A stretch of 64,000 nt of DNA from an uncultured Holophaga sp. (GTDB lineage Bacteria; Acidobacteriota; Holophagae; Holophagales; Holophagaceae): assembly GCA_963664825.1 (NCBI GenBank), contig OY761614.1, positions 2,624,001-2,688,000 on the forward strand, in the 5' to 3' direction. The notes under the pieces are model-generated. The model was not told the origin of the DNA and did not search any database. It saw nothing but the letters and a program-made list of their open reading frames with translations. This document shows positions 1-64,000 of this stretch, in pieces. The position numbers and the translations under genes are program-made. Numbering within the stretch: the stretch's first letter is position 1; each line of letters starts with the position of its first letter.

Positions 1-41
1 GGCTCCAGCTACACTAAGTGCTCTGGGGATTTCCGCCCCAC

Positions 42-118
42 GGTTCCTTAGCTCAGTTGGTTAGAGCATCTGACTCTTAATCAGAGGGTCCTGGGTTCGA
101 GTCCCAGAGGGACCACCA
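42..118 (+). tRNA. tRNA-Lys (CTT)
   Basis: Acceptor stem GGTTCCT/AGGGACC, anticodon arm TCTGA-CT-CTT-AA-TCAGA, GTTCGAGT T-loop, encoded CCA. Confidence 0.97.
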
Positions 119-160
119 ACAAAAAGCCCTGAAACGTAACAGTTTCAGGGCTTTTTGTTG
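117..160. terminator. Intrinsic terminator hairpin after tRNA-Lys
   Basis: CAACAAAAAGCCCTGAAAC-gtaaca-GTTTCAGGGCTTTTTGTTG inverted repeat with T tail. Confidence 0.8.
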
Positions 161-263
161 TGGATCCAGCAGGGACCAAAAGATCGGCATCCGGGTAAAC
201 CCGAATCCCCGCTGCCGTGGCAGACTTGAGAAGGATGAACCACAGCGAACGCAGAGACACACG

Positions 264-1001
264 ATGATTCCCCTGGAACGCCTGCCGGGTTTCGGGCAAT
301 GGGGCCGGGCCCTGGGGGATCTGCTGGCACGGCCCGAACCGATCTGGATCCACGGCGGAGCTGGCTGTGGATCCAGCACCCTGGGGCTGGAACTGGCCCG
401 GCGGCGGGGGGCGGCTTTCCTGGACGATGGGGACCAATTGAGTGAAACGGACCTGGAGGATTGGCTGCGGGCCCATCCCGGCGGCGTCCTGGCGGCCCAT
501 CGGCCACCGGAAGGGGGGCATTGCCTGGTGCTGCGCCTCCCTGCGCTTTCGGAGGATCCCGCCTCCCTGCTCGGTTGCCTGGCGATCTTGGCCGAGGAAG
601 AGGGTTGTGTGGGGACCCTGCCGTCGGCTCTCGCCCGCCTGCCCTGTCCCGGTAACCTGCGGGGGCTGCGCAATCGCGTGGTGCGCTGGAAGCTCCTGGG
701 GCAACTGCCCGAGGAGGGGCCCGCAGCGCTCGGCGAAGGGCCCCTTCCCCTGGATTCCGATGATCTGGCGACCAATCTCCATATCCTGGAGCGTCTGCTC
801 CTCCACCGGGTCCTGCGCCGGAGCTACGGCAACCGCGTGGAGGCCGCCCAGCGCCTGGGGGTGAGCCGCCGCCAGCTCTACCTGCTGATCGCCCGGCACG
901 GGGACCCTGTGCGGGGCGAGGCGCCCACCAGCGATGGCCCTAAACGGTTGGGAAAGGCGCGAATGCGCCAAAACTCCAGTCCGGTCCCTTCGTCCCGATA
1001 A
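264..1001 (+). CDS. Degenerate sigma-54 activator-like protein with C-terminal Fis-type HTH
   Basis: Walker-A-like GGAGCGSS, PGNLRGLRN sensor motif, GNRVEAAQRLGVSRRQLY HTH; no GAFTGA. Confidence 0.7.
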   Translation: MIPLERLPGFGQWGRALGDLLARPEPIWIHGGAGCGSSTLGLELARRRGAAFLDDGDQLSETDLEDWLRAHPGGVLAAHRPPEGGHCLVLRLPALSEDPASLLGCLAILAEEEGCVGTLPSALARLPCPGNLRGLRNRVVRWKLLGQLPEEGPAALGEGPLPLDSDDLATNLHILERLLLHRVLRRSYGNRVEAAQRLGVSRRQLYLLIARHGDPVRGEAPTSDGPKRLGKARMRQNSSPVPSSR

Positions 1002-1040
1002 CCCTTTCGAATACTGTCTCGGTCTTGACTGGAAGAACTC

Positions 1041-2549
1041 ATGGCAAATCCTTTGCGGGTCCTGGTGGTGGATGACGATCCCGGCATGCGGGACGGCATG
1101 GCCATGAGTCTGAAACGGGCCGGTTTTGTCACCGAACAGGCCAAGAGCGGCGAGGACGCCCTGCGCATGACCCGCCCGGGGGCCTTCGACGCCGTGGTGA
1201 CCGATCTGCGGATGATGGGCATGGATGGGCTTCAGCTCACGGCTCGCCTCAAGGCCCTGGATCCTGGGATGCCTGTGCTGCTGGTGACGGCCTTCAGCAG
1301 TCTGGATACGGCCCGGGAGGCCATGCGCCTGGGGGCCTTCGATTACCTCTCCAAGCCCTTCAGCCCCGATGAGCTGGTGAACGCGGTGCGCAAGGCCATC
1401 CAGAGCGATGCGCACCTCAAGGCCGAAGAACCCGGCGATGCGCCGGTGATCCTCACGCAGGATCCGGTGCTCGCCGAGACCCTGGCCCTGGCGCGGCGGG
1501 CGGCGGACAGCCGGGCCACCATCCTCATCCAGGCCGAGAGCGGCACGGGCAAGGAACTCCTGGCCAAGCTCATCCATGCTTCCAGTCCCCGGCGCAAGGG
1601 GGCCTTCGTGGCCATCAATTGCGCGGCCATCCCCGAGAACCTGCTGGAGAGCGAACTCTTCGGCTACGAGAAGGGGGCCTTCACCGGCGCCACTAGCGCC
1701 AAGTCGGGTCGCTTCGAGATGGCCGAAGGCGGCACCCTGGTGCTTGACGAGATCGGCGAACTGCCGCTGGCCCTCCAGGGCAAGCTCCTGCGGGTCCTCC
1801 AGGAACGGGCGGTGGATCGGCTGGGGGGGAACCGGCCCATCCAGGTGGATGTGCGGATGATCGCCCTTACTAATCGCGATCTGGCCACGGAGGTCAAGGA
1901 AGGGCGCTTCCGGGAGGATCTCTACTATCGCCTCAATGTCATCCCTCTTCGCCTGCCGCCCCTGCGGGAGCGCACGGCCGATCTCGTGCTGCTGGCCCTC
2001 CATTTCGCCGAGCGCTACGCCCGGGAGAACGACCGGGCCACCCCCAAGCTCTCCCCCAGCTTCCTGGAAGCCCTGAACCGCCATGCCTGGCCGGGCAATA
2101 TCCGGGAACTGGAAAACGCCATCCAGCGCTGCGTGGTGCTGAATCCCGGCAATATGCTCACGGAAAAGGATCTGCGCTGGTTGCTCGACCCCGAACAGAT
2201 GGAGGGCCTGCCCGAGGATCCGCCGGAACCCGCTATCGAGAGCCCTTCGTTGCCCCAGGTTGTGAGCCTCCCGCCCGAATTGCCTTCCGGCGTGGTGATT
2301 GCCGATCCCGGCCATCCCCTCCGGGACACCCCTCTAGGCACGCTGGTGGCGCTGCCTCTGGGGCTCTCCCTGCCGGAACTGGAGCGCTTCTGGTTGCTCT
2401 CGACCCTGGGGGCCCTGGAGGGCAACCGCACCCACTGCGCCCAGCAGCTCGATATCGCCCTGCGCACGGTGCGCAACAAGATCAACGAGTACCGTCTTGA
2501 GAATTTCGAAATCCCCGCCAGCGGCCATGGGAAGGACAACGGCGACTGA
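1041..2549 (+). CDS. Sigma-54-dependent response regulator (NtrC family: REC-AAA+-HTH)
   Basis: REC (VVDDD, DLRM), [30 protein letters not shown]-terminal HTH. Confidence 0.95.
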
Positions 2550-2563
2550 TGCGGTTCCGCCCT

Positions 2564-3226
2564 TCAAAAGAACAGATTCAACGCGGAGGCACGGAGTTCA
2601 CGGAGGAAAGCAGGTGGAGAAACACCTGGCTCTTGTAGGATCATCTCCGCGCCTCTAGGCACGCTGCTGGACGAGGGCCGGAGCAGGGCCGCCTTGCTGA
2701 AGGACACGTGGGGTCGCGCCGCGACGGTGAAACCGGCAGTCTGAGCGGTGCGAAGGGTGGTCTCGAAGGCGGCTCTGGAGACATGCAGGGGCGGCTCCAC
2801 GATGAAAAGGTGCCCCCCTTCCGATAGCAGCTGCCGGGCTTCGCCAAAGAAGGCCCCTTGATCGGGGAGTTCATGCAGCATGTAGAACGCGAGCGCGAAG
2901 TCGACGGAAGGGCAGGGGCCGATCGCGTCGGGCCCGCATGGATGCAGGGATATCCGCCCTTCGAGTGGGGTGCCTTGGATTTTTGCCCGGACCTTCTCGA
3001 GCATCCCCTCTTGCACGTCGGCTGCGATGACCCTGCCGGTGGGCCCGACGAGCTGCGCGAGTGCGAGGGTGAAGAATCCGGGGCCACACCCGAAGTCGAG
3101 GACCGTCATGCCTTCCTGGACATAGGGCCCCAGCAGGCGCAGCGGGTTTTGAAACCACCGTCGAAGCCTGTTATCGAGCCCACCGGCAAGAGCCACGGGG
3201 CACACGCGATCGTTTCTGTCAGCCAT
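2564..3226 (-). CDS. Class I SAM-dependent methyltransferase
   Basis: VLDFGCGPG motif I, acidic motif II IAADVQ. Confidence 0.88.
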   Translation of the reverse strand: MADRNDRVCPVALAGGLDNRLRRWFQNPLRLLGPYVQEGMTVLDFGCGPGFFTLALAQLVGPTGRVIAADVQEGMLEKVRAKIQGTPLEGRISLHPCGPDAIGPCPSVDFALAFYMLHELPDQGAFFGEARQLLSEGGHLFIVEPPLHVSRAAFETTLRTAQTAGFTVAARPHVSFSKAALLRPSSSSVPRGAEMILQEPGVSPPAFLRELRASALNLFF

Positions 3227-3247
3227 GCGCGCCTCAAATGTGAAGGT

Positions 3248-4189
3248 CTAGTTCGATTTATTTCGAAGGTATCCCGGCACCTTGAACTCGGTGGTCGTGC
3301 CCCCCTCGTGCCGGTAGAAGCCTGCGGTGATTTCGGCGCCCAGCAGGAAGATGGCGCAGGAATAATAGAGGAAGGTGAGACCGGCCACCATGCTCAGCAT
3401 GGAGCCGTACATGATGCCCCAGGTGAAGGTGTGGTGCAGGTAGACGGCGAAGCCCCACTTGGCCAGCCACCAGAGGGAGGTCGAGATGGCCGAGCCCAGG
3501 AAGGCGTGGCGCCAGTTCACGTGCAGGCGTGGCAGGTGCTGCAGCAGCACGGTCATGGTCAGCAGGAAGAGCAGGGGCGGGAGATAGGGCAGGTATTCCG
3601 CCTGGGGGAAGGGCAGGTGCTTGCTGAGGGCCCCGCCCACCAGGAGGGCGGTGAAGAGCACCAGCAGCACCATGCCCCCCACCAGGACATAGAGTTGGCG
3701 GATCAGGGGGTTCTTGCGAGTCTGGCGGTGCTTCTTGATGCGCAGGCCGAAGACATGGGCCAGGCTCGTGTCCAGCTGGCCGATGCCCCAGTAGCTGCCG
3801 AAGATCAGTACCGGGATGGAGAGCCCCAGGCCTCCGATCTGCTGGCTGTTGCGGATGGAATCCTCCACGAAGCCCGGGGGCAGAAAGGGCACGATGGTCT
3901 CCAGCACGCGCTGGGTGGCTTCCGCGTAGGCTCCCTTGCCGAGGAGCAGTCCCAGCATCTTGAAGAGCAGCGTGCTCATGGGCACCAGGCTGATGATGAA
4001 CCAGAAGCTGAGCCCCGCCGCGTAGCTGAAGCAGTCGTCCCGGTAGTATTTCTTCAGCACTTCCCAGGAGAATCCCACGCCCCTGCCAAAGCGGGGGAAG
4101 GCCTGGGTGATCCGGCGCCAGGAGGCGGTGAGGACGAAACGCAGTACGCGATGCGCTCGCCGCACGCGTGCGCGAGCCCTGGGGAGCAT
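3248..4189 (-). CDS. YihY/virulence factor BrkB family membrane protein
   Basis: AAGLSFWFIISLVP N-terminal motif, YGS...FLYYSCAIFLLGAE C-terminal motif, multiple TM helices. Confidence 0.88.
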   Translation of the reverse strand: MLPRARARVRRAHRVLRFVLTASWRRITQAFPRFGRGVGFSWEVLKKYYRDDCFSYAAGLSFWFIISLVPMSTLLFKMLGLLLGKGAYAEATQRVLETIVPFLPPGFVEDSIRNSQQIGGLGLSIPVLIFGSYWGIGQLDTSLAHVFGLRIKKHRQTRKNPLIRQLYVLVGGMVLLVLFTALLVGGALSKHLPFPQAEYLPYLPPLLFLLTMTVLLQHLPRLHVNWRHAFLGSAISTSLWWLAKWGFAVYLHHTFTWGIMYGSMLSMVAGLTFLYYSCAIFLLGAEITAGFYRHEGGTTTEFKVPGYLRNKSN

Positions 4190-4191
4190 GG

Positions 4192-4392
4192 CTAGAACCT
4201 TACGGGGTGCCGGGGCAGCAGGTACATCACCCAGGCCAGCACCAGGCCGATGCCCAGCAGGCCTGCGGCGTGCTTCAGGATACTGATCCGGGTGCGCTCC
4301 GGGCGCAGGGTGGGATGGAGCATGCCTAGCACGGCGGAGATGCCGAGGCCCATCAGGAAGAAATGGAGGATGTGGCTGCTGAGAAAGCGCAT
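4192..4392 (-). CDS. Small two-TM membrane protein
   Basis: 66 aa, two hydrophobic helices, tightly packed in operon. Confidence 0.6.
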   Translation of the reverse strand: MRFLSSHILHFFLMGLGISAVLGMLHPTLRPERTRISILKHAAGLLGIGLVLAWVMYLLPRHPVRF

Positions 4393-4404
4393 GGAAGAAG
4401 GGTA

Positions 4405-5028
4405 TCAGACCGGGGCCATCTCCAGTGAATCCAGCCAGGTCTTGAGCACAAGGGCCGTGGCGCCCCAGAGGGGGATTCCGGGGAGCTCCAGGCGCCAGGT
4501 TCGGATCTGGATGCCCTGGTAGGTTCGAGCCTCCTCCTTCCAGGGTGCGTCGCGGAGGCCCTTCAGGGGCAGGGTCAGCACGGCCTGGAGCTCTGAGCCG
4601 AGCTGGAAGTGGGGGACCGGAGCCTCCCAGCGGAAAAAGACCGGCGTGAAGCGGGTCCGGGCCTTGGCGACCCCGTCCGGGAAACAGCCCAGCTCCCAGA
4701 GGGGCCCGGTGACACCCAGCTCCTCGGCCAGTTCCCGTCGGGCGGTGGCGGGCAGATCCCGGTCGTGGGCCTCCACCATGCCTCCCGGGAAGGCCAATTC
4801 GCCCGGGTGCTGGGGCGCCGTGGGACCCCGCTGGACGAGCACGATGCGCCGGGCGCCGTCCTCGTGGCCCCAGAGCAGGACGGCCACCGCCGCGCGGCGG
4901 GGGGATTCGGGTTTCCAGGGGCTCATCAGGTGCGGGGAGGTCCGGCGATTGGCGGCCCGCAGGCTGGTTTCGATGAGCGCCCAGGGAATGGGCGGCGCAT
5001 CCTCGGGAGGCATCCAGGCTGCGACCAT
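4405..5028 (-). CDS. Nudix hydrolase, CoA pyrophosphatase-like
   Basis: HPGELAFPGG...ATARRELAEELG Nudix box, LWGATA motif. Confidence 0.9.
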   Translation of the reverse strand: MVAAWMPPEDAPPIPWALIETSLRAANRRTSPHLMSPWKPESPRRAAVAVLLWGHEDGARRIVLVQRGPTAPQHPGELAFPGGMVEAHDRDLPATARRELAEELGVTGPLWELGCFPDGVAKARTRFTPVFFRWEAPVPHFQLGSELQAVLTLPLKGLRDAPWKEEARTYQGIQIRTWRLELPGIPLWGATALVLKTWLDSLEMAPV

Positions 5029-5036
5029 CGCTTTCC

Positions 5037-7262
5037 CTAGCGTGTGGAGCCGAAGATGGAGCCCCTCACCCGCTCCACGGTGAAGACGCCCTTGATCTTC
5101 CGCACCGCGGCCATGAGTTCGACCACATGGTTGCGGTCCTTCACCCTCAGCGCGATGTGGACGAGGCCCGCGCCCCCCTCGGTGGAAGAGGCGTTGAAGC
5201 GCTGCACGCTGAAACCCGCGTGCTGGATGGCGTCCGAGATGGCCGCCACCATGCCGGGCCTATCGGCGGTGCTGACGGCGATCTCCGTATCGAAGAGGCT
5301 CGCGCCCTGCTTGCCCCAGGCCACGCTCACCCGGCGCTCCGGGTTCATGGCGGCGGAAAGGAGATGGGGACAGACCGAGCGATGGATGCTGATGCCGCGA
5401 CCCCGGGTGGTGTAGCCCACGATCTCGTCTCCCCAGATGGGCTTGCAGCACTGGGCCAGGAGGTAGAGGACCCCCACGTTGTCATCGACCAGGATCGTGC
5501 TGTTATCGAAGGAGAGGCTCTTGTCCTCGGCCTTGCGCTGGGTTTCCGGCAGCAGAGGCTCCAGCAGGCGATGGACCGAGATCCGGTTGAAGCCTACGGC
5601 GGCGTAGAAGGCCTCCCACCCGGCCAGTTTCAGCTCCTTGAGCCGCGCCTCCAGGGCCAGATGGACCTGGGGATCCTCCAGATGGATGCTGTGGGAGCGC
5701 GCCTCCCGCTCCAGGTGCTCCCGGCCCATGGCGATGGCGTGGGTGCGCTCCTCTTCGCGGATGTAGGTCTGGATGCGGGATCTGGCGCTGGCGCTCTTGA
5801 CGATGGTGAGCCAGTCGCGGCTGGGCTTGTGATCGGCCCGGGTGAGGATCTCCACCCGGTCGCCATTCTCCAACACGTGGCGCAGGGGGACGATGCGGCC
5901 GCTGACCTTGGCACCCACGCAGTGATGGCCCACCTGGGTGTGGATGGCGTAGGCGAAGTCGATGGGGGTGGAGCCTTCCGGCAGGCTGCGCAGATCGCCC
6001 TTGGGGGTGAAGACCTGGATGCGCCGGATGGAGAGTTCGCCCTTGAGATTGGCCAGGAGATCGCGACTATCCCGGGCATCCTGGTGCAGCTCCACCATGC
6101 GCCGCAGGAAGGAGGCCTGGTTGATCTCCTGGCGATTGGCGATGCGGCCTTCCTTGTAGGTCCAATGGGAGGCGATGCCGGCCTCGGCGTGCTGATGCAT
6201 CTCCACGGTGCGGAACTGCACCTCGAAGCTGTCCCCCGAGGGCATGAAGACCGTGGTGTGGATGCTCTGGTAGCCATTGTCCTTGGGCAGGCTGATGTAG
6301 TCCTTGAAGCGCCCGGGGATGGGCTGGAAGAGGGCGTGCACCAGGCCCATGGCCGTATAGCAGGCGGCACGGTCGGGGCATATCACCCGGTAGGCCAGCC
6401 AGTCGTGGATATCCTCCAGGCCCTTCTCCTGGATGCCCATCTTGCGCCAGATGCCGTAGAGGTGCTTCACCCGGCCATCGACTTCGGCCTTGATTCCTTG
6501 AGTCAGGAGGGCGGCCTTGAGGGTGTGCTGGATCTGGGCGATGAGGGTGGCGTTCTTGGCGCGCTTGGCCTCGACTCCCCGTTTCATCTCCTGGTAGCGC
6601 AGAGGCTCCAGGGTGGCGAAGGCGAGATCCTCCAGTTCGGCACGCACCGCGCCCATGCCCAGCCTGTTGGCCAGGGGGGCGAAGAGCTCCAGGGTCTCCC
6701 GGGCGATGCGGCGCTGCTTCTCCTCCCGCATGGAGCCCAGGGTGCGCATATTGTGGAGGCGGTCGGCCAGCTTCACCAGCAGCACGCGCACATCCTTGCC
6801 CATGGCCACCAGCAGCTTGCGGACATTCTCCGCGTTCATGAGCGTGCGGTCCGTGAAGTCCAGCTTGGACATCTTGGTGAGGCCGTCCACGATCAGGGCG
6901 ATCTCCTCCCCGAAGGCCTTCCGCACATCCTCCTGGGTCATCAGGGTGTCTTCCACCGTGTCGTGCAGCATGCCGCAGGCCACGCTCACCGCGTCCAGGC
7001 GCCACTCCGCCAGGCTGCGCGCCACCGCGAGGGGATGGAAGAAGTAGGGCTCACCGCTCTTGCGGCGCTGGTTCTCGTGGGCGGCCTTGGCCACCTTGAA
7101 GGCCTTGTCCAATAGGGCCACGTCGCTGCCCGGATGGTGCCGCAGGAAGGTCTGCTTCACCAAGCTGTAGGCGCCCTCCTGGGTAGGGCAGCTCTCGAAA
7201 CCCGAAGCGATATCCTCCCCCTCCCGGAGGACGACAGGCTTGGGTTTGGCAGCATCGGTCAT
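5037..7262 (-). CDS. spoT: Bifunctional (p)ppGpp synthetase/hydrolase RelA/SpoT
   Basis: RKSGEPY, HDTVED HD motif, KLADRLHNMRTL, NGYQSIHT, EVQFRT, TGS and ACT domains. Confidence 0.97.
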   Translation of the reverse strand: MTDAAKPKPVVLREGEDIASGFESCPTQEGAYSLVKQTFLRHHPGSDVALLDKAFKVAKAAHENQRRKSGEPYFFHPLAVARSLAEWRLDAVSVACGMLHDTVEDTLMTQEDVRKAFGEEIALIVDGLTKMSKLDFTDRTLMNAENVRKLLVAMGKDVRVLLVKLADRLHNMRTLGSMREEKQRRIARETLELFAPLANRLGMGAVRAELEDLAFATLEPLRYQEMKRGVEAKRAKNATLIAQIQHTLKAALLTQGIKAEVDGRVKHLYGIWRKMGIQEKGLEDIHDWLAYRVICPDRAACYTAMGLVHALFQPIPGRFKDYISLPKDNGYQSIHTTVFMPSGDSFEVQFRTVEMHQHAEAGIASHWTYKEGRIANRQEINQASFLRRMVELHQDARDSRDLLANLKGELSIRRIQVFTPKGDLRSLPEGSTPIDFAYAIHTQVGHHCVGAKVSGRIVPLRHVLENGDRVEILTRADHKPSRDWLTIVKSASARSRIQTYIREEERTHAIAMGREHLEREARSHSIHLEDPQVHLALEARLKELKLAGWEAFYAAVGFNRISVHRLLEPLLPETQRKAEDKSLSFDNSTILVDDNVGVLYLLAQCCKPIWGDEIVGYTTRGRGISIHRSVCPHLLSAAMNPERRVSVAWGKQGASLFDTEIAVSTADRPGMVAAISDAIQHAGFSVQRFNASSTEGGAGLVHIALRVKDRNHVVELMAAVRKIKGVFTVERVRGSIFGSTR

Positions 7263-7317
7263 GCCATTGAGTTTGCGCCAGGGAGCCCCGGCATTCCAGG
7301 GGTGGACTGGACTTAGA

Positions 7318-9033
7318 TCAGAAATCCTGGGTCAGCTCGGCCACCAGCTCCCGGACATTGACCAGTTCCCGCAGCTTCCAGCCGTTGCTGCCAGTGAAGA
7401 AGAGCCCGGTTTTCTTCAATCCCGTCCGAGCGTCCTCCAGGCAGTCGGCGATGCAGTAGCCCACGTCTCGGGCGCCCTTTCCGTGGGCGCAGGGGGTCAG
7501 GCAGTTGCTGATGCAGCGGATGGGAGGCGCTGTGCCCTCCTCGATGGAGGATTGCAGCTCGGTGACCACCGCCCGGCCGGGCATGCCCACCGGGGACTTG
7601 ACCAGGCGGATGTCCTCGCGCTTGGCCCGGAGGATGACCTCCTTGAAGACAGGATCGGCGTCGCATTCGAGGGTGCCGATGAAGCGGGTGGCCATCTGGA
7701 CGCCACCGGCCCCCATGGCCAGGAAGCGGTCGATATCGGCCCGGTCCCAGACGCCCCCGGCCACGATCACCGGGAAGTCCCCCCACTTGTTCCGTTCCTC
7801 GATGACGGGGCCGAGGAGGTGCTCGACGGCGAAGGCGGGATCCCCGCACTGCTCGACGCTGAAGCCCTGATGGCCGCCGGATTCGGGGCCCTCCAGCACC
7901 ACGGCGTCCGGCAGGCGGTTGAATTTTCGCTGCCAGGTCTTGCAGATGAGGCCCAGGGCCCGGGCCGAGGAAACGATGGGCACCAGCGCCACATCTGCGT
8001 CGCCCACATAGTCGGGAAGGCTCATGGGCAGGCCCGCGCCGGAGATGATGAGCCGGGCGCCCGCAGCCACAGAGGCCCTCACGGCTCCTTCGTAGCCCTG
8101 GATGGCGCAGAGGATATTCACACCCACCGCTCCCCTGCCTTCGGAGATGCGGATGGCTTCCTTGAGAATCCGGGCCAGCGCCTCCGGGTTGTTCAGGCTC
8201 TCCGGGCCATAGGGGCGGCCCTGGAGGTGTTCCACCAGTTCCGGGAAGCGGTTGCCGGTGCCGATGGCCGATACGATGCCGACGCAACCCGCCCGGGCGG
8301 CAGCGCCCGCCAGCTTCTCCCAGGATACGCCGATGCCCATGCCGCCCTGGACGATGGGGTAGCGCACTTCCAGATTGCGGATCTTCAGGCTGGGCAGGGG
8401 GGCGGCGCCCTCTCCCAGCACATGAGCGGGAAGGCTGGCCAGATTCGAAAAGCCCGGAATTTCGGCGGCGGCGCCGGAGTGGAGCAGGGCCGGAGAGCGC
8501 AGCTGAAGGCCCGCCACCCCTTCGATCTTCAGGAGGGTCTGGGCCTCGCCCAGATCCTTACCGGCCTCGGCCAGCAGGGGGAGTCCTGTGCGGCGGTGGA
8601 TCTCGGCCAGGCGTTCCGGGAGATCCGGGCCCTCCTCCACCACGAGGACATCGGCGCCGTCCCGGGCGGTGCGTTCGGCTTCATCGGGGCTCTGGACGAA
8701 GGCCAGCCGGGGGATGCCGCAATTCTGGAGGCTCTCGAGCAGTTCGGGCGCAGGATTTGGGCCGTGGGCCAGGAAGGGCACGCCGCGCTGGCGGGCCAGT
8801 TCCACCACTTCCTTGAAACGATCCATGAGGCCCTTGAGATCCAGTCCGGCCCCTCGGGCCTTCTCGATCCAGGCCTCCAGTTCCCCTTCGCCGGGAAAGG
8901 CCGGCACCCTCAGCATGCCCAGGGCGCCGCCCTGAGCCATGGCCCCCGCAAGTTCCGGCCCTTGGCCGGGAAACCAGCCCTGCAAGAGCCAGGGTCCAGC
9001 CCCTGCGGGGTCAAGCTTGGGGAAAAGGTTCAT
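7318..9033 (-). CDS. Nitronate monooxygenase / FabK-like flavoprotein with extra N-terminal domain
   Basis: YPIVQGGMGIGVS, SGAGLP, EGPESGGHQG, AGGVWD, GVQMATRF; start taken at MNLFPK. Confidence 0.8.
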   Translation of the reverse strand: MNLFPKLDPAGAGPWLLQGWFPGQGPELAGAMAQGGALGMLRVPAFPGEGELEAWIEKARGAGLDLKGLMDRFKEVVELARQRGVPFLAHGPNPAPELLESLQNCGIPRLAFVQSPDEAERTARDGADVLVVEEGPDLPERLAEIHRRTGLPLLAEAGKDLGEAQTLLKIEGVAGLQLRSPALLHSGAAAEIPGFSNLASLPAHVLGEGAAPLPSLKIRNLEVRYPIVQGGMGIGVSWEKLAGAAARAGCVGIVSAIGTGNRFPELVEHLQGRPYGPESLNNPEALARILKEAIRISEGRGAVGVNILCAIQGYEGAVRASVAAGARLIISGAGLPMSLPDYVGDADVALVPIVSSARALGLICKTWQRKFNRLPDAVVLEGPESGGHQGFSVEQCGDPAFAVEHLLGPVIEERNKWGDFPVIVAGGVWDRADIDRFLAMGAGGVQMATRFIGTLECDADPVFKEVILRAKREDIRLVKSPVGMPGRAVVTELQSSIEEGTAPPIRCISNCLTPCAHGKGARDVGYCIADCLEDARTGLKKTGLFFTGSNGWKLRELVNVRELVAELTQDF

Positions 9034-9242
9034 CCGCTGCCTCCGAGATCCTGCCTTCCATCCGGAGCCTTGAAGGTTCACGAATGTCTCCAGTCTACCC
9101 TGTTCCTGGCTTTTCCCGGGGGGGCGGGCCCAGGTCCCGAGGTTGGTGTCAGCCTTTCGCAGCCAGGGACGGCCCAAGGACCCCCAACGGGAAGGCCGCA
9201 AGGCCTTTAGTCTCCTGCGAAAGATCTCCTAAGATGGAGGCT

Positions 9243-10370
9243 ATGCGCGAAACGCCACCGTTGATGGAACTCGAGGACGCTTTGGCCCTGTTGGCCGAGG
9301 CTCTGCCTTCGCCGGAGGCGGCGGCGATCCGGGCCGATCGGGATGATCCCGCCCTGGGCCGCAGCACCATGGACGGCATCGTCCTCCGGGCCGCCGATGG
9401 CCTGGAGGCCCGGAGGCTCCTCGGCACGCTCTACGCGGGCGATGACCCGGCGCCCTTTCGGGTGGAGCCCGGGGGGTGCCTCAGGATCATGACCGGCGCC
9501 TGCATTCCCGAGGGGGGGGATGCGGTGGTTCCCCTCGAGGGCCTGCAGGACCTGAATGGCCTCTGGGTGCCGCTCCAGATGCCCTGCCCCGGGGACTTCA
9601 TCCGCTCCCGAGGGGATCAGGCCCGGGCCGGGTCGCTGCTGCTTCCCCCCGGGAAACCCCTGAATGCCGCCCGTAGGGGCCTGATGGCCCAGGTGGGGTT
9701 GCCCATTCCCGCCCTGACGCGTATCCGGGTCGGCATCGCGTCCACCGGGGACGAATTACGGGGAGAACCCGCGCCCTGGCAGATCCGTGATTCCAATGGC
9801 CCCATGATGGCGGCCCTGGCCCATGCCCTCGGGGCCGAGGTCCTGGAGCTGCCCCCGGTGCCGGATGATCCGGCCGCCGTGGCGCGTTTCTTTAGGGGCC
9901 GCCAGGATTGTCGGATCGTGTTCACGGCCGGGGGCGTGTCCATGGGGGAGAAGGATCATCTGCCCCGGGTGCTGGCGGAGCTGGGGGCGCGCATCCTCTT
10001 CCACAAGATCCGCCTGAAACCTGGGAAACCCACACTGGCGGCCATCCTGGGCGATCTCGTGGTCCTGTGCCTGCCGGGAAATCCCGTGGCCGCCTATCTC
10101 AACACGCTGCTCTTCCTGCCCGTGATCCTGGCGCGCCTGGAGGGGCGGGCCCTGCCGGATCCCTGGCGGCCCGGGTGCCTGGAGAATCCCGTTTCCAACC
10201 CCGGGGAACGCCCCCTGCTGCACCCCTGCCTCCGGGAAGGGGATCGGCTGAAGCCCCTGCCCAGCCGGGGATCGGCCGATCTGGTCCGGCTGGCCCAGGC
10301 CGATGTCTGCGCCTGGATCCCCCAGGGCGGCGCCCAGGCTGGGCCCGTGAAATACCTCGAACTGATCTGA
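9243..10370 (+). CDS. moeA: Molybdopterin molybdotransferase MoeA
   Basis: STMDG, IMTGA, STGDEL, DSNGPM, GGVSMGEKD, KPGKP, LPGNP; GGAGG RBS before ATG 9243. Confidence 0.92.
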   Translation: MRETPPLMELEDALALLAEALPSPEAAAIRADRDDPALGRSTMDGIVLRAADGLEARRLLGTLYAGDDPAPFRVEPGGCLRIMTGACIPEGGDAVVPLEGLQDLNGLWVPLQMPCPGDFIRSRGDQARAGSLLLPPGKPLNAARRGLMAQVGLPIPALTRIRVGIASTGDELRGEPAPWQIRDSNGPMMAALAHALGAEVLELPPVPDDPAAVARFFRGRQDCRIVFTAGGVSMGEKDHLPRVLAELGARILFHKIRLKPGKPTLAAILGDLVVLCLPGNPVAAYLNTLLFLPVILARLEGRALPDPWRPGCLENPVSNPGERPLLHPCLREGDRLKPLPSRGSADLVRLAQADVCAWIPQGGAQAGPVKYLELI

Positions 10371-10456
10371 AGATGGTGGGACGGGAAGAAGTGACGTAAT
10401 TTGCGGAATACCCCACGGGTAGCACGTCCCCGTTCGTCTGGTCCCACGAGCGTCCC

Positions 10457-12076
10457 ATGTCCTCCTTCCGCACCCTCCTTCTCGTGGTCCTCGGGCTGGC
10501 CGCCGTGCTGGCTGGGCAGGAGCCCGCGCCGACGGAATGGGAAACCCTTGAAGCGAAGGGAGCCGTCCTTGGTGAGATCCGCCTCCTCCTGGGTGAGGTC
10601 TTCGACCTTCGGAAACCGGAAGAGGCCCACTGGGTTGGCCGCCTCGCCAATGCGCTCCATCCCACCACCCGGGAGAGGGTGGTCCGCCGCGAACTGGATT
10701 TCAAGGAGGGGGAACGGGTCTCCGCCCGGAGGATCCACGAGAGTGAGCGCCGCCTCCGCGCCTTCCGCTTCCTGAAGGATGCGCGGATCTGGCCCGAGCC
10801 GATGCCGGATGGACGGATCCGGGCCGTGGTGGAGACCCAGGACGCCTGGAGCCTCAAGGCCAGCCTCGAGTTCAACCGTATCGGTGGCCAGAATGCTTTC
10901 GGGTTTGGCCTCAAGGAGGTGAACATCCTCGGTGCGGGGAAGGCGCTGACGCTGGAGTGGAACAAGGATTCCGACCGCACGAACACCCTCGTCCAGTTCC
11001 AGGATTTCCAGGTCCTCGGCAGCGCCTGGACCCTGCTGGGCGTCTACCAGAGACGCTCCGATGGGAAGGCGCGGCAGTTTGCGCTGAACCGGCCTTTCCG
11101 GGGCCTGGATGATCCCTGGGCTGCGGACGTCCAGGCCGCTGACCAGGCATCTGTCGTCTCCCTCTACCAGCATGGCCAGGTGGCCTACGAGGTGCCTGTG
11201 AACGAGAAGACCGCAGCGGCCGGTTTCGCATGGGTCATCGGCAGGTATGACGCCATCGTCCAGCGCCTGCGCCTGGGTTTGGATTACCGCCAAGTGCGCT
11301 ACGGCACACCCCAGGCACCCCGTCCCGATCTCCTGCCGGCCCCGCGCCTGGAGGAGCAGCGTCTCGTTGGCCCTTCTCTCTCCTTGAGCCTCTTCCAGGA
11401 CGGCTTCCGCACCTACCACGACCTGGCAGGCCTGACCCATACCGAGGACTACAACCTGGGCTGGGACCTCCGGTTGGCCGCAGGCTGGTACCTTCGGTCC
11501 CTGGGTTCGGACCTCAACGCGCCCTTCCTGCGGATGAGTCTCGGCAAGGGTTGGGCACCTGGGAATTCGCTGCTCCTCCTGCGGGTCAGCGGGGAGGGCT
11601 ATCGCGAGACCGGGGAGATGCGGGACGGGCAACTGAACGCAAGCCTCACCTGGTACGGGCCGGTGGGAAAACACTTTGGGAGCGCGGCCCGGGTGGACTT
11701 CGACGCAATGCAGGATGGGGGGCCCCAGGATGTGCTCTACCTGGGCGGTTTGGAGGGCTTCCGGGGCTATCCCAACCACTTCCTGGTGGGCGACCGCCGA
11801 TGGATCGCCTCCTTCGAGGAACGGGCCCTCACCGACCTGCGCTTCTGGGGCCTCTTCCGGCTGGGCTTCGCCGCCTTCGCCGATGTCGGGGCCATCCGAA
11901 ATCTGAAACCAGGTGCCTGGAGCCGTACCTACGCGGACCTGGGCGGTGGGCTCCGGGTGGGGGACCTCAAGAGCTCCCTGGGGAGAGTGGTCTACATCTA
12001 TCTTGCGCGGCCCCTCGTGTGGGAGCCGGGCCAGGACCGCTGGCAGCTACTCTTTGGAAACATCGTGCGGTTTTGA
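10457..12076 (+). CDS. Omp85/BamA-TamA-like outer-membrane protein with POTRA domain
   Basis: Signal peptide, TRERVVRRELDF POTRA motif, LGGLEGFRGY, C-terminal Phe. Confidence 0.75.
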   Translation: MSSFRTLLLVVLGLAAVLAGQEPAPTEWETLEAKGAVLGEIRLLLGEVFDLRKPEEAHWVGRLANALHPTTRERVVRRELDFKEGERVSARRIHESERRLRAFRFLKDARIWPEPMPDGRIRAVVETQDAWSLKASLEFNRIGGQNAFGFGLKEVNILGAGKALTLEWNKDSDRTNTLVQFQDFQVLGSAWTLLGVYQRRSDGKARQFALNRPFRGLDDPWAADVQAADQASVVSLYQHGQVAYEVPVNEKTAAAGFAWVIGRYDAIVQRLRLGLDYRQVRYGTPQAPRPDLLPAPRLEEQRLVGPSLSLSLFQDGFRTYHDLAGLTHTEDYNLGWDLRLAAGWYLRSLGSDLNAPFLRMSLGKGWAPGNSLLLLRVSGEGYRETGEMRDGQLNASLTWYGPVGKHFGSAARVDFDAMQDGGPQDVLYLGGLEGFRGYPNHFLVGDRRWIASFEERALTDLRFWGLFRLGFAAFADVGAIRNLKPGAWSRTYADLGGGLRVGDLKSSLGRVVYIYLARPLVWEPGQDRWQLLFGNIVRF

Positions 12077-12117
12077 AAGGAGGCAGCACCCTGGTGGCCA
12101 TCCTGGGAAGAGTCCTC

Positions 12118-12834
12118 CTAGTGCTCCCGGTGCTCGCCTTCCCAGCGTCCGCTCCAGCGATCCTTGCCGTTGCCCCAGTCGCCCCGGTCCCAGCCGCGGA
12201 ACATGGCGCCATCCACTAGGCTATTCTCGCGGTATTCAAACATCTTCTCCCGGCCATTGGGGCCGCGGGCATAGATGCGCAGGGTCTTCACTTGGCCCCG
12301 ATCGGGATCCACGCCGAAGGTGTCGTTGCTGGCCCGGAACATCTGGTCGCGCCGAGCCCCTTCCCGAAGGCGTTGGGTGACATCCACATGGTGGCGCTCG
12401 GTTCCATACTGGGCGCTCAGGATGAGGAACTCACCCTCGTCGCCGTTCCAGCGTCCGCTCCAACGCTCGTTGCCACGGCCCCAGTCGCCCCGGTCCCAGC
12501 CGCGGAACATGGCGCCATCCACTAGGCTATTCTCGCGGTATTCAAACATCTTCTCCCGGCCATTGGGGCCGCGGGCATAGATGCGCAGGGTCTTCACTTG
12601 GCCCCGATCGGGATCCACCCGAAAGGCGTCATTGCTGGCCCGGAACATCCGGTCGCGCCGGGCCTCTTCACGCAGCCGTTGGGTGACGTCCACATGGTGG
12701 TGCTCGGTCCCGTACTGGGCGCTGATAATCACGAATTCGCCAGCATCGCGGCCTGGCTGCTGGGCGACGGCCCTGGCTGGCAGGAACAGCGAGAGGGCCA
12801 GCATGAGGAGGAGCATGAATCGAGTGGGTCTCAT
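12118..12834 (-). CDS. Secreted protein with two near-identical 102-aa repeats (DUF3395-like)
   Basis: Signal peptide; I(I/L)SAQYGTE.HHVDVTQRLRE repeated; DNA period 306 bp. Confidence 0.75.
   Translation of the reverse strand: MRPTRFMLLLMLALSLFLPARAVAQQPGRDAGEFVIISAQYGTEHHHVDVTQRLREEARRDRMFRASNDAFRVDPDRGQVKTLRIYARGPNGREKMFEYRENSLVDGAMFRGWDRGDWGRGNERWSGRWNGDEGEFLILSAQYGTERHHVDVTQRLREGARRDQMFRASNDTFGVDPDRGQVKTLRIYARGPNGREKMFEYRENSLVDGAMFRGWDRGDWGNGKDRWSGRWEGEHREH
12174..12722. repeat. Intragenic tandem duplication, 306-bp period
   Basis: 12174-12312 identical to 12480-12618, similarity continues to ~12420/12722. Confidence 0.9.
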
Positions 12835-12910
12835 GGAGGTGTCCTGTGAAGTCCCGAGGGCGTTATAGAGAAAATTGAGTTTACCTCGATCTTCCCGAGT
12901 TCCCTAGGAA

Positions 12911-13008
12911 CCGCCTTGAAGCGGCGCACCCCGCTGGCGCGGGGTGTCTGGGATGGCGGAGGGGGCGGGATTCCCCTTGCGGGCCGCACGACTGGCTGCG
13001 TCCGCCGC
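12911..13008 (-). repeat. Distal half of tRNA-Ser-linked repeat (copy of tRNA 3' end plus trailer)
   Basis: 12954-12973 TGGCGGAGGGGGCGGGATTC identical to 54076-54095; 12911-12953 similar to 54034-54075. Confidence 0.85.
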
Positions 13009-13034
13009 TGTAGCGCGGCAAAATGAATCATCGG

Positions 13035-13080
13035 GAATCCGTCAGAATGATTGGTAGCTTTCAATCATTTTGACGGATTC
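13035..13080. promoter_or_regulatory. Palindromic end site, putative transposase-binding (unit 1 left end)
   Basis: GAATCCGTCAGAATGATTG-gtagcttt-CAATCATTTTGACGGATTC; same motif at 28695-28740. Confidence 0.6.
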
Positions 13081-13347
13081 TCGGCCTGGAAAGCGCGAGA
13101 GACAAACTGGCTCCCGTTGTCGTGGCGGAGTTTTAACCCGGCGGCGGCTTCTCCCACGCTGCCGAATTCTGATGGCTCTTGTGTCGCTATCACCGCCAAC
13201 CCATGGGGACATACTCGTAAAGTTCATCCCCAATGCGGTTCGAGTAGAACATCCCCCGCCAGAACCGGGGGTTTCCCTAAAAGCAGTGATGCCCGGCCAA
13301 TCTTGGGTGCCGAGGGCTCAAGGGATTACAATCCATCAGAGGCTCAA

Positions 13348-14454
13348 ATGCAGATTGATTTTCACCACGCGACCACCTATGTACTCTCGCGTTTGGCTGG
13401 CTTTAGCCATCCGGAGGCTCGTACCATCGCATATGCGGCGCAATACGTGGACGACGCCACATGTTCGGGCACGGTGTACCTCGAAGGCCGTGCCCCTTTT
13501 GACCGTGTGGCCTCGGCGCACCCGATTGATCCACGGGATGCCGAGTGCCCTCAGGATTTTATGGAAAACGCCAACAACGTGGGCAACTTGGCATCCTGGT
13601 CCCTTTTCCATTTCCTTCCCGGCAATGGCGGGGAAATAGCTGGCCAGGGAATGGATCTTGCCATGGTGGACCGCTTTGTCTGCACTCCGGACAGCCCTGT
13701 CGCCAATGCCATGTGGACTGCCTGCCGGGAGGCCAAGGGTACTCCACATGCCTTATACCGCCTGGGCATCACCGCGCATGTTTATGTCGACACGTGGGCG
13801 CACCAAGGGTTTGTGGGGATGAAACATGCCCGCAACCATGCGCACGACCTTGACCGGCCCGGTTTCAGTGTGAAAGAGCTGCTGGACAACCTTGGATCGC
13901 AGGCATTTCGGGAGTTCCCCTTAGGGCATGCCATGGGTATGACCCTGCCAGACATGCCCTTTCTCACTTGGTCCTATGTCAACTATGATGGGAACAAAAT
14001 CCTTCGCAATAACACTCTCGACTTTCTGGCTGCCAGCCAACGCCTCGTGGAGCAGATGGGGTATTTTCGAGGGGAAGAGGCCCATCTGCAGGAAGCCGAC
14101 CGTGCCGCCCTGGAACATGCCTTCCGGACCATCCAGCACACCGATGGGCGCCAGCGTCACAGGGGATGGTTGGACCTCCTCGCCCACAATCCATTCTCGT
14201 TTGGCATTCTAAGCCCTGTGGAGTTGGAGGAATTGGCATACCCGGACAAAGGTAAGGGCGTTGGATCCTGGAAAGAGGAAGCCCTGGGAACGGCCAGTCT
14301 TGTCAATAACCCTGGCCCTTTCACCTATACCCCAGCTTTTGAAACAAGCCATTGGAAGCTCTTTCATGAAGCTCTCAAGGATCATCGAAATATCGTCTGG
14401 GGAAGCATCTTTCGTGACTTCGGCTTGGTGCCAAGCGTGGCCCTCGAGGCCTGA
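13348..14454 (+). CDS. DUF6765-like protein (putative Zn-dependent phospholipase C/P1-nuclease-like fold)
   Basis: MQIDFHHATTYVLSRLAGF..AQYVDD N-terminus, FHFLPG, LGITAHVYVDTWAHQGF. Confidence 0.7.
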   Translation: MQIDFHHATTYVLSRLAGFSHPEARTIAYAAQYVDDATCSGTVYLEGRAPFDRVASAHPIDPRDAECPQDFMENANNVGNLASWSLFHFLPGNGGEIAGQGMDLAMVDRFVCTPDSPVANAMWTACREAKGTPHALYRLGITAHVYVDTWAHQGFVGMKHARNHAHDLDRPGFSVKELLDNLGSQAFREFPLGHAMGMTLPDMPFLTWSYVNYDGNKILRNNTLDFLAASQRLVEQMGYFRGEEAHLQEADRAALEHAFRTIQHTDGRQRHRGWLDLLAHNPFSFGILSPVELEELAYPDKGKGVGSWKEEALGTASLVNNPGPFTYTPAFETSHWKLFHEALKDHRNIVWGSIFRDFGLVPSVALEA

Positions 14455-14524
14455 CGCCAGACGACTTCCACATATGTGCCCTGACCCTCCAAAACCTCAT
14501 CGCAGGGGTGAAGGGCCGCGCAAG

Positions 14525-14760
14525 GTGAGTCCGACTCCTTGTGGTAATAGCCGAGGTAGCCCTTCAGAAACCGCATCAGGTGCTGCTCGTCCAGCACAAT
14601 GACATGGTCGAGTAGCTCACGCCTGAGGGTTTTGATGAAACGCTCGCAGGCACCGTTTTGCCATGGGCTTCGGAAGCTGGCCTGCTTGGGGATGATGCCC
14701 ATAGACTGGATGAACGCCTTCAGGGCACCGAAGATCGTGTCCCGGTCGAAGATCAGATAC
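14525..14760 (-). pseudogene. Integrase-core (rve) transposase fragment
   Basis: PWQNGACERFIKTLRRELLDH; near-identical to 44080-44310. Confidence 0.8.
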
Positions 14761-14789
14761 CCTAAAATCCTGAACTACCTAAAAAGTTA

Positions 14790-16119
14790 GGTTCTTCACG
14801 TTTTTCCGGGGAAGGCCGCACGGATCTTAAGGAAGAAGTAGCCCTCATCCCGGTAGCCGTAGGCGATGCGCTTGAGGACTTTGATCTTGTTGTTGATCCC
14901 TTCCTGGACGCTGGTATTGAGCGGCCAGCGGCAATGGGAGAGGATTCCGTCGATCCGCTGGGCGAGATTCTTGGCGAACTTCACGAGGGGCTGGAGTCCA
15001 CTTGAGGTGGCGAGTTCCATCCAGTTCTCCCAGGCCTTCAGAGCCCAGCCCTCCCGCGTGTAGCGCCACAGTGCCTTCAGGGCGTCTTTCAGCACGTAGG
15101 CGGTCATCAGAGGCTGGTTCGCGTCCAATAACTCGTTGAGGCGGACTTTGGCATCCCGATTCGGCAGGTTCTCCCAATTGCCCAGCAGGAGCCACTTCGC
15201 GCCCTTGACGAGCTCCCGCGAGGCCTTGTCGTGCCGGTATCGATTGGCCTCATCCACCCGGATCCGGTCGATGACGTCATGGCCGTACTTTGCCACGACA
15301 TGAAACTGGTCGTAGACGATCTCGGCGTTGGGACAGCGCGCCCGGACTTCGCCTTCGAAGGCCGCCGACATGTCTATGCCCACGGCCTGGATCCGTTTGC
15401 AGCCCTTCTTCCCGATCAGATCGAAGAACGGGCGGATGTCCTCGCGGCCACGCCCTTTCCCGACCCAGAGCACGCGACGCGTTTCCGCATCCGTGATGAC
15501 CGTGGCATAGCTCTGTCCCTTGTGGATGGCGAATTCGTCCATCAGAAGAAGCCTCGCCTTGCTCAGCTTCACGGGCCCAAGTTCTCGGTCCAGGTAAGCC
15601 TTGTCGATCGCCTTCACCGTGCCCCAGTGCAGGTCATAGTGCTCCGCGACCTGTTTGATGGGCATGACCTTGCAAAGCCGCGCCACGCTCGCGGCAAGCC
15701 GGTTCGTGATCCGGGCATGGGGCTCCAACCAGTCCAGGGCTTCCAGCTTCGGGCCGCACCGGGGGCAGGCTACTCGAGCCCGCCACACCACTAGGACTGT
15801 GTCGGCGTCGAACAGCGGAAGGTCGCGGATCTCCCGCTCTGACCAGTCGTGGACGCTCCGCACGAAATGCCCACAACCGCTGCACTTCCGGGGATGATCG
15901 CCGAACCCAAGCAACTCGATCCACACCTCGGCCCGCGGCCCCTTCACCCCGGCTTCGAAGCGCTCCACGATTCCGACGCGTTGCCCTTTCCACCCGCCCA
16001 AGCGGGACATAAGCTCTTTGGTAGGCAGTGGCGGCCTCCTTCATCTCGAGTTCTCGACAAACCCAAGATGCCTGAAATCCGCCACTGCCGACCTACTTCA
16101 CGCAAATCCGCGAAGAACC
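14790..16119 (-). mobile_element. ISL3-family insertion sequence, 8-bp TSD AAAAGTTA
   Basis: GGTTCTT...AAGAACC termini; TSD 14782-14789/16120-16127; empty site seen at 25761-25775. Confidence 0.92.
14796..16010 (-). CDS. ISL3 transposase
   Basis: Zn finger CSGC..CPRC, DEFA, GIDMS, DQFHV, EGINNKIKVLKRIAYGYR. Confidence 0.95.
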   Translation of the reverse strand: MSRLGGWKGQRVGIVERFEAGVKGPRAEVWIELLGFGDHPRKCSGCGHFVRSVHDWSEREIRDLPLFDADTVLVVWRARVACPRCGPKLEALDWLEPHARITNRLAASVARLCKVMPIKQVAEHYDLHWGTVKAIDKAYLDRELGPVKLSKARLLLMDEFAIHKGQSYATVITDAETRRVLWVGKGRGREDIRPFFDLIGKKGCKRIQAVGIDMSAAFEGEVRARCPNAEIVYDQFHVVAKYGHDVIDRIRVDEANRYRHDKASRELVKGAKWLLLGNWENLPNRDAKVRLNELLDANQPLMTAYVLKDALKALWRYTREGWALKAWENWMELATSSGLQPLVKFAKNLAQRIDGILSHCRWPLNTSVQEGINNKIKVLKRIAYGYRDEGYFFLKIRAAFPGKT

Positions 16120-16148
16120 AAAAGTTAGGGTTTCACTGCGGGGCTCCT

Positions 16149-16439
16149 TCATTCTGGGACCGTCAGCCCACCCGCAATAAGCCCCTCCAGGCTCTTTCGC
16201 TCTACCAGCAGCCTCCGCCCGCCGTTGGGTCCGGGACGCTGCCAGATGGCCACCCTGGGCGCCTTGCGATCACAGCAGGCGGCCCGGAAGGAATCCGGTT
16301 CCATGCCCATGGCGCGGGCGGCGGCCTTGACGGGGATCCAGCCTCCTTCGGAGATTAGCTCTAGGAGATTGGCTGAATCACTGGGCAGACACGGCCCCTG
16401 GCTCACTGTTCGTTCCTGGCGAACGGCTGTCCTCATCAC
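16149..16439 (-). CDS. Small HTH (excisionase-like) phage protein, copy A
   Basis: WIPVKAAARAMGMEPDSFR HTH; paralog of 25791-26048. Confidence 0.55.
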   Translation of the reverse strand: MMRTAVRQERTVSQGPCLPSDSANLLELISEGGWIPVKAAARAMGMEPDSFRAACCDRKAPRVAIWQRPGPNGGRRLLVERKSLEGLIAGGLTVPE

Positions 16440-16739
16440 TCCTCCTCCACCGCAGGCTTCCCGCTTTTTGGCAGTTTCAGAAAGGGGCCTTGGCCCCTTT
16501 TCTCTGTTTCTCCCCTGCCGTCTGTCCCGGTCGTGAGCCGGTCGATGCGTTCAAGTTTGGCTTCTTTCTGGCGGCTCAAATACAGGCCAAAGGGGAAACA
16601 AGGATGACCGAAGGGAATCCGCCAGGTTCCAGTTTGGACGCTCAATGGATGCGTTCCTGAGGTGGCATTGATGACCAAAGACCGCCCCCGATAGGGGGTG
16701 GGCGTAGGGCACTTCATTCCAAAACGCCAAAAGCTGTCC

Positions 16740-17828
16740 TCATGGTTCGGAACGCGTCAACGACTTTGAGACAGAAAGTTGCCTGAATTCTCGCTTGGAC
16801 CCACCCGCTGCGGAGAGGTGCCGGGGCCATGGACAAGTCTTTGACTTGACCACAGCCCCTTGGAAAACGCTGCGCGTTTCCCACACCTCACAGCAGCCGA
16901 AGGAGATCATCATGCTGCGATTTCCTTTTTTGGGGGATTGATCCACGCCGGACTTGGCAGTGCGGGCGGCGTGGATCTCCTCGGCGCGGCCTTCGTGGAC
17001 GCTGGCGGGCGTCATCATGCCGATGCCGCTGTGCCGATGCAGATGGTTGTACCAATGGAAGTAGCGGCGGCAGAAGCTTCGCGCGTCCTCGATGGAACCG
17101 AACCGCTCCGGGAAGTCGGGGCTGTATTTCAGCGTCTTGAACTGCGATTCGGAATACGGGTTGTCGTCGGAAACGTGAGGCCGACTGTGGCTCTTCGTGA
17201 CCTTCAGGTCGGTGAGGAGGGTGCCCACCGTCTTGGAAACCATGGCTGGGCCTCGGTCCGAATGCAGGGTCAGTTCACCCGGCCGGATGCCATGCTGGAG
17301 GAAGGTCTGGCGGTGGAACTCCCTGGCGAGGTCCTCGTCCTCCCGCTCCTGCACGGTCCAGCCCACGACCAGGCGGCTGAACAGATCGATGGTCACGTAG
17401 AGCTTGAAGCGGCTGCCTCGCACGGGACCCTTGAGATCCGTGATATCCCAGCTCCACACCTGGTTCGGCGCCTGCGCGCAGAGTTCGGGTTTCACATAGA
17501 CCGGATGCCGCGCCTGGTCGCGCCGTTCCTTCACTTCCTGAGCCTCGTCGAGGATTCGGTACATGGTCCGCGACGAGCAGAGATAGCGGCCTTCATCCAT
17601 CAACGTCGCCTGGATCTCGGCGGGCGCACGGTCCACGAAACGCTCCGAATGACACACCTCCAGCACTGCCTGTCGTTCCGAGTCCGAGAGCGCCCGCGGG
17701 GATTTGGGACGAGGCCCGGGTGGACCTTTCGGCTTTCGGCGGCGGTAGAAGGTCGCCCGCGATACGCACAGCAGATCACAGGCCGGCTGAATCCCGATCT
17801 CTTCCGCCAAGGCTACCGCCGCCGTCAT
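16740..17828 (-). CDS. IS3-family transposase OrfB (integrase core; aberrant C-terminus)
   Basis: APNQVWSWDIT, LHSDRG, DNPYSESQFKTLKY; tail shifted relative to copy at 43100-43236. Confidence 0.8.
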   Translation of the reverse strand: MTAAVALAEEIGIQPACDLLCVSRATFYRRRKPKGPPGPRPKSPRALSDSERQAVLEVCHSERFVDRAPAEIQATLMDEGRYLCSSRTMYRILDEAQEVKERRDQARHPVYVKPELCAQAPNQVWSWDITDLKGPVRGSRFKLYVTIDLFSRLVVGWTVQEREDEDLAREFHRQTFLQHGIRPGELTLHSDRGPAMVSKTVGTLLTDLKVTKSHSRPHVSDDNPYSESQFKTLKYSPDFPERFGSIEDARSFCRRYFHWYNHLHRHSGIGMMTPASVHEGRAEEIHAARTAKSGVDQSPKKGNRSMMISFGCCEVWETRSVFQGAVVKSKTCPWPRHLSAAGGSKREFRQLSVSKSLTRSEP

Positions 17829-18309
17829 TCGCTGTCCTCGTTCTCGAACCGATGGCCCAGCGACAACTTCTCCATCAGTTCGGAGGCTTTTTTTGACATC
17901 TCCAGCATCCACTCGGCCCGCGCCAGCTTGCGTTTCAGGGCCTTGTTCTCCTTCTCCAGTTCCTTGTTCCGGGCCTCGTGCGGATCCCGCGGCTTCGGTC
18001 TCGGCCCTGGTTTTACCGGGTTCAGGGCGCCCAACGCCCCGAGCTCACGCTGCTGCCGCCAACTCGAAAGGTGCGAGGAATAGAGTCCCTCTCGCCGAAG
18101 CAATGCGGCGATCTGGCCCGGCACCGAGCACACATCCACCTCGGCCAGCACCTTCAACTTGTAGCTGGCGCTGAACCGCCGCCGTTTGGGGCGGCTCAAC
18201 TCCACCTCCCCGTTCCCCAACTTCAAGACCTTGCTCATCCCATTTCCTTCCCCGCCCCGACAAAAGACTCTGAAGTGTCTCCTGTCTCAAAAAGCTTGGC
18301 GCGGGGGGG
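16748..18309 (-). mobile_element. IS3-family insertion sequence (OrfB C-terminus internally deleted)
   Basis: TGTCTCAAA subterminal inverted repeats at 16765-16773 and 18283-18291; OrfA/OrfB overlap ATGA. Confidence 0.8.
17825..18238 (-). CDS. IS3-family transposase OrfA (HTH)
   Basis: RRRFSASYKLKVL...LLRREGLYSSHLSSWR. Confidence 0.85.
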   Translation of the reverse strand: MSKVLKLGNGEVELSRPKRRRFSASYKLKVLAEVDVCSVPGQIAALLRREGLYSSHLSSWRQQRELGALGALNPVKPGPRPKPRDPHEARNKELEKENKALKRKLARAEWMLEMSKKASELMEKLSLGHRFENEDSE

Positions 18310-18438
18310 TTGGGGTTATCCCCTGATCGAGGATTCCGACCAGATCGCCACCCAGCGCGAGAGTTCGGAAAAACGCCTGGAGAAGACCGGGGCGAACCTG
18401 AAGCCGGAACCGAAGGCGGTCTCGTCGATAAAAGGACC

Positions 18439-21159
18439 CTAAGCTCGGGCAATGGGAGGCATCGATCCTGGGAGTGCAGTTCCTGGCGCTAGGCCCAAAA
18501 CCCCCTGGATTGCATGAGCTAATTCGTGCAACGAATATGGTTTATTTAGCAATTTCACCGCAGGTATGGCCTTGATCCTACAGCTGGTCTCGGCGTCACA
18601 GTGACCCGAGGAAATCAACACCGGGAGTTCTGGGCGCAGCATCCGCAGGCGTACAAGCGTCTCAATACCATTCATTCCAGGCATATTCAGATCCAGGATG
18701 ACCAGATCCACAAGCATCCCGGCTTCCAGCCGCCTTAGGGCCTCCAGACCACTGGAAGCCACTTGGACCTGATGCCCAATCATTTCAAGAAGATCCACGG
18801 CTGATGCTCGGATCAGTTCATCGTCATCCACGATGAGGACCCTGGAGGCTTGGGACCGTTCACCCAGGGTTGGGGTCTGGGCGATTTGGGGAGTTTCTCT
18901 CTTCGCCAGGATGGGAAAACTCAAGGTGATGCAGGTCCCCTCGCCAGGCACACTTCTGATGTCCACCGTGCCGCCATGAGCCTTCACCGTCCCATAGACG
19001 ATAGATAGCCCGAGTCCCGTTCCCTTTCCAGCGGGTTTTGTGGTGAAGAAGGGTTCCATGGCCTTCTCTGCGATTTCACTGGGCATGCCTGCACCGGTAT
19101 CGGTCACAGCGAGTTCGACCAGTTCTTCCCCCCTCTGGCGCGTTTGGAACTTTAGCGAACCTCCCTTGGGCATGGCGTCACAGGCGTTTACGCACAGGTT
19201 CATGAGGACATTGGAGAGAGCGCTGGCTTCTCCCATGATTTCAGGAAGCGGCCTCTGAAGCTCGACCTTGATCTCAATTTTTTTGAAGGTCGTGTGTTTG
19301 AGGAGATCGGCCTCCTGTTCCACCAAGACGTTGAGATCAATGGGCACGGCGTCCTGGACATCCTTGCGGGAGAAATCAGTGAGGCCCTTCACAAGATCTC
19401 GCCCGCGAATCGCGGCTTGAGCGATGACATCGAGTTTGTGAACCTGCCTCTCGTCGAGGCTTGGATCGGCCTGTAATATGTTAGTCATAGCCAAAATGGC
19501 CGCGAGCACATTATTCATGTCATGAGAGACGCCCCCCGCCAAACGGCCCACACTTTCCAATCTTTGGAGATGATTTAGCTCCTGTTCGAGTTGATGTTCC
19601 TTCTCTCGGGCGGCTTTTATTTCTGTGACATCTCGGATGAGATCCACAAGAATGGGCTGCCCACCCAACTGGATGATTTCTGCCGAAAGTAGCGCCTGGC
19701 CGACCTCTCCAGAAGCCCTGCGAAAGGTGAGTTCAAAATTCCGGATTCGCCCCGTTGATGCGAGCCGGTCCATCGCGACCTGCCGCTGTTCAGGCTGGTC
19801 CCAGAGCCCCAGTTCTATGGTCGTTCTGCCCAATACCTGATTGAGTTCGAAACCCGCCAGGGTGAGAAAGGCCCCATTGGCTTCGATGATGACGGTGTCC
19901 TCAACGCGCACCAGGACGATGGGTATCGGCGAAGCGCGAAAGACCGCTGCAAACCGAGCTTCACTGATGCGCAGTTCGGCATCGGCCCGTCGGCGATCCG
20001 TGATATCGGTGTGGATGATCACCAAGCCCCTGCGGCTTCCCGTAAGGGCCGTGGCCGCAAGATGGAACCAGCGCTCCTGATCGGGAGCGGGGCAGGGGTA
20101 TTCGATTTCGAAACGGGGCAGGTCGCCCTTCAGGAGTGCCTGGAACCCTTCCAGACATGTTTTGGCCTCCGTCTCTGAATGGGCGTTGCGGAGGGTCTCG
20201 AAGTAATTCACACCGATACCCGAGGCAAGGGCTTCATCTGCCCCGTTGGCCTGTCCAAAATCCACCCAGGCCCGGTTCACATCGAGGATGCGCCCCTCTT
20301 CATCCAGCACCACGAGACCCGGCCCCATGCTGTCCATCACTGCCCGCAGAAGTGTCTCGGAATCATGGAGGGCTGTCTCTGCGTCCCGTCTCCGCTGAAT
20401 GTCCTCCACGATGCACACAAGATAATCCGGGTCCCCTTGGGGATTCCGCACGAGGGAAACCGAAAGGGAGATCCAGACTTCAGTGCCATTTTTTCGTATA
20501 TTCGGTTTCTCCTCCAGATAGGTCGATTTTTCGCCTTCTAGGAGCAGCCCAATCTTGGCCCGTGTTGAAGCGGCCCATTGAGGAGAACACAGGTCCTGGG
20601 TTCGAAGACACAGCAGCTCCTCTTGGGAGTAGCCCAAAATATCGCATAGGCGCTGATTGACTCGGAGGAAGCGCCCATCCAGGGCGACCTGGGCGATGCC
20701 GATAGCGGCTTGCTCAAAGGTCGCCTGGAAGCGAGCCTCCGAGGCGGCCAGGGCTTGCAAACCTTCGATACTGGCCTTGCGGGTGTGGGCTCCAAGCACG
20801 GCCTGTTGGATGGCAGCCACCAGGCGGCCTGGTCGGTCCTTGAGGATGAAATCCTGGACCCCTAATTTTAAGAGGGCCACGGCTTCTTCTTCCCCAACGC
20901 TCCCGGAGAAGAGGATGACGGGCAACTTGGGATCGTAGGCCTGGATCCGGTTGAGGGTTTCGCGGAAGGGCATTCCTGGTACGGAGTAATCCGATACGAT
21001 GACATCCCAGGGCCCATGTTGGAGTGCCGCATCAAGATCCCCCATGCGATCGATGCGCTGAGCTTCTGCGACGAGCCCTTCCTGTTTTAATAGGTGCAAA
21101 GTCAATAAGTAGTCTGCGGCAGAATCTTCCACGGAAAGCAGGCGAACAGGGGGACGCAT
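18439..21159 (-). CDS. Hybrid sensor kinase REC-PAS x3-HisKA-HATPase-REC
   Basis: GRLAGGVSHDMNNVL H-box, NLCVNACDAM, DTGAG, PFFTTKPAGKGTGLGL; REC domains at both ends. Confidence 0.93.
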   Translation of the reverse strand: MRPPVRLLSVEDSAADYLLTLHLLKQEGLVAEAQRIDRMGDLDAALQHGPWDVIVSDYSVPGMPFRETLNRIQAYDPKLPVILFSGSVGEEEAVALLKLGVQDFILKDRPGRLVAAIQQAVLGAHTRKASIEGLQALAASEARFQATFEQAAIGIAQVALDGRFLRVNQRLCDILGYSQEELLCLRTQDLCSPQWAASTRAKIGLLLEGEKSTYLEEKPNIRKNGTEVWISLSVSLVRNPQGDPDYLVCIVEDIQRRRDAETALHDSETLLRAVMDSMGPGLVVLDEEGRILDVNRAWVDFGQANGADEALASGIGVNYFETLRNAHSETEAKTCLEGFQALLKGDLPRFEIEYPCPAPDQERWFHLAATALTGSRRGLVIIHTDITDRRRADAELRISEARFAAVFRASPIPIVLVRVEDTVIIEANGAFLTLAGFELNQVLGRTTIELGLWDQPEQRQVAMDRLASTGRIRNFELTFRRASGEVGQALLSAEIIQLGGQPILVDLIRDVTEIKAAREKEHQLEQELNHLQRLESVGRLAGGVSHDMNNVLAAILAMTNILQADPSLDERQVHKLDVIAQAAIRGRDLVKGLTDFSRKDVQDAVPIDLNVLVEQEADLLKHTTFKKIEIKVELQRPLPEIMGEASALSNVLMNLCVNACDAMPKGGSLKFQTRQRGEELVELAVTDTGAGMPSEIAEKAMEPFFTTKPAGKGTGLGLSIVYGTVKAHGGTVDIRSVPGEGTCITLSFPILAKRETPQIAQTPTLGERSQASRVLIVDDDELIRASAVDLLEMIGHQVQVASSGLEALRRLEAGMLVDLVILDLNMPGMNGIETLVRLRMLRPELPVLISSGHCDAETSCRIKAIPAVKLLNKPYSLHELAHAIQGVLGLAPGTALPGSMPPIARA

Positions 21160-21162
21160 CGT

Positions 21163-21588
21163 TCACTCCGCACTGGGGGCAACGGGTTCGTTGATGATGG
21201 CCCAGTAGAATCCAACCCTTGCAACGGTGTCGGCGAATTCGGAAAAATCCACGGGTTTTCGCACAAAACTATTGGCTCCATGTTTGTAGCTATTTATACG
21301 GTCCTGTTCCTCGTCCGAGGACGTCAAAATCGCCACCGGCAGCAATTTGGTCCTGGGCTCTTCTCGCAGGCGTGCGAGGACTTCCAACCCTCCGATCCGA
21401 GGCAGGCCGAGGTCGAGCATGACAACCACCGGCAGCTCCTGCTTGGGATCAAGCAGGAGATCCAGGGCCTGCTGACCATCCCGGACCACGAGAATGGGAT
21501 TGGCAATATTCGCCTTCCGGAGGGCTCGGAGCGTAAGCATTTCATCCTGGATATTGTCCTCCACCAGGAGGATGGACTTGAGGGTCAT
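21163..21588 (-). CDS. Single-domain response regulator (Rcp1-like)
   Basis: LLVEDN, LDLGLP, LTSSDEEQD, GANSFVRKP. Confidence 0.93.
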   Translation of the reverse strand: MTLKSILLVEDNIQDEMLTLRALRKANIANPILVVRDGQQALDLLLDPKQELPVVVMLDLGLPRIGGLEVLARLREEPRTKLLPVAILTSSDEEQDRINSYKHGANSFVRKPVDFSEFADTVARVGFYWAIINEPVAPSAE

Positions 21589-24548
21589 GGCTGGGACTCC
21601 GCGGGGCTGGGAAGGGTGAATTCGAAACGGGCGCCTTGATTGGGATGAGCCTCGGCCTGGATGCTTCCACCATGCCTGTGGATGATGCGCTGGACCGTCG
21701 CTAAACCAATGCCAATCCCGGGGAACTCATCCTGGCGGTGAAGGCGCTGAAAGGGTTGGAAGAGCTTGGTGGCGTGAGCCATATCGAACCCTGCGCCATT
21801 GTCCTCAACGACAAACCTTGCCTCTCCCCTCCGGAACCCGATGATGGCGGGATGACGGCCCTCGGTGTATTTCCAGGCGTTCCCGATCAGATTGCGCATC
21901 ATGGCTTCGATCAGCCGCGGATCGCCCCAGGCCTGCAAGTTGGATGCGATTTTCCAGACCACCTCGCGCCTGGGCTCCGAGGCCTCCAGATCCGTCCGAA
22001 TCCGCTCGACGAGGTCTGAAAGGTCCACCCAGCCTCGGTGCAGCTCGCCCCGGGTCACGCGACTCAATTGGAGGATGCCATCGATCAGGTCGGACATGCG
22101 ATTGCTGGCCAGCACGATCTGGTTGAGAAAGTTCTTTTCCGTGTTCTCAAGCTTGGGACTCAGATCCTCCATCAAGGCGAGGCTGAATCCGTTCATCGCG
22201 CGCAGGGGAGCCCTAAGGTCATGGGACACCGCATAAGCAAAGCTCTCGAGTTCGGTGTTGGCGGCTTGGAGTTCGGCGGTTCGCTCTTGAATGCGTTGCT
22301 CGAGGTGGGTGTTCAACTGCTGAATTTCATCTTCCATTCGTTTGGCTTCGGTGATATCTCGTCCCACGACAACAGCTCCCATAATCTCGCCGGAATCGTC
22401 CCGAATGGGCGCAAAGCTGTAACTTGCGACCCAAGACTCGCCGGTATCGCGTCTTCGAAGTTCATATACGGCATTGGAGGCCTTTTCGCCACGCAAGGCC
22501 CGCGGTACGGCCCATTGGGAAATGGGTGTGACTTGACCATCGGGGTAAAACATTTCCAGGCATGTTTGGTACCCGTTAAAGTTTTTTGCGCAGTCCTCTT
22601 TGCTCTCAAATTTGTGGAAAGTGGAAAAGGCCTCGTTGAATTCGATGGCGTTACCTTTCATATCTGAAATAAGCACAGCATCTTGCATGTTTTCCAGGGC
22701 TGCTTCGAGTTTTGCCCTGCTATCCCGAATAGCCGCTTCCGCTAAACGACGTTCAGTGATGTCATACACGATGGTGCATAGCAGTACACGGCTTTGCACC
22801 GGGATGGGTCCGCTGAAAACCTCCACATCGCGAATGCTCCCATCGGCTCGTCGGTGTTGGAAGAAGAAGTGTCGTTGACTTCCTCGATCGGAACACTGCA
22901 TGGCTTCATGGATCTTATCCGCTGGGAGCGTATTGATCTGAGCGATGTTCATTCGCCGAAGCTCATCAGCATCCCAGCCATAGAAATTGATGGCAGCTGG
23001 ATTGGCATCGACAATTGAACCCGTATCTTGGTCTATAATTAGTATTACACTGTAATTGTTATAGAAAAGGCTGCGATAGCGTTCCTCACTCTCGCGGAGT
23101 GCTTCTTCAGCCTGGATTCGCTGGGTGATGTCTTCGGAGAAGATGACGATTCCCGCAACTTGGCCGTCGAGGTCATGCCAGGGGCGGACTTCCCAGCGCA
23201 GCCACTGGACGGTGCCATCGAGGCGCTCAAACCGATCTCGCTCCTTCCGGATGACTTCGCCGCGCAGGCCTCGCTGATGGACCTCACGCCAGAAGGCTGG
23301 AATTTCAGGGAAGATCTCGTAGTGTGAATGTGCCAAGATCTCCCGCTCACCCAGGCCGTAGTCCTCGCGCCATTGGCGGCTGGCAGCGAGGTAGCGCACG
23401 TCCGTGTCGAACATCGCCAGCGACATGGGCGCATGCTCGATGAGGAGCCGCATCCTGGATTCGCCATCCCGCAGGGCGAAATCGATCTGCTTGCGGTCTG
23501 TGATGTCCTGCATCATGCCCCGCAGTGCACAGATCTCCCCATTGGCGTCACGCATGGCTTCACCGCGCGCTTCCGCCCAACCCGTGCCTCCATCTGCGCG
23601 AATGACACGGGTCTCCACGGAATAGGGGACTCCATCCTGGAGAGTTTGTTGAACCGCAGCTGAGAGCCGCACCCAACTCTCCGGCATAAAGTACCCTTCA
23701 ACTTCCTGGAAGTTTAAGGGTTTGCCGGACGGATCCAGGCCGAACATGTGAAACATCTCTCGGGACCAGACCGGGATATCTTGTTTGAAATCCCAGGCCC
23801 AACTGCCAATATGCCCCAGCTGCTGAATGTCTTCCAATAATTCGAGACTCTCGCGCAAGGATTGTTCGGTGGCTTTCCTGGCTCGGATATCTTCGGTCAC
23901 CGCGATAAAGAAACTCGGCCTGCCATTGGGTTTGCGCTGAAGGGCTTCGGTGATCTGCACCCAGCAGGCACTTCCGTCCTTGCAAAGGATTCTCTTGTCC
24001 CTTGTGAAGGTCTGGTTTTCCCCACTGCGCAGGCCTGCTTCGGCCAAGAGGTCCTGCTCCACATCTTCGGGGTGCGTGAGCTCCGATGCTTTGCGTCCGA
24101 TCAATTCGTGAGCGGCATATCCGGTGATATCACACAATCGCTGGTTCACCTCTTCCCAGTAGCCATCAGGTGAGACGAGGGCCATGCCAACAGCTGCTTG
24201 ATTAAATGCGGCATGGAACCTGGAATTAGACCCTTCTAAGGCTCGGTGCAATTGTGCATGAGTTCGACTGAACAAGAAGCCCACGAGGATGAAGAGGGCC
24301 AGCGACCAAAGACTGGAGATGCCCTTCTGAGCCCACTGCATACTCGGCGGAATAAAGAAATACCAGACAATCCAGGCGCTCTGGACCGTGCCCAGCAGGC
24401 CTCCCCAAAGGCCCCCCAAGTGGCCGCAAAAAAAGACTGTCGGATAGAACAAAAACCATACATATGGATGAATCCAGGGCCAGAGCTGCCATTGCAAGGC
24501 CAGTGCAAGCCAGGGCAATAATGCGATCAATACGCGGTGTTTTCGCAT
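21585..24548 (-). CDS. Membrane multi-PAS sensor histidine kinase (DUF4118-like N-terminal TM region)
   Basis: N-terminal TMs, multiple PAS/PAC, AVSHDLRAPL, NLIGNAWKY, DNGAG, GIGIGL. Confidence 0.93.
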   Translation of the reverse strand: MRKHRVLIALLPWLALALQWQLWPWIHPYVWFLFYPTVFFCGHLGGLWGGLLGTVQSAWIVWYFFIPPSMQWAQKGISSLWSLALFILVGFLFSRTHAQLHRALEGSNSRFHAAFNQAAVGMALVSPDGYWEEVNQRLCDITGYAAHELIGRKASELTHPEDVEQDLLAEAGLRSGENQTFTRDKRILCKDGSACWVQITEALQRKPNGRPSFFIAVTEDIRARKATEQSLRESLELLEDIQQLGHIGSWAWDFKQDIPVWSREMFHMFGLDPSGKPLNFQEVEGYFMPESWVRLSAAVQQTLQDGVPYSVETRVIRADGGTGWAEARGEAMRDANGEICALRGMMQDITDRKQIDFALRDGESRMRLLIEHAPMSLAMFDTDVRYLAASRQWREDYGLGEREILAHSHYEIFPEIPAFWREVHQRGLRGEVIRKERDRFERLDGTVQWLRWEVRPWHDLDGQVAGIVIFSEDITQRIQAEEALRESEERYRSLFYNNYSVILIIDQDTGSIVDANPAAINFYGWDADELRRMNIAQINTLPADKIHEAMQCSDRGSQRHFFFQHRRADGSIRDVEVFSGPIPVQSRVLLCTIVYDITERRLAEAAIRDSRAKLEAALENMQDAVLISDMKGNAIEFNEAFSTFHKFESKEDCAKNFNGYQTCLEMFYPDGQVTPISQWAVPRALRGEKASNAVYELRRRDTGESWVASYSFAPIRDDSGEIMGAVVVGRDITEAKRMEDEIQQLNTHLEQRIQERTAELQAANTELESFAYAVSHDLRAPLRAMNGFSLALMEDLSPKLENTEKNFLNQIVLASNRMSDLIDGILQLSRVTRGELHRGWVDLSDLVERIRTDLEASEPRREVVWKIASNLQAWGDPRLIEAMMRNLIGNAWKYTEGRHPAIIGFRRGEARFVVEDNGAGFDMAHATKLFQPFQRLHRQDEFPGIGIGLATVQRIIHRHGGSIQAEAHPNQGARFEFTLPSPAESQP

Positions 24549-24661
24549 TTTTTATTTATTAATCCCGGGATTGTATTTATATTAATACTGGTCTTGCTAT
24601 CCGTTTCCTTACGTATCGGACATATTTAGGCCCAGCATGAAAATTCACTCGCGAATCGTCT

Positions 24662-24932
24662 GATAGAGTCCCATCAAGTAGTGTAAGAGCGATGGCCACA
24701 TAGGTTGGCCACCGGGTCCGTAAGGTGAGTTTGCCGCTTACCGAACGGAGGGACCGATGGCCATGGATAGGGTGTCGGGGCTAGAAGCCCTGAGCAAGGT
24801 GTTGGAGGAAGGGAACAGTGATTTCCTGCGGCGGGTGCTGCTGATGGGGCTGCAGGCGGTGATGGAGTCCGACGTGGCCGGGCTTTGCCAATCGGGTCCA
24901 GGCGAGCGGACACCCTCACGGGAAAATCACCG
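24662..24932 (+). pseudogene. IS256-family 5' fragment
   Basis: GATAGAGTCCCATCAAG end and N-terminus similar to 44651-44925. Confidence 0.8.
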
Positions 24933-25236
24933 GGCTTCCAGCCATTCCGCACAGGTGGCCACCATCGCGGCTTCTTCCACCAGACGGTCGGAAACTTGCT
25001 CATCTGTTCCTGGCGTGGGGTGGCCCTAGCCAAAACCTCATCGTAGGGGTGGAGGGCCGCTGCGAAGGCACCGAAGTCCATCGGTCGCGGCCCATCTGAA
25101 GGCCCCGCTCTGAAGGTTTTTGGCTTTCAGGGCGGAGTACCACCTGAGCTTCAACTTCTGAGCATTTTCCGGGCAGGCTCACGCCTGCCCGATCCATGTC
25201 GGGCCAGTAGGACCCTTTACAGATTCAGGCGGCCAT

Positions 25237-25680
25237 TCACCGCTGCACACTGCGCTCCGAAAGGTGAAAACCAAGGCGAAGCAACTCCCCGTGGATTCTC
25301 GGCGCCCCCCAGAGAGGGTTCTCGCGCGCCATGCGGCGAATCAGAACCCGAAGATTCCCGGAGATGGCGGGCCGACCTACCTTGCGTGTCTTCCTGGACT
25401 TCCAGCGCCAGAAGAGACGGAAGCCTGCTCGATGCCAATAGATGACGGTGGCGGGCTTCACCACCATGCAGACCTCCTGCCATCGGGGCCAGATCCGGCT
25501 CAGCATGGCCCAGAACACCCGATCACGGGCTTGGAGGCGGACCTTCCTGGTGCGGCGGAGCAGGACGGCGTTCTGCTGACGAAGGGCCAGATTCTCCTGG
25601 ATCAAGTCCTTGACCCATCCTGTCTCCTTTCCTGGGCAGGGAAGCAGCCATAGCACCATCAATCGAACAAACCATTTCAT
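25237..25680 (-). pseudogene. N-terminal fragment of rve-type transposase
   Basis: ENLALRQQ, VKPATVIYWHR, ENPLWGAPRIHGEL; DNA shared with 44560-44650 and 46109-46289. Confidence 0.8.
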
Positions 25681-25790
25681 GAGGACATCATGTCATGGCT
25701 GGCTGAGTCGACGTTGTGGGCAATACCCCGAGTGGCCTTACCCTAAAATCCTGAACCACCTAAAAAGTTAGGGTTTCACTGCGGGCTCCT

Positions 25791-26048
25791 TCATTCTGGG
25801 ACAGTCAGCCCACCCGCAATAAGCTCTTCCAGGCTCTTTCGCTCAACAAGCAGCCTCCGCCCGCCGTTGGGTCCGGGACGCTGCCAGATGGCCACCCTAG
25901 GCGCCTTGCGATCACAGTAGGCGGCCCGGAAGGAATCCGGTTCCATGCCCATGGCGCGGGCGGCGGCCTTCACGGGGATCCAGTTTCCTTCGGAGATTAG
26001 CTCTAGGAGATTGGCTGAATCACTGGGCAGACAGGGTCCCTGGCTCAC
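25791..26048 (-). CDS. Small HTH (excisionase-like) phage protein, copy B
   Basis: Near-identical to 16149-16406; GTGA overlap with upstream ORF. Confidence 0.6.
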   Translation of the reverse strand: MSQGPCLPSDSANLLELISEGNWIPVKAAARAMGMEPDSFRAAYCDRKAPRVAIWQRPGPNGGRRLLVERKSLEELIAGGLTVPE

Positions 26049-27232
26049 TGTTCGTTCCTGGTGAACGGCTGCCCTAGCGCGTTAGCGACGGCCAGGGCGA
26101 AGGCGGAGTCATTGATGAGGAGGTCGTTAACCCGGCTGACTTCCTCCAGGTCGCGGTCCTCCGGGTTGGCGTACAGGGGATCATCCCAGATGACGAAAAC
26201 GTCCAGCGTGTGGCCATCAATAGACCAGCACTGGTAGGGAAGGCTGGGCTTGCGACGCACATAGGGGCCCTTGTCGGTGAGGGCTTTCCGAGTGCCCATG
26301 CGAAGCCCCATGAGGACGGCGGGATCCAGCTCCTGCAGGCGGCGCCGAACGGTCGCCTCGGAAATGGTGTATCCCTTCTGCTGGAGCACGTCGGCGGCGC
26401 CGATGTAGCTGCCCGTGTGGGCGAAGGCGCCACGGATTTCGTCATCCAGGCCCGGGGTTTGATCCGTGCGTCGGGGGCGGCCACAGGCGGAGTGGTGAGG
26501 CTTGAGGGCGTCGCCCGTGGGGTCCTGGGCATACAGCCCCCACCAGCGGCGCAGCGTGTTATCGCTGGGCGCGGATTTGAGGACCTTGAGGATGGCCTGA
26601 CCTTCGGAGGAGGTCCGCAGCCACTGCTGGGCCTCATCCAGGACATAGGAGGGGACTCCGCCCCGAACGGAGCGGCGTTCCCACGGATTCAGGCTGGCCA
26701 ACCTCGGGCGGACAGCCAGATCCAGGAAGCTCAGCCGCGCCTGCTGGATGGCCTGCGCCCGCTGGAGGGCGTCGGGATTGGCCCGGAGTACTACCTGCTG
26801 AGGATCGCGCTTGATCGGCGCGGGGCGGGTGGCCACGGGGCAGGGCTGGATCGAGGCCTGCTGACGCTCCCAGGCTGCGCGGGCGCCGGGATAGAGCGCG
26901 ATAAGGGCCTCCAGATGGATGGAATATTCAGTTCGCCCTTTGTTGGGGCCACTTTGGGTAATGTGAGGGGCTGCGTGCAGGCGCTCGCTCTGAATCGCCT
27001 TCAGGATGGCTTGCCTGGATTTCCCGGTTAGCTCGGCCGCTTCCGTAATCGTGAGCGCGACAACCTGTTCGGAATCTGTCGTTGTGAGCGCATCGCCCAT
27101 AACGCCATCAGAATCTATACTTTTCGAAGGATTTTGGGTCGCGACAACCGGTTGTCGCGTTGTGGCGGGGAGCGTGACAACCGTGACAACTTTGGGTTGT
27201 CGCGAGGGGATATGTTGAGGTGAGATCTGCAT
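26045..27232 (-). pseudogene. MuA-like DDE transposase, truncated after first catalytic Asp (unit 1)
   Basis: N-terminal HTH (ITEAAELTGKSRQAI), PSDNTLRRW, SEATVRRRL, PYQCWSIDGHTLDV then unrelated tail; follows ner. Confidence 0.8.
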
Positions 27233-27240
27233 AATCGCTT

Positions 27241-27573
27241 CTACGCGATTTCTTTCCGGAGCCGCCCCCAGATGCGGTCAGCTTCGAGCCCTAAGGTTTC
27301 TGCCAGGACGTCTTCCACCACCACGTCACGACAGTCCCGGTTGATAACCTGATGGAAGTAAGGGTCCGTGTACCCGTGCGTCTCGGCTAGCACACGGACA
27401 TTGACACCTTTGAGCTTCAGGAGGGCTCGGACGGCTTCCGGTTTCAGGCTGCCATCCAGATTGATGCCATTCGACATGAGATGTTGAACATCCGAAGCCG
27501 TGGCTAGGATGGCTTGGGTGCTTGGAGGCAGGCCATAGGCCGCCCTCTTGCGCGGGGCTTTTTCGGGTAGCAT
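27241..27573 (-). CDS. ner: Ner/Nlp-like transcriptional regulator (unit 1)
   Basis: PEAVRALLKLKGVNVRVLA...VEDVLAETLGLEADRIW; divergent from repressor as in Mu c/ner. Confidence 0.75.
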   Translation of the reverse strand: MLPEKAPRKRAAYGLPPSTQAILATASDVQHLMSNGINLDGSLKPEAVRALLKLKGVNVRVLAETHGYTDPYFHQVINRDCRDVVVEDVLAETLGLEADRIWGRLRKEIA

Positions 27574-27660
27574 TCAAGTCTCCGATTACTTAGTTCACGA
27601 AGTGTGAACAGGAGAACAGTAAGTCTCGATAGGAAACACGTCAAGAGGTTGTTGCGCATC

Positions 27661-28398
27661 GTGAGCAAAGCTGAAATTCAGACTCCAGGCAAAAGGGTTA
27701 GACGCGCAAGGACCGCGCTGGGTAAAACTCTGGAATCTTTTGGCGCGCCAATGGAACGTTCACGTGCTGCGATTTCACGATGGGAGACGGACCAGATAAG
27801 CCTCACTGCTCTCGAAGCGGGAGCCATGGAGCACTTCCACGGCATCTCGGCCGCTTGGATCCTGAGGGGTGAAGAACCGATATGGGTTCCAGCAACCCTA
27901 GCTCCGCTAGATGATGCCGAGACCGAATATCGCCCAGTAATCCCTGGAGCCGCCTCTTGTGGGCCTGGTGGCGAAATTGCAGATCCAGGACCTTCGGCTT
28001 ACCGCCTTCCCTTCCGCAAAGACTTCCTCCAGGAGCTACTCCGCGAATGTGGAGGGGGCACCGCAGCGGATTGCTACGTTGTGGAATGCACAGGTGAGTC
28101 CATGCGTCCAACGCTCCACCCAGGAGACTTGGTGCTGATAAACACCGCGTTGGAACTGCGCGTGGAACCAGAACGGGACGCGCTCTATCTGGTACGCACA
28201 GACCCGACCAGCGTAGATGCCCGAATTAAGCGTGTCCACGTTAAGGATGATCGAATTTGTTTCGCCTCAGACGCCTCTGGATTCAAGACAATCGCGATCA
28301 ATGTGGATGGTATCCCGATCCAGCGCCTCATCCTCGGCCGCGTCTGTTGGATCGCCCGCAGTGTGGTGAAGGACGAGCGCCCAGAGCGGAACTGGTAG
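27661..28398 (+). CDS. Phage repressor, XRE HTH plus S24 peptidase (unit 1)
   Basis: SRAAISRWE HTH, WILRGE, GESMRPT Ser and IKRV Lys catalytic motifs; start uncertain. Confidence 0.9.
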   Translation: MSKAEIQTPGKRVRRARTALGKTLESFGAPMERSRAAISRWETDQISLTALEAGAMEHFHGISAAWILRGEEPIWVPATLAPLDDAETEYRPVIPGAASCGPGGEIADPGPSAYRLPFRKDFLQELLRECGGGTAADCYVVECTGESMRPTLHPGDLVLINTALELRVEPERDALYLVRTDPTSVDARIKRVHVKDDRICFASDASGFKTIAINVDGIPIQRLILGRVCWIARSVVKDERPERNW

Positions 28399-28417
28399 GC
28401 GACTCGTTCCAACCATA

Positions 28418-28629
28418 TTGACGGATTTAGAAGCCTCGCGCAGGATCCGAAGCTTACCCGCAGGATTCGTGCACCCTTTTTGACGGATTTCCGCTTCGTT
28501 ACGCGTCATCCGTCCCAAACTTATTGACGGATTTTCAGGTCTCTAGATCACCCACAAAGCCCCGCCCTTGTTGGCTTTTAGGCCATGTGCCCGAATCGGT
28601 CGTCATGCGAATTATTTCGACGGATCACA
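28418..28629. repeat. Repeated TTGACGGATTT end motifs (unit 1 repressor-side end)
   Basis: Copies at 28418, 28480, 28524 and terminal TCGACGGATCACA 28617-28629; same array at ~53747-53958. Confidence 0.75.
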
Positions 28630-28859
28630 GCGGGATTCCCCGGTGGGCCGCACGACTGGCTGCGCCCGTGTAGCGCGGCAAAATGAATCATCGGGAATCC
28701 GTCAGAATGATTGGTAGCTTTCAATCATTCTGACGGGTTTGGCCTATCGGTCTCAGCTCTCGCGACGGAAGCGGAGTCTATTGTTGAAAAGCCTCTGAAG
28801 GGCTGAACCCTGAAGGCCTCGCTGAGTGCAACATTCTTGGGGCATCCACGGGCGATCAT

Positions 28860-29100
28860 GATGCGCTCTTGGCCTTCTCCTGTTTCAAAAGGAGTTCCAC
28901 CTTCGTTTCTGCGATCCAAAGTATGGCCGTGTGGACCTCACAATACAGCCGCGCATCAGTCAGATGCTGGATGGCTTTGGGCTGCACGGTCGTGTCCACG
29001 ATGACCTTCTCGAGACTGCGCTCCGTGATTGTCTTCGTGGTCTTGCCCGCCTCGATGGTGATCTGGAGCAACTTCTCCACACCCTTCTCGTCGATCCGCT
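28860..29100 (-). pseudogene. IS5-family transposase fragment
   Basis: RQRIDEKGVEKLL...VIVDTTVQPKAI...TDARLY. Confidence 0.75.
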
Positions 29101-29149
29101 GCCGTGTTATCGGGCAGGGGTGGATCGGCAGTGCGTGGCGGGAGAATAC

Positions 29150-29382
29150 CTCACCGCAGCCGAAGGAGATCATCATGCTGCGACTTCCTTTTTTGGGGAA
29201 TGATTCCACCCGGGCTTGGGAGTGCAGGCGGCTTGGGGTGTCCCTTGGAAAACAGCTCGGGGTGGGTCTGGAAGGTCTGATTGAACACGGCCTGCCGGGC
29301 CGCGTGGATCTCCTCGGCACGGCCTTCATGGACGCTGGCAGACGTCATCATGCCAATGCCACTGCGCCGGTGCAGGGTGTTG
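29150..29382 (-). pseudogene. IS3-family 3' fragment
   Basis: GIGMMTSASVHEGRAEEIHAAR; homologous to 43040-43260. Confidence 0.75.
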
Positions 29383-29430
29383 ATTTTTGAAATTTCGACC
29401 GCGGGATCCGGGCTTAACCTGTACCGAAGA

Positions 29431-29460
29431 GAAAAAACAGGCACCCACATGGGTGCCTGA
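29431..29460 (-). terminator. Intrinsic terminator after lanA1
   Basis: Minus strand CAGGCACCCA-tg-TGGGTGCCTG followed by TTTTTT. Confidence 0.8.
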
Positions 29461-29482
29461 ATGCTGGGAAACGAACACAAAA

Positions 29483-29689
29483 TCAAATACAGGCACTATT
29501 TACTGCAATGCTGATACAAACTTGGTGGATTGAATCACAATTAAAGACTGTGTCATTGCAGTACCATGAATTACGATGCTGCGCTTCACATTTGTCTATG
29601 GGTTTGGTATACACACCACCTGCTACTTCCAGGGTATCTGCAGCGTTCAACTGCTTGAGCGTTTCCTTTGAAAGGGTGAGTTTATTCAC
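29483..29689 (-). CDS. lanA: Lanthipeptide precursor LanA1 (68 aa)
   Basis: GTG start with AGGAG RBS; leader KLTLSKETLKQL...VAGG; core with 5 Cys and 6 Ser/Thr. Confidence 0.85.
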   Translation of the reverse strand: MNKLTLSKETLKQLNAADTLEVAGGVYTKPIDKCEAQHRNSWYCNDTVFNCDSIHQVCISIAVNSACI

Positions 29690-29804
29690 GGGTTCTCCTG
29701 GAAAAAGGAAGGGGATTTGAAAATTTGCATCCAACGGATGCGTTGATTGGGGATTCTTCAGTAATTCTCCGCTCTTGCTGGGTTGCGTCAAGTTATTTTG
29801 CCCT

Positions 29805-31871
29805 CTACCTGACCGGTAGCTCGATCTCTTCCTGCTCCAAAGTCGCCTCCTCGGCCCTAGTTTCCGTTCTCCCCCCCATCATGATTTCCTCGTGGCTAGC
29901 GTAGATAACGGTCCTACCTTGGAAGCGGGGGCACTGGAGGATGCGCCGGCGGCTCAACCCATCCAGATTAGAGAGAGCCTCGTCCAGAAGCAGGAGCTGC
30001 TTGTCCGAGGCCAGGACTGCAGTGATGGCAATGAGCTGGCGCTGGCCGCCGGAGAGATTGCCGCCGCCGCTGGCCACCATGGTCTGGTAGCCCATGGGGA
30101 GGGTCTTCACCCATTCAGCCAGGCCAGTCTCTTTGGCCACCTCAAAGAGATGGGTCTTGGGTCCATCGCCGGAGAAAATTCGGAGGTTTTCCAAGATGGA
30201 GCCACTTGAGAGCTGGGGGAACTGGGGAAGAAAGACCATCAGGTTGTTGGCGGCCGCACTATCCAGGCCTCCCATACTGATGCGCCCGGTGTCGGGTGTA
30301 TAGAGACCCGCCAGGAGCTTCAGGAGCGTGCTCTTGCCGGATCCGGAGGCTCCCTTCACGTGATGGAAGGTGCCGGGTTGCACACGAAGATTGGCACCCT
30401 GGAGGATCCAGGGTGCCTTTTCCTTATAGCGAAACCACACATCCTCGGCCAGCACGGGGCCCGTGAGTTCCGTAGGACCGTTCAAAGGCGTTTGGGTCAG
30501 GCGAACCGTGGCAAAGGCCTCGTGGACCTGCGCGAGTTGAGGCCTCGCCAGTGCGATGGAGAGCACCGTCTGGCTAAGACTGGTGACGGCAGCCACGAAG
30601 GCAGCGCTCAGCTGCGAAAAGGCCAGGAGCTGTCCCAGCGAAAGTTCCCCGCCGAGCACCTTGAAACCACCCCAGATGAGAATGCAGATGCTGCTGCCCT
30701 GGCTGAGGAATTCGCAGATGGCATCAGCCCAGAGTCCGATGCGGTCCTGTCTGAGGCTGTGAGCCAGTTCCACTCCCAGCTTGTCCTTCCATCGCGCCAG
30801 CACCCAGTTCTGGCTGCCTGTCGCCTTGAGCGTGGAGGCACCATTCAGGAGTTCAGCCAGCGCGCTGTGCTCCGCCTGGCTGGCCTTGATCTGGAGGCGG
30901 GTCACGCGCGCCTGCAGGTATCCGATCACGGCAGACGCGAGGCTGAGCAGTAATGCCCCCAGAATCACGACGCCCGCTACGGTCGGCATGAGCATCAGCA
31001 TGTAAACCAAATAGGCCACCGCCGTGCAGGCATCGAAGACCGCCGCCAATCCTCGGTTGAGCACCAAGGCACGGGCCCGCTTGATTCCGCTGAAGGCCTG
31101 AAGCAGTTCGCCCAGGGTCTTGCCCTGAAGGTGCTTGAAGGGCAAGTGCAACAGGTGGTCGAAGAGACCCTTTTCCATCGCCACATCAATGCGCGCGGAA
31201 AAGGCATTCAGGGTGATATCTCGCAGCCAGCCCACCCAGGCCCTGAAGAGCGCCGTGAGAATCATCCCGATGCAGAGGATCTGGAGCAGGCTGCCTGAAC
31301 CCTTGGCCAGGGCGCCGTCCATCATCCAGGCCGTGAGCCACGGGGAAATGAGCGCGAGCCCCTGGACCATGGCGGAAGCCCCCAGGGACACCAGCAGGAA
31401 TTGCCGATGCCCCGGGATCAGCTTCAGGAGGCGCATCCAGAGCCCACCCTTTTCGGGGAAGGCTTCACTGATTTCCAGAGCTGTGCCAGAGAAGACTTCG
31501 GCTAGAGCCCTTTCGGGCACAAGGCTCGCGCCGCCTCCGTGTTCCACCAGCCACCCCTTGGCGCTTCGCTTCCGCAGGAGGATCCATTCGCCCGTGTGGG
31601 TCAGCATGAGTGTGGGCAGCTGCAGATGCGCAAGATCGCTGACTTGAGCCTGAACGCACCGGGCTTCGAAGCCGCTGACGCGGAGTTTCCGGAGCAGACC
31701 ATTAACACCTGGGGCGACATTCACGTCACCTTCGTCCTCCTCGTCCAAGGTTTGCAGGGTGGTCTTGATGCCCCGATGCACTAGGAGGCGCCAAAGGGCG
31801 ATGCGGGTGGGGAGGCCTTCCAGAACATTGCCTTCCGAACGGCTCGGCTCCAGGCTTGGTTGCTCCTTCAT
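29805..31871 (-). CDS. Bacteriocin-type ABC exporter with degenerate C39-like domain
   Basis: TMD, GASGSGKS, LSGGQRQ, LLLLDEA; N-terminal domain lacks the QxxxxECG Cys. Confidence 0.85.
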   Translation of the reverse strand: MKEQPSLEPSRSEGNVLEGLPTRIALWRLLVHRGIKTTLQTLDEEDEGDVNVAPGVNGLLRKLRVSGFEARCVQAQVSDLAHLQLPTLMLTHTGEWILLRKRSAKGWLVEHGGGASLVPERALAEVFSGTALEISEAFPEKGGLWMRLLKLIPGHRQFLLVSLGASAMVQGLALISPWLTAWMMDGALAKGSGSLLQILCIGMILTALFRAWVGWLRDITLNAFSARIDVAMEKGLFDHLLHLPFKHLQGKTLGELLQAFSGIKRARALVLNRGLAAVFDACTAVAYLVYMLMLMPTVAGVVILGALLLSLASAVIGYLQARVTRLQIKASQAEHSALAELLNGASTLKATGSQNWVLARWKDKLGVELAHSLRQDRIGLWADAICEFLSQGSSICILIWGGFKVLGGELSLGQLLAFSQLSAAFVAAVTSLSQTVLSIALARPQLAQVHEAFATVRLTQTPLNGPTELTGPVLAEDVWFRYKEKAPWILQGANLRVQPGTFHHVKGASGSGKSTLLKLLAGLYTPDTGRISMGGLDSAAANNLMVFLPQFPQLSSGSILENLRIFSGDGPKTHLFEVAKETGLAEWVKTLPMGYQTMVASGGGNLSGGQRQLIAITAVLASDKQLLLLDEALSNLDGLSRRRILQCPRFQGRTVIYASHEEIMMGGRTETRAEEATLEQEEIELPVR

Positions 31872-31872
31872 A

Positions 31873-34008
31873 TCACCCACGGCCCGCCTCCATGGCCATA
31901 ACGATCTCTCGGAAGGCGCCTGCCTGTTTGGAGAGTGCAGCATAGGTCCCCTGCTGGGCGATGCGCCCATCCTCCAGCACCAGGATTCGATCCGCGTCCT
32001 TCACGGTTTCCAGGCGATGGGCGATGACAATACGCGTGCAGCCCAACCTTGCGAGATTGGCGTGAACTCTCGCTTCTGTCTCCAGATCCAGGGAACTGGT
32101 GGCCTCATCCAGCAGCAGGATGGAAGGCTCCAGCGCCACGGCACGAGCCAGGCAGAGGCGCTGTCGCTCACCCCCACTGAGGGTCTTGGCGTTTTCCCCC
32201 AGACGGCTCTTGTAACCCTGGGGTAGCTTGGAGATCACCTCGTGGATATGGGCGACTTTGGCGGCCCACTGCACCCGCTCCATGGGCAGCTTGGGATCGC
32301 GCAGCGCCACATTGGCGCGCACCGTGTCATCCAGCAGAAAGCTGTCCTGCATCACCACGCCCATCTGGCCCCGCAGTTTCTCGAGATCCAGAGTCCTGAG
32401 GTCCTGGCGATCAAAGCGGATGGTTCCTTCCGTGGGTAGATGCATACCCATAAGCAGACGCGCCAGGGTGCTCTTGCCCGCTCCAGTGCGACCCACAAGG
32501 GCAACCTTTTCTCCGGGTCCCAGAGAGAGAGAGATGTCCTGCAGAATCCATGGGGAGCCTTCCGCATAGCGAAAGCTCACACCCTCCAGATCGATGCGCC
32601 CCATTAAGCGACCGGGATCGACGCTCCCCGAGGCTTCCGGCGCGCTCTCCATCACATCGTCCAAACGCAGCAGGTGGCTGGTGAGAAACTGGAGGTCCGT
32701 AATGGCGCTGAGCATGGATTCCAGAGGGCCCATGTAGAGGCCCTGGAGCGCAAGAAAGGCGGTGAAGACGCCCAGTGTCATGCGCTCACCCAGCACTTCG
32801 CGGCCTCCAACCCAGAAGAGAGCCGCGGTGGCGAGCCCCTGCAGAATGCCCATCAACTGGCTGGAAGTGATGGCCAGCTTTTGGCGTTCCATTGAAACGT
32901 TTGTGCGGCGCACGAGGCGCGGAATCCACCGAGCCAGAACACGGTCTTCCGAAGCGGAAGCCTTGATGGTTTCAAGGCTTCCCAGGGCCTCTGTGAGGAT
33001 GGCACCCTCCTGACCCGAGACGGTGAGTTCCGTGGTCATCAGCTGCTGGTTTTGCTGACGAATGACCAGTAACAACACAACCCTCAAGGTGGAAAGCCCC
33101 ATAACTAAGAGGCCCAACTGCCAATGGTAGGCCAGCATAAGCGAGGAATAGCCAAGGAGCAGAAAGACATCCAGGATGGCGGAGACGCTACGGCTGGAAA
33201 AGAGATCCCGGATCTGGGCATTGCTCTCCAGGCGTTGCATGAGATCACCCGACTGGCGCTGGAGGAAAAAGCTGAGCGGCAGGTTGATGAGATGGGTGGT
33301 GAAGCCCTCCATCAGTTGCTTGTCCATGCGGTTCTGGAGCCCCTGCAGCACATAACTGCGGAGCAACCCCAGCAGGAGCTTGGCTACCAGGGCCAACGTA
33401 AGACCCACTGCAAGTCCCCATAACCAAGGCTGGTAGTGGGGCAAAAGCACCCGGTCCACCAGGACCTGACTGGCCACGGGAAATATCAGACCCACAGCCT
33501 GGAGCATGAGGGAAGCCCCCAGGAGCTGCACGAGACTGGGCCGAACGCTCCGCAGGATTTCCAGGTAGCGGCCCAAGCTTGGGAAGCGCCGCTTACGCTC
33601 GACAAAGTCGTTATCGGGAGCGAACACCAGCGCCACTCCCGTAAATGAAGTTCGAAATTCCGCCCAAGTGACGAAGCGCCTGCCCATCCCAGGATCCACG
33701 ATATGGACGCCCCTGGAGGTGATGCGCTCCAACACCACGAAATGCTTGAACTCCCAGTGGAGAATTGCGGGAAGAGGAAGATCCCGAATGTGCTCCACCT
33801 CCACCTTCACGGCCTCGGCCTCCAGGCCAAAACTCCGCCCAGCTTGAAGGATATTGGCGGCGTTGGCGCCATCCCGAGAGACCTTGCAGGCCTCGCGCAC
33901 CTCTGGAAGGGGCGCATGATGGCCCCAATAGCCCATCACCATAGCCAGCGCGGCGGCGCCGCACTCCACCATTTCCATCTGGGGGACGTAAGGAACGCGG
34001 TGCATCAC
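31873..34008 (-). CDS. lanT: Peptidase-containing ABC transporter (C39 PCAT, LanT-like)
   Basis: PQMEMVECGAAAL, LHWEFKHFVVL, GRTGAGKS, LSGGERQR, LDEATS. Confidence 0.93.
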   Translation of the reverse strand: MMHRVPYVPQMEMVECGAAALAMVMGYWGHHAPLPEVREACKVSRDGANAANILQAGRSFGLEAEAVKVEVEHIRDLPLPAILHWEFKHFVVLERITSRGVHIVDPGMGRRFVTWAEFRTSFTGVALVFAPDNDFVERKRRFPSLGRYLEILRSVRPSLVQLLGASLMLQAVGLIFPVASQVLVDRVLLPHYQPWLWGLAVGLTLALVAKLLLGLLRSYVLQGLQNRMDKQLMEGFTTHLINLPLSFFLQRQSGDLMQRLESNAQIRDLFSSRSVSAILDVFLLLGYSSLMLAYHWQLGLLVMGLSTLRVVLLLVIRQQNQQLMTTELTVSGQEGAILTEALGSLETIKASASEDRVLARWIPRLVRRTNVSMERQKLAITSSQLMGILQGLATAALFWVGGREVLGERMTLGVFTAFLALQGLYMGPLESMLSAITDLQFLTSHLLRLDDVMESAPEASGSVDPGRLMGRIDLEGVSFRYAEGSPWILQDISLSLGPGEKVALVGRTGAGKSTLARLLMGMHLPTEGTIRFDRQDLRTLDLEKLRGQMGVVMQDSFLLDDTVRANVALRDPKLPMERVQWAAKVAHIHEVISKLPQGYKSRLGENAKTLSGGERQRLCLARAVALEPSILLLDEATSSLDLETEARVHANLARLGCTRIVIAHRLETVKDADRILVLEDGRIAQQGTYAALSKQAGAFREIVMAMEAGRG

Positions 34009-34011
34009 GGG

Positions 34012-35283
34012 CTACTCCAGCCAGCGTCGCAGGGGATCCAGCACGATGGTGATGAGGCGCTGCCGCCGCAGGGTAAAGCGAGCCGAAAGTAGCATACCGG
34101 GGCGGATCTTCACACCCGAGAGACGCTTGGAGCGCTCGGGCTGCAGTTCGATCTCCACGCGATAGGCCGGCGTATCCAGCTTGCCTGTTTCTCCAAGGGC
34201 TTCCTGGATTTCATACTGAGAGGCCAGATCAGACCCAATGCGCGTGACGCGGCCTTTCAAGGTGCCAAACTCCGTGAAAAGATAGGCCTCCATTTCCAGC
34301 AATACCTGATCGCCCGACTTAACGAAGGCCCGGTCCTTTTCGGGCAGGAAGGCCACCACCTGCAGCGGCGAGTCCTCAGAGATGATCTTGGCGATGGTCT
34401 GCCCCGGCTGAAGGAGATCCCCAGGACGCGCCACCAAAGCCTCCAAAAAACCCGCTACTGGCGCCAAAACATTCGTCTGGCGCAGCGAGGAATCCAGGGC
34501 ATCCCGCTTCGACTGGGAGCCATTCAGATCCTGGAGCCGTTGCCACTGGTTGCGTTGCCGCTGGCTCTCAAGAGTCGAAAACTCCTGGCGAAGCTGCACC
34601 ATTTGCTGCTTCGCACTATCGAGTGTGCGTAGGGCCGCATTGAGTTGATCCTGAGCCTCGTCTAGATTGATGGGTGCCACCAATTTTTCCACGAGCAGTC
34701 TGCGCGTAGCTTCCACTCTCTTTTCCTGGATTTTCACAGAACTCTCAAAGCTTTTCACTTGCGTGTCCTGATGGACAAGCTTCGTCTGCACAGCTCGAAG
34801 TTGTTCCTGGAGCAACTTGTCTTCTCGCTCGGTGAAGGTTTCCCCCTGGGAGCGCAGGAGCTGCAATTGGCGATCCGTTTCCAGGATGGCGCCCTGCACC
34901 TGGGCCGAATCAATGCGGGCGATGGGCTGGCCTTCCCTCAATGTATCGCCACTGTGAGCATAGGTCTCGGCCAGCACTCCCCCAACCTGAGCCTGGATCA
35001 GGCGCACACCCGCTAAAGGGTGCAGAATCCCCTTGCCCGTATCTTGCACTTCCACTTTGCCGAGGATCGCTGCCAGAAGGGCCACCAGCAAGACGCTTCC
35101 GAGGGCGAAGAAGAGCGACCAGGTCCAGGGAGGCGAGACCCGCAGGGGCTCGCGGATATCCTCATTCTTCATGAGATGTTCGAGAGCTTCCTGACGGAAA
35201 ATGGACGAAGAGGGCTGGGGATCGGATTCCAATGGGGCTCCGGGAGGTATGCGCTTTAAGAAAATAGTCACTGACACAACCAT
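34012..35283 (-). CDS. HlyD-family membrane fusion protein
   Basis: IFRQEAL, single TM, coiled coil, LAPVAG, FGTLKGRV, IRPGM. Confidence 0.9.
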   Translation of the reverse strand: MVVSVTIFLKRIPPGAPLESDPQPSSSIFRQEALEHLMKNEDIREPLRVSPPWTWSLFFALGSVLLVALLAAILGKVEVQDTGKGILHPLAGVRLIQAQVGGVLAETYAHSGDTLREGQPIARIDSAQVQGAILETDRQLQLLRSQGETFTEREDKLLQEQLRAVQTKLVHQDTQVKSFESSVKIQEKRVEATRRLLVEKLVAPINLDEAQDQLNAALRTLDSAKQQMVQLRQEFSTLESQRQRNQWQRLQDLNGSQSKRDALDSSLRQTNVLAPVAGFLEALVARPGDLLQPGQTIAKIISEDSPLQVVAFLPEKDRAFVKSGDQVLLEMEAYLFTEFGTLKGRVTRIGSDLASQYEIQEALGETGKLDTPAYRVEIELQPERSKRLSGVKIRPGMLLSARFTLRRQRLITIVLDPLRRWLE

Positions 35284-35327
35284 CCAGGTTGCAGGGGGTT
35301 CACAATCTGGACGCCTTGATAGCTTGG

Positions 35328-38300
35328 CTATTCTACCTTGGCTAGGGTAGCGTTTTTGGCCTTCTTCCGCTGCCGAGCTAGGCGGGATTCGTAGAGGCGA
35401 TCCAGGAAATCGTAGATGACGAATTCTTGGTTCCGCTGAGCGGAGCGCAGGAGGCGGTTCACGTGCATGTGCGTGAAGCTGGGAGCCAGTTCCGCCCGGG
35501 TGCTCGTCAGGCGGCCTTGCGCTTCCAGATCCCGCAACCGTTCCCAGCAGGATGCCAAAGCCTTGTCCCGCCGATCCAGGATGGCGAGCCCCGGCGCCAG
35601 GACTTCGCTCTGGTTTTCCTCACAAAGAAACGCCTCCAGCTCCTTGCGGAGCTTGCGGAACTTGTCCCCCAATTGCACGTCCAGCCCGCGCTTGCTGCTG
35701 AACTCTCGGCCAAAGCCCTCCCTGGCTTGATGGATCAGGTGGGCCTTGGTCCCGAAATCGAACGCCATGCCATCCAAAAGTCCATCCACGGCCTTGAGAC
35801 CCAAGCGCCAGCGGAGGTCCGCGCCACTATCACCCGGATAGGCCTGCACCAGTCCCAGAATGGCCTGGCTATCCCGCCAGAAAAATTCTTCCGCCAGCTC
35901 GATGCCCGCGGAGCCGCCATAGCGCTCCAGTTCACGCTCGTAGGTGTCAAGTTGCACCTTCCAACAGAGACCTTCGATCATCAGTGGCGCAAACCGTTCG
36001 TAAATTTTGGGCTGAAGCTTTGTGGTGAGTGCGCGGGAATCACCATGGAAGCGAAGGCGCAGATGATGACCCCCCTCGTTGTAGCGGATGAAGAACCAGC
36101 GGTCATAGAGTTCCTGGGTTGCTTCCAGTAGCGGCGCGATGTGGTTGGCCAGTATCTGGTCAGCAGTGCTGGTGCCGGTATAGACCTTGAGATAGAGCCA
36201 TTCCGAGCCCGGTAGGAAGTTGCGCACAGTTTGGGTTTGCGCCGGGTGGGCAGGTTGGGTTTCGGCGAAAATCGACGTTGAACCCTCACTCTTGGCGAGT
36301 GAGGGTGTGAGGGGGGCTTCCCGCAGAAAGGGCACCACCAGTTCGTGGCAGAACCGCCCTTCGGGCCCTGTGGCCAGAAGGCAATCAGGCTCGGGAAAGC
36401 ATTCCTGCAATTCGAAGGCAGGTCGCTTGGCCACAAGTCCCAGGAGGGTTTCCAGCCAGAGGAGGTTTTCCAGGTCCACCAGCAACGTGTTGTCACCGTC
36501 TGCCAGGAGCACCATGCGGGGCAGTTTCCGCTTCTCGCGCCAAGCCTGAAAGAGGGCGAAGAGTTCCGCCCCCTTGGCCTCCTGGATTTCCTTGAGTTCC
36601 TTACTCTCCACGCGCCACTTGGCCTTGCAGAGGATGTGGCGTCCCTTTCGCACTCTGGGCAGGAAGGGCAGACCGTCCAGATTCCCCCAGGTCCAACCGC
36701 TATTGATGGCGTACTGATCCTGCATCCGACAGAGAAAGCGATAGACCCCAAGGCCCCTGGAATAGTTGTGGGCCGTGCTGAGACGGGGCATGATCTCCTT
36801 CTTCAACCGCTCGGAGCGCAACACCACACGATCACCCACCACGGAGACCTGAAGATCCTGGAGGGGAATCTGAAACCCATCCTCGGCACCACTCACGCCC
36901 AGGAAAGGGATCTCGTAGCCGCGGAGCAGGGGGCGACACAGAATATTGCCCATGCGTCCCTCGGGCAAATGGACGATTTCCGCGAAAATAGCATCCGGTG
37001 CCAGGGCCTCTTCGGCCGCAAGATGGGCCTTCACGGCCTTCTCCAACCGCAGATCTCCGTGGCAGAAACGCCCCAGGAGCCTCGCGCCGGAGGGCCCCGA
37101 AAAGTGCTCGAGCAGCATCTCGAATTCTCCTGCATCGAGGGCATCATGCGAACGAGCCGCCAGCACGGGCAAGGCGGCGAAGGCGTCCGGATAGTTCGGC
37201 GTATCGGCATTTTTCAAGGTCTTCAGATCATCGGAAGCCAGATCCCATTCTTCTTCCCCAGGTTTGGCCATGAGGTGCTTTAAGAGATAGAGCTCCCGAA
37301 CCGTGAAGGGAGCCCCCCCCTGTTCCTCACGCCCCGGAAAGGCCAGGCCTTCCAACAGCGGTGCCCCTTCGGCGCCAGGAGCATTCCCGCTCTCGAACCC
37401 GATGCCGCTTTCGTCGTCCAATACTTCCAGGAGGGAAATCCAGCGGGATTCGTAACGTTCCCTGAAGGAGTCGATGAATCGCTTCATGGAGTTGCCGCCC
37501 CTGGGAGGTGCCAGACAACGCAGCAGCTCGATGCCCTCCTCGATCTCCCGGCGAACCTTGACGCTGAGCCGCGCATCAGGCGCTGGCTTCACCAGATCCA
37601 CCTGGAAGAGATGCTTGAGCTTGATCTTCGCCGGCAGGGCCTCCAGATCCTTGGCCAACTGCCGGTAGGTTTCGGGAATGCGTGCACATGTATTTGCATC
37701 CAGAGCCTCGATGCGCTCCAAGGCCGAACCCAGTTGTTCCCCCAGTTCCTGGGTATCGGAATGCCCCTTCAGCCGTGCCACCACCCCATGGATCGGCTCC
37801 TCTCCTGTCACCGCCGGATAGAGATTCGACACCAGCACCTGGTTATCGATCAGCTCGTGGATGTAGCTGCTGGCATCCTCGTAGCTGACTTCCTCTTCCA
37901 TCAAGGGACGGGCCAGCTCCTCGATGGAAACCCCCACCTTGGCGCGCTCCAGGGTGGCTTCCAGGTAGGGTGTGGGCTCCAGGGCCACCAGGTGATAATC
38001 TCGGCCCCGCTCGGCGCTGAAGCGCACTTCCGCATACCGAAGCCGTCCCGCGGCGGTGTATAGGCTTGTGTTGGGCCGGTATCGCAGGGTGCCCCGCACC
38101 ACAGGATCTTTTTCCAGCGCTTCGACCAGGGAGCAGAGATAGTCCATATCCAGGCGCGTATGACGAAGACCGGTCTCCATTCCTTCTACTTTCAGCAGGC
38201 TATCCTCGCCCCAGACCCCCGTAGAACAGCCCGAGAAGAGTCCAAAGGGCGTAGAACGCGAGGCCATGCGGGACAAATACCGCACCAGGCTCCGCTCCAC

Positions 38301-38582
38301 GCGATCCTGCTTCTCTCCCGTCAACTTGCCCTGAAGCCAGGGATCCAACATCTCCTCCATATCCGGGGAAGCCACGAAAATGGCCTCCCGAATTTCGGAG
38401 CGCTGAAGGGCGGCGCGCAATTTGCTCCGCATTGCATCGCGATCCGCTTCCAGCGCAAAGGCCAGATCATCGACCCCTGCATGAGGGCCGTGCAAATCCA
38501 AGGACCAATCCGTCAGGAAATCATAGGGAAGGGCTGGGGTGCGAAAGGCAAAGAAGGGTTCTGTCTTGAACGTATGGGTCAC
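35328..38582 (-). CDS. lanB: Class I lanthipeptide dehydratase LanB (glutamylation plus elimination domains)
   Basis: RTPALP, YLSRMASRSTPFGLF, LLGRF, LPRVR, EWLYLKVY, WFFIRY, HLRLR, YERELERYGG, HMHVNR. Confidence 0.95.
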   Translation of the reverse strand: MTHTFKTEPFFAFRTPALPYDFLTDWSLDLHGPHAGVDDLAFALEADRDAMRSKLRAALQRSEIREAIFVASPDMEEMLDPWLQGKLTGEKQDRVERSLVRYLSRMASRSTPFGLFSGCSTGVWGEDSLLKVEGMETGLRHTRLDMDYLCSLVEALEKDPVVRGTLRYRPNTSLYTAAGRLRYAEVRFSAERGRDYHLVALEPTPYLEATLERAKVGVSIEELARPLMEEEVSYEDASSYIHELIDNQVLVSNLYPAVTGEEPIHGVVARLKGHSDTQELGEQLGSALERIEALDANTCARIPETYRQLAKDLEALPAKIKLKHLFQVDLVKPAPDARLSVKVRREIEEGIELLRCLAPPRGGNSMKRFIDSFRERYESRWISLLEVLDDESGIGFESGNAPGAEGAPLLEGLAFPGREEQGGAPFTVRELYLLKHLMAKPGEEEWDLASDDLKTLKNADTPNYPDAFAALPVLAARSHDALDAGEFEMLLEHFSGPSGARLLGRFCHGDLRLEKAVKAHLAAEEALAPDAIFAEIVHLPEGRMGNILCRPLLRGYEIPFLGVSGAEDGFQIPLQDLQVSVVGDRVVLRSERLKKEIMPRLSTAHNYSRGLGVYRFLCRMQDQYAINSGWTWGNLDGLPFLPRVRKGRHILCKAKWRVESKELKEIQEAKGAELFALFQAWREKRKLPRMVLLADGDNTLLVDLENLLWLETLLGLVAKRPAFELQECFPEPDCLLATGPEGRFCHELVVPFLREAPLTPSLAKSEGSTSIFAETQPAHPAQTQTVRNFLPGSEWLYLKVYTGTSTADQILANHIAPLLEATQELYDRWFFIRYNEGGHHLRLRFHGDSRALTTKLQPKIYERFAPLMIEGLCWKVQLDTYERELERYGGSAGIELAEEFFWRDSQAILGLVQAYPGDSGADLRWRLGLKAVDGLLDGMAFDFGTKAHLIHQAREGFGREFSSKRGLDVQLGDKFRKLRKELEAFLCEENQSEVLAPGLAILDRRDKALASCWERLRDLEAQGRLTSTRAELAPSFTHMHVNRLLRSAQRNQEFVIYDFLDRLYESRLARQRKKAKNATLAKVE

Positions 38583-38803
38583 AGGTTATTCCGTAAAATA
38601 ATCATTTAGTAGGCTTAATATCATGGCGCAATCCCATTATTATGGGGACCAAGTCCAAGACGCATTTCGAGTTGATGGTCGAAGTGGTCGCGTAGAGCTG
38701 CGCTGTCGGAGTTTGGCCAGTATCACAATACTAAACCGAGCCGGGGAGGGCGGGCGCCCCTCCAAACACAGCGCTTCATTCAACATCCATTAATCATGTA
38801 TAT

Positions 38804-38837
38804 AACAAAGTGCCGCCCAGTGTTAACTGGGCGACAC
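38804..38837 (-). terminator. Stem-loop/terminator between lanA2 and lanB
   Basis: Minus strand GTGTCGCCCAGT-taac-ACTGGGCGGCAC then TTTGTT. Confidence 0.7.
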
Positions 38838-38882
38838 CCCCCCCGGTAGGGGACCAAATGTCATGCCACTCCTACGCGACTA

Positions 38883-39053
38883 TTAGCAAAAATTATCCGT
38901 ATGCACACAGGTGTAGGCGGCATCGTAGGTTGGCCCCATATTCTTCTGGCAGGTGCAAATTGTATCGGGACCTTTCTTGCTTCCTCCAAACACCAGAGTT
39001 GCCTCATTCGAGGATAGGTGAGCCAGAGTCTCTTTATTAAGTTTAAGCGTCAT
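38883..39053 (-). CDS. lanA: Lanthipeptide precursor LanA2 (56 aa, not in ORF track)
   Basis: Hand translation MTLKLNKETLAHLSSNEATLVFGG-SKKGPDTICTCQKNMGPTYDAAYTCVHTDNFC; AAGGAG RBS. Confidence 0.88.
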   Translation of the reverse strand: MTLKLNKETLAHLSSNEATLVFGGSKKGPDTICTCQKNMGPTYDAAYTCVHTDNFC

Positions 39054-39466
39054 GATGTCTCCTTGGAGATTGCCCCTACTTAGGGGGTGGGTTGGTTGGG
39101 TATGGAGAATAATTAGGTCGAAAAATTACACTTCGGCTGACTATGTCTCCGATTGTCTGGGATCAAGACGTTTGTTCACAGTAACTCACTAAAATCGGCG
39201 AGAGTCAAATGGAAATCTGGTTCTTGGCTATTGTGCATGTGGCTGTAAGTCTCCACCCGTTCAGACAGGCTTCACCGTGCTTCCCATGCGCTGTCTCGGG
39301 CGCTATCGGAGGCACCCAAGGGACTGCGAAACCAGGCCGGAGAGCAGCCTCGCCTGGATCCACTCAGCTTTCATCCGACTGCTGTGACCAGAAGTTCGGC
39401 GGCTTGAGGAGACCAGCATGATTTTGCAGACACCCTCTGAGGAGGATTTTATTGGGCTCTTTAGGC

Positions 39467-41094
39467 GTATCGATTCACCCCCCCTTCAGGTTCAACTCGT
39501 GATTGAGGGGGGGGGAATCACTGCAAGTGAATAATTTACTTGTACTTCGGTCTCAAACCAGTCAGATTCTAAAGGATGGAGCTTGATCCCGTTCTGACTG
39601 ATCCGCGTTATCTGGCGCTGGCTGCCGAGAACGGGGAACTGCGTGCGGAAATGACTCGCCTGCGGGAGACGATGGAACGTCTGGAGAAGCTGCTGGAGTC
39701 CCTCCAGGAGCGGCTCGGGAAAGACAGTCGCAACAGCAGCAAGCCTCCCAGCTCGGACGGGCCCGCAGCACCGCCCAAACCACCGATGCCGCCCACGGGG
39801 CGCAAGCGCGGCGGCCAACCGGGACGGAAGGGGTCCGCTCGGGTGATGTTGCCGGAGGGCAGCGAGGATCGGACCGTGGCGGTGCCCCTCGCCTGCTGCC
39901 CCCACTGCCGCGGCGAGGTTCCTTCAGGGGCCATCACCGGGACGCGCCTGCACCGGGTGGTGGATCTGGCTCAGCGACTCACAGATGTCATCGCTTACGC
40001 GCTGGAGGAGGGCATCTGCCCGCATTGCCAGCGAAAGGTCCGGGCTGCACTGCCACCGGAGGCCGCGCCCGGCGGGATCGGCCCGCGCCTCCAGGCTGCG
40101 GCGGCCTATCTGCGCACGGAGGGCCGCATGAGCCTGACGCCGCTCCAACGTTTCCTCTCGGAGGTGACGGGCGTAGCGGTCTCACGCGGTTGGCTGCATG
40201 AGAGCGGCGTGGCCCTCGGGAACCATCTGCTGCCCGCCTGGGAGGACCTCTCCCAGCAGATCCGTACGGCGGACGTGCTCAACCTCGACGAGACTGGCTT
40301 TGGGCGGAAGGATCGGGACTGGATTTGGGTGGCCCTTTCCGCCCGCACGGCCCTCTTCCACTTCAGCGACACCCGTGGGGCGAGGGCCCTGACCGCGATG
40401 CTTCCCGAGGATTTCAGTGGCGTCATCGGAACGGACCGGTATGGCGCCTACAACGCCTTGAAATCTGCCGTTCGCCAGTTCTGCTGGGCCCATTTGCGCA
40501 GGGAGTTCATCGCCCTCAGCGAATCCGCGAAGCCCGAGGTGGCCGCGCTGGGGAAGCGCCTCCTGACCGAGCAGGAGGAGGTCTTTGCGCTGTGGCACGC
40601 CTTCCGGGCCAACGAGATCAGCCGCAAGGATCTGCGGGCCTGCACCGCCCTCAATCTGGCGCGGCTCAAACGCGGCCTGATCCAGGCCAGCACGATGGAA
40701 CACAGGGCCGCCCGGAACCTCGGGAAGGACCTCCTCCGAAAATGGGACAAGCTCTGGGTGTTCCTGAAGGTCGAAGGCGTGGAACCCACCAACAACGCCG
40801 CCGAGCGCGCCCTGCGCCCCCTCGTGATCCTCAAGCGGATCTTCCAGCGGCTGCCCAGCGCGGACGGAAAGCGATTCTTCGAACGGCTCCTGAGCCTGGG
40901 CACCACCGCCCGCATTCGCGGCGTCCCCTACTTCGACTGGCTGCTCAAGGCCCTCCACGCTGCCCAATCGAATCAGCCCCTACCGGCACTGGAACCGGCC
41001 TGAGGCTGACAGGACAAGCGGTACATCACCAGCCCATCACGGGTGGCTGCCACCGGCTTACGCGGTCGCTGGGACAAAGGGGGTGAATCGATAC
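39467..41094 (+). mobile_element. IS66-family (single-ORF, ISBst12-like) element, 8-bp TSD CTTTAGGC
   Basis: GTATCGATTCACCC/GGGTGAATCGATAC IRs; TSD 39459-39466/41095-41102. Confidence 0.93.
39576..41003 (+). CDS. IS66 transposase TnpC
   Basis: NSSKPPSSD, CPHC x2, LDETG, QFCWAHLRR, TNNAAERALR. Confidence 0.93.
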   Translation: MELDPVLTDPRYLALAAENGELRAEMTRLRETMERLEKLLESLQERLGKDSRNSSKPPSSDGPAAPPKPPMPPTGRKRGGQPGRKGSARVMLPEGSEDRTVAVPLACCPHCRGEVPSGAITGTRLHRVVDLAQRLTDVIAYALEEGICPHCQRKVRAALPPEAAPGGIGPRLQAAAAYLRTEGRMSLTPLQRFLSEVTGVAVSRGWLHESGVALGNHLLPAWEDLSQQIRTADVLNLDETGFGRKDRDWIWVALSARTALFHFSDTRGARALTAMLPEDFSGVIGTDRYGAYNALKSAVRQFCWAHLRREFIALSESAKPEVAALGKRLLTEQEEVFALWHAFRANEISRKDLRACTALNLARLKRGLIQASTMEHRAARNLGKDLLRKWDKLWVFLKVEGVEPTNNAAERALRPLVILKRIFQRLPSADGKRFFERLLSLGTTARIRGVPYFDWLLKALHAAQSNQPLPALEPA

Positions 41095-41153
41095 CTTTAG
41101 GCGGGGCCTGAAGGCTGCGTTGGGTAAGAACTTAGGGAAATGAAAATCCGCGT

Positions 41154-42470
41154 TCAAAGGTGGTCCGGCAGACTGAGCATCATGAACCGGTCCCATTTGG
41201 GCTCGATGCCCAGCGCCGCCAAAAGCGCCAAACCCGCTCCCGCTGCTCCTTCCAGCAGGCCTGGATCCGGCTTGTAGGGGTTTGTGTTCTCCTTGGCCTT
41301 GCCCTCCGCGTCCATCTCGGGCTTGTAGGTGGTGTAGCCCGCGAAAGGACCACCGGGATTGCGCGTGCCGATGAGATGTTCCAGGTACATCTGAGCGGCC
41401 TGGCGGAAACACGCCTCGCCTGTGAGTTGGAACAGGCGCTGAAAGATGAGTACATTGCCCGCGCTGCCATGGCAGAGAGAGATATCGCGCACACCCGACG
41501 TCTCCAGGGGACGTGCGGCAGCCAGCCGTGCCATGTCGAGGGCCTTGGCTTCCCAGTCTGGCCTGCCCGCTAGGTGGGCCGCGTTCAGGATAGCCAGCGA
41601 AGCGCCGAGGTCGCCATAGCACCAGGCTACGCGGCCTGCGTGGGGTTCCACCTCTGGCCTTTCCTGTTCCACGGGGCACCAGCTCGGCAGGTACGATCCA
41701 CTCTCCGGAGACTGGAACTGGCTGAAGAGCCACGCCATGCCTCCTTCCAGGAGCTTCGTCACTCGCCGGGAATCGATCTCTGGATGCTGCTGGCCCACCC
41801 TACCCATCGCGGCAAGAAGCAACAGAATCCCCGGTACACCATGGGCCAACCCCAGGTTCAAGTAACCCTGAGGGGCCAGCTCCCGCTGCCAAGTGGGCAG
41901 CAGCCCGGGCGCCGTGGGCCAACTGTGTCCCGTGGGGCGGGGCACAGCCAAGGCTTCCAAATGGTCCAAAATTCTGGCCAGAACCTGTCTGGCCCCAGGC
42001 CTGGACAGGCGTTCCAACGCGTAGACCCCATAGCCCACCAGACCTGAGATTAGGTCGTAACCGTCCCGCCATGGGCTCGGCGCCAGGAGGTCTTGCAACA
42101 CCTCATCCACACCTTCGTTTGCGTCCTCTTCCTCGGTATCCTTGAAAACTTCTTGCTGCAGATGCTCTATGGCCCAGGCGATGCCCGAATAACCCGAATA
42201 GAATTGCGCTCCGGGAGTGCGATCCACCCGTTCCACCGCTCGGCTCAGCATATCCATGGCCCGTTTCTGGAGCGCTTCCCGACCCGAAAGTTTGGAAAGA
42301 TAGCCCAGGTAGAGGGCCGTCCCTGCCGTACCTCCGGAAAGACATGGATGTGTCTGCTCGGCGTCGAAATCCAAGGCCAGAGCCAGTTCGTCCAGGATGG
42401 GCAAGATGGATGCGCGTTGGGATTCGGAGGCCAGGGGAGGCCAGGTTGAGCGGGTTAATGTGCAAAGCAT
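41154..42470 (-). CDS. lanC: Lanthionine cyclase LanC
   Basis: DLISG, LGLAHGVPG, AWCYGDLG, SLCHGSAG Zn ligands, GLLEGAAG. Confidence 0.95.
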   Translation of the reverse strand: MLCTLTRSTWPPLASESQRASILPILDELALALDFDAEQTHPCLSGGTAGTALYLGYLSKLSGREALQKRAMDMLSRAVERVDRTPGAQFYSGYSGIAWAIEHLQQEVFKDTEEEDANEGVDEVLQDLLAPSPWRDGYDLISGLVGYGVYALERLSRPGARQVLARILDHLEALAVPRPTGHSWPTAPGLLPTWQRELAPQGYLNLGLAHGVPGILLLLAAMGRVGQQHPEIDSRRVTKLLEGGMAWLFSQFQSPESGSYLPSWCPVEQERPEVEPHAGRVAWCYGDLGASLAILNAAHLAGRPDWEAKALDMARLAAARPLETSGVRDISLCHGSAGNVLIFQRLFQLTGEACFRQAAQMYLEHLIGTRNPGGPFAGYTTYKPEMDAEGKAKENTNPYKPDPGLLEGAAGAGLALLAALGIEPKWDRFMMLSLPDHL

Positions 42471-42573
42471 GGGGACCTCACAAAGGGAATTCCGGCCTGG
42501 CGAATCGATGGGCAGTTAGGAAGGCCATTCTCTTGGGAAAAGACAAGGAGCATATTCCGACAGGGCCAAGGGT

Positions 42574-42675
42574 TTAGAAACAGTTTACTGGAGTGTAACG
42601 GATTTCCGTTTCTTCGCGGAATAGCGTGAGGCAACCCACCTCCAGCCGGGACAGAGATAAACGGATTGCCTTCAT
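42574..42675 (-). CDS. Small 33-aa precursor-like peptide upstream of lanC
   Basis: AAGGAG RBS; MKAIRLSLSRLEVGCLTLFREETEIRYTPVNCF matches LxLx(R)x5L; no double-Gly. Confidence 0.5.
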   Translation of the reverse strand: MKAIRLSLSRLEVGCLTLFREETEIRYTPVNCF

Positions 42676-42730
42676 ACAGTAACTCCTTGGCATCCGATCA
42701 CGGGTTTGGAGGCGGACCTTTCTAGTGCGG

Positions 42731-43440
42731 CGGAGGACGAGGATCTCGCCAAGGAATGCTACCGGCAGACCTTCCTTCAGCACGGCATTCGGCCTGGGGA
42801 ACTGACCCTGCATTCAGACCGAGGCCCTGCCATGGTTTCCAAGACGGCGAGTGTCCTCCTCACCGACCTGAAGGTCACGAAGAGCCACAGCCGACCTCAT
42901 GTTTCCGATGACAACCCGTATTCCGAATCGCAGTTCAAGACGCTCAAATACAGCCCCGGCTTCCCGGAGCGATTCGGTTCCATTGAGGATGCGAGGAGCT
43001 TCTGTCGCCGCTACTTCCACTGGTACAACCACCAGGACCGGCACAGCGGCATCGGCATGATGACGCCCGCCAGCGTTCACGAAGGCCGCGCCAAGGAGAT
43101 CCGCGCTGCCCGGCAGATCATCCTCGATCAGGTCTTCCAGGCCCACCCCGAGCGGTTTTCCAAGGGATGCCCGAAACCACCGGCCATTCCCAGCCCGGCG
43201 TGGATCAATCCTCCGAAAAAGGAAATCGCAGCATGATGACCTCTGGCTGTTGCGAGGTGTGGGAAACGCGCAGCGTTTTCCAAGGGGCCGAGGTCAGGCT
43301 GCGGACCCGAAGGGCGGGCCATCGGCCCGTTGCCGCCAGGCAATCCGCAGCCTGTCCATGGCCCCGGCGCCTCTTCGCAGCGGGTTGGGCCAAGTGATAA
43401 TTTAGGCAACTTTCTGTCTCAAAGTCGTTGACGCGTTCCG
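42731..43440 (+). pseudogene. IS3-family 3' half (partial transposase plus right end)
   Basis: EDEDLA...DNPYSESQFKTLKY...WINPP; end TGTCTCAAAGTCGTTGACGCGTTCCG identical to 16748-16773. Confidence 0.85.
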
Positions 43441-43473
43441 AATCGGGGAAGAGCGTTTTGGTGGGACACAGGC

Positions 43474-43510
43474 CAACAAAATAGCCTCGAAGGTCGAGGC
43501 TATTTTGTTG
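43474..43510 (-). terminator. Intrinsic terminator after lanA3
   Basis: CAACAAAATAGCCTCGA-agg-TCGAGGCTATTTTGTTG. Confidence 0.8.
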
Positions 43511-43526
43511 TGGAATTATAATTTAA

Positions 43527-43730
43527 TTAATTACATTTTTGCGCGGTAACAACTGGGTGTTTCGTGAAAGTGTTTGTTTCGCAGCCTAAACCATCGTTGC
43601 TTACCCCGCAGTTGAACAATCCGCCTGGTCCTGATGAATACTGTTTGTCGCCTGTATCCCCTCCTGCAATTTCCGTTTGCTGTGTGGCGTTTAGTCGAGA
43701 GATTGTTTCCTTGTTTAACTTGAGCGCCAT
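43527..43730 (-). CDS. lanA: Lanthipeptide precursor LanA3 (67 aa)
   Basis: GGAGGAG RBS; MALKLNKETISRL...EIAGG leader; core with 3 Cys and 8 Ser/Thr. Confidence 0.85.
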   Translation of the reverse strand: MALKLNKETISRLNATQQTEIAGGDTGDKQYSSGPGGLFNCGVSNDGLGCETNTFTKHPVVTAQKCN

Positions 43731-43909
43731 GGCTCCTCCGATCATGTCCCGTCTGGGACTTGGGTTGATTGTTGATTAACTTATCCGTGTTTGTCTGAAC
43801 TTTCAATATGGAAACTCGTGCCGATTCATTGTTCCAAGCCGAAGTTCCATAGTGAACCAGGCGGAATCCCCATGATCCACAAGGCGATTTTGTGAATTTA
43901 GGAATTCAG

Positions 43910-44650
43910 CTACTGACTACGGCAGGGCGAGGCCGAGGCATTTGAAGGCCTCTTCGCTGAATTGTGTGGGTACCTGTGGTGCAGTCCGCCGCATCGAGGC
44001 AGGGCCACCACGTTGGTCGGTCCTTTTGGGGTAGGGCTGGCGCGGCCTGGGATCGGGCTCTCCTTGCCCAATGCAAGGTGAGTCCGATCCTTGTGGTAAT
44101 AGCCGAGGTAGCCCTTCAGAAGCCGCATCAGGTGCTGCTCGTCCAGCACAATGACATGGTCGAACAGCTCACGCCTCAGGGTTCCGATGAAACGCTCGCA
44201 GGCGCCGTTCTGCCATGGGCTTCGGAAGCTGGTCTGCTTGGGGATGATGCCCAGAGACTGGATGAACGCCTTCAGGGAACCGAAGATCGTGTCCCGGTCG
44301 AAGATCAGATACCTGGGGATCTCGTCGAAGGGGAAGGCCTCGCGGAGTTGCTGGCGAACCCATTCCGCCGTCGGGTTTCGAGTCGCGTTGAGGTGCAACA
44401 CCATTCGTCGGCCATGATGGAGAATGACCAGGACGTAGATGAGGCCGAAGTTCCAGGTGGGGACCACCAGGAAGTCCATGGCGGCGAGCATCTCCCGATG
44501 GTTGTCCAGGAAGGCCTGCCATGTCTGGGTTCTCCTGGGATCCGGGATACGACGGGGCATCCACCGCTGCACACTGCGCTCCGAAAGGTGAAAACCAAGG
44601 CGAAGCAACTCCCCGTGGATTCTCGGCGCCCCCCAGAGGGGGTTCTCGCG
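43910..44650 (-). pseudogene. rve integrase-core transposase, C-terminal part (interrupted by IS256)
   Basis: AMDFLVV, IFDRD, PWQNGACERFIGTLRRE, GGLHHRY; continues at 46109-46289. Confidence 0.85.
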
Positions 44651-46108
44651 GATAGAGTCCCATCAAGTGGTGTAGCAGTGGTTCAGTGAGAGGTGGCCAC
44701 CGGTTCCGTAAGGTGAGGTTTGCGAACTTACCGAACGGAGAGACCGATGGCCATCAATAGGGTGTCTGGGCTGGAAGCCCTGAGCAAGGTTTTGGAGGAG
44801 GGGAACGGTGATTTCCTGCGGCGTGTGCTGCTGATGGGGCTGGAGGCGGTGATGGAGTCCGACGTTTCGGGGCTCTGCCAAGCGGGCCCTGGGGAGCGGA
44901 CGCCGTCACGGGAGAACCACCGAAACGGCTACCGCGACCGGGAACTGGAAACGCGGCTGGGCACGCTGCCGCTGGCCATCCCAAAGCTCCGGCAGGGCAG
45001 CTACTTCCCGAACTTCCTGGAGCCGCGCCGTCGGTGGGAACAGGCCTTCGTGAACGTGGCGGCAGAGGCCTACGTCGCGGGCGTGAGCACGCGAAAGGTC
45101 GAGGCGTTGGTGGAGGCCCTAGGCTGCAGGGGGATGTCGAAGTCCGAGGTCTCCCGGCTGGCGCAGGAGTTGGATGCGGAGGTGGAGGCGTTCCGGAACC
45201 GCCCGCTGGAAGGTTCTTTCCGCTACCTCTGGCTGGACGCCCTCTATCCGAAGGTTCGGGAAGGCGGGCGAGTGGTAGGGCTGGCGGTGATGGTGGCCAT
45301 GGCCGTGAATGCGGAGGGTAAACGCGAGGTGCTGGGGCTGACCGTGGCTGAAGGCGAGATGGAGAGCGCCTGGTCAGCATTCCTGGAACGCCTTGTGCAG
45401 CGCGGTCTCGCGGGTGTAGATCTGGTCATCTCGGATTCTCACGCCGGGCTGAAAGCCGCCGTCAGGAAGGTGCTGAATGGGGTCACCTGGCAGCGATGCC
45501 GCGTCCATTTCATGCGCAACGCTGCCGTACGGTTACCGAAGTCCGTTCAGGAGCAGATGCTGGATCGCCGCAAGCGGGTTTTCCAGGCCCCCACCAAGGA
45601 GGAGGCCCAGGCCCTGATCGCGGCCCTGGCGCGGGACACCGAGCGCAAGCACCCAGGGTTCGCAGCCCTGCTGGATGAGGCCGTGGAGGACGTCACCGCC
45701 TTCATGGACTTCCCGAAGGCCCACTGGCGAAAGATCCACTCCACGAACGTCCTGGAACGGGAGAATCGCGAACTGCGCCGCCGTTCCGATGTGGTGGGGA
45801 TCTTCCCCAATCGGGCCGCGGTGTTGCGCCTGCTCGGGAGCTTACTCCTCGATCAGCATGCCGAGTGGGTCAGCGCCCGCATCGCCTACATCAGGATGGA
45901 TGCATGAAACAAGATGGGCTCAAACGCCCCCCCTGACCCGGCCATGGACGGTGCCGGGGCCATGGACAACCTGCGGTTGCCCACCGCCCCTTGGAAAGCC
46001 CTTCGGCCTTTCCACACCGCCCACAGCCTGACAATCAGCAACAGAACTTTGACAACCTTACGGAATCGGCTGCGCCGACCTTCCTACACCACTTGACGGG
46101 ACACGGGC
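44651..46108 (+). mobile_element. IS256-family insertion sequence, 8-bp TSD TTCTCGCG
   Basis: Imperfect IRs GTCCC(A/G)TCAAGTGGTGTAG; TSD 44643-44650/46109-46116; uninterrupted site at 25319-25330. Confidence 0.92.
44747..45907 (+). CDS. IS256 transposase
   Basis: [49 protein letters not shown]. Confidence 0.95.
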
Positions 46109-46289
46109 TTCTCGCGCGCCATGCGGCGAATCAGACCCCGAAGATTCCCGGAGATGGCGGGCCGACCTACCTTGCGTATCTTCCTGGACTTCCAGCGCCA
46201 GAAGAGACGGAAGCCTGCCCGATACCAATAGATGACGGTGGCGGGCTTCACCAGCATGCAGACCTCCTGCCATCGGGGCCAGATCCGGC

Positions 46290-47916
46290 GTATCGATTCA
46301 CCCCGCTTGTCCCTGTGACCGCGTAAGCCGGTGGCAGCCAGCCGTGATGGGCTGGTGATGTCCCGCTTGCCCTGGCAGCCTCAGGCCGGTTCCAGTGCTG
46401 GTAGGGGCTGATTGGATCGGGCGGAGTGGAGGGCCCTGAGCAGCCAGTCGAAGTAGGGCACGCCGCGGATGCAGGCGGTGGTGCCCAAGCTCAGGAGGCG
46501 TTCGAAGAATCGCTTTCCGTCCGCGCTGGGCAGTCGCTGGAAGATCCGCTTGAGGATCACGAGGGGGCGCAGGGCCCGCTCGGCCGCATTGTTCGTCGGC
46601 TCCACGCCCTCGACCTTCAGGAACACCCAGAGCTTGTCCCATTTCCGGAGGAGGTCCTTCCCGAGGTTCCGGGCGGCCTTGTGATCCATCGTGCTGGCCT
46701 GGATCAGGCCCCGCTTGAGCCGCGCCAGGTTGATGGCCGTGCAGGCGCGCAGAACCTTGCGGGTGATCTCGCCACTTCGGAAGGCGTGCCACAGCGCAAA
46801 GATCTCCTCCTGCTCGGCGAGCAGACGCTTTCCCAGTGCGGCCACCTCGGGCTTCGCGGATTCGTTGAGGGCGATGAACTCCCTGCGCAAATGGGCCCAG
46901 CAGAACTGGCGAACGGCAGATTTCAAGGCGTTGTAGGCGCCGTATCGGTCCGTTCCGATGATGCCACTGAAATCCTCGGGAAGCATCGCGGTCAGGGCCC
47001 TCGCCCCACGGGTGTCGCTGAAGTGGAAGAGGGCCGTGCGGGCGGAAAGGGCCACCCAGATCCAGTCCCGATCCTTCCGCCCGAAACCGGTCTCGTCGAG
47101 GTTGAGCACGTCCGCCGTGCGGATCTGCTGGGAGAGGTCCTCCCAGGCGGGGAGTAGGTGGCTCCCCAGCGCCACACCGCTCTCATGCAGCCAACCGCGT
47201 GAGACCGCTACGCCCGTCACCTCCGAGAGGAAACGCTGGAGCGGCGTCAGGCTCATGCGGCCCTCTGTGCGCAGATAGGCCGCCGCAGCCTGAAGGCGCG
47301 GGCCGATCCCGCCGGGCGCGGCCTCCGGTGGCAGCGAAGCCCGGACCTTTCGCTGGCAATGCGGGCAGATGCCCTCCTCCAGCGCGTAGGCGATGACTTC
47401 TGTGAGGCGCTGAGCCAGATCCACCACCCGGTGCAGGCGCGTCCCGGTGATGGCCCCTGAAGGAACCTCGCCGCGGCAGTGGGGGCAGCATCCAAGCGCC
47501 ACCGCCACCGTCCGATCCTCGCTGCCCTCCGGCAACATCACCCGAGCGGACCCCTTTCGTCCCGGTTGGCCGCCGCGCTTGCGCCCCGTGGGCGGCGTCG
47601 GTGGCTTGGGCGGCGCCGCGGGTCCGTCCGAACTGGGGGGCTTGCTGCTGTTGCGGCTGTCCTTCCCGAGCCGCTCCTGGAGGGACTCCAGCAGCTTCTC
47701 CAGGCGCTCCATCGTCTCCCGCAGGCGAGTCATTTCCGCACGCAGTTCCCCGTTCTCGGCGGCCAGCGCCAGATAACGCGGATCGGTCAGAACGGGATCA
47801 AGCTCCATCCTTTAGAATCTGACTGGTTTGAGACCGAAGTACAAGCAAATTATTCACTTGCAGTGATCCCCCCCCCTCAATCACGAGTTGAACCTGAAGG
47901 GGGGGTGAATCGATAC
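46290..47916 (-). mobile_element. IS66-family element, second copy (no TSD)
   Basis: Same IRs as 39467-41094; flanks GATCCGGC / GGGCGTAG differ. Confidence 0.9.
46381..47808 (-). CDS. IS66 transposase TnpC
   Basis: Near-identical to 39576-41003 protein. Confidence 0.93.
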   Translation of the reverse strand: MELDPVLTDPRYLALAAENGELRAEMTRLRETMERLEKLLESLQERLGKDSRNSSKPPSSDGPAAPPKPPTPPTGRKRGGQPGRKGSARVMLPEGSEDRTVAVALGCCPHCRGEVPSGAITGTRLHRVVDLAQRLTEVIAYALEEGICPHCQRKVRASLPPEAAPGGIGPRLQAAAAYLRTEGRMSLTPLQRFLSEVTGVAVSRGWLHESGVALGSHLLPAWEDLSQQIRTADVLNLDETGFGRKDRDWIWVALSARTALFHFSDTRGARALTAMLPEDFSGIIGTDRYGAYNALKSAVRQFCWAHLRREFIALNESAKPEVAALGKRLLAEQEEIFALWHAFRSGEITRKVLRACTAINLARLKRGLIQASTMDHKAARNLGKDLLRKWDKLWVFLKVEGVEPTNNAAERALRPLVILKRIFQRLPSADGKRFFERLLSLGTTACIRGVPYFDWLLRALHSARSNQPLPALEPA

Positions 47917-48290
47917 GGGCGTAGTCCGGGGTGGAGGTCCGGATCTCGGGGCCGTCGAAACGCCGGATGACCTTCAGGGCCTCGCCGCACTCGATCTGGG
48001 CCTGGCGCATCCGCTTCGCCACGACCAGCAGGCGCTTTTCCCAGCCCCTGAAAGGGATGTGGCCGTTCTTGGTGCGGGCGTTCGCCCTCCAGCCCGTGGA
48101 GCGGTCCGTGGCCCCCATGTCACTCATCCAGCAGCGCAGGAAGAGCTGCCTCGCAGCCTCCATCTCGTCCTCACAGGGCTCGAAGGCCTGCTGATCTTCG
48201 AGCCTGGCCCAGGGGGTTCCCTGGATCTGAGCCACGGACGCCTCCAGGCGCTGGCGGAGCATCCGCCAGATTCTCAGCATCGTTCCCAGC
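47917..48290 (-). pseudogene. Phage DNA adenine methylase (D12/Dam-like) fragment truncated by IS66
   Basis: EAARQLFLRCWMS...RMRQAQIECGEALKVIRRFDGPE, the segment preceding the DPPY motif in this family. Confidence 0.6.
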
Positions 48291-48305
48291 GTTTGCCAGA
48301 GCGAC

Positions 48306-48329
48306 AAAAAGCCCCGCTAAAGCGGGGCT
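48306..48329 (-). terminator. Intrinsic terminator after antirepressor operon
   Basis: Minus strand GCCCCGCT-tt-AGCGGGGC then TTTTT. Confidence 0.7.
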
Positions 48330-48349
48330 GATTGTAAGGGTAGAGCGCG

Positions 48350-48613
48350 TCAACCGGCTTGTTTGAACAACGCCTTCTGCGTTTGGCCCAGATCCGCCTC
48401 CAGCTTGCCCAGCTGATCAGCCAGAAGACCCAGCATGAGACCGAAACCATAGGCTTCGCGGCTGCTGAGTTCCAGGGCTGGGGAATTCGGTAATCTTTCT
48501 TCCCTGCCGCATTCCCGGGCTTGGAGAAGGGCTTTAGCGGCTTCAAGCTGGGCCTGAAGATCTCTGGCCAAGATGCGAGCCTCGTCCAGTTTATCGAGGG
48601 GTGTGAGGCTCAT
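48350..48613 (-). CDS. Small helical hypothetical protein coupled to antirepressor
   Basis: TAATG overlap with antirepressor stop; MSLTPLDKL... 87 aa. Confidence 0.55.
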   Translation of the reverse strand: MSLTPLDKLDEARILARDLQAQLEAAKALLQARECGREERLPNSPALELSSREAYGFGLMLGLLADQLGKLEADLGQTQKALFKQAG

Positions 48614-49452
48614 TAGAGGGCCTCCGGCGCGGGGAATATGGCCGGGGATAGGCGGTGCAAAACGGTCTTGGCCACATCGTTGCCGTAGAGGTCCACCAAC
48701 TCCCGAGGCGTGACCTCCCGAACTGTGATGGGGCCCCTGGAGGAGGCCGCTCCCACGGGGCCTTCGGCCCAGCGGCGCTCGGGCGTCATGTATTCGCCCC
48801 GAGGGCGGCCCTTGGTGGGGTGGAGAGGGAAGAGTGCCATGTGGGCGGCGAAGGGTTCGAAGGCCACCAGCATGACCTTGCCGTCCTTGCGGTGGGGTAG
48901 CGCGTAGTCCTGGACGCGGGAATGCACCGTAGGACGCGGCAACCCGAGGCGGCGCCCGCACTCGCCGGGGCTCAGCCATGTCCACCGTTTGGTGTCCGGC
49001 TGGGCTTCCTCGGGATTCTGGCCCGTGATGCCCTCAATCTCACCGAAGAGCGCTCGCGTTGCCTCCGGCGCGGTGGCCCGGATCTCGGGACGGATGGCGG
49101 CGCCCGTGCGCCAGTAGGCGTCCAGCACCTGGAAGCACTCCTTCTGGTAGGTTCGCAGGCGCTCCCGGAACTCCGGCTTCACGCGAGCCGCCTGGATGCT
49201 AAAGAGCCAGCCGTTCAAGTTCTCCAGGGGCAGGCAGGTCATGGTCTGGGGACCACCCGGGGAAGGGATCAAGATATCTTGATACCCCCACAGATCCTTG
49301 TCTGCGGTGAGTTTGGCATGCTGTCCCTGCCAGGACGCCCCAAGCTGGGTGCAGAGGGGCTTGGCTGGAACGAAGGGTTTCCCATTCTCGGGATGGGATA
49401 CAAGGAAGACAACCTCCCCGTGGAAGTCGATGGATCTGAGTTCGGCCGTCAT
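48613..49452 (-). CDS. Phage antirepressor (P22 Ant N-terminal domain) with C-terminal HTH
   Basis: IDFHGE, PFVPAKPLCTQLGASWQGQHAKL, CLPLENLNGWLFSI, YQKECFQVLDAYW. Confidence 0.88.
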   Translation of the reverse strand: MTAELRSIDFHGEVVFLVSHPENGKPFVPAKPLCTQLGASWQGQHAKLTADKDLWGYQDILIPSPGGPQTMTCLPLENLNGWLFSIQAARVKPEFRERLRTYQKECFQVLDAYWRTGAAIRPEIRATAPEATRALFGEIEGITGQNPEEAQPDTKRWTWLSPGECGRRLGLPRPTVHSRVQDYALPHRKDGKVMLVAFEPFAAHMALFPLHPTKGRPRGEYMTPERRWAEGPVGAASSRGPITVREVTPRELVDLYGNDVAKTVLHRLSPAIFPAPEAL

Positions 49453-49680
49453 GCGGCACTTCCTTTGTTGGGTCCGGCTTTCTAGGCCAGACGGAGTTGG
49501 ATGAATGCCCCGAGGGGCGGCTGGTGAGACCGGGAGCTAGAAACCCCAACGACGTGCCAAAGGGAACACGAGGTGGAGCGAGCTTCTTCGTGCGTGTTAC
49601 CACGCCTTATTCCGCTACACTCCCGGCGATTGCTCACCATTGCATCCGTCCTTTGGTTCGTCGGGTTTTCTAGACCCGAT
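49453..49680 (-). ncRNA. Putative C4/CI-like antisense RNA switch in antirepressor leader
   Basis: a1 CTAGAAA, b1 CCAAAGG, complements b' CCTTTGG and a' TTTCTAG, then a2 CTAGAAA and b2 CAAAGG over the RBS. Confidence 0.6.
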
Positions 49681-49896
49681 GAACAAAGGATGCCCTGCCA
49701 CGGATTCCGGTCAAGCGAAAATCCGTCAAAAAGATTGGTAATGCCTGTCAGGACTCTGAAACGGTGTGATCACATGTGGCATCTCGTTCCTTAACTCGCC
49801 CAATGGTAATGGCCCAGTGTTTCCAACCTGTTGCCCGTATTGGTGACATGCAAACTGGCGATGCGCATGGGTTTCCTCCTTGTGAGATGTGATTAA

Positions 49897-50379
49897 CTAA
49901 CCTTGCTGCTTCTCCCACCGTTTACTCGCCCCGACTTTCCCCTTCAGGTGCTCCAAACACGCCTGGAGGGCTTCCATGGGCCAGGCTTCGAGCTTGCGAG
50001 GGGTGCCGTGGATATGGGGGTAGTGCTGCTGGAGCCAGGTCTGGACGCGGGTGCGGACGAGGGCGCGGCGGGCCGACTCGCTGGCATCGAAGGGGCCGGG
50101 CTCCTCTGGCACGTCCCAGCCAGCGCTGTAGGCCTCCCGTAGGATCCGACCCACCAGGGGGGACTTGGGATCCAGACGCGGAGCGGGGGCAGAGGCGGGG
50201 CGCCCGCCCGCTAGGCGGTCCAGTTCGGCCAGGACGCGCCTGCCCTGGGCGTCTGTCAGATCCTTGCTGGAGCGCTTACCCGTGAGGTTTTCCAGGAGAT
50301 CCCGGTAGACATCATCCTCAGCCAGACCCGGGATTCGACGGCGCAGGGCGTGGATGGCCTTGATGTAGGTGGGTGACAT
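49897..50379 (-). CDS. gemA: Mu GemA/gp16-like regulatory protein (DUF1018)
   Basis: IKAIHALRR..GLAEDDVYRDLLENLTGKRSSKDLTDAQGRRVLAEL. Confidence 0.8.
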   Translation of the reverse strand: MSPTYIKAIHALRRRIPGLAEDDVYRDLLENLTGKRSSKDLTDAQGRRVLAELDRLAGGRPASAPAPRLDPKSPLVGRILREAYSAGWDVPEEPGPFDASESARRALVRTRVQTWLQQHYPHIHGTPRKLEAWPMEALQACLEHLKGKVGASKRWEKQQG

Positions 50380-50620
50380 GAGGACTCCAACCATGCACAT
50401 GCTCAAGTGAAGACTTCAGCAGCAAGCTCAGGGCACTGGGCGTAGCCCAAATTTCGGTCGCTGGCGATGCGTTCCTGGGCTGCTTCAATAATTCGAAAAT
50501 TATGATGCGCTAGACAGCTTGATATTGTAGTTTGCAACTACTTTATTTATGTTGATCTGCATGTTCGCTTTCGTTTTATTGGCCTGGTGGTAGATTTGTC
50601 GGACCATTCAAGGTGACTCT

Positions 50621-51076
50621 ATGGATTCGAGGCAAGCACAACACCTCATGGAATCTTTCGAGGCTGCAAAGCTCCTGGATGTCGGAGGGGAGGTTTGGAG
50701 CGCTCGCGAACTCATGGCCTTGTTGGGGTATGCAGACTGGAAGAATTTCAAAAAGTCCATTAGCAAGGCAATCACTGATGCAATTACCTATGGAATTGAT
50801 CCGATAACAAATTTCGTCGAATCGCGAAGGGTTGGACCTCCTGGGTCCAAGAACACGACTGCACGAGATTTCAGGCTCACCCGTGGTGCTGCATATCTTG
50901 TAGCGCTCAATTCCGATCCGGCTCACGATGCTGTAGCTTTTGCTAGAGTTTATTTCGTGATCCAAACTAAAACATCAGATATTATTCAACAAAGTATGAT
51001 GGAACTCTTTGGTAACGACCTACATATTCTGTACGCCTTTGGTGGTTTTAATTTTCAAAATGGACATAAGGTATAG
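50621..51076 (+). CDS. DinD/BRO-like DNA-binding protein (likely truncated)
   Basis: SFEAAK..WSARELMALLGYADWKNF..LTRGAAYLVALNSDP..YFVIQT. Confidence 0.75.
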   Translation: MDSRQAQHLMESFEAAKLLDVGGEVWSARELMALLGYADWKNFKKSISKAITDAITYGIDPITNFVESRRVGPPGSKNTTARDFRLTRGAAYLVALNSDPAHDAVAFARVYFVIQTKTSDIIQQSMMELFGNDLHILYAFGGFNFQNGHKV

Positions 51077-51321
51077 AAAGAGGCTGTTTCCCATTGAGTA
51101 TCCTCAACATCAGGCTTTAGGGTGAATAAATTTCTTGGGTTGATGAGGCGTAAGCCCAAGACCCTAGAAAAGGAGGCACTTGATCCATGGATGCATCATT
51201 TGCTCTAGATCGCTTTGTCTGACGTTGGCAAGGGGTGGGGGTGGAAATCGAAGCCGACGAGGGCAATCTGTTTCAGCCCTGCAGGGACGATTCGCCGCCC
51301 CCGGCCCTTATGCGAGTCGGA

Positions 51322-51552
51322 TCACGCGATGATGGGAATGTTCAGGCCGAAGGCCTCCATCTCGGCGCGAATCGTCGTGATGGCGTCGATCTTCCATCGG
51401 CCGCCGTCGGCCTCCACCAGCATCAACGCCGGAGTCCCCTCACCGGTGCACCTGGCCCGAAAGACGAACTCGGAGATGGGCTGCTCGATCTCGGGGAAGG
51501 TCCGGAAGGGTGCTAGGGCCACGCGAGGCTTGATGGTGATGGACTCCTTCAT
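51322..51552 (-). pseudogene. C-terminal fragment of conserved phage protein
   Basis: LAPFRTFPEIEQPISEFVFR...EADGGRWKIDAI. Confidence 0.55.
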
Positions 51553-51599
51553 CCGCAGGCCCGCTTTGACGTTGGCCCGCTGTGTGAACCCATCATCCT

Positions 51600-51759
51600 C
51601 GGTGGGACATGAACGCTCGTGAGGCGTAGCGCCTTGAACTGGGCCTCTTTGATCCAGAAGGCCGCATAGGTGATGAAGGCCTTCCCCTGACGAGCATCAA
51701 ACCGCTGGGCCGCCTCCAGGGCACCCACGCGGCCTTCCTGAATCAGGTCATCCACCGTG
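51600..51759 (-). pseudogene. Sigma-70 region 2-like fragment
   Basis: DDLIQEGRVGALEAAQRFDARQGKAFITYAAFWIK. Confidence 0.7.
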
Positions 51760-51940
51760 AGACGCTCGTCGAAATTGATGTTGTCCTGGTTCGAGACCTG
51801 GACCTTGAAGTGGCCGTCGAAGGAAAAGAGGGTGAGATTGCCCTTGGCGCCGCCTACCTTGGCCCTGTATTTGGCGGCGGATTCCTCGACGAAGGCCTGG
51901 ACCTCCTCAAAGACCGAAGCCTTGAACATGGCCAGCTGGT
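51760..51940 (-). pseudogene. DUF3164 Mu-like phage protein fragment
   Basis: SAAKYRAKVGGAKGNLTLFSFDG..KVQVSNQDNINFDERL. Confidence 0.75.
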
Positions 51941-52555
51941 CCGCAGCCACTGCTGGGCCTCATCCAGGACATAGGAGGGGACTCCGCCCCGAACGGAGCG
52001 GCGTTCCCACGGATTCAGGCTGGCCAACCTCGGGCGGACAGCCAGATCCAGGAAGCTCAGCCGCGCCTGCTGGATGGCCTGCGCCCGCTGGAGGGCGTCG
52101 GGATTGGCCCGGAGGACTACCTGCTGAGGATCGCGCTTGATCGGTGCGGGGCGTGTGGCCACGGGGCAGGGCTGGATCGAGGCCTGCTGACGCTCCCAGG
52201 CTGCGCGGGCGCCGGGATACGCGGCTAATAGCGACGCTGGCACCACTCGGTATTCAAGGCGCCCTTTATTTGGACCAGATTCCGCCACGACCTGAGAGGC
52301 CTGGAGCTTCTTGGTGGAAATGGCCTTTTGGATTGATCGGGTTGAAACAGAAGCGAGTTCCGCCGCTTCATGCACCGTGAGCGTGCGAACCTCGTGTGGA
52401 TCCGTTATCTGCCCACCATGAACACTATTTGTTTGTCCCTTCAGGACTTGACTTGGTTCGCACGGCCCCTGATTTGGTTCGTGCGGTTCGTGCGATATCG
52501 CGCGAACCACGCGCGAACCGGGTTCGCACGATATGGGGAGAGGGATCGAAGACAC
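51941..52555 (-). pseudogene. MuA-like transposase N-terminal fragment (unit 2)
   Basis: HTH TVHEAAELASVSTRSIQKAI; 51941-52220 near-identical to 26615-26893. Confidence 0.8.
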
Positions 52556-52565
52556 CGTAACCTCG

Positions 52566-52898
52566 CTAGGCCGCTGGCTCGGACCTGCGTCCCCAAATGC
52601 GATCCGCTTTGATTCCGATGCTTTCCGCAATCACGTCTTCGACCGTGGCGTCCTTTCGGACTCGATCAATGACCTGGTGGAAGTAGGCGTCGCTGTAGCT
52701 GCTGGTCTCGGCCAACAGCTTCACGTTCTTGCCCTTCAGCTTGAGCAAGGCCCGGATCGCTTCGGGCTTCAAGGACCCGTCTGGTCTGATTCCTTCGGCC
52801 ATGAGGGTTTGGATATCTGAGGCAGTTGCCACAATGGCATCAACACTTACGGGTAAGCCGTAGGCAGGCCGCTTGCGCGGCTGTAGTTCAGGGCTCAT
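52566..52898 (-). CDS. ner: Ner/Nlp-like transcriptional regulator (unit 2)
   Basis: Paralog of 27241-27573 (DGSLKPEAIRALLKLKG...ADRIWG). Confidence 0.75.
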   Translation of the reverse strand: MSPELQPRKRPAYGLPVSVDAIVATASDIQTLMAEGIRPDGSLKPEAIRALLKLKGKNVKLLAETSSYSDAYFHQVIDRVRKDATVEDVIAESIGIKADRIWGRRSEPAA

Positions 52899-52995
52899 GC
52901 TAGGCTCCGGTTGCTTAGTCCACGAAGCGTGGACAGTCCTAGACTATTTCACCAAGCGTGAAAGTCAACCCCTCTATTCCACGATGCGTGAAAAA

Positions 52996-53727
52996 ATGTC
53001 AGACCAATCCCTCGCAGAGAGATTCCGCGCCCTCAGACTGGCCCTGAGTAAGAGCCAATCCGCCTTCGGTGAGCCGATCGGAGTTAGCTATGCCGCCGTC
53101 TCACGGTGGGAGAAGGATGATGCCTTACCTCCCGATATGGCCGCTATCGCCCTAGAACACGTCTATGGTGTGTCCTCAAAATGGCTCCTGACTGGCGAAG
53201 GGCCCATGTGGATACCAAAACCCGCGCCTACGGAAGGCAGCGCGGAGCTACTCAGCCGCCCACTCATTGCAGGTGCCGCCTCCTGCGGGCCGGGTGGGGA
53301 GATCGCCGATCCCGGTCCAACTGCCCTGCGAATGCCCTTCCGCAAGGACTTCCTCCTGGAGCTCCTCCAGGAGAGCGGTGCTGGATCCACAGAGGATCTC
53401 TACGTCGTGGAATGCTCTGGTGAATCCATGCGGCCAACCGTCCATCCTGGCGATATGGCTCTGATTAACACATCTCTGGAACTCCGGCTCCAACCCAAGC
53501 GCAACGCCCTCTACCTCGTGCGCCCTGATCCAGCCAGTGCAGAGGGTCGCATCAAGCGAGTTCGTATTGATGCCAATGGCCAGCTCTGCTTTCTGTCAGA
53601 TGCACCTGGATTCACGCCAATCGCTGTTGACCTGGACAGCCTGCCCATGCAAAGCCTCATTCTGGGCCGCGTCTGCTGGGTGGCCCGTAGCGTCGTGAAG
53701 GACGAACGCCCAGAGCGGAACTGGTAG
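52996..53727 (+). CDS. Phage repressor, XRE HTH plus S24 peptidase (unit 2)
   Basis: SQSAFGEPIGVSYAAVSRWE HTH, WLLTGEG, GESMRPT, IKRV; start uncertain. Confidence 0.9.
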   Translation: MSDQSLAERFRALRLALSKSQSAFGEPIGVSYAAVSRWEKDDALPPDMAAIALEHVYGVSSKWLLTGEGPMWIPKPAPTEGSAELLSRPLIAGAASCGPGGEIADPGPTALRMPFRKDFLLELLQESGAGSTEDLYVVECSGESMRPTVHPGDMALINTSLELRLQPKRNALYLVRPDPASAEGRIKRVRIDANGQLCFLSDAPGFTPIAVDLDSLPMQSLILGRVCWVARSVVKDERPERNW

Positions 53728-53958
53728 GCAACTCGTTCCAACCATATTGACGGATTTAGAAGCCTGGCGCAGGATCCGAAGCCAATCCGCAGGATTCGTG
53801 CATCCTTTTTGCCGGATTTCCGCTTCGTTACGCGTCATCCGTCCCAAACTTATTGACGGATTCTCAGGTCTCCAGATCACCCACAAAGCCCCGCCCGCGT
53901 TGGCTTTTGGGCCATGTGCCCGAATCGGTCGTCATGCGAATTATTTCGACGGATCACA

Positions 53959-54075
53959 GCCGCGGACGCCTCCGACCGTCCCCCGGACGGTCTCCGGCTG
54001 CGGCTACCGGCGCGACATTCGTGATTCCGAATCCCGCCCTGAAGCGGAGCACCCAGCTGGCGCGGGGTGTCTGAA
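53959..54075 (-). repeat. Proximal half of tRNA-Ser-linked repeat
   Basis: GAATCCCGCCC (54029-54039) is the inverse of GGGCGGGATTC (12963-12973); hairpin GACCGTCC-ccc-GGACGGTC. Confidence 0.75.
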
Positions 54076-54165
54076 TGGCGGAGGGGGCGGGATTCGAACC
54101 CGCGGAGGGCTCACACCCTCGTCGGTTTTCAAGACCGGTGCCTTAAACCGCTCGGCCACCCCTCC
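54076..54165 (-). tRNA. tRNA-Ser (TGA)
   Basis: GGAGGGG acceptor, CGGT-CT-TGA-AA-ACCG anticodon arm, long variable arm, GTTCGAATC, GCCA end. Confidence 0.97.
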
Positions 54166-54249
54166 ATGCTTTCATCATCGGCGAGGGAGGGGCGGTTCGG
54201 CAACATCCCTTGCGAGTTGGCTTGGTTCTAGGTAGCATCGAGGGTTCCG

Positions 54250-54342
54250 GGAGAGATGCCGGAGTGGCCGATCGGGCTCGCCTGCTAAGCGAGTGTGTTG
54301 GGTAAACCAGCACCCAGGGTTCGAATCCCTGTCTCTCCGCCA
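54250..54342 (+). tRNA. tRNA-Ser (GCT)
   Basis: GGAGAGA acceptor, CTCGC-CT-GCT-AA-GCGAG, long variable arm, GTTCGAATC, GCCA end. Confidence 0.97.
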
Positions 54343-54346
54343 AAAC

Positions 54347-54383
54347 AATCGCCAAGTCACTGTTAAAAGGTGACTTGGCGATT
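54347..54383. terminator. Hairpin downstream of tRNA-Ser(GCT)
   Basis: AATCGCCAAGTCAC-tgttaaaag-GTGACTTGGCGATT. Confidence 0.6.
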
Positions 54384-54846
54384 CATCGCTATGTCAACCC
54401 ATCCTTCTACCCATATTTTATTGTTGGGGCAAATCGCCCATACGGCAGTCTCATTCTTGCTGTGGGACTGGATTTCAGTGGCGTTTCCCAAACCGAGTGA
54501 AGGCGCGTCATGGTTCGATTGCTTTGGCGCACCAGAACAATCGGTAGTGACGTGCCAAACCATGCGGTTCATTACAAGAGAATGTTGGAATGACCGAAAC
54601 GTCCGAGAGCCAATCATGGCGGGGCTTCCACTTAGAGGTCCAGACATTTCCCAATGTCCAAAACGTCCAAGACTCCCGATGAATTTTGGGAACACTTCCA
54701 GATCTTGATCATGTCCCAACGCGGCGATGCGGGGCGTATCTGAACGCAAAGCACTGGAAAGCGCCCAATTCGATATGCACAGGCGAACCCAGACCCTCTA
54801 CAATGGATTGAACATTCTTAACCTTGATGATCGGCAGGTTCCAACC

Positions 54847-56400
54847 ATGGCTCGACCGGCGAAAACCTCAGGAAAGAACGGCTCGTCACTTGGATTTGAG
54901 GCCAACCTCTGGCAGATGGCCGATGCCCTGCGGAACAACATGGACGCGGCGGAATACAAGCACGTCGTGCTGGGGTTGATCTTCCTGAAATACATCTCCG
55001 ATGCCTTCGAGGCCAAGCACATCGAGCTGGAGGCCCAGAGGTTGGACGGGGCGGACCCGGAGGATCAGGACGAATACCGGGCCGCGAGCATCTTCTGGGT
55101 GCCCAAGGAAGCCCGCTGGGCGCACCTGAAGGCCCAGGCCCCCCAACCCACCATCGGCACCGCCGTGGACGATGCTATGAGCGCCTTGGAGCGGGACAAC
55201 CCCTCCCTGAAGGGCGTGCTGCCCAAGGACTTTGGCCGTCCCGGCCTCGATAAGCAGCGCCTGGGCCAGATCATCAACTTGGTGAGCAATATCACAATGG
55301 GCAGTGCGCCAGATCGCGCCAAAGACAGGCTTGGGCAGGTTTACGAGTATTTCCTTTCACGATTTGCCAGCGCCGAGGGCAAGAGCGGTGGGCAGTTCTA
55401 CACGCCCTCCCCGGTGGTGCGGGTGCTGGTGGAGATGCTGGCCCCCTACAAGGGCCGGGTCTACGATCCCTGCTGCGGTTCCGGCGGCATGTTCGTGAGC
55501 AGTGAGAAGTTCATCGAGGCCCACAGTGGGCGCATCGGCGATATCTCCATCTACGGCCAGGAGAGCAACTACACAACCTGGCGCCTGGCCAAGATGAACC
55601 TGGCCATCCGCGGCATCGACGCCCAGATCGCCCATGGCGACACCTTCCACAACGACCGCCACCCGGACCTCAAGGCCGATTACGTTCTGGCCAATCCCCC
55701 CTTCAACGACAGCGACTGGCGCGGGGATCTGCTGAAGGACGACAAGCGCTGGGTCTACGGCGTGCCGCCCGCGGGCAACGCCAATTTCGCCTGGGTCCAG
55801 CACTTCCTGCATCACCTGGCCCCCACCGGAACCGCGGGCTTCGTGCTCGCCAATGGCTCCATGTCCTCCAATCAGTCCGGGGAGGGTGAGATCCGGAAGG
55901 CGCTCATCGAGGCGGATCTGGTGGATTGCATGGTGGCCCTGCCGGGCCAGCTCTTCTACTCCACCCAGATCCCCGTCTGCCTTTGGTTCCTGACCCGCGA
56001 TAAGCGCAACCGGGGCTTCCGGGACCGCCGGGGTGAGACCCTCTTCATCGACGCGCGGAAGATGGGCAGCATGATCAACCGCGTCCAGCGGGAGCTGACG
56101 GACGAGGATATCTCCACAATCGCCGGGGCCTACCACGCCTGGCGCGGTGACAAGGGCGCAGGCGCCTACGAGGACAAGGCCGGATTCTGCAAGCTCGCGA
56201 GCCTGGACGATATCCGCAAGCACGGGCACGTGCTCACGCCGGGGCGCTACGTGGGCGCGGAAGAGGTCGAGGACGATGGCGTCTCCTTCGACGAGAAGAT
56301 GAAGCGCCTGTCCCAGCTCTTCCGCGAGCAGCAGGCCGAGGGCGCGCGCCTGGATGCCGCCATCAACGCCAATCTGACGAGCCTTGGCTATGGCGAATAA
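54847..56400 (+). CDS. hsdM: Type I restriction-modification methyltransferase HsdM
   Basis: [38 protein letters not shown]. Confidence 0.96.
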
Positions 56401-57658
56401 AAAGGTCAATCCCGATCCGGGGGGACCGCCCGGCCGCAGTTCGCAACGCGGGGAAACAGCCGCACGTAAAGCCGCGGCCTCTGCGTCCCCCCAGGACCCC
56501 CGCGCCAATCGCGGGCCAAGCCCGCAATCGGCGCCATGGCCTGCACCAGTAGAGAAATCAACCAGCCAGGCTCATCGCCGTGTGCGGGGCCAAGCCCACG
56601 CCGAGGCCGCCTTTCCCGCGGCTCCTTCCCTGGCGGAGCTGCCGGGGGATTACCTCATCACCCTGGAGGAGATCAAACAGCGGATCCAGAAGGAACGCCT
56701 GCGGGTCATCGTCTCCGCCAACCAGGCCATGGTGCTGCTCTACTGGGATCTGGGGCGACTGATCCTGGAACGCCAGGGCCAGCAGGGCTGGGGGGCCAAG
56801 GTCATCGATCGGCTGGCGGCGGATCTGCGGGCGGCTTTTCCCGGAATGAAGGGCTTCTCGCCCCGCAACCTGCTCTCTATGCGGAGTTTCGCCGAGACCT
56901 GCCAGGACGGTGAATTGGTGAAACAGGTTGTTTCACAATTGCCCTGGGGGCACGTGATTCGCCTCCTGCAGCGGGAGAAGGATTCCGAGACTCGCGCCTG
57001 GTATGCCCGTCAGGCCGTCGCCCAGGGATGGAGTCGCAGCATCCTGGAGCTTCAGATGGATCGGCGCGCCCACGAGCGCCAGGGCCAGGCCATCACCAAC
57101 TTCCCGGCCACGCTGCCACCCGCCGATTCCGATATGGCCACCCAGGTCTTCAAGGATCCCTACCTCTTCGATTTCCTGGGCACCGCGGACCCGCGCCGGG
57201 AGCGGGAAGTGGAACAGGCCCTGGTGGAGCACATCCAGCACTTCCTGCTGGAGTTGGGCGCGGGCTTCGCCTTCGTGGGGCGCCAGGTCCACCTGGAGGT
57301 GGGTGATCAGGACTTCTACGTCGATCTCCTTTTCTATCACCTGAAGCTGCGCTGCTACGTCATCGTGGAACTCAAGGCCACGGCCTTCAATCCGGCCTTC
57401 GTGGGCCAGCTGAACCTCTACCTCTCCGCCGCCGACGACCTGCTGCGCCATCCCGACGACAAGCCCACCATCGGCCTGCTGCTCTGCCGGTCCAAGAACA
57501 AGATCGTGGCCGAATACGCCCTGCGGGACTTCAACAAACCCATCGGCATCGCCCAGTGGGAGACGCTGATCATCGAGAAACTGCCCCAGGAGTTTGCTGA
57601 CAGCCTGCCCACCGTCGAGGAATTGGAGACGGAGCTGGGGGGAGGTGAGCTTGAGTAG
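56384..57658 (+). CDS. DUF1016/YhcG PD-(D/E)XK nuclease-domain protein
   Basis: [45 protein letters not shown]; start uncertain. Confidence 0.9.
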
Positions 57659-57760
57659 GTCTTCCATAAACTCACGCCCCATTGCCGCTTTCGACGAACC
57701 CGTTATTCCCTACATCACCAATAAAGGTCACATGGCCTACCTTGTAAGAAGGGGGGGCAT

Positions 57761-59098
57761 GTGAGGGGATCACCAATTCCACATCCTCCGAATTGGCAGG
57801 TTAGATCGCTCTCTGAGATCACCACCAAAATTGGATCAGGTGCCACTCCGACTGGCGGGAGCGACGCATATCTACCTTCTCGTATTAATTTCGCACTGGT
57901 TCGCAGCCAGAATGTGTTCGATAACCGGTTCGATCCAACGGGTCTTGCCTTTATCTCTGATGAACAAGCGGATCGTCTTCGCGGCGTGATTCTCCAACAG
58001 AACGATCTCTTGCTGAACATTACAGGCGATGGAATTACTTTCGGCAGAGCCTGCAGGGTTCCCAATGAGGTCCTACCAGCTTGCGTAAATCAGCACGTGA
58101 GCATCATTCGAGTGAATCAAGAAGTTGCTGATCCTGGGTTCGTGCTCGCATTCCTCACCCATCCATCCGTGAAGGAATACATCGAATCCTTTAACGCCGG
58201 AGGCTCAAGGCGCGCGATTACGAAAGGCCATATCGAGTCGTTCCGGCTTCCTCTTCCTCCGCTTGGCATCCAGCGTGCCATCGCCCATATCCTTGGCGCG
58301 CTGGACGACAAGATCGAACTGAACCGCCGCCAGAACGAAACCCTGGAGGCCATGGCCCGAGCCCTCTTCAAGTCCTGGTTCGTGGACTTCGATCCCGTCC
58401 GAGTAATGGTGGAGGGGCGGCACCCGAAAGGGCTTCCTGAAAATGTAATGTCAATGTTCCCTTCCGGATTCCAGCCCAGTGCCCTCGGAGAGATTCCAAA
58501 GGGTTGGGAAGTTGGTCCTATCCTCGCTCAGGCCAAAATATTAAGCGGTGGAACACCGAAGACAGATCGTGTGGACTATTGGAATGGCGATATTTCGTGG
58601 GCAAGCGCAAAGGATGTTTCTCAATGCGGAGAGATGTTCCTGACGGCCACTGAACGGACCATTACAAAAAAAGGCCTCGCTGAGAGCGCAACGCAGCTCA
58701 TTTCGGCCCTTTCCACTGTCGTGGTCGCGCGTGGGGCTACCACAGGGCGGATGACGATGTTCGGTCGAGAAATGGCCATGAACCAAACTTGCTACGCACT
58801 GAGGAGCAAGTTGGATACTCCCTTTGCCTTGCACTGTTTGTTGCGCCAAGAGATGGACACCCTAGTTCATTCGGCACACGGTTCTGTATTCGACACGATC
58901 ACAACAAACACTTTTTCAAGTTCGAAGGTGGTTCTCGCCCCTCCTTCTGTGCTTCAACTTTTTGACCGAATTTCCTCGTCTTTCTTTCAACGCATTTTGG
59001 CCAATACCGAGGAATCGCGAGGCCTCGCAGCGTTGCGTGATGCGTTGCTACCCAAACTTCTTGCTGGTGAATTACAAGTAAAAAATGCAAAAAAATGA
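57761..59098 (+). CDS. hsdS: Type I restriction-modification specificity subunit HsdS
   Basis: Two TRDs (GATP, GGTP), PPLGIQRAIAHIL.ALDDKIELN, LRDALLPKLLAGEL. Confidence 0.94.
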   Translation: MRGSPIPHPPNWQVRSLSEITTKIGSGATPTGGSDAYLPSRINFALVRSQNVFDNRFDPTGLAFISDEQADRLRGVILQQNDLLLNITGDGITFGRACRVPNEVLPACVNQHVSIIRVNQEVADPGFVLAFLTHPSVKEYIESFNAGGSRRAITKGHIESFRLPLPPLGIQRAIAHILGALDDKIELNRRQNETLEAMARALFKSWFVDFDPVRVMVEGRHPKGLPENVMSMFPSGFQPSALGEIPKGWEVGPILAQAKILSGGTPKTDRVDYWNGDISWASAKDVSQCGEMFLTATERTITKKGLAESATQLISALSTVVVARGATTGRMTMFGREMAMNQTCYALRSKLDTPFALHCLLRQEMDTLVHSAHGSVFDTITTNTFSSSKVVLAPPSVLQLFDRISSSFFQRILANTEESRGLAALRDALLPKLLAGELQVKNAKK

Positions 59099-59110
59099 TG
59101 GGGGTGTGAC

Positions 59111-61882
59111 ATGAGCACGACGTGGGATTGGCCTGGCTCCCATTGGTGGCGCGTTGATCTTCACGCGCACTCTCCAGCGTCCTACGACTTCAAGCCAGAG
59201 ACTGATCGAGTGGCGGCGGATTGGTTGGCATGGGTGGTCGCATGCAGAACAGCAGGCCTTCATGCCGTCGCACTCACAGACCACAATACTCCTGATGGGG
59301 TGCCAGGGATTCAAGAGGCACAGCGAAATTCCTCCGGAATCATTGTTTTCCCTGGAGTAGAGGCCACCGTCGGTGGCATTCACATACTGTGCATATTGGA
59401 TCCTAGATGTGGTCGGGACGACGTAGTGTCGATGCTCTCCAAGCTTGGCATCGATCCATCCGCTTTCGGCACCCATGAAGCTTCTTCGACCAAGAGCATT
59501 GTCGAGGCATTTGAAATCGCAAATGCCTCGGGAGCCATTGTTGTTGCTGCTCATGTGAATGGGCCAAAAGGCTTACTGACACTGAGCGGTGTTGATCGAC
59601 TCAAGGCGCTCAAACACGCAGGGCTCGCGGCTGCTGAGATCGCACTGGTTGCGCCATCAGACCCAGATGAGACATGGCTCGACCCCACAGGCGATGATGT
59701 TCAAACTTGGTTGGATGGGTCGAACACAAATGGGAGAAAGATTACCCAGGTTTGGGGATCAGACAGTCATTCACATGCGCATGCTGGTCGCCAGTTTACG
59801 TGGGTGAAGATGACCCGGCCCGATATCGAAGGGTTGCGGTTGGCATTCCTCGATGGAGATGGATCTGTGTTGCCTTCATTGGCCCCCCAGGATCCGAACC
59901 GGCATGCGAGCAACGTCATCGAGAGCATCACGGTCACTAAGGCTAAATTCATGGGTCGTCCTGAACCGATGACCGTTCATTTCAATCCCTGGTTCAATGC
60001 CATTATTGGAAGTCGTGGGACTGGAAAATCTACGCTTGTGGACTTCTGTCGGGTCGCACTCCGTCGGGAGAATGAGCTGGATGGTGGAGGAGAGACCACT
60101 CTACGGTCCGTGCTGGATAAGCGCATGCGCATTCCAGTGGGTCGTCATGATGAAGGACTCATTACTTCTGACACTGTTGTGGACGTTGTTTACAGGAAGG
60201 ATGGTGAGCGGTTCTCGCTTGCATGGGATAAGCAAGGTCAAATGGCCCCAATCTCCCGATTGAATGGCACTCAACGCGTTCCAGAGAGTGGGGATATCAA
60301 CGAACGATTCCCGATAAGGATATACAGTCAAAAGCAACTTTTTGATTTGGCGAAGGATCCTGATGCACTTTTAGTCGTCATCGACGACACACCTGAGGTG
60401 CGGGGTTCAGAGCTAATGCGGGCTAGCAAAGAAGCGGAGACAAAATACCTTTCATTGTGTGCGGAGGCACGATCGCTTAAGGCTAAAGCTGCCGATCTTC
60501 CAGCACGGCAGGCCACCCTAAACGATGTGCGGCGAAAAGTAGAGGTCCTTCAGCAGGGGGGGCATGCTCAGACGCTCAGTGAATTTCGTCTGCGCCGTCT
60601 GCAAGACGATTCTTGGACTGATGCACAGCGATTGATTGAAGAAAACATCCTGGCTCTTGAACAACAAACCAATTCGTTGTCCCTTCCTGCCCTAGCGCAG
60701 ACTGATGAAGATGGGCCAGATCCAGCGATCCAGGTGTTGAAGCGGATGCACCAAGAGGCCAGTTCTGCCTTGGGAAACCTTCGAGCAGAAGTGACGAATT
60801 CTATCCAGCGGACTCGCGCTCGAATTGCCGCTATCACCTTGGGGGATGATGCGGTTGTGTGGAGTGAAGTCGTTGAAACAAGTGAACAGGGATATACGCG
60901 GGTCACTGAGCAGCTAGCCCAGGCTGGCATTGCCAACCCAGACGAGTATCGTGACTTGCTTCTGCGGGCTGAGACTCTTGAACAAGAAATCCGAACTCTT
61001 CAACTGCAATTCACTACTGGTGATGAGAGAGAGCAGGAGGCTAAGAATCAGTTGGATGTGTATCGAAATCTCCGCAGAGAATTGACTGATCGACGGACAC
61101 AATTTGCTATTGGTGCAACTAATTCGTTGATTCGAGCTGAGATCAAAGAATTCGGTGACAGCAGTGATTTTGAAGCATTTCTTCGAAATTCACTCGGGAT
61201 AGAACGATTCGACGAGGACCAGAGGGTAATTGTCGAGATGGTGGTTTCTCCAATAGAGGAGAACTCCGGCTGGTCCTTTCATGGACTAGACTCTGCCGTA
61301 ACCCGCCTTCGGGAAGTCGTATCGGATCCAAAAGAAAAATGGCTTTCCACTGACCGCCGTTTTGAGGCAGCTCTGCGGAGGCTGCAACCAGAGCGAATTG
61401 ATCGCCTGGCACTCTACACTCCTCAGGACTCCGTCGACGTTAGTTTCCGTGATCCCAGAGATAGTGGGAATCAATGGCGGAAATTGTCCCAGGGCTCTCC
61501 GGGACAGCAGACGGCGGCTCTCCTGGCTTTTGTTCTTGGCTATGGTGAGGAGCCAATAATCCTCGACCAACCAGAAGATGATCTGGACAACACCCTCATC
61601 TACGAGCTGCTGGTTCAGCGATTACGTGACAGCAAACAGTCCCGACAAATAATTGTCGTCACTCACAATCCGAATATCGTTGTCCATGGGGACGCGGAGC
61701 TTGTTGTATCTCTTGAGGCAGTGTCGGGCCAAAGTAAAATTAAATTTGCTGGTGGCTTACAAGAACAGGAGGCTCGAGAAGAAATTTGCCGCGTCATGGA
61801 AGGAGGACGCCAAGCATTTGAAACGCGATACCGGCGCATCTCGGGAGTAGGGAGAAGGCATACGGATGGGAATGCCTTATGA
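59111..61882 (+). CDS. PHP-domain plus SMC/ABC-type ATPase (TrlF/Ppl-like)
   Basis: PHP: DLHAHS, TDHN, AAHVN, GSDSHS; Walker A GSRGTGKS; SPGQ signature, IILDQPEDDLDN, VVTHN. Confidence 0.85.
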   Translation: MSTTWDWPGSHWWRVDLHAHSPASYDFKPETDRVAADWLAWVVACRTAGLHAVALTDHNTPDGVPGIQEAQRNSSGIIVFPGVEATVGGIHILCILDPRCGRDDVVSMLSKLGIDPSAFGTHEASSTKSIVEAFEIANASGAIVVAAHVNGPKGLLTLSGVDRLKALKHAGLAAAEIALVAPSDPDETWLDPTGDDVQTWLDGSNTNGRKITQVWGSDSHSHAHAGRQFTWVKMTRPDIEGLRLAFLDGDGSVLPSLAPQDPNRHASNVIESITVTKAKFMGRPEPMTVHFNPWFNAIIGSRGTGKSTLVDFCRVALRRENELDGGGETTLRSVLDKRMRIPVGRHDEGLITSDTVVDVVYRKDGERFSLAWDKQGQMAPISRLNGTQRVPESGDINERFPIRIYSQKQLFDLAKDPDALLVVIDDTPEVRGSELMRASKEAETKYLSLCAEARSLKAKAADLPARQATLNDVRRKVEVLQQGGHAQTLSEFRLRRLQDDSWTDAQRLIEENILALEQQTNSLSLPALAQTDEDGPDPAIQVLKRMHQEASSALGNLRAEVTNSIQRTRARIAAITLGDDAVVWSEVVETSEQGYTRVTEQLAQAGIANPDEYRDLLLRAETLEQEIRTLQLQFTTGDEREQEAKNQLDVYRNLRRELTDRRTQFAIGATNSLIRAEIKEFGDSSDFEAFLRNSLGIERFDEDQRVIVEMVVSPIEENSGWSFHGLDSAVTRLREVVSDPKEKWLSTDRRFEAALRRLQPERIDRLALYTPQDSVDVSFRDPRDSGNQWRKLSQGSPGQQTAALLAFVLGYGEEPIILDQPEDDLDNTLIYELLVQRLRDSKQSRQIIVVTHNPNIVVHGDAELVVSLEAVSGQSKIKFAGGLQEQEAREEICRVMEGGRQAFETRYRRISGVGRRHTDGNAL

Positions 61883-61982
61883 CCGATGCGTGCTGGCACC
61901 CATTCTTATTGAATTCTTCAAAATGGCATTCCCATCTGTTTGATAACAGTGGCTGGATTGAACACTCGAGAAGAGTGGACTT

Positions 61983-62636
61983 ATGAGCCTGCATCCTTGG
62001 GCAAAAGGCCCCTTCGAGTTGCTGGCTCACGCGGATGGTCACCTCCGAGGCGGAGAAGATTTTGATCGCCGCATCGCCCTAATCAGCTTTGATAACGCGA
62101 TCGAAGTGACGATCACGACATACCTCACGTTGCACCCCATCCAGCGCGGAGACCGCACCTACCCAAGTGCTGACGTAGATAAATGGCTTGCCAACTACCA
62201 CACGAAGCTGGACTTTCTTGGAATAGAACTTTCTAAACGAAGCCTGAAATGGGAAGTCGAAAAGAGCCATATCGTCTATGCCCACGAGCACCGCAATGAG
62301 CAATACCACGGTGGCAACAAAGGAACCCCTGAGAAAGAAGTCCTCGCGATCATTCGGAGAGCTGCCGTTTGGATCTTCTCCACGCTCTTCGAGGTCGCGG
62401 ATGTGGAGACCCTGCTTGAGCAGGACTGCTTGGACAAGCGACCTCCAAGCCAGCCACAACCAGACGACGCGTTCGATCGAGCCATAGATCTGGAATTTGA
62501 GATGGTGGAAGTAGCGGGCAAGGTGCTCTATGCCAGTGAGGTTCTGTTTGCCGTTGACTATGGAGAATACCGAGAAACCGGGGCTCGGCTTTGCGAGGGC
62601 ATAAGCGAGGAAGACATGATGGAGAATGACGGATGA
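61983..62636 (+). CDS. Hypothetical protein with HEPN-like RxxxxH motif
   Basis: [10 protein letters not shown] helix, RNEQYH motif; ATGA overlap with hsdR. Confidence 0.65.
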
Positions 62637-64000
62637 GCGGGCGAACCTTCACCGAATCCGTCGTCGAAGAAGCCTCCCTGGCTTGGTTGGAGGGCCTGGG
62701 CTACTCCATCCTCCACGGTCCCGATATCACCTTCGGTGAGCCCGCGGCGGAGCGGATCGATCCCGGCTTCAAGGATGCAATCCTGGAAGGGCGGTTGCGA
62801 TCCGCCCTGGCCCAGCTCAATCCGGCGCTTCCTGCGGAGGCCCTGAAGGATGCCTTCCGCAAGCTCACCCGCCTGGAGGTGCCGACGCTCATCGAGCGCA
62901 ACCACAACCTGCACCGGATGCTGGTGGATGGGATCACGGTGGAATACCGCCGCCAGGACGGTTCCATCGCGGGGGCCCAGGCGCGGGTCCTGGACTTCGA
63001 TAACCCGGAGGCCAACGACTGGCTGGCGGTGAACCAGTTCACGGTGGTGGAGGGCCCGCACAACCGGCGCCCGGATGTGGTGCTCTTCGTGAATGGTCTT
63101 CCCCTGGCTGTGATCGAGCTGAAGAATTCTGCCGATGAGCAGGCCACGGTGGGAGCGGCGATCCAGCAGCTCCAGACCTACCAGGCCCAGATCCCGGCCC
63201 TTTTCGCCACCAATGCGGTGCTCGTGGCCTCGGATGGCGTCCAGGCCCGGGTGGGCGCCCTGGGAGCGGGCAAGGAGTGGTTCAAGCCCTGGCGCACCAT
63301 CGGCGGCCTGGAGGACGCTGCGGCGAGATTGGCGGAGCTGCGGGTGGTGCTGGAGGGGGTCTTCGAGAAGCGCCGCTTCCTGGATCTGGTGCGCTTCTTC
63401 ATCGTCTTCGAGGATCTGGGCGCCGGGAAGCTCGTGAAGAAGATGGCGGGCTACCACCAGTTCCACGCCGTGAACGTGGCCGTGGAGGAGACCCTCCGCG
63501 CCGCCAAGGTCATCGCCGAGGATCGCGCCGGGGACATCGCGGGGCATTATACCGCCGGTGGCAAACCCGGAGGCGCGCCCGGGGATCGGCGCGTGGGCGT
63601 GGTGTGGCACACCCAGGGCTCGGGCAAGAGCCTGTCCATGGCCTTCTACACGGGTCGTATCATCCTGCATCCCGGCATGGCCAACCCCACCGTCGTGGTG
63701 CTCACGGATCGCAATGACCTGGACGACCAGCTCTTCGGCACCTTCGCCCGGTGCAAGGACTTGCTGCGACAAGATCCCGCGCAAGCCTCTGACCGAGCGG
63801 ATCTGCGGAAGAAGCTCTCTGTAGCTTCGGGCGGTGTGGTCTTCACGACGATCCAGAAGTTTCTTCCGGACGAGCGCGGCGACCGGCACCCGGTGATCTC
63901 GGAGCGCCGCAATATCGTGGTGCTGGCCGACGAGGCGCACCGCAGTCAATACGACTTCATCGACGGCTTCGCCCGGCATCTCCGGGACGCGCTGCCCAAC
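62633..64000 (+). CDS. hsdR: Type I restriction endonuclease HsdR (runs off window end; not in ORF track)
   Basis: [13 protein letters not shown].., [45 protein letters not shown]. Confidence 0.95.

Follow-up and report, generated by a model that had tools for sequence, protein, structure and literature searches.

The window analyzed here, a stretch of 64,000 nucleotides, carries a 40,950-bp block that raises two questions: what kind of element is it, and why does it lie where it does? An initial annotation had described TGT...ACA termini flanked by an exact GCCGC duplication, and both features were confirmed: the block runs from TGT at 13009 to ACA at 53958, and the two copies of the target-site duplication occupy 13004..13008 and 53959..53963 (both plus strand). 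The empty site anticipated in relatives is present in G007 and G008, two genomes of the same genus, with a single GCCGC and with insertion boundaries that match the predicted ones. The end sequences of the block also recur in the source genome, where they carry other 5-bp duplications (CAGAC and GCTAG). Because the empty site has one GCCGC and the ends carry other duplications, the structure of the block is not due to chance. These data show MuA-type transposition, with a 5-bp duplication, into a site known in its empty form from relatives.

The insertion lies behind a tRNA gene. The presumed landmark, tRNA-Ser(TGA), is encoded on the minus strand at 54076..54165, with its 3' end 117 bp and its T-loop 141 bp from the element end at 53958. 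On the other side of the block, the 3' end of tRNA-Ser is found again together with its trailer (12911..12973, minus strand; 92% identical to 54034-54095). This copy forms the end of a tRNA-linked repeat of ~190 bp, which is interrupted by the block and uninterrupted in G007 and G008. Taking all the evidence below together, we consider it probable that two related Mu-like prophages, now decayed, make up the block in tandem, and that they come from a lineage that homes behind tRNA 3' ends.

Two head-to-tail units with matching ends, each with genes in the order repressor, ner, transposase, had been proposed. Both modules are indeed present, but the units do not abut, being separated by 39 bp of host DNA (28630..28668, plus strand). 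The ends that had been called "right" are repressor-side ends, equivalent by gene order to the left end of Mu, and both units therefore run on the minus strand. Unit 1 extends from its far end, the equivalent of the Mu right end (13009..13079, plus strand; TGT terminus, with the end motif in one outward and one inverted copy), to a repressor-side end at 28416..28629 (minus strand), where the end motif occurs four times in the same direction, at distances of 5, 98, 142, and 204 from the terminus. Unit 2 has its far end at 28669..28793 (plus strand) and its repressor-side end at 53745..53958 (minus strand), which faces the tRNA 3' end. The inner end at 28629 is 95% identical to that at 53958 over 260 bp, and the inner end at 28669 is 97% identical to that at 13009 over 71 bp, so that the two units combine near-identical ends with different repressor/ner modules. 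A single-copy contig in read run X3 covers 28602-30101 and supports the inner junction, with reads mapped on contigs only; it reaches 28 letters beyond the junction into the repeat, whereas the bridging rule asks for 31. The duplicated modules stand at roughly two-fold read depth in read runs that may include the source of the genome itself.

Unit 1 encodes a CI-type repressor (27604..28398, plus strand; S24/XRE), a ner-like regulator (27241..27573, minus strand; phrog_769), and a truncated MuA-type transposase (26045..27232, minus strand; phrog_310) that keeps the first catalytic Asp motif and lacks the rest of the core. This transposase is 59% identical to residues 58-376 of an 811-residue relative, the match ending at 376, and a close full-length relative has a predicted MuA/TnsB-like fold. 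In unit 2, a ner-like regulator (minus strand) and a CI-type repressor (plus strand) lie within 52566..53727 and are 68% and 59% identical, respectively, to those of unit 1; its truncated transposase (51854..52630, minus strand) stops matching at about residues 231-248. Comparison with the full-length relative and the end motifs thus bore out the view that both transposases are truncated and the ends intact. Our searches of the block likewise revealed no head, portal, terminase, tail, or MuB gene, as had been noted before; elsewhere, the source genome does encode portal, terminase, and head proteins that belong to this phage family. The full-length cognate transposase or MuB that had been suggested as a possible helper was sought genome-wide, and neither was found, nor was the third early gene discussed below. 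With no MuB or whole transposase found in its genome, the block needs a helper to move, and end-only mini-Mu derivatives can be complemented in trans (PMC3145075). Like a mini-Mu, the block has both ends intact and has lost its lytic genes; it does not have the intact A, B, and virion genes of an inducible prophage. The proposal of a non-autonomous transposable-phage derivative with intact ends is supported by the empty site and by the ends with other duplications.

IS DNA makes up ~11.3 kb of the block. Reading from the left, a DUF6765 cargo gene (13348..14454, plus strand; Pfam PF20551, E 3e-84) is followed by an IS3-family fragment (14382..14761, minus strand; rve_3, with repeats), an ISL3 element (14787..16119, minus strand) with 12 near-identical copies elsewhere in the source genome, and a second copy of a small phage gene with a 93-residue ORF (16120..16717, minus strand; 95% identical to 25763-26075). 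In whole prophages this small gene adjoins gemA, and it is about 51% identical to a gene of the G066 prophage. Next come an IS3-family element (16746..18308, minus strand), a PAS hybrid kinase, response regulator, and PAS kinase (18439..24548, minus strand) with no match at E<=1e-100 in 60 other genomes searched, IS256 and IS3 fragments (24662..25680), and the first copy of the small phage gene (85 residues; 25791..26048, minus strand), fused by deletion to the broken unit 1 transposase.

To the right of the spacer, IS3-family fragments (28856..29400) precede a putative class I lanthipeptide cluster (29483..42470, minus strand), so classified from its sequence by LanB (35328-38582), LanC (41154-42470), precursors with double-glycine-type leaders (29483-29689 and 38883-39053), and a C39 transporter. 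The cluster also holds HlyD and two ABC transporters, one of them with the C39 peptidase, and an IS66 element lies within it at 39467-41094. Further IS3 fragments, a third precursor (43527-43730, minus strand), IS256 (44651-46108), and IS66 (46289-47916) occupy 42574..47916. The RiPP cluster and two-component system reported earlier were thus confirmed, with LanB, LanC, two ABC transporters, HlyD, three precursor peptides, and a kinase/regulator/kinase set. The cluster DNA is 80-86% identical to clusters in G007 and G008, where we sought a phage end or transposase match and found none. Phage early-region remnants follow at 47917..51950 (minus strand), comprising a methylase piece, an antirepressor, gemA, Bro-N (plus strand), and a DUF3164/sigma-factor fusion. 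The cargo is bracketed by IS3, IS256, and IS66 pieces and, given this bracketing, may have arrived after insertion. Cargo near the far end recurs in relatives: the 44.7-kb element of G021, which has its own duplication, carries a helicase along with type III restriction genes, and a second element of the source genome carries an RHS gene.

How did two units come to share one outer duplication? The likelier history is that the whole block moved as a single unit. Two phages would have inserted 39 bp apart at the same tRNA-Ser(TGA) target in another strain; the pair with its spacer would then have reached the present strain, probably in a phage particle, and used its outer ends to insert 4 bp away from the site occupied in the donor. 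Lytic genes would have been lost by deletions, and insertion sequences would have brought or rearranged cargo. The spacer, which starts with GCGGG and finishes with GCCCG, aligns to the empty site of G007 and G008; it appears to be the version of this tRNA-Ser(TGA)-linked target that a different strain carries, and to record two more insertions at the target used in this window.

A less likely alternative, which also fits, is that a single element with the outer ends transposed and that the inner part (unit 2 body, far end 2, spacer, and unit 1 repressor module) was acquired afterwards by recombination, entering in permuted order through a near-identical transposase block, so that the composite never moved whole. 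That block, 51938-52219, is 98.9% identical to 26612-26893 (282 bp), against about 66% in the upstream DNA. It covers what is, by MuA domain order, presumably the end-binding part of the transposase, however, and phages with the same ends would therefore share it anyway. The source genome also holds, at C1:3459590-3461220, the unit 1 repressor module fused directly to unit 2 early-region DNA (100% over 172 bp), so both parts were once adjacent in some molecule. The module 27169-28631 is 99.9% identical to C1:3459588-3461050, where it belongs to another element with its own duplication. Yet the far end there, at C1:3462880, is a third variant rather than a copy of far end 2, and the fusion could postdate the composite, by looping out through the 282-bp repeat.

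The relatives of the block are Mu-like prophages, either complete or internally deleted. The G066 prophage (38.5 kb; duplication CTGAT) is complete, with Mu-type portal, F, and gp36 genes, as is that of G021 (44.7 kb; duplication CTGTC), with Mu I, gpT, gp36, and gp37 genes; in both, the Mu-type virion genes lie between the ends. Deleted forms of 12.3 and 18.7 kb in G091 keep both ends and a duplication. The 5-bp duplications vary, being GCCGC, CAGAC, and GCTAG in the source genome, with four more in G066, G021, G091b, and G091c. Whole relatives encode, in order from one end, a repressor, ner, a MuA-type DDE transposase, and an AAA+ MuB; of this order the block has only c, ner, and a truncated A. 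The lineage was found in one bacterial family, probably the Holophagaceae, a little-studied family of soils and sediments. In a MuB tree of 46 rows (7 of 53 loci having no long match), the MuBs of this family fall within a larger clade with proteobacterial phages, the tRNA-linked rows not being set apart. A first scan of the window transposase against viral sequences gave no match; of two scans of viral contigs with end motifs, one yielded a single locus and the other none.

The initial annotation had overlooked the target, which is not a random place but a tRNA-downstream site reused by the lineage. We tallied 22 repressor-side ends, a sample of surviving insertions that includes non-independent kin (G021 and G091b share one tRNA locus); two ends, with 141 and 19 bp of flank, were unscorable. 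Sixteen of the 20 scorable ends, which come from 12 genomes or contigs, lie behind tRNA 3' ends, all in the same orientation, under a 270-bp cut-off set after the data had been seen (12/20 with 150 bp). For 15 of the 20, a T-loop in the same direction lies 94-261 bp upstream; one more end, at a contig edge, lies 86 bp past a tRNA 3' end. Comparable strand-positions make up 0.46% of the source genome. The tally counts the 28629 end by homology only and the G019:C50 end by motif likeness, and G091a has no matching duplication; the 5-bp duplications are present at tRNA-linked insertions where both ends were located. Contigs of G025 and G118 stop short of the repressor-side terminus. Six tRNA species are targeted: Ser TGA, Ser GCT, Pro GGG, Pro CGG, Arg CCG, and Lys CTT. 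A blind end-motif search brought in G132, likewise behind a tRNA, and in G019 two back-to-back tRNA-Ser genes have ends on either side of them, three or four termini being stacked on one of the sides. Two transposase types, only about 27% alike and with different end sequences, both show the pattern.

There were three clear misses, two elements of the source genome and G082:C83, at 1131 bp; one of these three ends sits within an apparent coding sequence. G010 gave one 21-bp end match, far from any tRNA. Among 21 distant control loci, many on trimmed contigs and with ends mostly not located, one had a T-loop upstream. Several candidates were set aside: three single end-motif matches in contigs of unrelated organisms were taken as chance, as were four of five new matches to the second end motif, which lie in coding DNA. 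Weak ner-profile matches in G078, G108, G115, and G136 are not Mu modules, and another in G012 lies 0.3 kb from a tRNA-Arg with no transposase module seen; none was counted. By eye, the distances to the tRNA had no clear helical phasing. Our results show oriented insertion downstream of tRNA genes as a pattern across the lineage: lasting insertions favour a zone that begins some 70 and ends some 125 bp past the 3' end, or the 3' copy, of a tRNA, and their repressor end faces that tRNA.

Phage Mu is the classic example of random insertion, whereas homing to safe sites in a fixed orientation is regarded as a trait of Tn7 that requires TniQ/TnsD. Like Mu, the lineage has TG...CA ends with repeated end motifs, a 5-bp duplication, and the order c-ner-A-B, and its whole members have DUF3164/Gam, GemA, Mor, and Mu-type head genes and a MuA-like predicted fold. 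Unlike Mu, which is described as integrating at random sites (PMC3145075) and as under-sampling mature tRNA sequence (PMC7350765), its lasting insertions are tRNA-downstream and oriented; its repressor is of the CI/S24 type, and its transposase begins with an HTH_17-like domain. The Mu-like Citromicrobium phage phiA makes 5-bp duplications and integrates only within a 40-bp stretch (n = 24), whereas its replicative hops are genome-wide (PMC12486242). The phiA target is one hypothetical gene, as opposed to the trailers of several tRNA genes here, and the text on integration in that report gives no orientation rule or selector. Pseudomonas phage Ab30, of the D3112 group, resembles the lineage in that its insertions keep a set spacing of 55-61 bp to a landmark that recurs in the host (PMC5977238), but as reported there the landmark is a REP/BIME motif, used in ~5% of replicative events and with no orientation bias.

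Among Tn7-like elements, tRNA homing is described for TnsD of CAST I-D/I-B2 and TnsF of Tn6022, with CyCAST inserting 30-33 nt downstream (PMC10293859). The lineage shares with these a DDE transposase, an AAA+ ATPase, and insertion downstream of an intact tRNA gene. It differs in a longer and looser distance, in being phages with virion genes, and in having no Pfam match to TniQ/TnsD or TnsA among the 13, 55, and 45 ORFs scanned in related prophages (gene calls may miss ORFs) and none to Cas domains in the prophage ORFs scanned; controls of a genome-wide TniQ search were silent. In the literature we searched, mostly open-access, we found no paper on tRNA-directed Mu-like phages. Weaker site biases have been published. 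The block itself is best described as a decayed composite of an ordinary kind, but it brings to light a Mu lineage whose homing to tRNAs is unusual.

What aims these insertions? Our leading, still tentative, answer is that the phages carry their own selector, unrelated to TniQ/TnsD or Cas, which would read the conserved 3' half of many tRNA genes, with oriented integration serving lysogeny and replicative hops going elsewhere. A landmark protein would bind the 3' half of the tRNA gene DNA and nucleate MuB, and MuB would hand neighbouring DNA to the transposase from one side, so that orientation would be fixed and distance loose. The best phage-encoded candidate is a conserved protein encoded directly after MuB (8 of 8 family loci where the region was read), predicted as two winged helices (pLDDT 89) with weak, generic structure matches. 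This third gene also occurs in proteobacterial Mu-like phages with no tRNA seen upstream, and merely having it therefore does not account for the targeting. A conserved gene in an operon with MuB is mentioned in PMC10293859, in a passage that gives it no function. A host factor is nearly as likely to be the landmark protein as the third-gene product. The exact T-loop motif, a possible guide, was sought inside the G066 and G021 prophages, and none was found.

It is also possible, if somewhat less so, that there is no phage selector and that host features behind tRNA genes, such as terminators, tRNA-linked palindromic repeats, bound host proteins, or supercoiling, attract an ordinary MuA/MuB machine. 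Within one host family the pattern is shared by transposases of two widely divergent types, which points this way, as do the tRNA-linked repeats at many target sites and the finding of no known selector domain in the scanned prophage ORFs. However, the repeat is absent at several targets (G004, G091c, G019, and G066). Ab30 provides a precedent in its hotspots 55-61 bp from BIME-like motifs, but these are reported to take ~5% of events with no orientation bias (PMC5977238), whereas the tRNA-linked ends here all point one way.

Near-random insertion, with only the harmless insertions behind tRNA genes persisting, is improbable. The sample is limited to long-lived prophages, and three ends lie elsewhere, one in apparent coding sequence, as this would allow; yet harmless intergenic DNA far exceeds 0.46% of the genome, and selection poorly explains the single orientation, the narrow distance band, the stacked termini, or three insertions within 40 bp at one locus. 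Least credible of all is a tRNA link inherited from tyrosine-integrase islands that ferried elements into tRNA genes: island traces or tRNA 3' duplications do occur at G082:C81, G019:C50, and G004, but each element's 5-bp duplication is its own and lies outside the tRNA, and the reading is contradicted by the empty site of G007 and G008, which keeps tRNA and repeat intact, including the tRNA 3' copy. Moreover, no integrase was found in the block and no integrase domain by Pfam in the prophage ORFs scanned, and the block does not combine an integrase with a tRNA-end duplication at both borders as such islands do.

If the phages do carry their own selector, a transposable phage would have evolved homing in the style of Tn7. 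Targets would then be selected by a second route, one that a Mu-like lineage follows without TniQ/TnsD, and the conserved gene after MuB could be given a function. A transposase able to deliver tens of kilobases downstream of tRNA genes, always in the same orientation, would also be useful as an integration tool. The block illustrates how hot spots gather prophage remnants and cargo (lanthipeptide, signalling, restriction, and RHS genes): repeated use of a safe site would stack prophages, and their remnants would travel between strains as cargo-bearing composites.

The 40,950-bp block at 13009..53958 consists of two Mu-like prophage remnants (units 1 and 2), cargo, and insertion sequences, for which our segment list gives ∼9.7 kb of phage-derived DNA, ∼18.3 kb of cargo, and ∼11.3 kb of insertion sequence. 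As the initial annotation had claimed, a 5-bp target site duplication, GCCGC, at 13004-13008 and 53959-53963 encloses TGT...ACA termini. Its description of two units with matching ends was likewise confirmed: the inner ends at 28629 (95% identity over 260 bp) and 28669 (97% over 71 bp) resemble the outer ends, and each unit contains the predicted module, in which a CI-type repressor and a ner-like gene accompany a broken transposase. Between the units, the repressors are 59% and the ner genes 68% identical. Because the gene order makes the repressor-side ends Mu left ends, both units are read as lying on the minus strand, with 28629 and 53958 as the repressor-side ends. Counted from the terminus, these ends have four copies of an 11-bp motif, all in the same direction, at 5, 98, 142, and 204 bp; the far ends have two, one outward and one inverted. 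Outside the block, a 306-bp tandem duplication (∼90% identity) occupies 12134-12749, within an ORF without a Pfam match.

We searched five genomes for the empty site and saw it whole in two of the same genus, G007 and G008, both of which keep the uninterrupted target with a single GCCGC, and not in the remaining ones. The same ends also recur with duplications elsewhere in the genome holding the window (G000), as pairs flanked by CAGAC and GCTAG; beyond the block, this genome has five additional far ends and two additional repressor-side ends. On these comparisons, the block is a real transposition product. The 4.9-kb CAGAC element (C1:754766-759706 of G000) has a third repressor/ner type plus head and neck genes, and its first 158 bp reappear as a solo end at C1:2988508-2988665. 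The GCTAG element (C1:3459590-3474696 and 1-584; loci L009 and L010) has been flipped between a pair of IS66 copies, and their 8-bp duplication is split in keeping with this inversion; the element includes a 2300-amino acid RHS-type gene with small downstream ORFs and has no nearby tRNA. In a further locus downstream of tRNA-Ser(CGA), L007 (C1:745374-754494), two far ends are nested at a spacing of 2.8 kb, with a hybrid kinase gene between them; portal, terminase, and holin-like remnants interrupted by a partial IS256 come next, and the locus has no repressor-side end. The helper envisaged initially did not emerge from G000: tblastn with full-length relatives as queries returned remnants of terminase, portal, and head genes around C1:749-758 kb and no MuB, third early gene (directly after MuB), or whole transposase. 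As a composite of two Mu-like remnants, the block is genuine and probably stranded.

The 39-bp host spacer between the units (28630-28668) aligns to the G007/G008 empty site and differs in sequence from G000's own flank. Its last bases, GCCCG, lie 4 bp away from the GCCGC at which the block was inserted in G000, and its first, GCGGG, fall within a tRNA 3′ copy; these borders indicate that it records two more insertions at the same target in another strain. In sequencing run X3, examined as contigs and possibly including G000's own source, a single-copy contig spans 28602-30101 and a different contig carries the empty allele. We moderately favor a history in which two related phages that shared their ends lay in tandem at the donor target; both were then brought over together, plausibly inside a phage particle, and the outer ends mediated their insertion. 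DNA between two Mu copies can be transferred, as known from Mu genetics. Without five insertion sequence copies that have near-identical twins elsewhere in G000 (∼7.6 kb), the block measures ∼33 kb, less than whole relatives at 36-38.5 kb. A less probable course, which we consider doubtful, is that an element was already resident and acquired the inner part by recombination across a 282-bp transposase block; this block is 98.9% identical between the units, and at C1:3461050 a unit-1 repressor module abuts unit-2 early DNA. The initial proposal that the whole block transposed as a single unit corresponds to the tandem-pair history; recombination of the inner part would contradict it.

LanB homologues occur in 71 of 157 genomes, and the block's lanthipeptide cluster, 80-86% identical to those of G007 and G008 and with IS3 pieces on both sides, is of a family-wide type. 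Three unlike precursors with similar leaders (29483-29689, 38883-39053, and 43527-43730) are dispersed among insertion sequence pieces; in G007, none lies between LanB and LanC. Past the block, 54317-54796 is 96% identical to C1:754037-754519, which lies behind another tRNA-Ser gene, and is followed by a probable restriction island consisting of hsdM, DUF1016, hsdS, and an AAA ATPase. In genome G132, an hsdM-like piece and a DUF1016-like ORF likewise come after an end remnant.

The transposase profile matched 11 of the 157 genomes of the class, every one in the window's family, and 6 of 401 in a phylum sample, where three additional genomes gave distant matches only. We infer that the host family is Holophagaceae because two homologues bear Geothrix source names. 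The predicted structure of a full-length transposase best matched MuA (E 1.5e-12), followed by TnsB. Complete prophages were present in G066 (38.5 kb, CTGAT duplication) and G021 (44.7 kb, CTGTC duplication, with type III restriction genes and a helicase at the far end), and G091 has three forms with internal deletions (12.3, 16.2, and 18.7 kb), of which two carry matching duplications. These elements show that deletion with retention of the ends, and cargo beside the far end, recur in the lineage.

The 53958 end lies 117 bp beyond the 3′ end of tRNA-Ser(TGA) (54076..54165, minus strand). Every placeable repressor-side end was tallied (22, two unscorable for too little flank), most loci having come from a protein search blind to tRNAs; the 28629 end, which homology places within a tRNA 3′ copy, was left out. 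Sixteen of the 20 scored ends, from 12 of 12 genomes or contigs, were tRNA-linked at a 270-bp cut-off fixed after data inspection, with kin among the scored ends and hence non-independence; a 150-bp cut-off leaves 12 of 20. The distances from T-loop to terminus, in the same direction, were 94, 102, 115, 116, 124, 127, 141, 144, 144, 148, 148, 188, 213, 250, and 261 bp, and the sixteenth end, at a contig edge, lies 86 bp past a tRNA 3′ end. For three of the four longest distances, a nearer tRNA 3′ copy exists. The misses were C1:759706, C1:3459590, and G082:C83, which faces the same way at 1131 bp. The tRNA landmarks were tRNA-Ser(TGA), -Ser(GCT), -Pro(GGG), -Pro(CGG), -Arg(CCG), and -Lys(CTT), with 3′ remnants and no whole tRNA gene in G082:C81 and G137. 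As background, 0.46% of G000 strand-positions lie ≤270 bp downstream of a T-loop motif. As a pattern, oriented insertion behind tRNA genes is well supported.

A blind end-motif search added G132, which is tRNA-linked, and a lone match without tRNA in G010; four further matches were attributed to chance. The G010 match (L258:1501-1521, G010:C117) is an exact 21 bp of the repressor-side terminus, lacks the internal end motifs, and lies near a gyrB-like gene and a motif that is presumably DnaA-box-like. The controls were weak because many contigs are trimmed: of 21 distant Mu-like loci having ≥4 kb of upstream sequence, one had a T-loop, and of three outgroup loci from the phylum, none did. The one positive, L054 (3290-3560), is a distant Mu-like phage that lies 232 bp past a tRNA T-loop remnant, and targeting may reach beyond the window's family; its terminal motif is that of one family end type. 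At L011:7458-7511 (G019:C113), three or four overlapping repressor-side termini are stacked behind tRNA-Ser(TGA), head to head with a second element behind tRNA-Ser(GCT). Repeats of ∼100-190 bp behind tRNA-Ser or tRNA-Pro, ending with a tRNA 3′ copy and often starting with an antisense T-loop copy, were seen at 12911-13008 plus 53964-54075 of the window and in G007, G008, G093, G132, G137, and L069.

A landmark-bound protein could nucleate MuB on one side, which would fix orientation and leave distance loose. The scanned ORFs of related prophages contained no TniQ, Cas, or integrase domains, and two whole prophages contained no exact T-loop copy. Conserved in the family, the gene that follows MuB has a predicted product of two winged helices, with weak, generic structural matches for the model; we rate it a candidate selector and nothing firmer because proteobacterial Mu-like phages for which no upstream tRNA was seen have it as well. 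An HTH_17-like domain at the transposase N terminus, common to both transposase types, might be no more than the enhancer-binding domain. For the aiming, a host factor and a phage selector seem about equally likely.

Mu integration is described as random (PMC3145075), in contrast to the oriented insertion behind tRNA genes in this lineage; Mu under-samples mature tRNA sequence yet inserts in leaders and trailers (PMC7350765). Integration of Citromicrobium phiA is limited to a 40-bp stretch in a single gene (PMC12486242), the hotspots of Ab30 lie 55-61 bp from BIME motifs and show no orientation bias (PMC5977238), and tRNA homing is known for Tn7-like elements with TnsD (PMC10293859, PMC11656645). 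The portions consulted of PMC8705779, PMC3562280, and bioRxiv 10.64898/2026.05.11.724261 contain no mention of tRNA targeting, and we found no report of tRNA-directed Mu-like phages in a literature made up mostly of non-subscription articles without supplements. The lineage's oriented insertion downstream of tRNA genes is, as a pattern, a variation on Mu-type transposition.

Follow-up and report, generated by a model that had tools for sequence, protein, structure and literature searches.

The window, by which we mean the whole 64,000-nucleotide stretch of the uncultured Holophaga sp. chromosome analysed here, carries two defective Mu-like elements arranged in tandem beside a pair of tRNA-Ser genes. 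Unit 1 (13009–28629; 15,621 bp, TGT...ACA) and unit 2 (28669–53958; 25,290 bp) are separated by a 39-bp spacer (28630–28668), which lies between the final ACA of unit 1 and the initial TGT of unit 2. The pair, 40,950 bp in all, is enclosed by a 5-bp target duplication, GCCGC, at 13004–13008 and 53959–53963. The last ACA lies 117 bp from tRNA-Ser(tga) (54076–54165, minus strand; called by ARAGORN and Rfam), the putative targeting landmark, and this interval (53959–54075, minus strand) holds a terminator-like hairpin and the proximal part of a tRNA-linked repeat. The divergent partner, tRNA-Ser(gct) (54250–54342, plus strand; ARAGORN), is the most frequent target in relatives. On the other side of the pair, a 20-bp distal copy of the tRNA-Ser(tga) 3' end (12954–12973, minus strand, identical to 54076–54095) terminates the repeat unit, and the present left flank (12965–13008), the window chromosome's own target allele, is continuous with 53964 onward in the empty allele of a related genome, G007.

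We use c-end for the end on the repressor side of an element (the right end of the preliminary description, and attL in the RcapMu record) and S-end for the far side. The S-end of unit 1 (13009–13080, plus strand) has two inverted GACGGA-type repeats and six further copies in the genome, and the S-end of unit 2 (28669–28740, plus strand) is 97% identical to it. At its tRNA-proximal end, each unit carries genes for a repressor and Ner together with a broken MuA-like gene. In unit 1, these are a truncated transposase (26045–27232, minus strand) consisting of the N-terminal 395 aa and broken at the start of the DDE domain, a Ner-like regulator (27241–27573, minus strand) and a CI-like repressor with HTH and S24 domains (27604–28398, plus strand), followed by a c-end (28400–28629, plus strand) with four direct GACGGA-type repeats and a final ACA. 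The truncated transposase is 60% identical to a full-length relative of 811 aa, which matches the phrog_310 transposase. Unit 2 retains a fragment of the transposase N-terminus (51881–52429, minus strand), a Ner-like regulator (52566–52898, minus strand; 65% identical to that of unit 1) and a CI-like repressor (52873–53727, plus strand; 143 of 244 residues, or 59%, identical to that of unit 1), and its c-end (53730–53958, plus strand), to which the c-end of unit 1 is 95% identical, faces the tRNA 3' end.

The cargo of unit 1 comprises DUF6765 and PAS/histidine-kinase genes and IS remnants, while that of unit 2 includes a lanthipeptide cluster, IS elements and remnants of GemA, P22_AR, Bro-N and DUF3164. 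Given the differences in cargo, repressors and Ner, these are two phages and not one that was duplicated. The class I lanthipeptide cluster (29483–42470, minus strand) encodes LanB, LanC, HlyD and two ABC transporters, one with a C39 peptidase; there are candidate precursors at 38883–39053 and 29483–29791, with an IS66 between lanC and a precursor. Outside the units, a predicted secreted protein at 12118–12834 contains two 306-bp tandem copies and has no Pfam match. Beyond the tRNA pair, a 418-bp stretch (54343–54760) is 96% identical to another part of the genome (G000:C1:754073–754493), and the two copies directly abut the 3' ends of tRNA-Ser(gct) and tRNA-Ser(cga), respectively; it is probably the end of a different integrative element. 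A type I restriction-modification locus comes next in the window.

The elements share with Escherichia phage Mu the TG...CA ends, the 5-bp duplication, the repressor-ner-A-B gene order and GemA, and their ends carry the repeated transposase sites typical of Mu-like phages (saltoviruses). The full set of repressor and ner followed by the DDE transposase A and the AAA+ ATPase B is found in relatives; of these, the window retains the repressor, ner and, in truncated form, A. Intact relatives, such as the 38,476-bp prophage of genome G066 with Portal_Mu, Phage_Mu_F, Gp36 and GemA, likewise have portal and head genes of the Mu type; such virion genes have been lost from the window units. On these sequence features, the elements belong to the Mu-like phages, and the two units are defective prophages that DDE transposition inserted, with duplication of 5 bp. 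In the window genome, B was not found, nor was the gene that follows it, here called H, and both units thus depend on a helper.

The spacer had been described as a diverged copy of the target site, and this is borne out: it is identical to the present left flank (12965–13004) at 36 of 40 positions (BLAST 90%, E 1.8e-8), while the next-best match elsewhere in the 3.47-Mb genome has E 0.059, and its local score over the rest of the window is 31, against at most 20 for 30 shuffles. The empty G007 allele, which is syntenic with the window locus, is closer still, with 37 of 39 positions identical, and at one base at which the window genome differs, the spacer has the base of G007 and four other relatives. 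A junction search of 61 genomes gave six matches, the window genome among them. The spacer thus reads as target DNA from another allele, left between two Mu-like prophage remnants. It starts with GCGGG and stops with GCCCG, which would be the old duplication pentamers; neither has a pairing partner here. Measured on the G007 allele from the tRNA end, the three junctions are at 157, 123 and 119 bp, and the spacer corresponds to the DNA between the sites at 157 and 123 bp behind tRNA-Ser(tga). The unit ends nearest the repeat have the same orientation and a register offset of 4 bp, so that nearly the same position was indeed used twice. The present duplication also lies where it had been placed, at a hairpin centre: in the rejoined site, GCCGC occupies the middle of an 8-bp inverted repeat that is perfect and has a 1-nt loop. 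A mismatch interrupts the hairpin in the spacer allele, where the insertion is 4 bp off the hairpin centre.

A tandem of this kind might also arise from a single insertion, if replicative transposition into the sister chromosome were followed by decay that left the spacer. Local duplication by this route would yield a spacer that starts with the left-flank pentamer, as is seen, but the units should then be identical and the spacer 44 bp long, with its end at the same base, whereas the repressors and Ner proteins are far from identical, the actual end is displaced by 4 bp and the spacer has a base shared by G007 and its four relatives but not by the window genome. We regard this origin as highly improbable.

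Because the window chromosome retains a full target copy of its own and the outer duplication is clean, it is most likely that the two units came in together, as a single piece, from another chromosome. On that donor chromosome, unit 1 would have inserted 157 bp behind tRNA-Ser(tga) and unit 2 later at 123 bp, between the tRNA and unit 1, leaving 34 + 5 = 39 bp between them. The pair would then have moved to the empty site of the window chromosome, 117 bp behind tRNA-Ser(tga), either through its outermost ends, with a helper supplying A and B in trans, or by recombination. A donor chromosome with the tandem pair was looked for and none was found. In the contigs of four public runs, none of the listed pieces spans the spacer with 31 letters on each side, and these contigs gave no new junction and no new empty allele.

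To see where related elements sit, insertions were collected blind to their flanks, through phage genes or end sequences. Among 133 genomes, the transposase search gave 10 and a ner alignment 18, of which seven weak ones, with no B or H match by profile, were dropped before counting. The collection was extended with B and ner searches of genome, metagenome and viral collections, in which the named records were Holophagaceae such as Geothrix plus two Alphaproteobacteria, and with c-end DNA; DNA searches with two c-end types added one element, G093. One of the Geothrix records, L062, is from a cultured strain and has a B gene of this family. Twenty-eight c-ends were located, and 24 could be scored after removal of four (G094, G025, L110 and L115) with a short flank or an unsure end; the c-end of unit 1 itself was left out of the count.

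Of the 24 scorable c-ends, all from the Holophagales lineage, 19 lie 35–226 bp behind a tRNA 3' end and face the tRNA, at a median distance of 116 bp and with 14 of the 19 at 78–125 bp. Fifteen are at whole tRNA genes of nine anticodon types. Those behind Ser genes are at 117 bp (tga; the window genome, G000), 78 bp (gct; G066), 91 bp (tga; G091), 100 bp (gct) and 35/47/70 bp (tga) (both G019), 226 bp (gct; G093), 175 bp (gga; L070) and 93 bp (gct; L076). The others are behind Pro (cgg, 103 bp, G021; ggg, 120 bp, and cgg, 120 bp, both G091), Arg (ccg, 124 bp, G004; tct, 203 bp, L077), Lys (ctt, 189 bp, G019) and Asn (gtt, 104 bp, L068). The remaining four are at partial or tRNA-like ends (G082:C81, 92 bp; G137, 124 bp; L114, 86 bp; L121, 116 bp). 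A stricter motif for the tRNA end misses tRNAs ending in ACCA, and the distances were taken from other mapping. The tRNA-like 3' end in L121 (near 2230–2260), 116 bp before the c-end, is called by neither ARAGORN nor Rfam.

The five exceptions are G082:C83, at 1,107 bp, L072, L073 and two sites of the window genome (759706 and 3459590). In L073 (1–268), the c-end is inside a gene that we take, from a RuvC-like motif seen by eye, to resemble the start of cas9. The copy at G000:C1:3459590–3474696 is 99.9% identical to the repressor end of unit 1, has the duplication GCTAG and is followed by a 2,300-aa ORF; its ends are rearranged, probably through an inversion between IS66 copies. Elsewhere in the window genome, two S-ends with portal and terminase genes (745374 and 748181) have lost their c-ends and lie, in the same orientation, 3' of tRNA-Ser(cga). 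On the 5' side of this tRNA, at 183 bp, there is a 4,941-bp mini-element; two further sites are unrelated.

With a chance of 0.0018 per insertion, 15 hits in 24 give P 7e-36, or about 2e-16 at a 20-fold inflated null, figures that come from surviving lysogens only and from kin that are not independent, though their tRNAs, distances and pentamers mostly differ. If either end were free to face the tRNA, at least 19 of 24 being c-ends would have P about 0.003 (binomial, by hand). The count took in tRNAs on the same strand only, which makes an estimate of 0.5^19 for the orientation bias circular, and it was set aside. Near-random integration, the paradigm of phage Mu, is thus not the pattern here. 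The suggestion that a Mu-like family has a site- and orientation-biased pathway is upheld by the 19 of 24 c-ends, though the distances are loose and other insertions in the window genome are at unrelated sites. Both ends could be identified, with matching 5-bp duplications, for the elements of G066 (38,476 bp), G021 (44,685 bp), G093 and two in G091. The junctions lie outside the tRNA with 5-bp duplications, and integrase-type recombination inside the tRNA 3' end, with a duplicated att core, was not encountered. A third G091 element (G091:C1 3090659) has unmatched pentamers that come from neighbouring positions in a repeat, which is what the collapse of a tandem pair by recombination would leave.

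The same distribution could in principle result from random insertion, with selection retaining prophages in harmless intergenic DNA co-oriented with transcription. The data do all come from surviving lysogens, and the flanks of tRNA genes gather many mobile elements. However, the enrichment holds at the 20-fold inflated null, the orientation bias is left to be accounted for, and fresh Mu-like lysogens with targeted integration are described in the accessible text of PMC12486242. Ends stacked 12 and 23 bp apart also require repeated hits, and selection on random insertions is therefore a very improbable explanation. These stacked ends are in contig G019:C113, which has elements behind both Ser genes and no repeat there: behind its tRNA-Ser(tga) (L036 7461–7520), there are three successive c-ends, two of them stubs of 12 and 23 bp, followed by a full end. 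Such a stack is what insertions leave when each goes into the end of the one before it, and since a resident's own end served as target, target immunity seems to be inactive at that site.

The preliminary description took the palindromic repeat, or the centre of its hairpin, to be the target. The repeat unit, about 150 bp long and located behind tRNA genes, consists of a hairpin, then the tRNA 3' end in inverted form, a structured, GC-rich body and finally the same 3' end in direct orientation. In E. coli, the 178-bp tRNA-linked repeats of tyrT also lie behind a tRNA gene, and each unit is closed by a copy of that gene's 3' end; unlike these, the Holophagales unit has the inverted copy in addition. 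Members of the family occur in the window (12954–13008 and 53959–54075) and in L002, L004, L005, L006 and L008, and a strict pattern for the start of the repeat is found in 59 of the 133 genomes of the order. When Rfam was run on seven repeat loci, tRNA alone reached the gathering score; on 15 flank regions, it returned one tRNA and one sRNA-Xcc1.

By eye, 11 of the 19 tRNA-adjacent c-ends are in or just behind the repeat or its remains, which would be expected if the repeat were targeted as BIME motifs are for phage Ab30, as would the present duplication being centred in the 8-bp inverted repeat and the position of an Alphaproteobacterial prophage, L201, beside a REP-like hairpin. Against this, eight of the 19 have no repeat, and in both L076 and L077 a tRNA with repeats stands unoccupied next to the repeat-free tRNA behind which the prophage sits. 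Insertions fall at very different points of the repeat, the motif is common, and the repeats behind Leu(taa) and Met(cat) in the window genome are unoccupied. The repeat is thus an improbable target. The landmark is the 3' flank of the tRNA, which is the common factor, and we consider it very probable that tRNA-flank targeting and the spacer's origin from another allele hold together.

The preliminary description also stated that no target-selector gene survives in the window. By Pfam, no TniQ/TnsD or Cas gene was found, and the candidate H is missing from the window genome. It had looked to intact relatives for a TniQ/TnsD-like, Cas or other selector next to A and B. None of the first two, nor TnsE or TnsF, is among the Pfam matches listed for 59 of the 79 ORFs of the intact G066 prophage (most opposite-strand shadow ORFs having been left out) and for six early G019 genes. 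There is, though, a candidate of the other kind. Intact elements have the gene order A, B, H, usually followed by a small HTH/cysteine gene. B is short compared with Mu B (about 250 aa, AAA_22/TniB-like); among solved structures, a target activator B and TnsC are the most closely related to it. H, a protein of about 186 aa (phrog_2030), is modelled as two winged-helix domains with a pLDDT of 90. In comparisons with solved folds, the model matched many single winged-helix domains, the best with Z 10.9 and rmsd 2.4 over 74 aligned positions, covering residues 1–78 only; the listed matches are generic winged-helix proteins, with no TniQ/TnsD entry among them, which does not count against a TniQ-like fold.

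A modelled complex of B and H scored 0.75, against 0.00 for the best of three controls. Of 157 solved pairs, 116 reach the mark applied to this score, as do 2 of 215 mismatched ones; the mark is roughly applicable to the alignments used here. Model runs agree in at least 49% of contacts, with a partner pLDDT of at least 76. Most of the predicted interface is formed by the second domain of H, which no solved sequence relative covers. The model supports binding of H to B.

The class of target follows B and H rather than the transposase. Two G091 prophages, one Pro-type and one Ser-type, are 96% identical in the core of A but 53% in B and 45% in H. In the B and H trees, Pro/Asn-type elements fall in one supported clade (98/100 and 96/97), while the Ser-type rows do not form one supported clade. 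The contrast between clades amounts to about two independent changes. That H acts as the selector is a tentative reading, to which we give slightly less than even odds. It must accommodate the occurrence of H in untargeted elements, and the Pseudomonas phage HW12, which inserts mostly at random yet has an H homolog 98.2% identical to that of Ab30, a phage with strong hotspots. Conversely, the ORF table of vB_CibM-P1, which is listed as phi354 in the Citromicrobium phiA group with its strict targeting, shows no H-sized gene after B. Together, HW12 and vB_CibM-P1 mean that neither the sufficiency of H for targeting nor the need for it is established.

Alternatively, a feature of the host at tRNA loci, such as heavy transcription, a terminator, an R-loop, supercoiling or nucleoid or SMC proteins, might steer the insertions, with H serving as a general cofactor of B. 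The loose distances and the many tRNA species used fit such a model, as do the presence of H in untargeted elements and in HW12 and the window-genome copy 183 bp on the 5' side of tRNA-Ser(cga), and host factors are suggested in PMC5977238 itself, as far as its accessible text goes. On the other hand, the tRNA class tracks the B-H module within a single host genome, none of the 24 ends is at rRNA or other strong transcription units, and the accessible part of PMC7350765 reports that tRNA coding regions are undersampled by Mu in E. coli. We consider steering by the host rather unlikely.

Taken as a whole, the reading that we prefer, a spacer from another allele and oriented tRNA-flank targeting by a Mu-like lineage, with H as its tentative selector, is the best explanation at a probability of roughly 0.75. 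On infection, H would bind the 3' half (T-arm) of tRNA genes and seed a polar filament of B, as TniQ/TnsD seeds TnsC. The B filament would then bring the A transpososome to a loosely defined distance downstream, in a single orientation, and insertion would take place at the filament's end. A phage of a different immunity type that came later would land between the tRNA and the resident, or in the resident's c-end. Replicative transposition would be largely untargeted and give rise to the off-target, scattered copies. DNA binding by H, the polarity of the filament and the split into two pathways are modelled by analogy on Tn7 and on PMC12486242.

Phage Mu is the textbook random inserter, and homing to bacterial tRNA genes by a DDE transposase is associated with Tn7-like elements. 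Tn7 itself inserts in one orientation and builds tandem islands at its site. The present elements resemble it in orientation, with 19 c-ends facing the tRNA, and in accumulation, as seen in the window tandem and the G019:C113 stack. The proposed parallel to the tandem islands of Tn7 at attTn7 thus stands for repeated, same-orientation insertion and tandem building, but fails for the fixed insertion distance of Tn7-like elements, which is here 35–226 bp with a median of 116. CyCAST homes to a position 30–33 nt downstream of the tRNA end via TnsD (PMC10293859, accessible text). Like such tRNA-homing Tn7-like elements, the Holophagales phages combine a DDE transposase with an AAA+ ATPase and insert downstream of a tRNA end; unlike CyCAST, they do so over a wide range of distances, are tailed phages and have no TniQ/TnsD, TnsA or Cas by Pfam. 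They work like tRNA-homing Tn7 elements without belonging to the Tn7 family.

Targeted integration by Mu-like phages as such has already been published (PMC12486242 and PMC5977238). In Citromicrobium, integration of the Mu-like phiA is confined to a 40-bp zone (n = 24) and that of phiB to six hotspots (n = 20), while replicative transposition of both is chromosome-wide, and strain JL2201 has two phiB prophages 136 bp apart (Dataset S1) (PMC12486242). These phages share Mu-type transposition, 5-bp duplications and confined integration with the elements described here, but the phiA zone is inside a protein-coding gene, and the accessible text of the same paper mentions no tRNA target, orientation rule or selector. 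The Pseudomonas D3112-group phages Ab30 and 2P1 have hotspots 55–61 bp from a BIME/REP motif, which show no orientation bias and receive 5% of replicative events, with no selector proposed in the accessible text (PMC5977238). Ab30 likewise has hotspots at a set distance from a DNA landmark and the same A-B-H gene order, and its ORF08 is homologous to H (hhalign 98%, E 1.8e-13). Unlike at the BIME/REP hotspots, in the Holophagales the repeat is absent from eight of 19 sites, the offset is variable and there is one orientation. Escherichia phage Mu differs in its near-random insertion.

A report of tRNA-targeted Mu-like phages was not found in the literature searched, which covered few subscription papers, and the accessible parts of PMC8541194, PMC5488378, PMC9769972, PMC6024312 and PMC8705779 contain nothing on the subject. 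The phiB hotspot sites of Citromicrobium may bear on the novelty of tRNA targeting. An oriented, tRNA-homing Mu-like lineage would mean that the same safe-harbour strategy has been reached by a tailed phage, and such homing would explain the build-up of cargo islands such as the 41-kb one in the window. More broadly, the conserved gene H of D3112-, RcapMu- and Holophagales-type phages could be a dedicated, swappable, B-binding selector, a functional counterpart of TniQ/TnsD, a generalisation that we hold more tentatively still than the role of H as selector here. If it is true, H alleles set the address, tRNA-Ser or tRNA-Pro/Asn here and perhaps BIME motifs in Ab30, and a large share of the supposedly random Mu-like phages have a protein-guided homing pathway for lysogeny. 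H also offers a testable gene for two published and unexplained observations, the Ab30 hotspots and targeted integration in Citromicrobium. As a system of three genes that brings about 40 kb to tRNA flanks, A-B-H could serve as a compact integration tool.

H-bearing elements extend beyond the Holophagales. A phylum-wide alignment search with H matched 24 of 401 genomes, of which only two matched strongly, both already known. In the Alphaproteobacteria, 19 of 401 genomes matched; 20 of 24 new places were fetched and 15 mapped, giving 17 elements together with L066 and L067. Five of these 17 are adjacent to a tRNA, still an enrichment, but a minority. Two of the Alphaproteobacterial prophages, L195 and L197, have a similar flank at their c-ends that is not a tRNA, at different distances. 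Their flank, and the REP-like hairpin beside which L201 lies, are possible other addresses for other H alleles.

Follow-up and report, generated by a model that had tools for sequence, protein, structure and literature searches.

Three dissimilar precursors around a conserved class I lanthipeptide enzyme pair in an uncultured Holophaga

Extreme substrate tolerance in lanthipeptide biosynthesis has been documented mainly for class II enzymes, namely ProcM and SyncM. According to the accessible parts of PMC10783134 and PMC12328550, the prochlorosins and synechococsins are made by a LanM with a CCG zinc motif and have Nif11 leaders; their function is unknown, and signalling has been suggested. 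In class I, the viridisin (vds) system of Thalassomonas viridans is a Gram-negative LanB/LanC pair with three double-glycine-leader precursors. VdsBC modified two GG-leader precursors with different cores, and the part of PMC9680876 available to us does not describe a function for the products; it cites thalassomonasin and Pedobacter Ped15 as related systems. The class I systems of the Bacteroidetes type combine an LxLxKx5L leader, a GG site and a C39 exporter (PMC7268733, in part; NF038153). The largest class I set in the accessible portion of PMC7268733 comprises 10 precursors, which have FxLD-type leaders and lie together in a single Tumebacillus cluster, not dispersed, and the rows listed from its supplement include no Holophaga or Geothrix.

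The locus described here lies in a window of 64,000 nucleotides (the whole stretch analysed) from an uncultured Holophaga sp., contig OY761614.1. An intact class I lanthipeptide cluster, with every gene on the minus strand, occupies the place where a preliminary description, made from the sequence alone, had put it, and domain matches confirm the lanC, lanB, hlyD, C39-peptidase exporter and second ABC half that accompany three double-glycine-leader precursors (Table 1).

Table 1. Features of the cluster, with positions counted within the window
Feature	Position	Strand	Details
Intrinsic-terminator-like hairpin after lanA1	29438-29459	-	
lanA1 precursor	29483-29689	-	68 aa, GTG start; 25-aa GG leader, 43-aa core (4 Ser, 2 Thr, 5 Cys)
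Sigma-70-like promoter match upstream of lanA1	29764-29791	-	4 matches found vs 4.1 expected
Second ABC half-transporter	29805-31871	-	688 aa; degenerate C39-like N-terminus; NHLP ABC2-like partner
Peptidase-containing ABC exporter	31873-34008	-	C39 domain (PF03412); closest solved domain LahT 6mpz
hlyD, HlyD-type membrane fusion protein	34012-35283	-	
lanB dehydratase	35328-38582	-	1084 aa; glutamylation (PF04738) and elimination (PF14028) domains, motifs intact
Inserted block between lanC and lanB relative to L005 and L006	38599-41137	.	holds lanA2, IS4 relic, later IS66
Hairpin after lanA2, decayed left end of IS4-family element	38781-38833	-	
lanA2 precursor	38883-39053	-	56 aa; 24-aa GG leader, 32-aa core (1 Ser, 5 Thr, 4 Cys)
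IS66 element, full length	39467-41094	+	8-bp target duplication
lanC cyclase	41154-42470	-	438 aa; PF05147 E 5e-41; GLAHG, WCYG, CHG motifs intact (Cys/Cys/His zinc set)
IS3-family debris between lanA3 and lanC	42594-43442	.	NF033516 below cut-off
17-bp hairpin, terminator-like, after lanA3	43474-43510	-	region folds at -26.2 kcal/mol
lanA3 precursor	43527-43730	-	67 aa; 24-aa GG leader, 43-aa core (3 Ser, 5 Thr, 3 Cys)

The class I assignment holds as well. LanB is full-length (PF04738, E 6e-159; PF14028, E 8e-68), with 5ehk, 9g04 and NisB as its best solved relatives, and eight motifs, which presumably correspond to the catalytic residues of NisB, are kept across the 33 LanBs compared. It differs from the Bacteroidetes-type enzymes, to which it is 23-33% identical, in forming a separate clade. 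LanC stands alone, and its WCYG and CHG zinc-ligand motifs align with NisC and 8byk; single-sequence folding gave a mean pLDDT of 53. In the exporter, the Gln, Cys, His and Asp positions of the C39 domain align with LahT 6mpz (E 8e-35). The transport genes resemble the NHLP-type ABC1/ABC2/HlyD trio (TIGR03796, TIGR03797, TIGR03794) in having a C39-active half, a C39-dead half and a fusion protein in one operon, but all three fall below the curated cut-offs and the leaders are short and not NHLP. Nisin-type features (FxLD leader, LanP, LanI/LanFEG, LanRK) were absent from the ORFs scanned around the cluster. The earlier observation that no LanI/LanFEG immunity gene could be seen near the cluster, where the neighbours are IS and Mu-like remnants, agrees with our own, made with a scan for RBS-led membrane or lipobox ORFs over 24.5-54.1 kb that is not sensitive, since it requires an RBS motif and missed known transporters; an antisense ORF and an IS fragment were all that it listed. 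Nothing in Rfam matched within 28-46 kb.

The three precursor genes are intact, each with an RBS ahead of it, a full leader and a core rich in Cys, Ser and Thr, and they are as AT-rich as had been noted (42-46% GC, vs 58-62% in the enzyme and transport genes and 64% in the genome). All three carry the LxLxKx5L...GG leader by sequence and match NF038153, lanA3 alone above the cut-off of 22 (34.5 bits), and these are the only matches to that model genome-wide. With a larger leader profile they score 29-34 bits, vs 14.8 for the best match in the reversed-genome decoy. The leaders of lanA1 and lanA2 depart from the pattern at position -7, and the TIGR04149 match of lanA2 (rSAM-modified GG peptides) is as weak as its NF038153 match. 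No precursor has a Pfam match, that for Nif11 leaders included. The cores are dissimilar, as first described, being no more alike than shuffled sequences (z -0.4 to 0.8). A Ser or Thr stands 1-9 residues ahead of each core Cys in all three, a spacing that may allow three to five mostly sequential rings. Compared with PDB sequences, two cores gave no match and the third only chance-level ones (E 0.26 or more), and four short core motifs do not occur among the rows listed from the precursor table of PMC7268733. Homologue searches with lanA3 and lanA1, of a kind that reaches short peptides poorly, gave nothing or the query itself. The lanA3 core resembles one kinase-linked core of the relative G081 (z 7.6), which is the best of 80 comparisons, involves Gly-rich sequences and can serve only as a lead.

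The complete 3.47-Mb genome has one PF04738 match and one PF05147 match, lanB and lanC, and PF13575 (LanM) is absent from it. As the cluster thus holds the only lanB and lanC, a single pair most likely modifies all three precursors, as had been proposed, and it is from this that we infer the substrate tolerance of LanB/LanC. Two tRNA-Glu genes and OEP (TolC-type) genes were also found. A candidate fourth precursor, a distal GG peptide, lies 984 kb from the cluster, at 1668924-1669103 of contig C1 of this genome, beside a VKOR-thioredoxin gene. Regex and profile searches return the three precursors and miss it; a profile-free scan, designed after this candidate had been seen, returns four, so that the count for this genome is three clustered precursors and one distal candidate. 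The locus shares with Vds, as far as PMC9680876 could be consulted, the Gram-negative LanB/LanC pair and three GG-leader precursors, and given this partly tested precedent, three precursors on one class I pair are not new in themselves. It differs in its Acidobacteriota host, in the placement of the precursors at three separate sites, one between lanC and lanB, in the distal candidate, and in having relatives with genome-wide precursors and kinase operons.

Four of those relatives, each with one lanB, have 10-24 distinct precursors spread over the genome. The distinct cores, each its own family, number 17 in G081 (one LanB, two LanC, no LanM), 24 in G080 and 10 in G078. At least three leader matches occur in 16 of 133 family genomes, and LanB and LanC are both present in 16/16 of these; of the genomes without a LanC match, 5/104 still show one leader match each. 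The tally is partly circular because the leader profile was derived from these same genomes. PF13575 was not found in genera g5, g10 and g11, the CHG motif is present in 16/16 LanCs listed, and no rSAM, YcaO or LanM domain was found in the 48 genes examined next to dispersed precursors of G081 and G080. Between species, orthologous cores keep 610/762 residues and 76/79 Cys (18 pairs chosen by eye).

Read from the genes, the arrangement of many dispersed precursors per single LanB is a prochlorosin-like layout in class I. It would share with the prochlorosins one promiscuous synthetase, a conserved leader, hypervariable cores and scattered precursor genes (PMC10783134, PMC12328550, in part); scattered unrelated cores are found in G081, G080 and G078. 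The differences are a tRNA-dependent LanB and a LanC with CHG in place of the LanM described above, and conserved orthologues between species for many genus g10 cores. We think it likely that in Holophagaceae, as in some other Acidobacteriota, 10-24 or more unrelated lanthipeptides with genes spread over the genome all owe their maturation to one tRNA-dependent LanB and one to a few LanCs. The open-access literature contained nothing on Holophagaceae lanthipeptides, genome-dispersed class I precursors or lanA-LytS/LytTR operons; subscription papers or bioRxiv supplements may contain such a report.

Gram-positive bacteria have three-gene peptide-pheromone cassettes such as comCDE, blp and agr. 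The relatives with dispersed precursors, though not this genome's own cluster, show a likeness to these: a GG-leader gene is followed by a membrane histidine kinase and a LytTR regulator, export is ComA-like, and lanA lies directly upstream in 16/17 precursor-near LytS-type kinases. They differ from them in being Gram-negative, in the lanthionine chemistry, in having several cassettes per enzyme set and in the LytS type (PF06580) of the kinases. This gene order suggests that the lanA-kinase operons are pheromone-receptor operons. Kinase or regulator genes adjoin the cluster in two genomes whose LanB belongs to the same clade, G026 and G041, and 71/76 Bacteroidota LanB loci examined also contain a LytS-type kinase; in other Acidobacteriota one was found within 1.5 kb at 0/37 precursor loci. 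A complex predicted between the sensor region of a G081 kinase and the core from the gene upstream of it scored 0.01 and was weighed on neither side. This genome has neither a cognate kinase nor a LytTR regulator beside its precursors, and since its nearest LytS-type kinase is more than 258 kb from the cluster, a signalling role for the three peptides can only be inferred. None of its 11 LytS-type kinases falls inside the group of 19 peptide-linked kinases; monophyly of that group is unsupported (bootstrap 47), and one linked kinase instead groups with those of this genome.

For signalling or signal interference we counted the lanA-kinase-regulator operons of the relatives, the G026 and G041 genes, the near-neutral cores and the fact that no immunity gene was seen, and we place this function somewhat below an even chance. 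An antibacterial action on other taxa appears rather unlikely, and carriage as neutral cargo improbable. The antibacterial alternative would make the peptides ordinary lantibiotics against Gram-positive or other neighbours, with diversity broadening the targets and a Gram-negative producer needing no immunity gene. Class I lanthipeptides are often antibacterial, and such a role would suit a mobile cassette that shares a Mu/IS island with a type I restriction system and remnants of phage, in a genome lacking a cognate receptor. It fits less well with cores that are neutral to slightly acidic (net charge -1, 0 and -1; the median for 80 family cores is 0) and in which inspection shows neither of the two lipid II motifs given in the accessible part of PMC7268733, or with Vds peptides for which the part of PMC9680876 available to us describes no function, and simple toxins would not predict the kinase linkage of the relatives.

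Comparison with relatives suggests a conserved enzyme block around which precursor genes come and go. L006 has four precursors, all different from those of this cluster, and the sequences flanking its cassette are found here about 1.1 Mb from the cluster. In L005, in L006 and in a contig of run X4, which joins 38570 directly to 41164, lanC and lanB are adjacent, and lanA2 accordingly looks like an insertion between them. The preliminary description had given each precursor a hairpin of its own. This stands for lanA1 and lanA3; the hairpin of lanA2 is the relic of an IS4-family element, matching such an element's left end elsewhere in the genome at 80% identity across 55 bp. It had also taken the confinement of IS insertions to intergenic DNA as a sign of selection. 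Their position is indeed intergenic at every event, with naive odds of 0.009-0.0009 for two to three events, but among the other IS66 copies with a detectable target duplication 6/11 likewise interrupt no ORF, which brings the odds to about 0.16-0.30 and makes position weak evidence. Better evidence of selection is the dN/dS of 0.05-0.13 for all five core genes, measured against L006. About 120 bp of native DNA upstream of lanC is retained beside the IS3 debris. We looked for a mobile-element end common to the surroundings of the three precursor genes and found none; the only ends near them are the IS4 relic at lanA2 and one upstream of lanA3 that we take to be ISL3-like. Promoter matches of the sigma-70 type near lanA1 were no more numerous than in shuffles, and the debris between lanC and lanA3 and between lanC and lanB may have disturbed transcription. 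No RNA data set was listed as containing the cluster, a result that bears neither way on its expression.

These traces of mobility could also mean that one precursor is the true substrate and that the others are IS-captured passengers, poorly modified or silent, in a cassette starting to decay in an IS-rich island. The late arrival of lanA2 beside an IS4 relic, the break-up of the operon by IS66 and IS3 debris, the AT-rich precursors (GC3 0.41-0.51 vs 0.87-0.93 in genus g10), a duplicate hlyD/exporter elsewhere in the genome that is already broken, and L005, which has the same core and no precursor in the sequence examined, are in line with such decay. We nevertheless hold it improbable: the three ORFs are complete, purifying selection acts on the core genes, and relatives retain many precursors for each LanB and conserve orthologous cores from one species to another. 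That the peptides are GG-cleaved and exported but mainly disulfide-bonded or modified by another enzyme, LanB/LanC acting on few residues, is very improbable despite the VKOR-thioredoxin gene and the TIGR04149 match of lanA2, as the precursor genes flank lanB and lanC, the number of Cys is odd in two cores (5 and 3), and the dispersed-precursor neighbours mentioned above encode no rSAM, YcaO or LanM domain.

Modification of all three precursors by this LanB/LanC pair is, on the gene-level evidence, quite probable. We counted in its favour the single lanB and lanC, the intact motifs, the low dN/dS, the different precursors of L006, the lanC-lanB adjacency in relatives, the lack of LanM, the tRNA-Glu and OEP genes, the leader tally over the family with the case of G081, and the Vds precedent, and against it the sub-threshold NF038153 matches of lanA1 and lanA2, the -7 deviation, the IS debris in the operon and the partial circularity of the tally. 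The best explanation is a mobile, predictedly functional class I cassette, in which interchangeable precursor genes surround a conserved modifying and exporting core. Following known class I chemistry, LanB would bind the LxLxKET leader, glutamylate Ser/Thr via Glu-tRNA and eliminate to Dha/Dhb, after which the zinc cyclase LanC would add Cys to Dha/Dhb and the C39 domain cleave after GG. Three different polycyclic peptides would then leave the cell through the ABC pair, HlyD and a TolC-like channel whose gene lies elsewhere. Precursor genes would have been gained or replaced around the core, probably aided by IS elements, and the enzymes may also act in trans on the distal fourth GG peptide. 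As one branch, the cassette would belong to a system of the Holophagaceae that has as many as about 24 dispersed precursors for a single LanB; least certain is the step in which the secreted peptides act between cells. The preliminary description mentioned neither the lanA2 insertion, the Mu/IS island and the distal candidate nor the dispersed precursors and lanA-kinase-regulator operons.

We put forward tentatively, and as doubtful in its entirety, a fuller reading: a class I counterpart of the prochlorosins, in which lanA-LytS-LytTR pheromone operons in several genera would amount to multichannel lanthipeptide quorum sensing in Gram-negative bacteria, a cyclase-less branch would make linear dehydro-peptide signals, and the present cassette, a mobile receptor-less offshoot collecting precursor genes, could be a signal donor or jammer.

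In summary, this cluster by itself is an ordinary new member with three new cores, and it is the family-wide layout that holds the interest. What is new is the swapping of precursors around a conserved core, the fourth candidate, the dispersed precursors of the relatives and their lanA-kinase operons. If each LanB of a class I LanB/LanC clade does act on up to about 24 natural substrates, such enzymes would offer a new tool for engineering and a way to study how unrelated ring patterns are handled when dehydration is tRNA-dependent and cyclisation falls to a separate enzyme. The findings point to an overlooked RiPP family in anaerobic Acidobacteriota, which cyclase-proximal mining tools miss. 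The function of prochlorosin-like libraries is a long-standing question, and because precursors of the relatives often share an operon with a candidate receptor, the signalling hypothesis is directly testable in this family, pair by pair.

The class I lanthipeptide cluster in the window is real and probably functional. Its LanB has both domains and keeps the eight motifs common to 33 LanBs, and its LanC retains GLAHG, WCYG, and CHG, the ordinary Cys/Cys/His set, in place of the CCG motif tied to ProcM-type promiscuity (PMC12328550). The C39 domain of the exporter aligns with LahT, its catalytic positions intact, and the C39 copy in the second ABC half is degenerate only. Relative to the Holophaga cassette L006, dN/dS is 0.05 to 0.13 in all five core genes (lanC, lanB, hlyD, and the two ABC genes). 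The window LanB is 82 to 83% identical to those of L005 and L006, both records with the name Holophaga, and the host is thus a Holophaga-like member of the Holophagaceae.

The complete 3.47-Mb genome containing the window carries two tRNA-Glu genes and several OEP genes. Since it has a single lanB, a single lanC, and no LanM in a search of its full length, the simplest reading is that one LanB/LanC pair acts on all three precursors and, judging from sequence, we consider it likely that lanA1, lanA2, and lanA3 all encode its substrates. Class I maturation and the GG-cleavage/export route are well established. Following the chemistry of leader binding, Glu-tRNA-dependent dehydration, and zinc-dependent cyclization (PMC9993889), LanB would bind the leader of the three precursors and dehydrate them at the expense of Glu-tRNA, zinc-dependent LanC would cyclize them, and the products would be cut after GG and then exported via ABC/HlyD/TolC.

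Features of the cluster, in gene order, of its surroundings, and of the distal locus (window positions unless marked otherwise)
Feature	Location	Strand
lanA3	43527-43730	minus
IS3 debris	between lanA3 and lanC	
lanC	41154-42470	minus
IS66	39467-41094	plus
lanA2	38883-39053	minus
lanB	35328-38582	minus
hlyD	3' of lanB	minus
C39-peptidase ABC exporter	between hlyD and second ABC half	minus
Second ABC half	between C39 exporter and lanA1	minus
lanA1	29483-29689	minus
Hairpin regions upstream of lanA RBS	29690-29760, 39054-39120, 43731-43800	
DUF6765 gene and two PAS-domain histidine kinases	13051-14454 and 18439-24548	
Mu-like early-region remnant, left	25791-28631	
Mu-like early-region remnant, right	47798-53960	
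Two tRNA-Ser genes, restriction-modification locus, and AAA ATPase	54076-64000	
Distal locus: fourth candidate GG peptide, AT-rich VKOR-thioredoxin gene, IS1595 and ISL3-like remnants, 96% hlyD duplicate, exporter duplicate with internal deletion	G000:C1:1668924-1674330 (L333:4925-10330)	

The three precursor genes proposed in the preliminary description are genuine, each having an RBS and an LxLxKETxxxL...GG leader. Across the genome, NF038153, the NCBIfam of LxLxKx5L/GG precursors, matches only these three, and a larger leader profile scores them at 29 to 34 bits, with a reversed-decoy maximum of 14.8. Their cores, described as dissimilar, indeed proved unrelated by comparison; the protein collection held no close relatives of lanA1 or lanA3, and the PDB sequences searched held none for any of the three cores. 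Near-identical contigs across lanA1 and lanA2 in sequencing run X3, from a second study, argue against chimeric assembly there. Just 5' of each lanA RBS lies a short hairpin preceded by a C/A-rich stretch, possibly an mRNA-stabilizing leader; precursors of G026 and G041, two genomes of the same LanB clade, have similar hairpins 5'.

Two earlier claims needed correction. Each precursor was said to be followed by its own hairpin, but terminator-like hairpins are clear only for lanA1 and lanA3, since the one after lanA2 is what remains, after decay, of the left end of an IS4-family element. The IS insertions do lie only between genes, and with native intergenic DNA at 9.5% of the cluster this is unlikely on length alone; it is weak evidence of selection, however, as 6 of 11 other IS66 copies with target duplication likewise interrupt no ORF, as do 25 of 33 full-length IS copies overall (a figure that undercounts ORF hits, ISL3 and IS256 ends being inexact). 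The IS load of the genome is heavy (16 full-length IS66, 13 ISL3, and 4 IS256 copies matched).

The cassette is mobile. Remnants of Mu-like early regions flank it on both sides, with two tRNA-Ser genes close by, and the genes flanking the L006 cassette map near 1.54 Mb in G000, the window's genome. L006 has the same five core genes at about 80 to 86% DNA identity, yet its four precursors are different ones and it has an additional lanC. As lanC and lanB are adjacent in L005 and L006 (gaps of 30 to 35 bp) and also on a run X4 contig that bridges the same positions, the 2.5-kb block with lanA2 is an insertion. Both remnants contain a repressor, a ner-like gene, and a truncated transposase, with gemA and an antirepressor in the right one; positions 27931-28631 recur at 53257-53960 with 79% identity. 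After the two tRNA-Ser genes come a type I restriction-modification locus (hsdM, YhcG/DUF1016, hsdS) and a 923-aa AAA ATPase with an N terminus that we take from its sequence to be PHP-like, possibly a defense island. The IS elements left of the island are interspersed with a DUF6765 gene and two large histidine kinases with PAS domains.

At 984 kb from the cluster, hlyD (96% identical) and the exporter recur in a broken second copy. Alongside lie a VKOR-thioredoxin gene and a fourth candidate GG peptide, which contains three Cys and whose leader is divergent. A profile-free scan, devised after this peptide had been seen, returned exactly the three cluster precursors and this one from the genome, and nothing from a decoy; the fourth has no match among 132 family genomes.

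Precursors dispersed around one LanB recur in the family. A profile built from 35 leaders matches 25 of 133 family genomes; all 16 genomes with at least three matches have LanB and LanC, and 5 of 104 without a LanC match have a leader match, one each, a tally that is partly circular. The matches read out are short precursors with cores rich in Ser/Thr/Cys: 17 in G081 (97% complete, 2 contigs), 24 of 25 in G080 (one weak Cys-free match was dropped), 14 of 15 in G077 (two loci are duplicates, one copy running on), and 10 each in G078 (one core of only 13 residues) and G007. In each of these five genomes, one LanB match is accompanied by one to six LanC matches, and LanM is absent. The 80 cores compared make up 60 families, and neither G081 nor G080 has two cores of the same family. 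In genus g10, unlike the window versus L006, cores are common to different species; in 18 orthologous pairs, chosen by eye, 80% of core residues and 76 of 79 Cys are conserved, with LanBs 77 to 91% identical within the genus. Satellite lanC genes adjoin precursor genes away from lanB (L331 on G007:C38, L329, L113, and G008), with up to six LanC matches to one LanB in G007 and nine in G008. LanB may be shared while cyclases are specialized per peptide. Beyond the family, leaders match in 19 of 401 genomes of the phylum, among them G361 (18 matches, one LanB, three LanC) and G287 (28 matches, several synthetases), both from other Acidobacteriota families.

A scan of 48 neighbors of dispersed precursors turned up LytS-type kinases (PF06580) along with LytTR regulators; the only RiPP enzyme among them was LanC. 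Such a kinase lies no more than 2.5 kb from the precursor in 10/17 cases in G081, 8/24 in G080, 10/15 in G077, and 7/10 in G078 (per-genome binomial P of 7e-6 to 0.011, the four genomes being kin), and a lanA directly precedes 16 of the 17 precursor-near kinases on the same strand. The window LanB clade (G000, L005, L006, G054, G041, G026) is sister to a cyclase-less clade (aLRT 99.5, rooted with distant Bacteroidota) in which all 25 fetched loci have a LytS-type kinase. In genus g7, 40 of 62 genomes have LanB and 3 have LanC. At 10 of 15 cyclase-less loci read, a Cys-free, Thr-tailed peptide gene sits between LanB and the kinase pair, a candidate linear dehydro-peptide signaling module. At L125-L149 (e.g., L128, L129, L141, L146), a stand-alone full-length LanB, mostly from a genome lacking a LanC match, is divergent from a LytS kinase/LytTR pair. 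A Thr-rich tail, common in precursors directly 5' of kinases (L312, L317, L319, L122, L123), resembles these Cys-free peptides. Bacteroidota LanB loci have the kinase in 71 of 76 cases, a set biased by retrieval motifs. G026 has a kinase and a regulator beside its cluster and G041 two regulators; the nearest LytS-type kinase to the window cluster is more than 258 kb away. The 11 kinases of G000 fall outside a group of 19 peptide-linked kinases (bootstrap 47), six having only distantly related sensor regions. No such kinase lies within 1.5 kb of 37 precursor loci of other Acidobacteriota, nor beside the dispersed precursors of G361 and G287, which share the leader. It is likely that the kinase link is old in the family and that the window's subclade lacks it.

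Because the window cores have a net charge of zero or below, the cluster showed no immunity gene, and the family ties its peptides to receptors, we favor intercellular signaling or interference as their function, tentatively and at less than an even chance, as the local receptor is missing; antibacterial action ranks below it.

The cluster belongs to the class I lanthipeptides and, within them, to the GG-leader subtype, which was noted first in myxobacteria (PMC3951391) and later described for Bacteroidetes (PMC7268733). Among tested systems, the closest analogue is the viridisin cluster, likewise with three GG precursors and one enzyme pair, which modified two of them (PMC9680876); a Tumebacillus class I cluster has ten precursors (PMC7268733). 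The system appears to work like the prochlorosins (PMC10783134) but is no member, lacking LanM, a Nif11 leader, and CCG. Signaling proteins stand beside RiPP precursors in Bacteroidales (PMC10352776). The Acidobacteriota lanthipeptides tested to date in one source are of class II and III (PMC13083261), and the accessible part of PMC13642348 makes no mention of Holophagae. No report of the Holophagaceae system was found in the open-access literature searched. What lifts it beyond another class I cluster is the swapping of precursors, the distal candidate, and the family-wide, kinase-linked layout of one LanB and many precursors.
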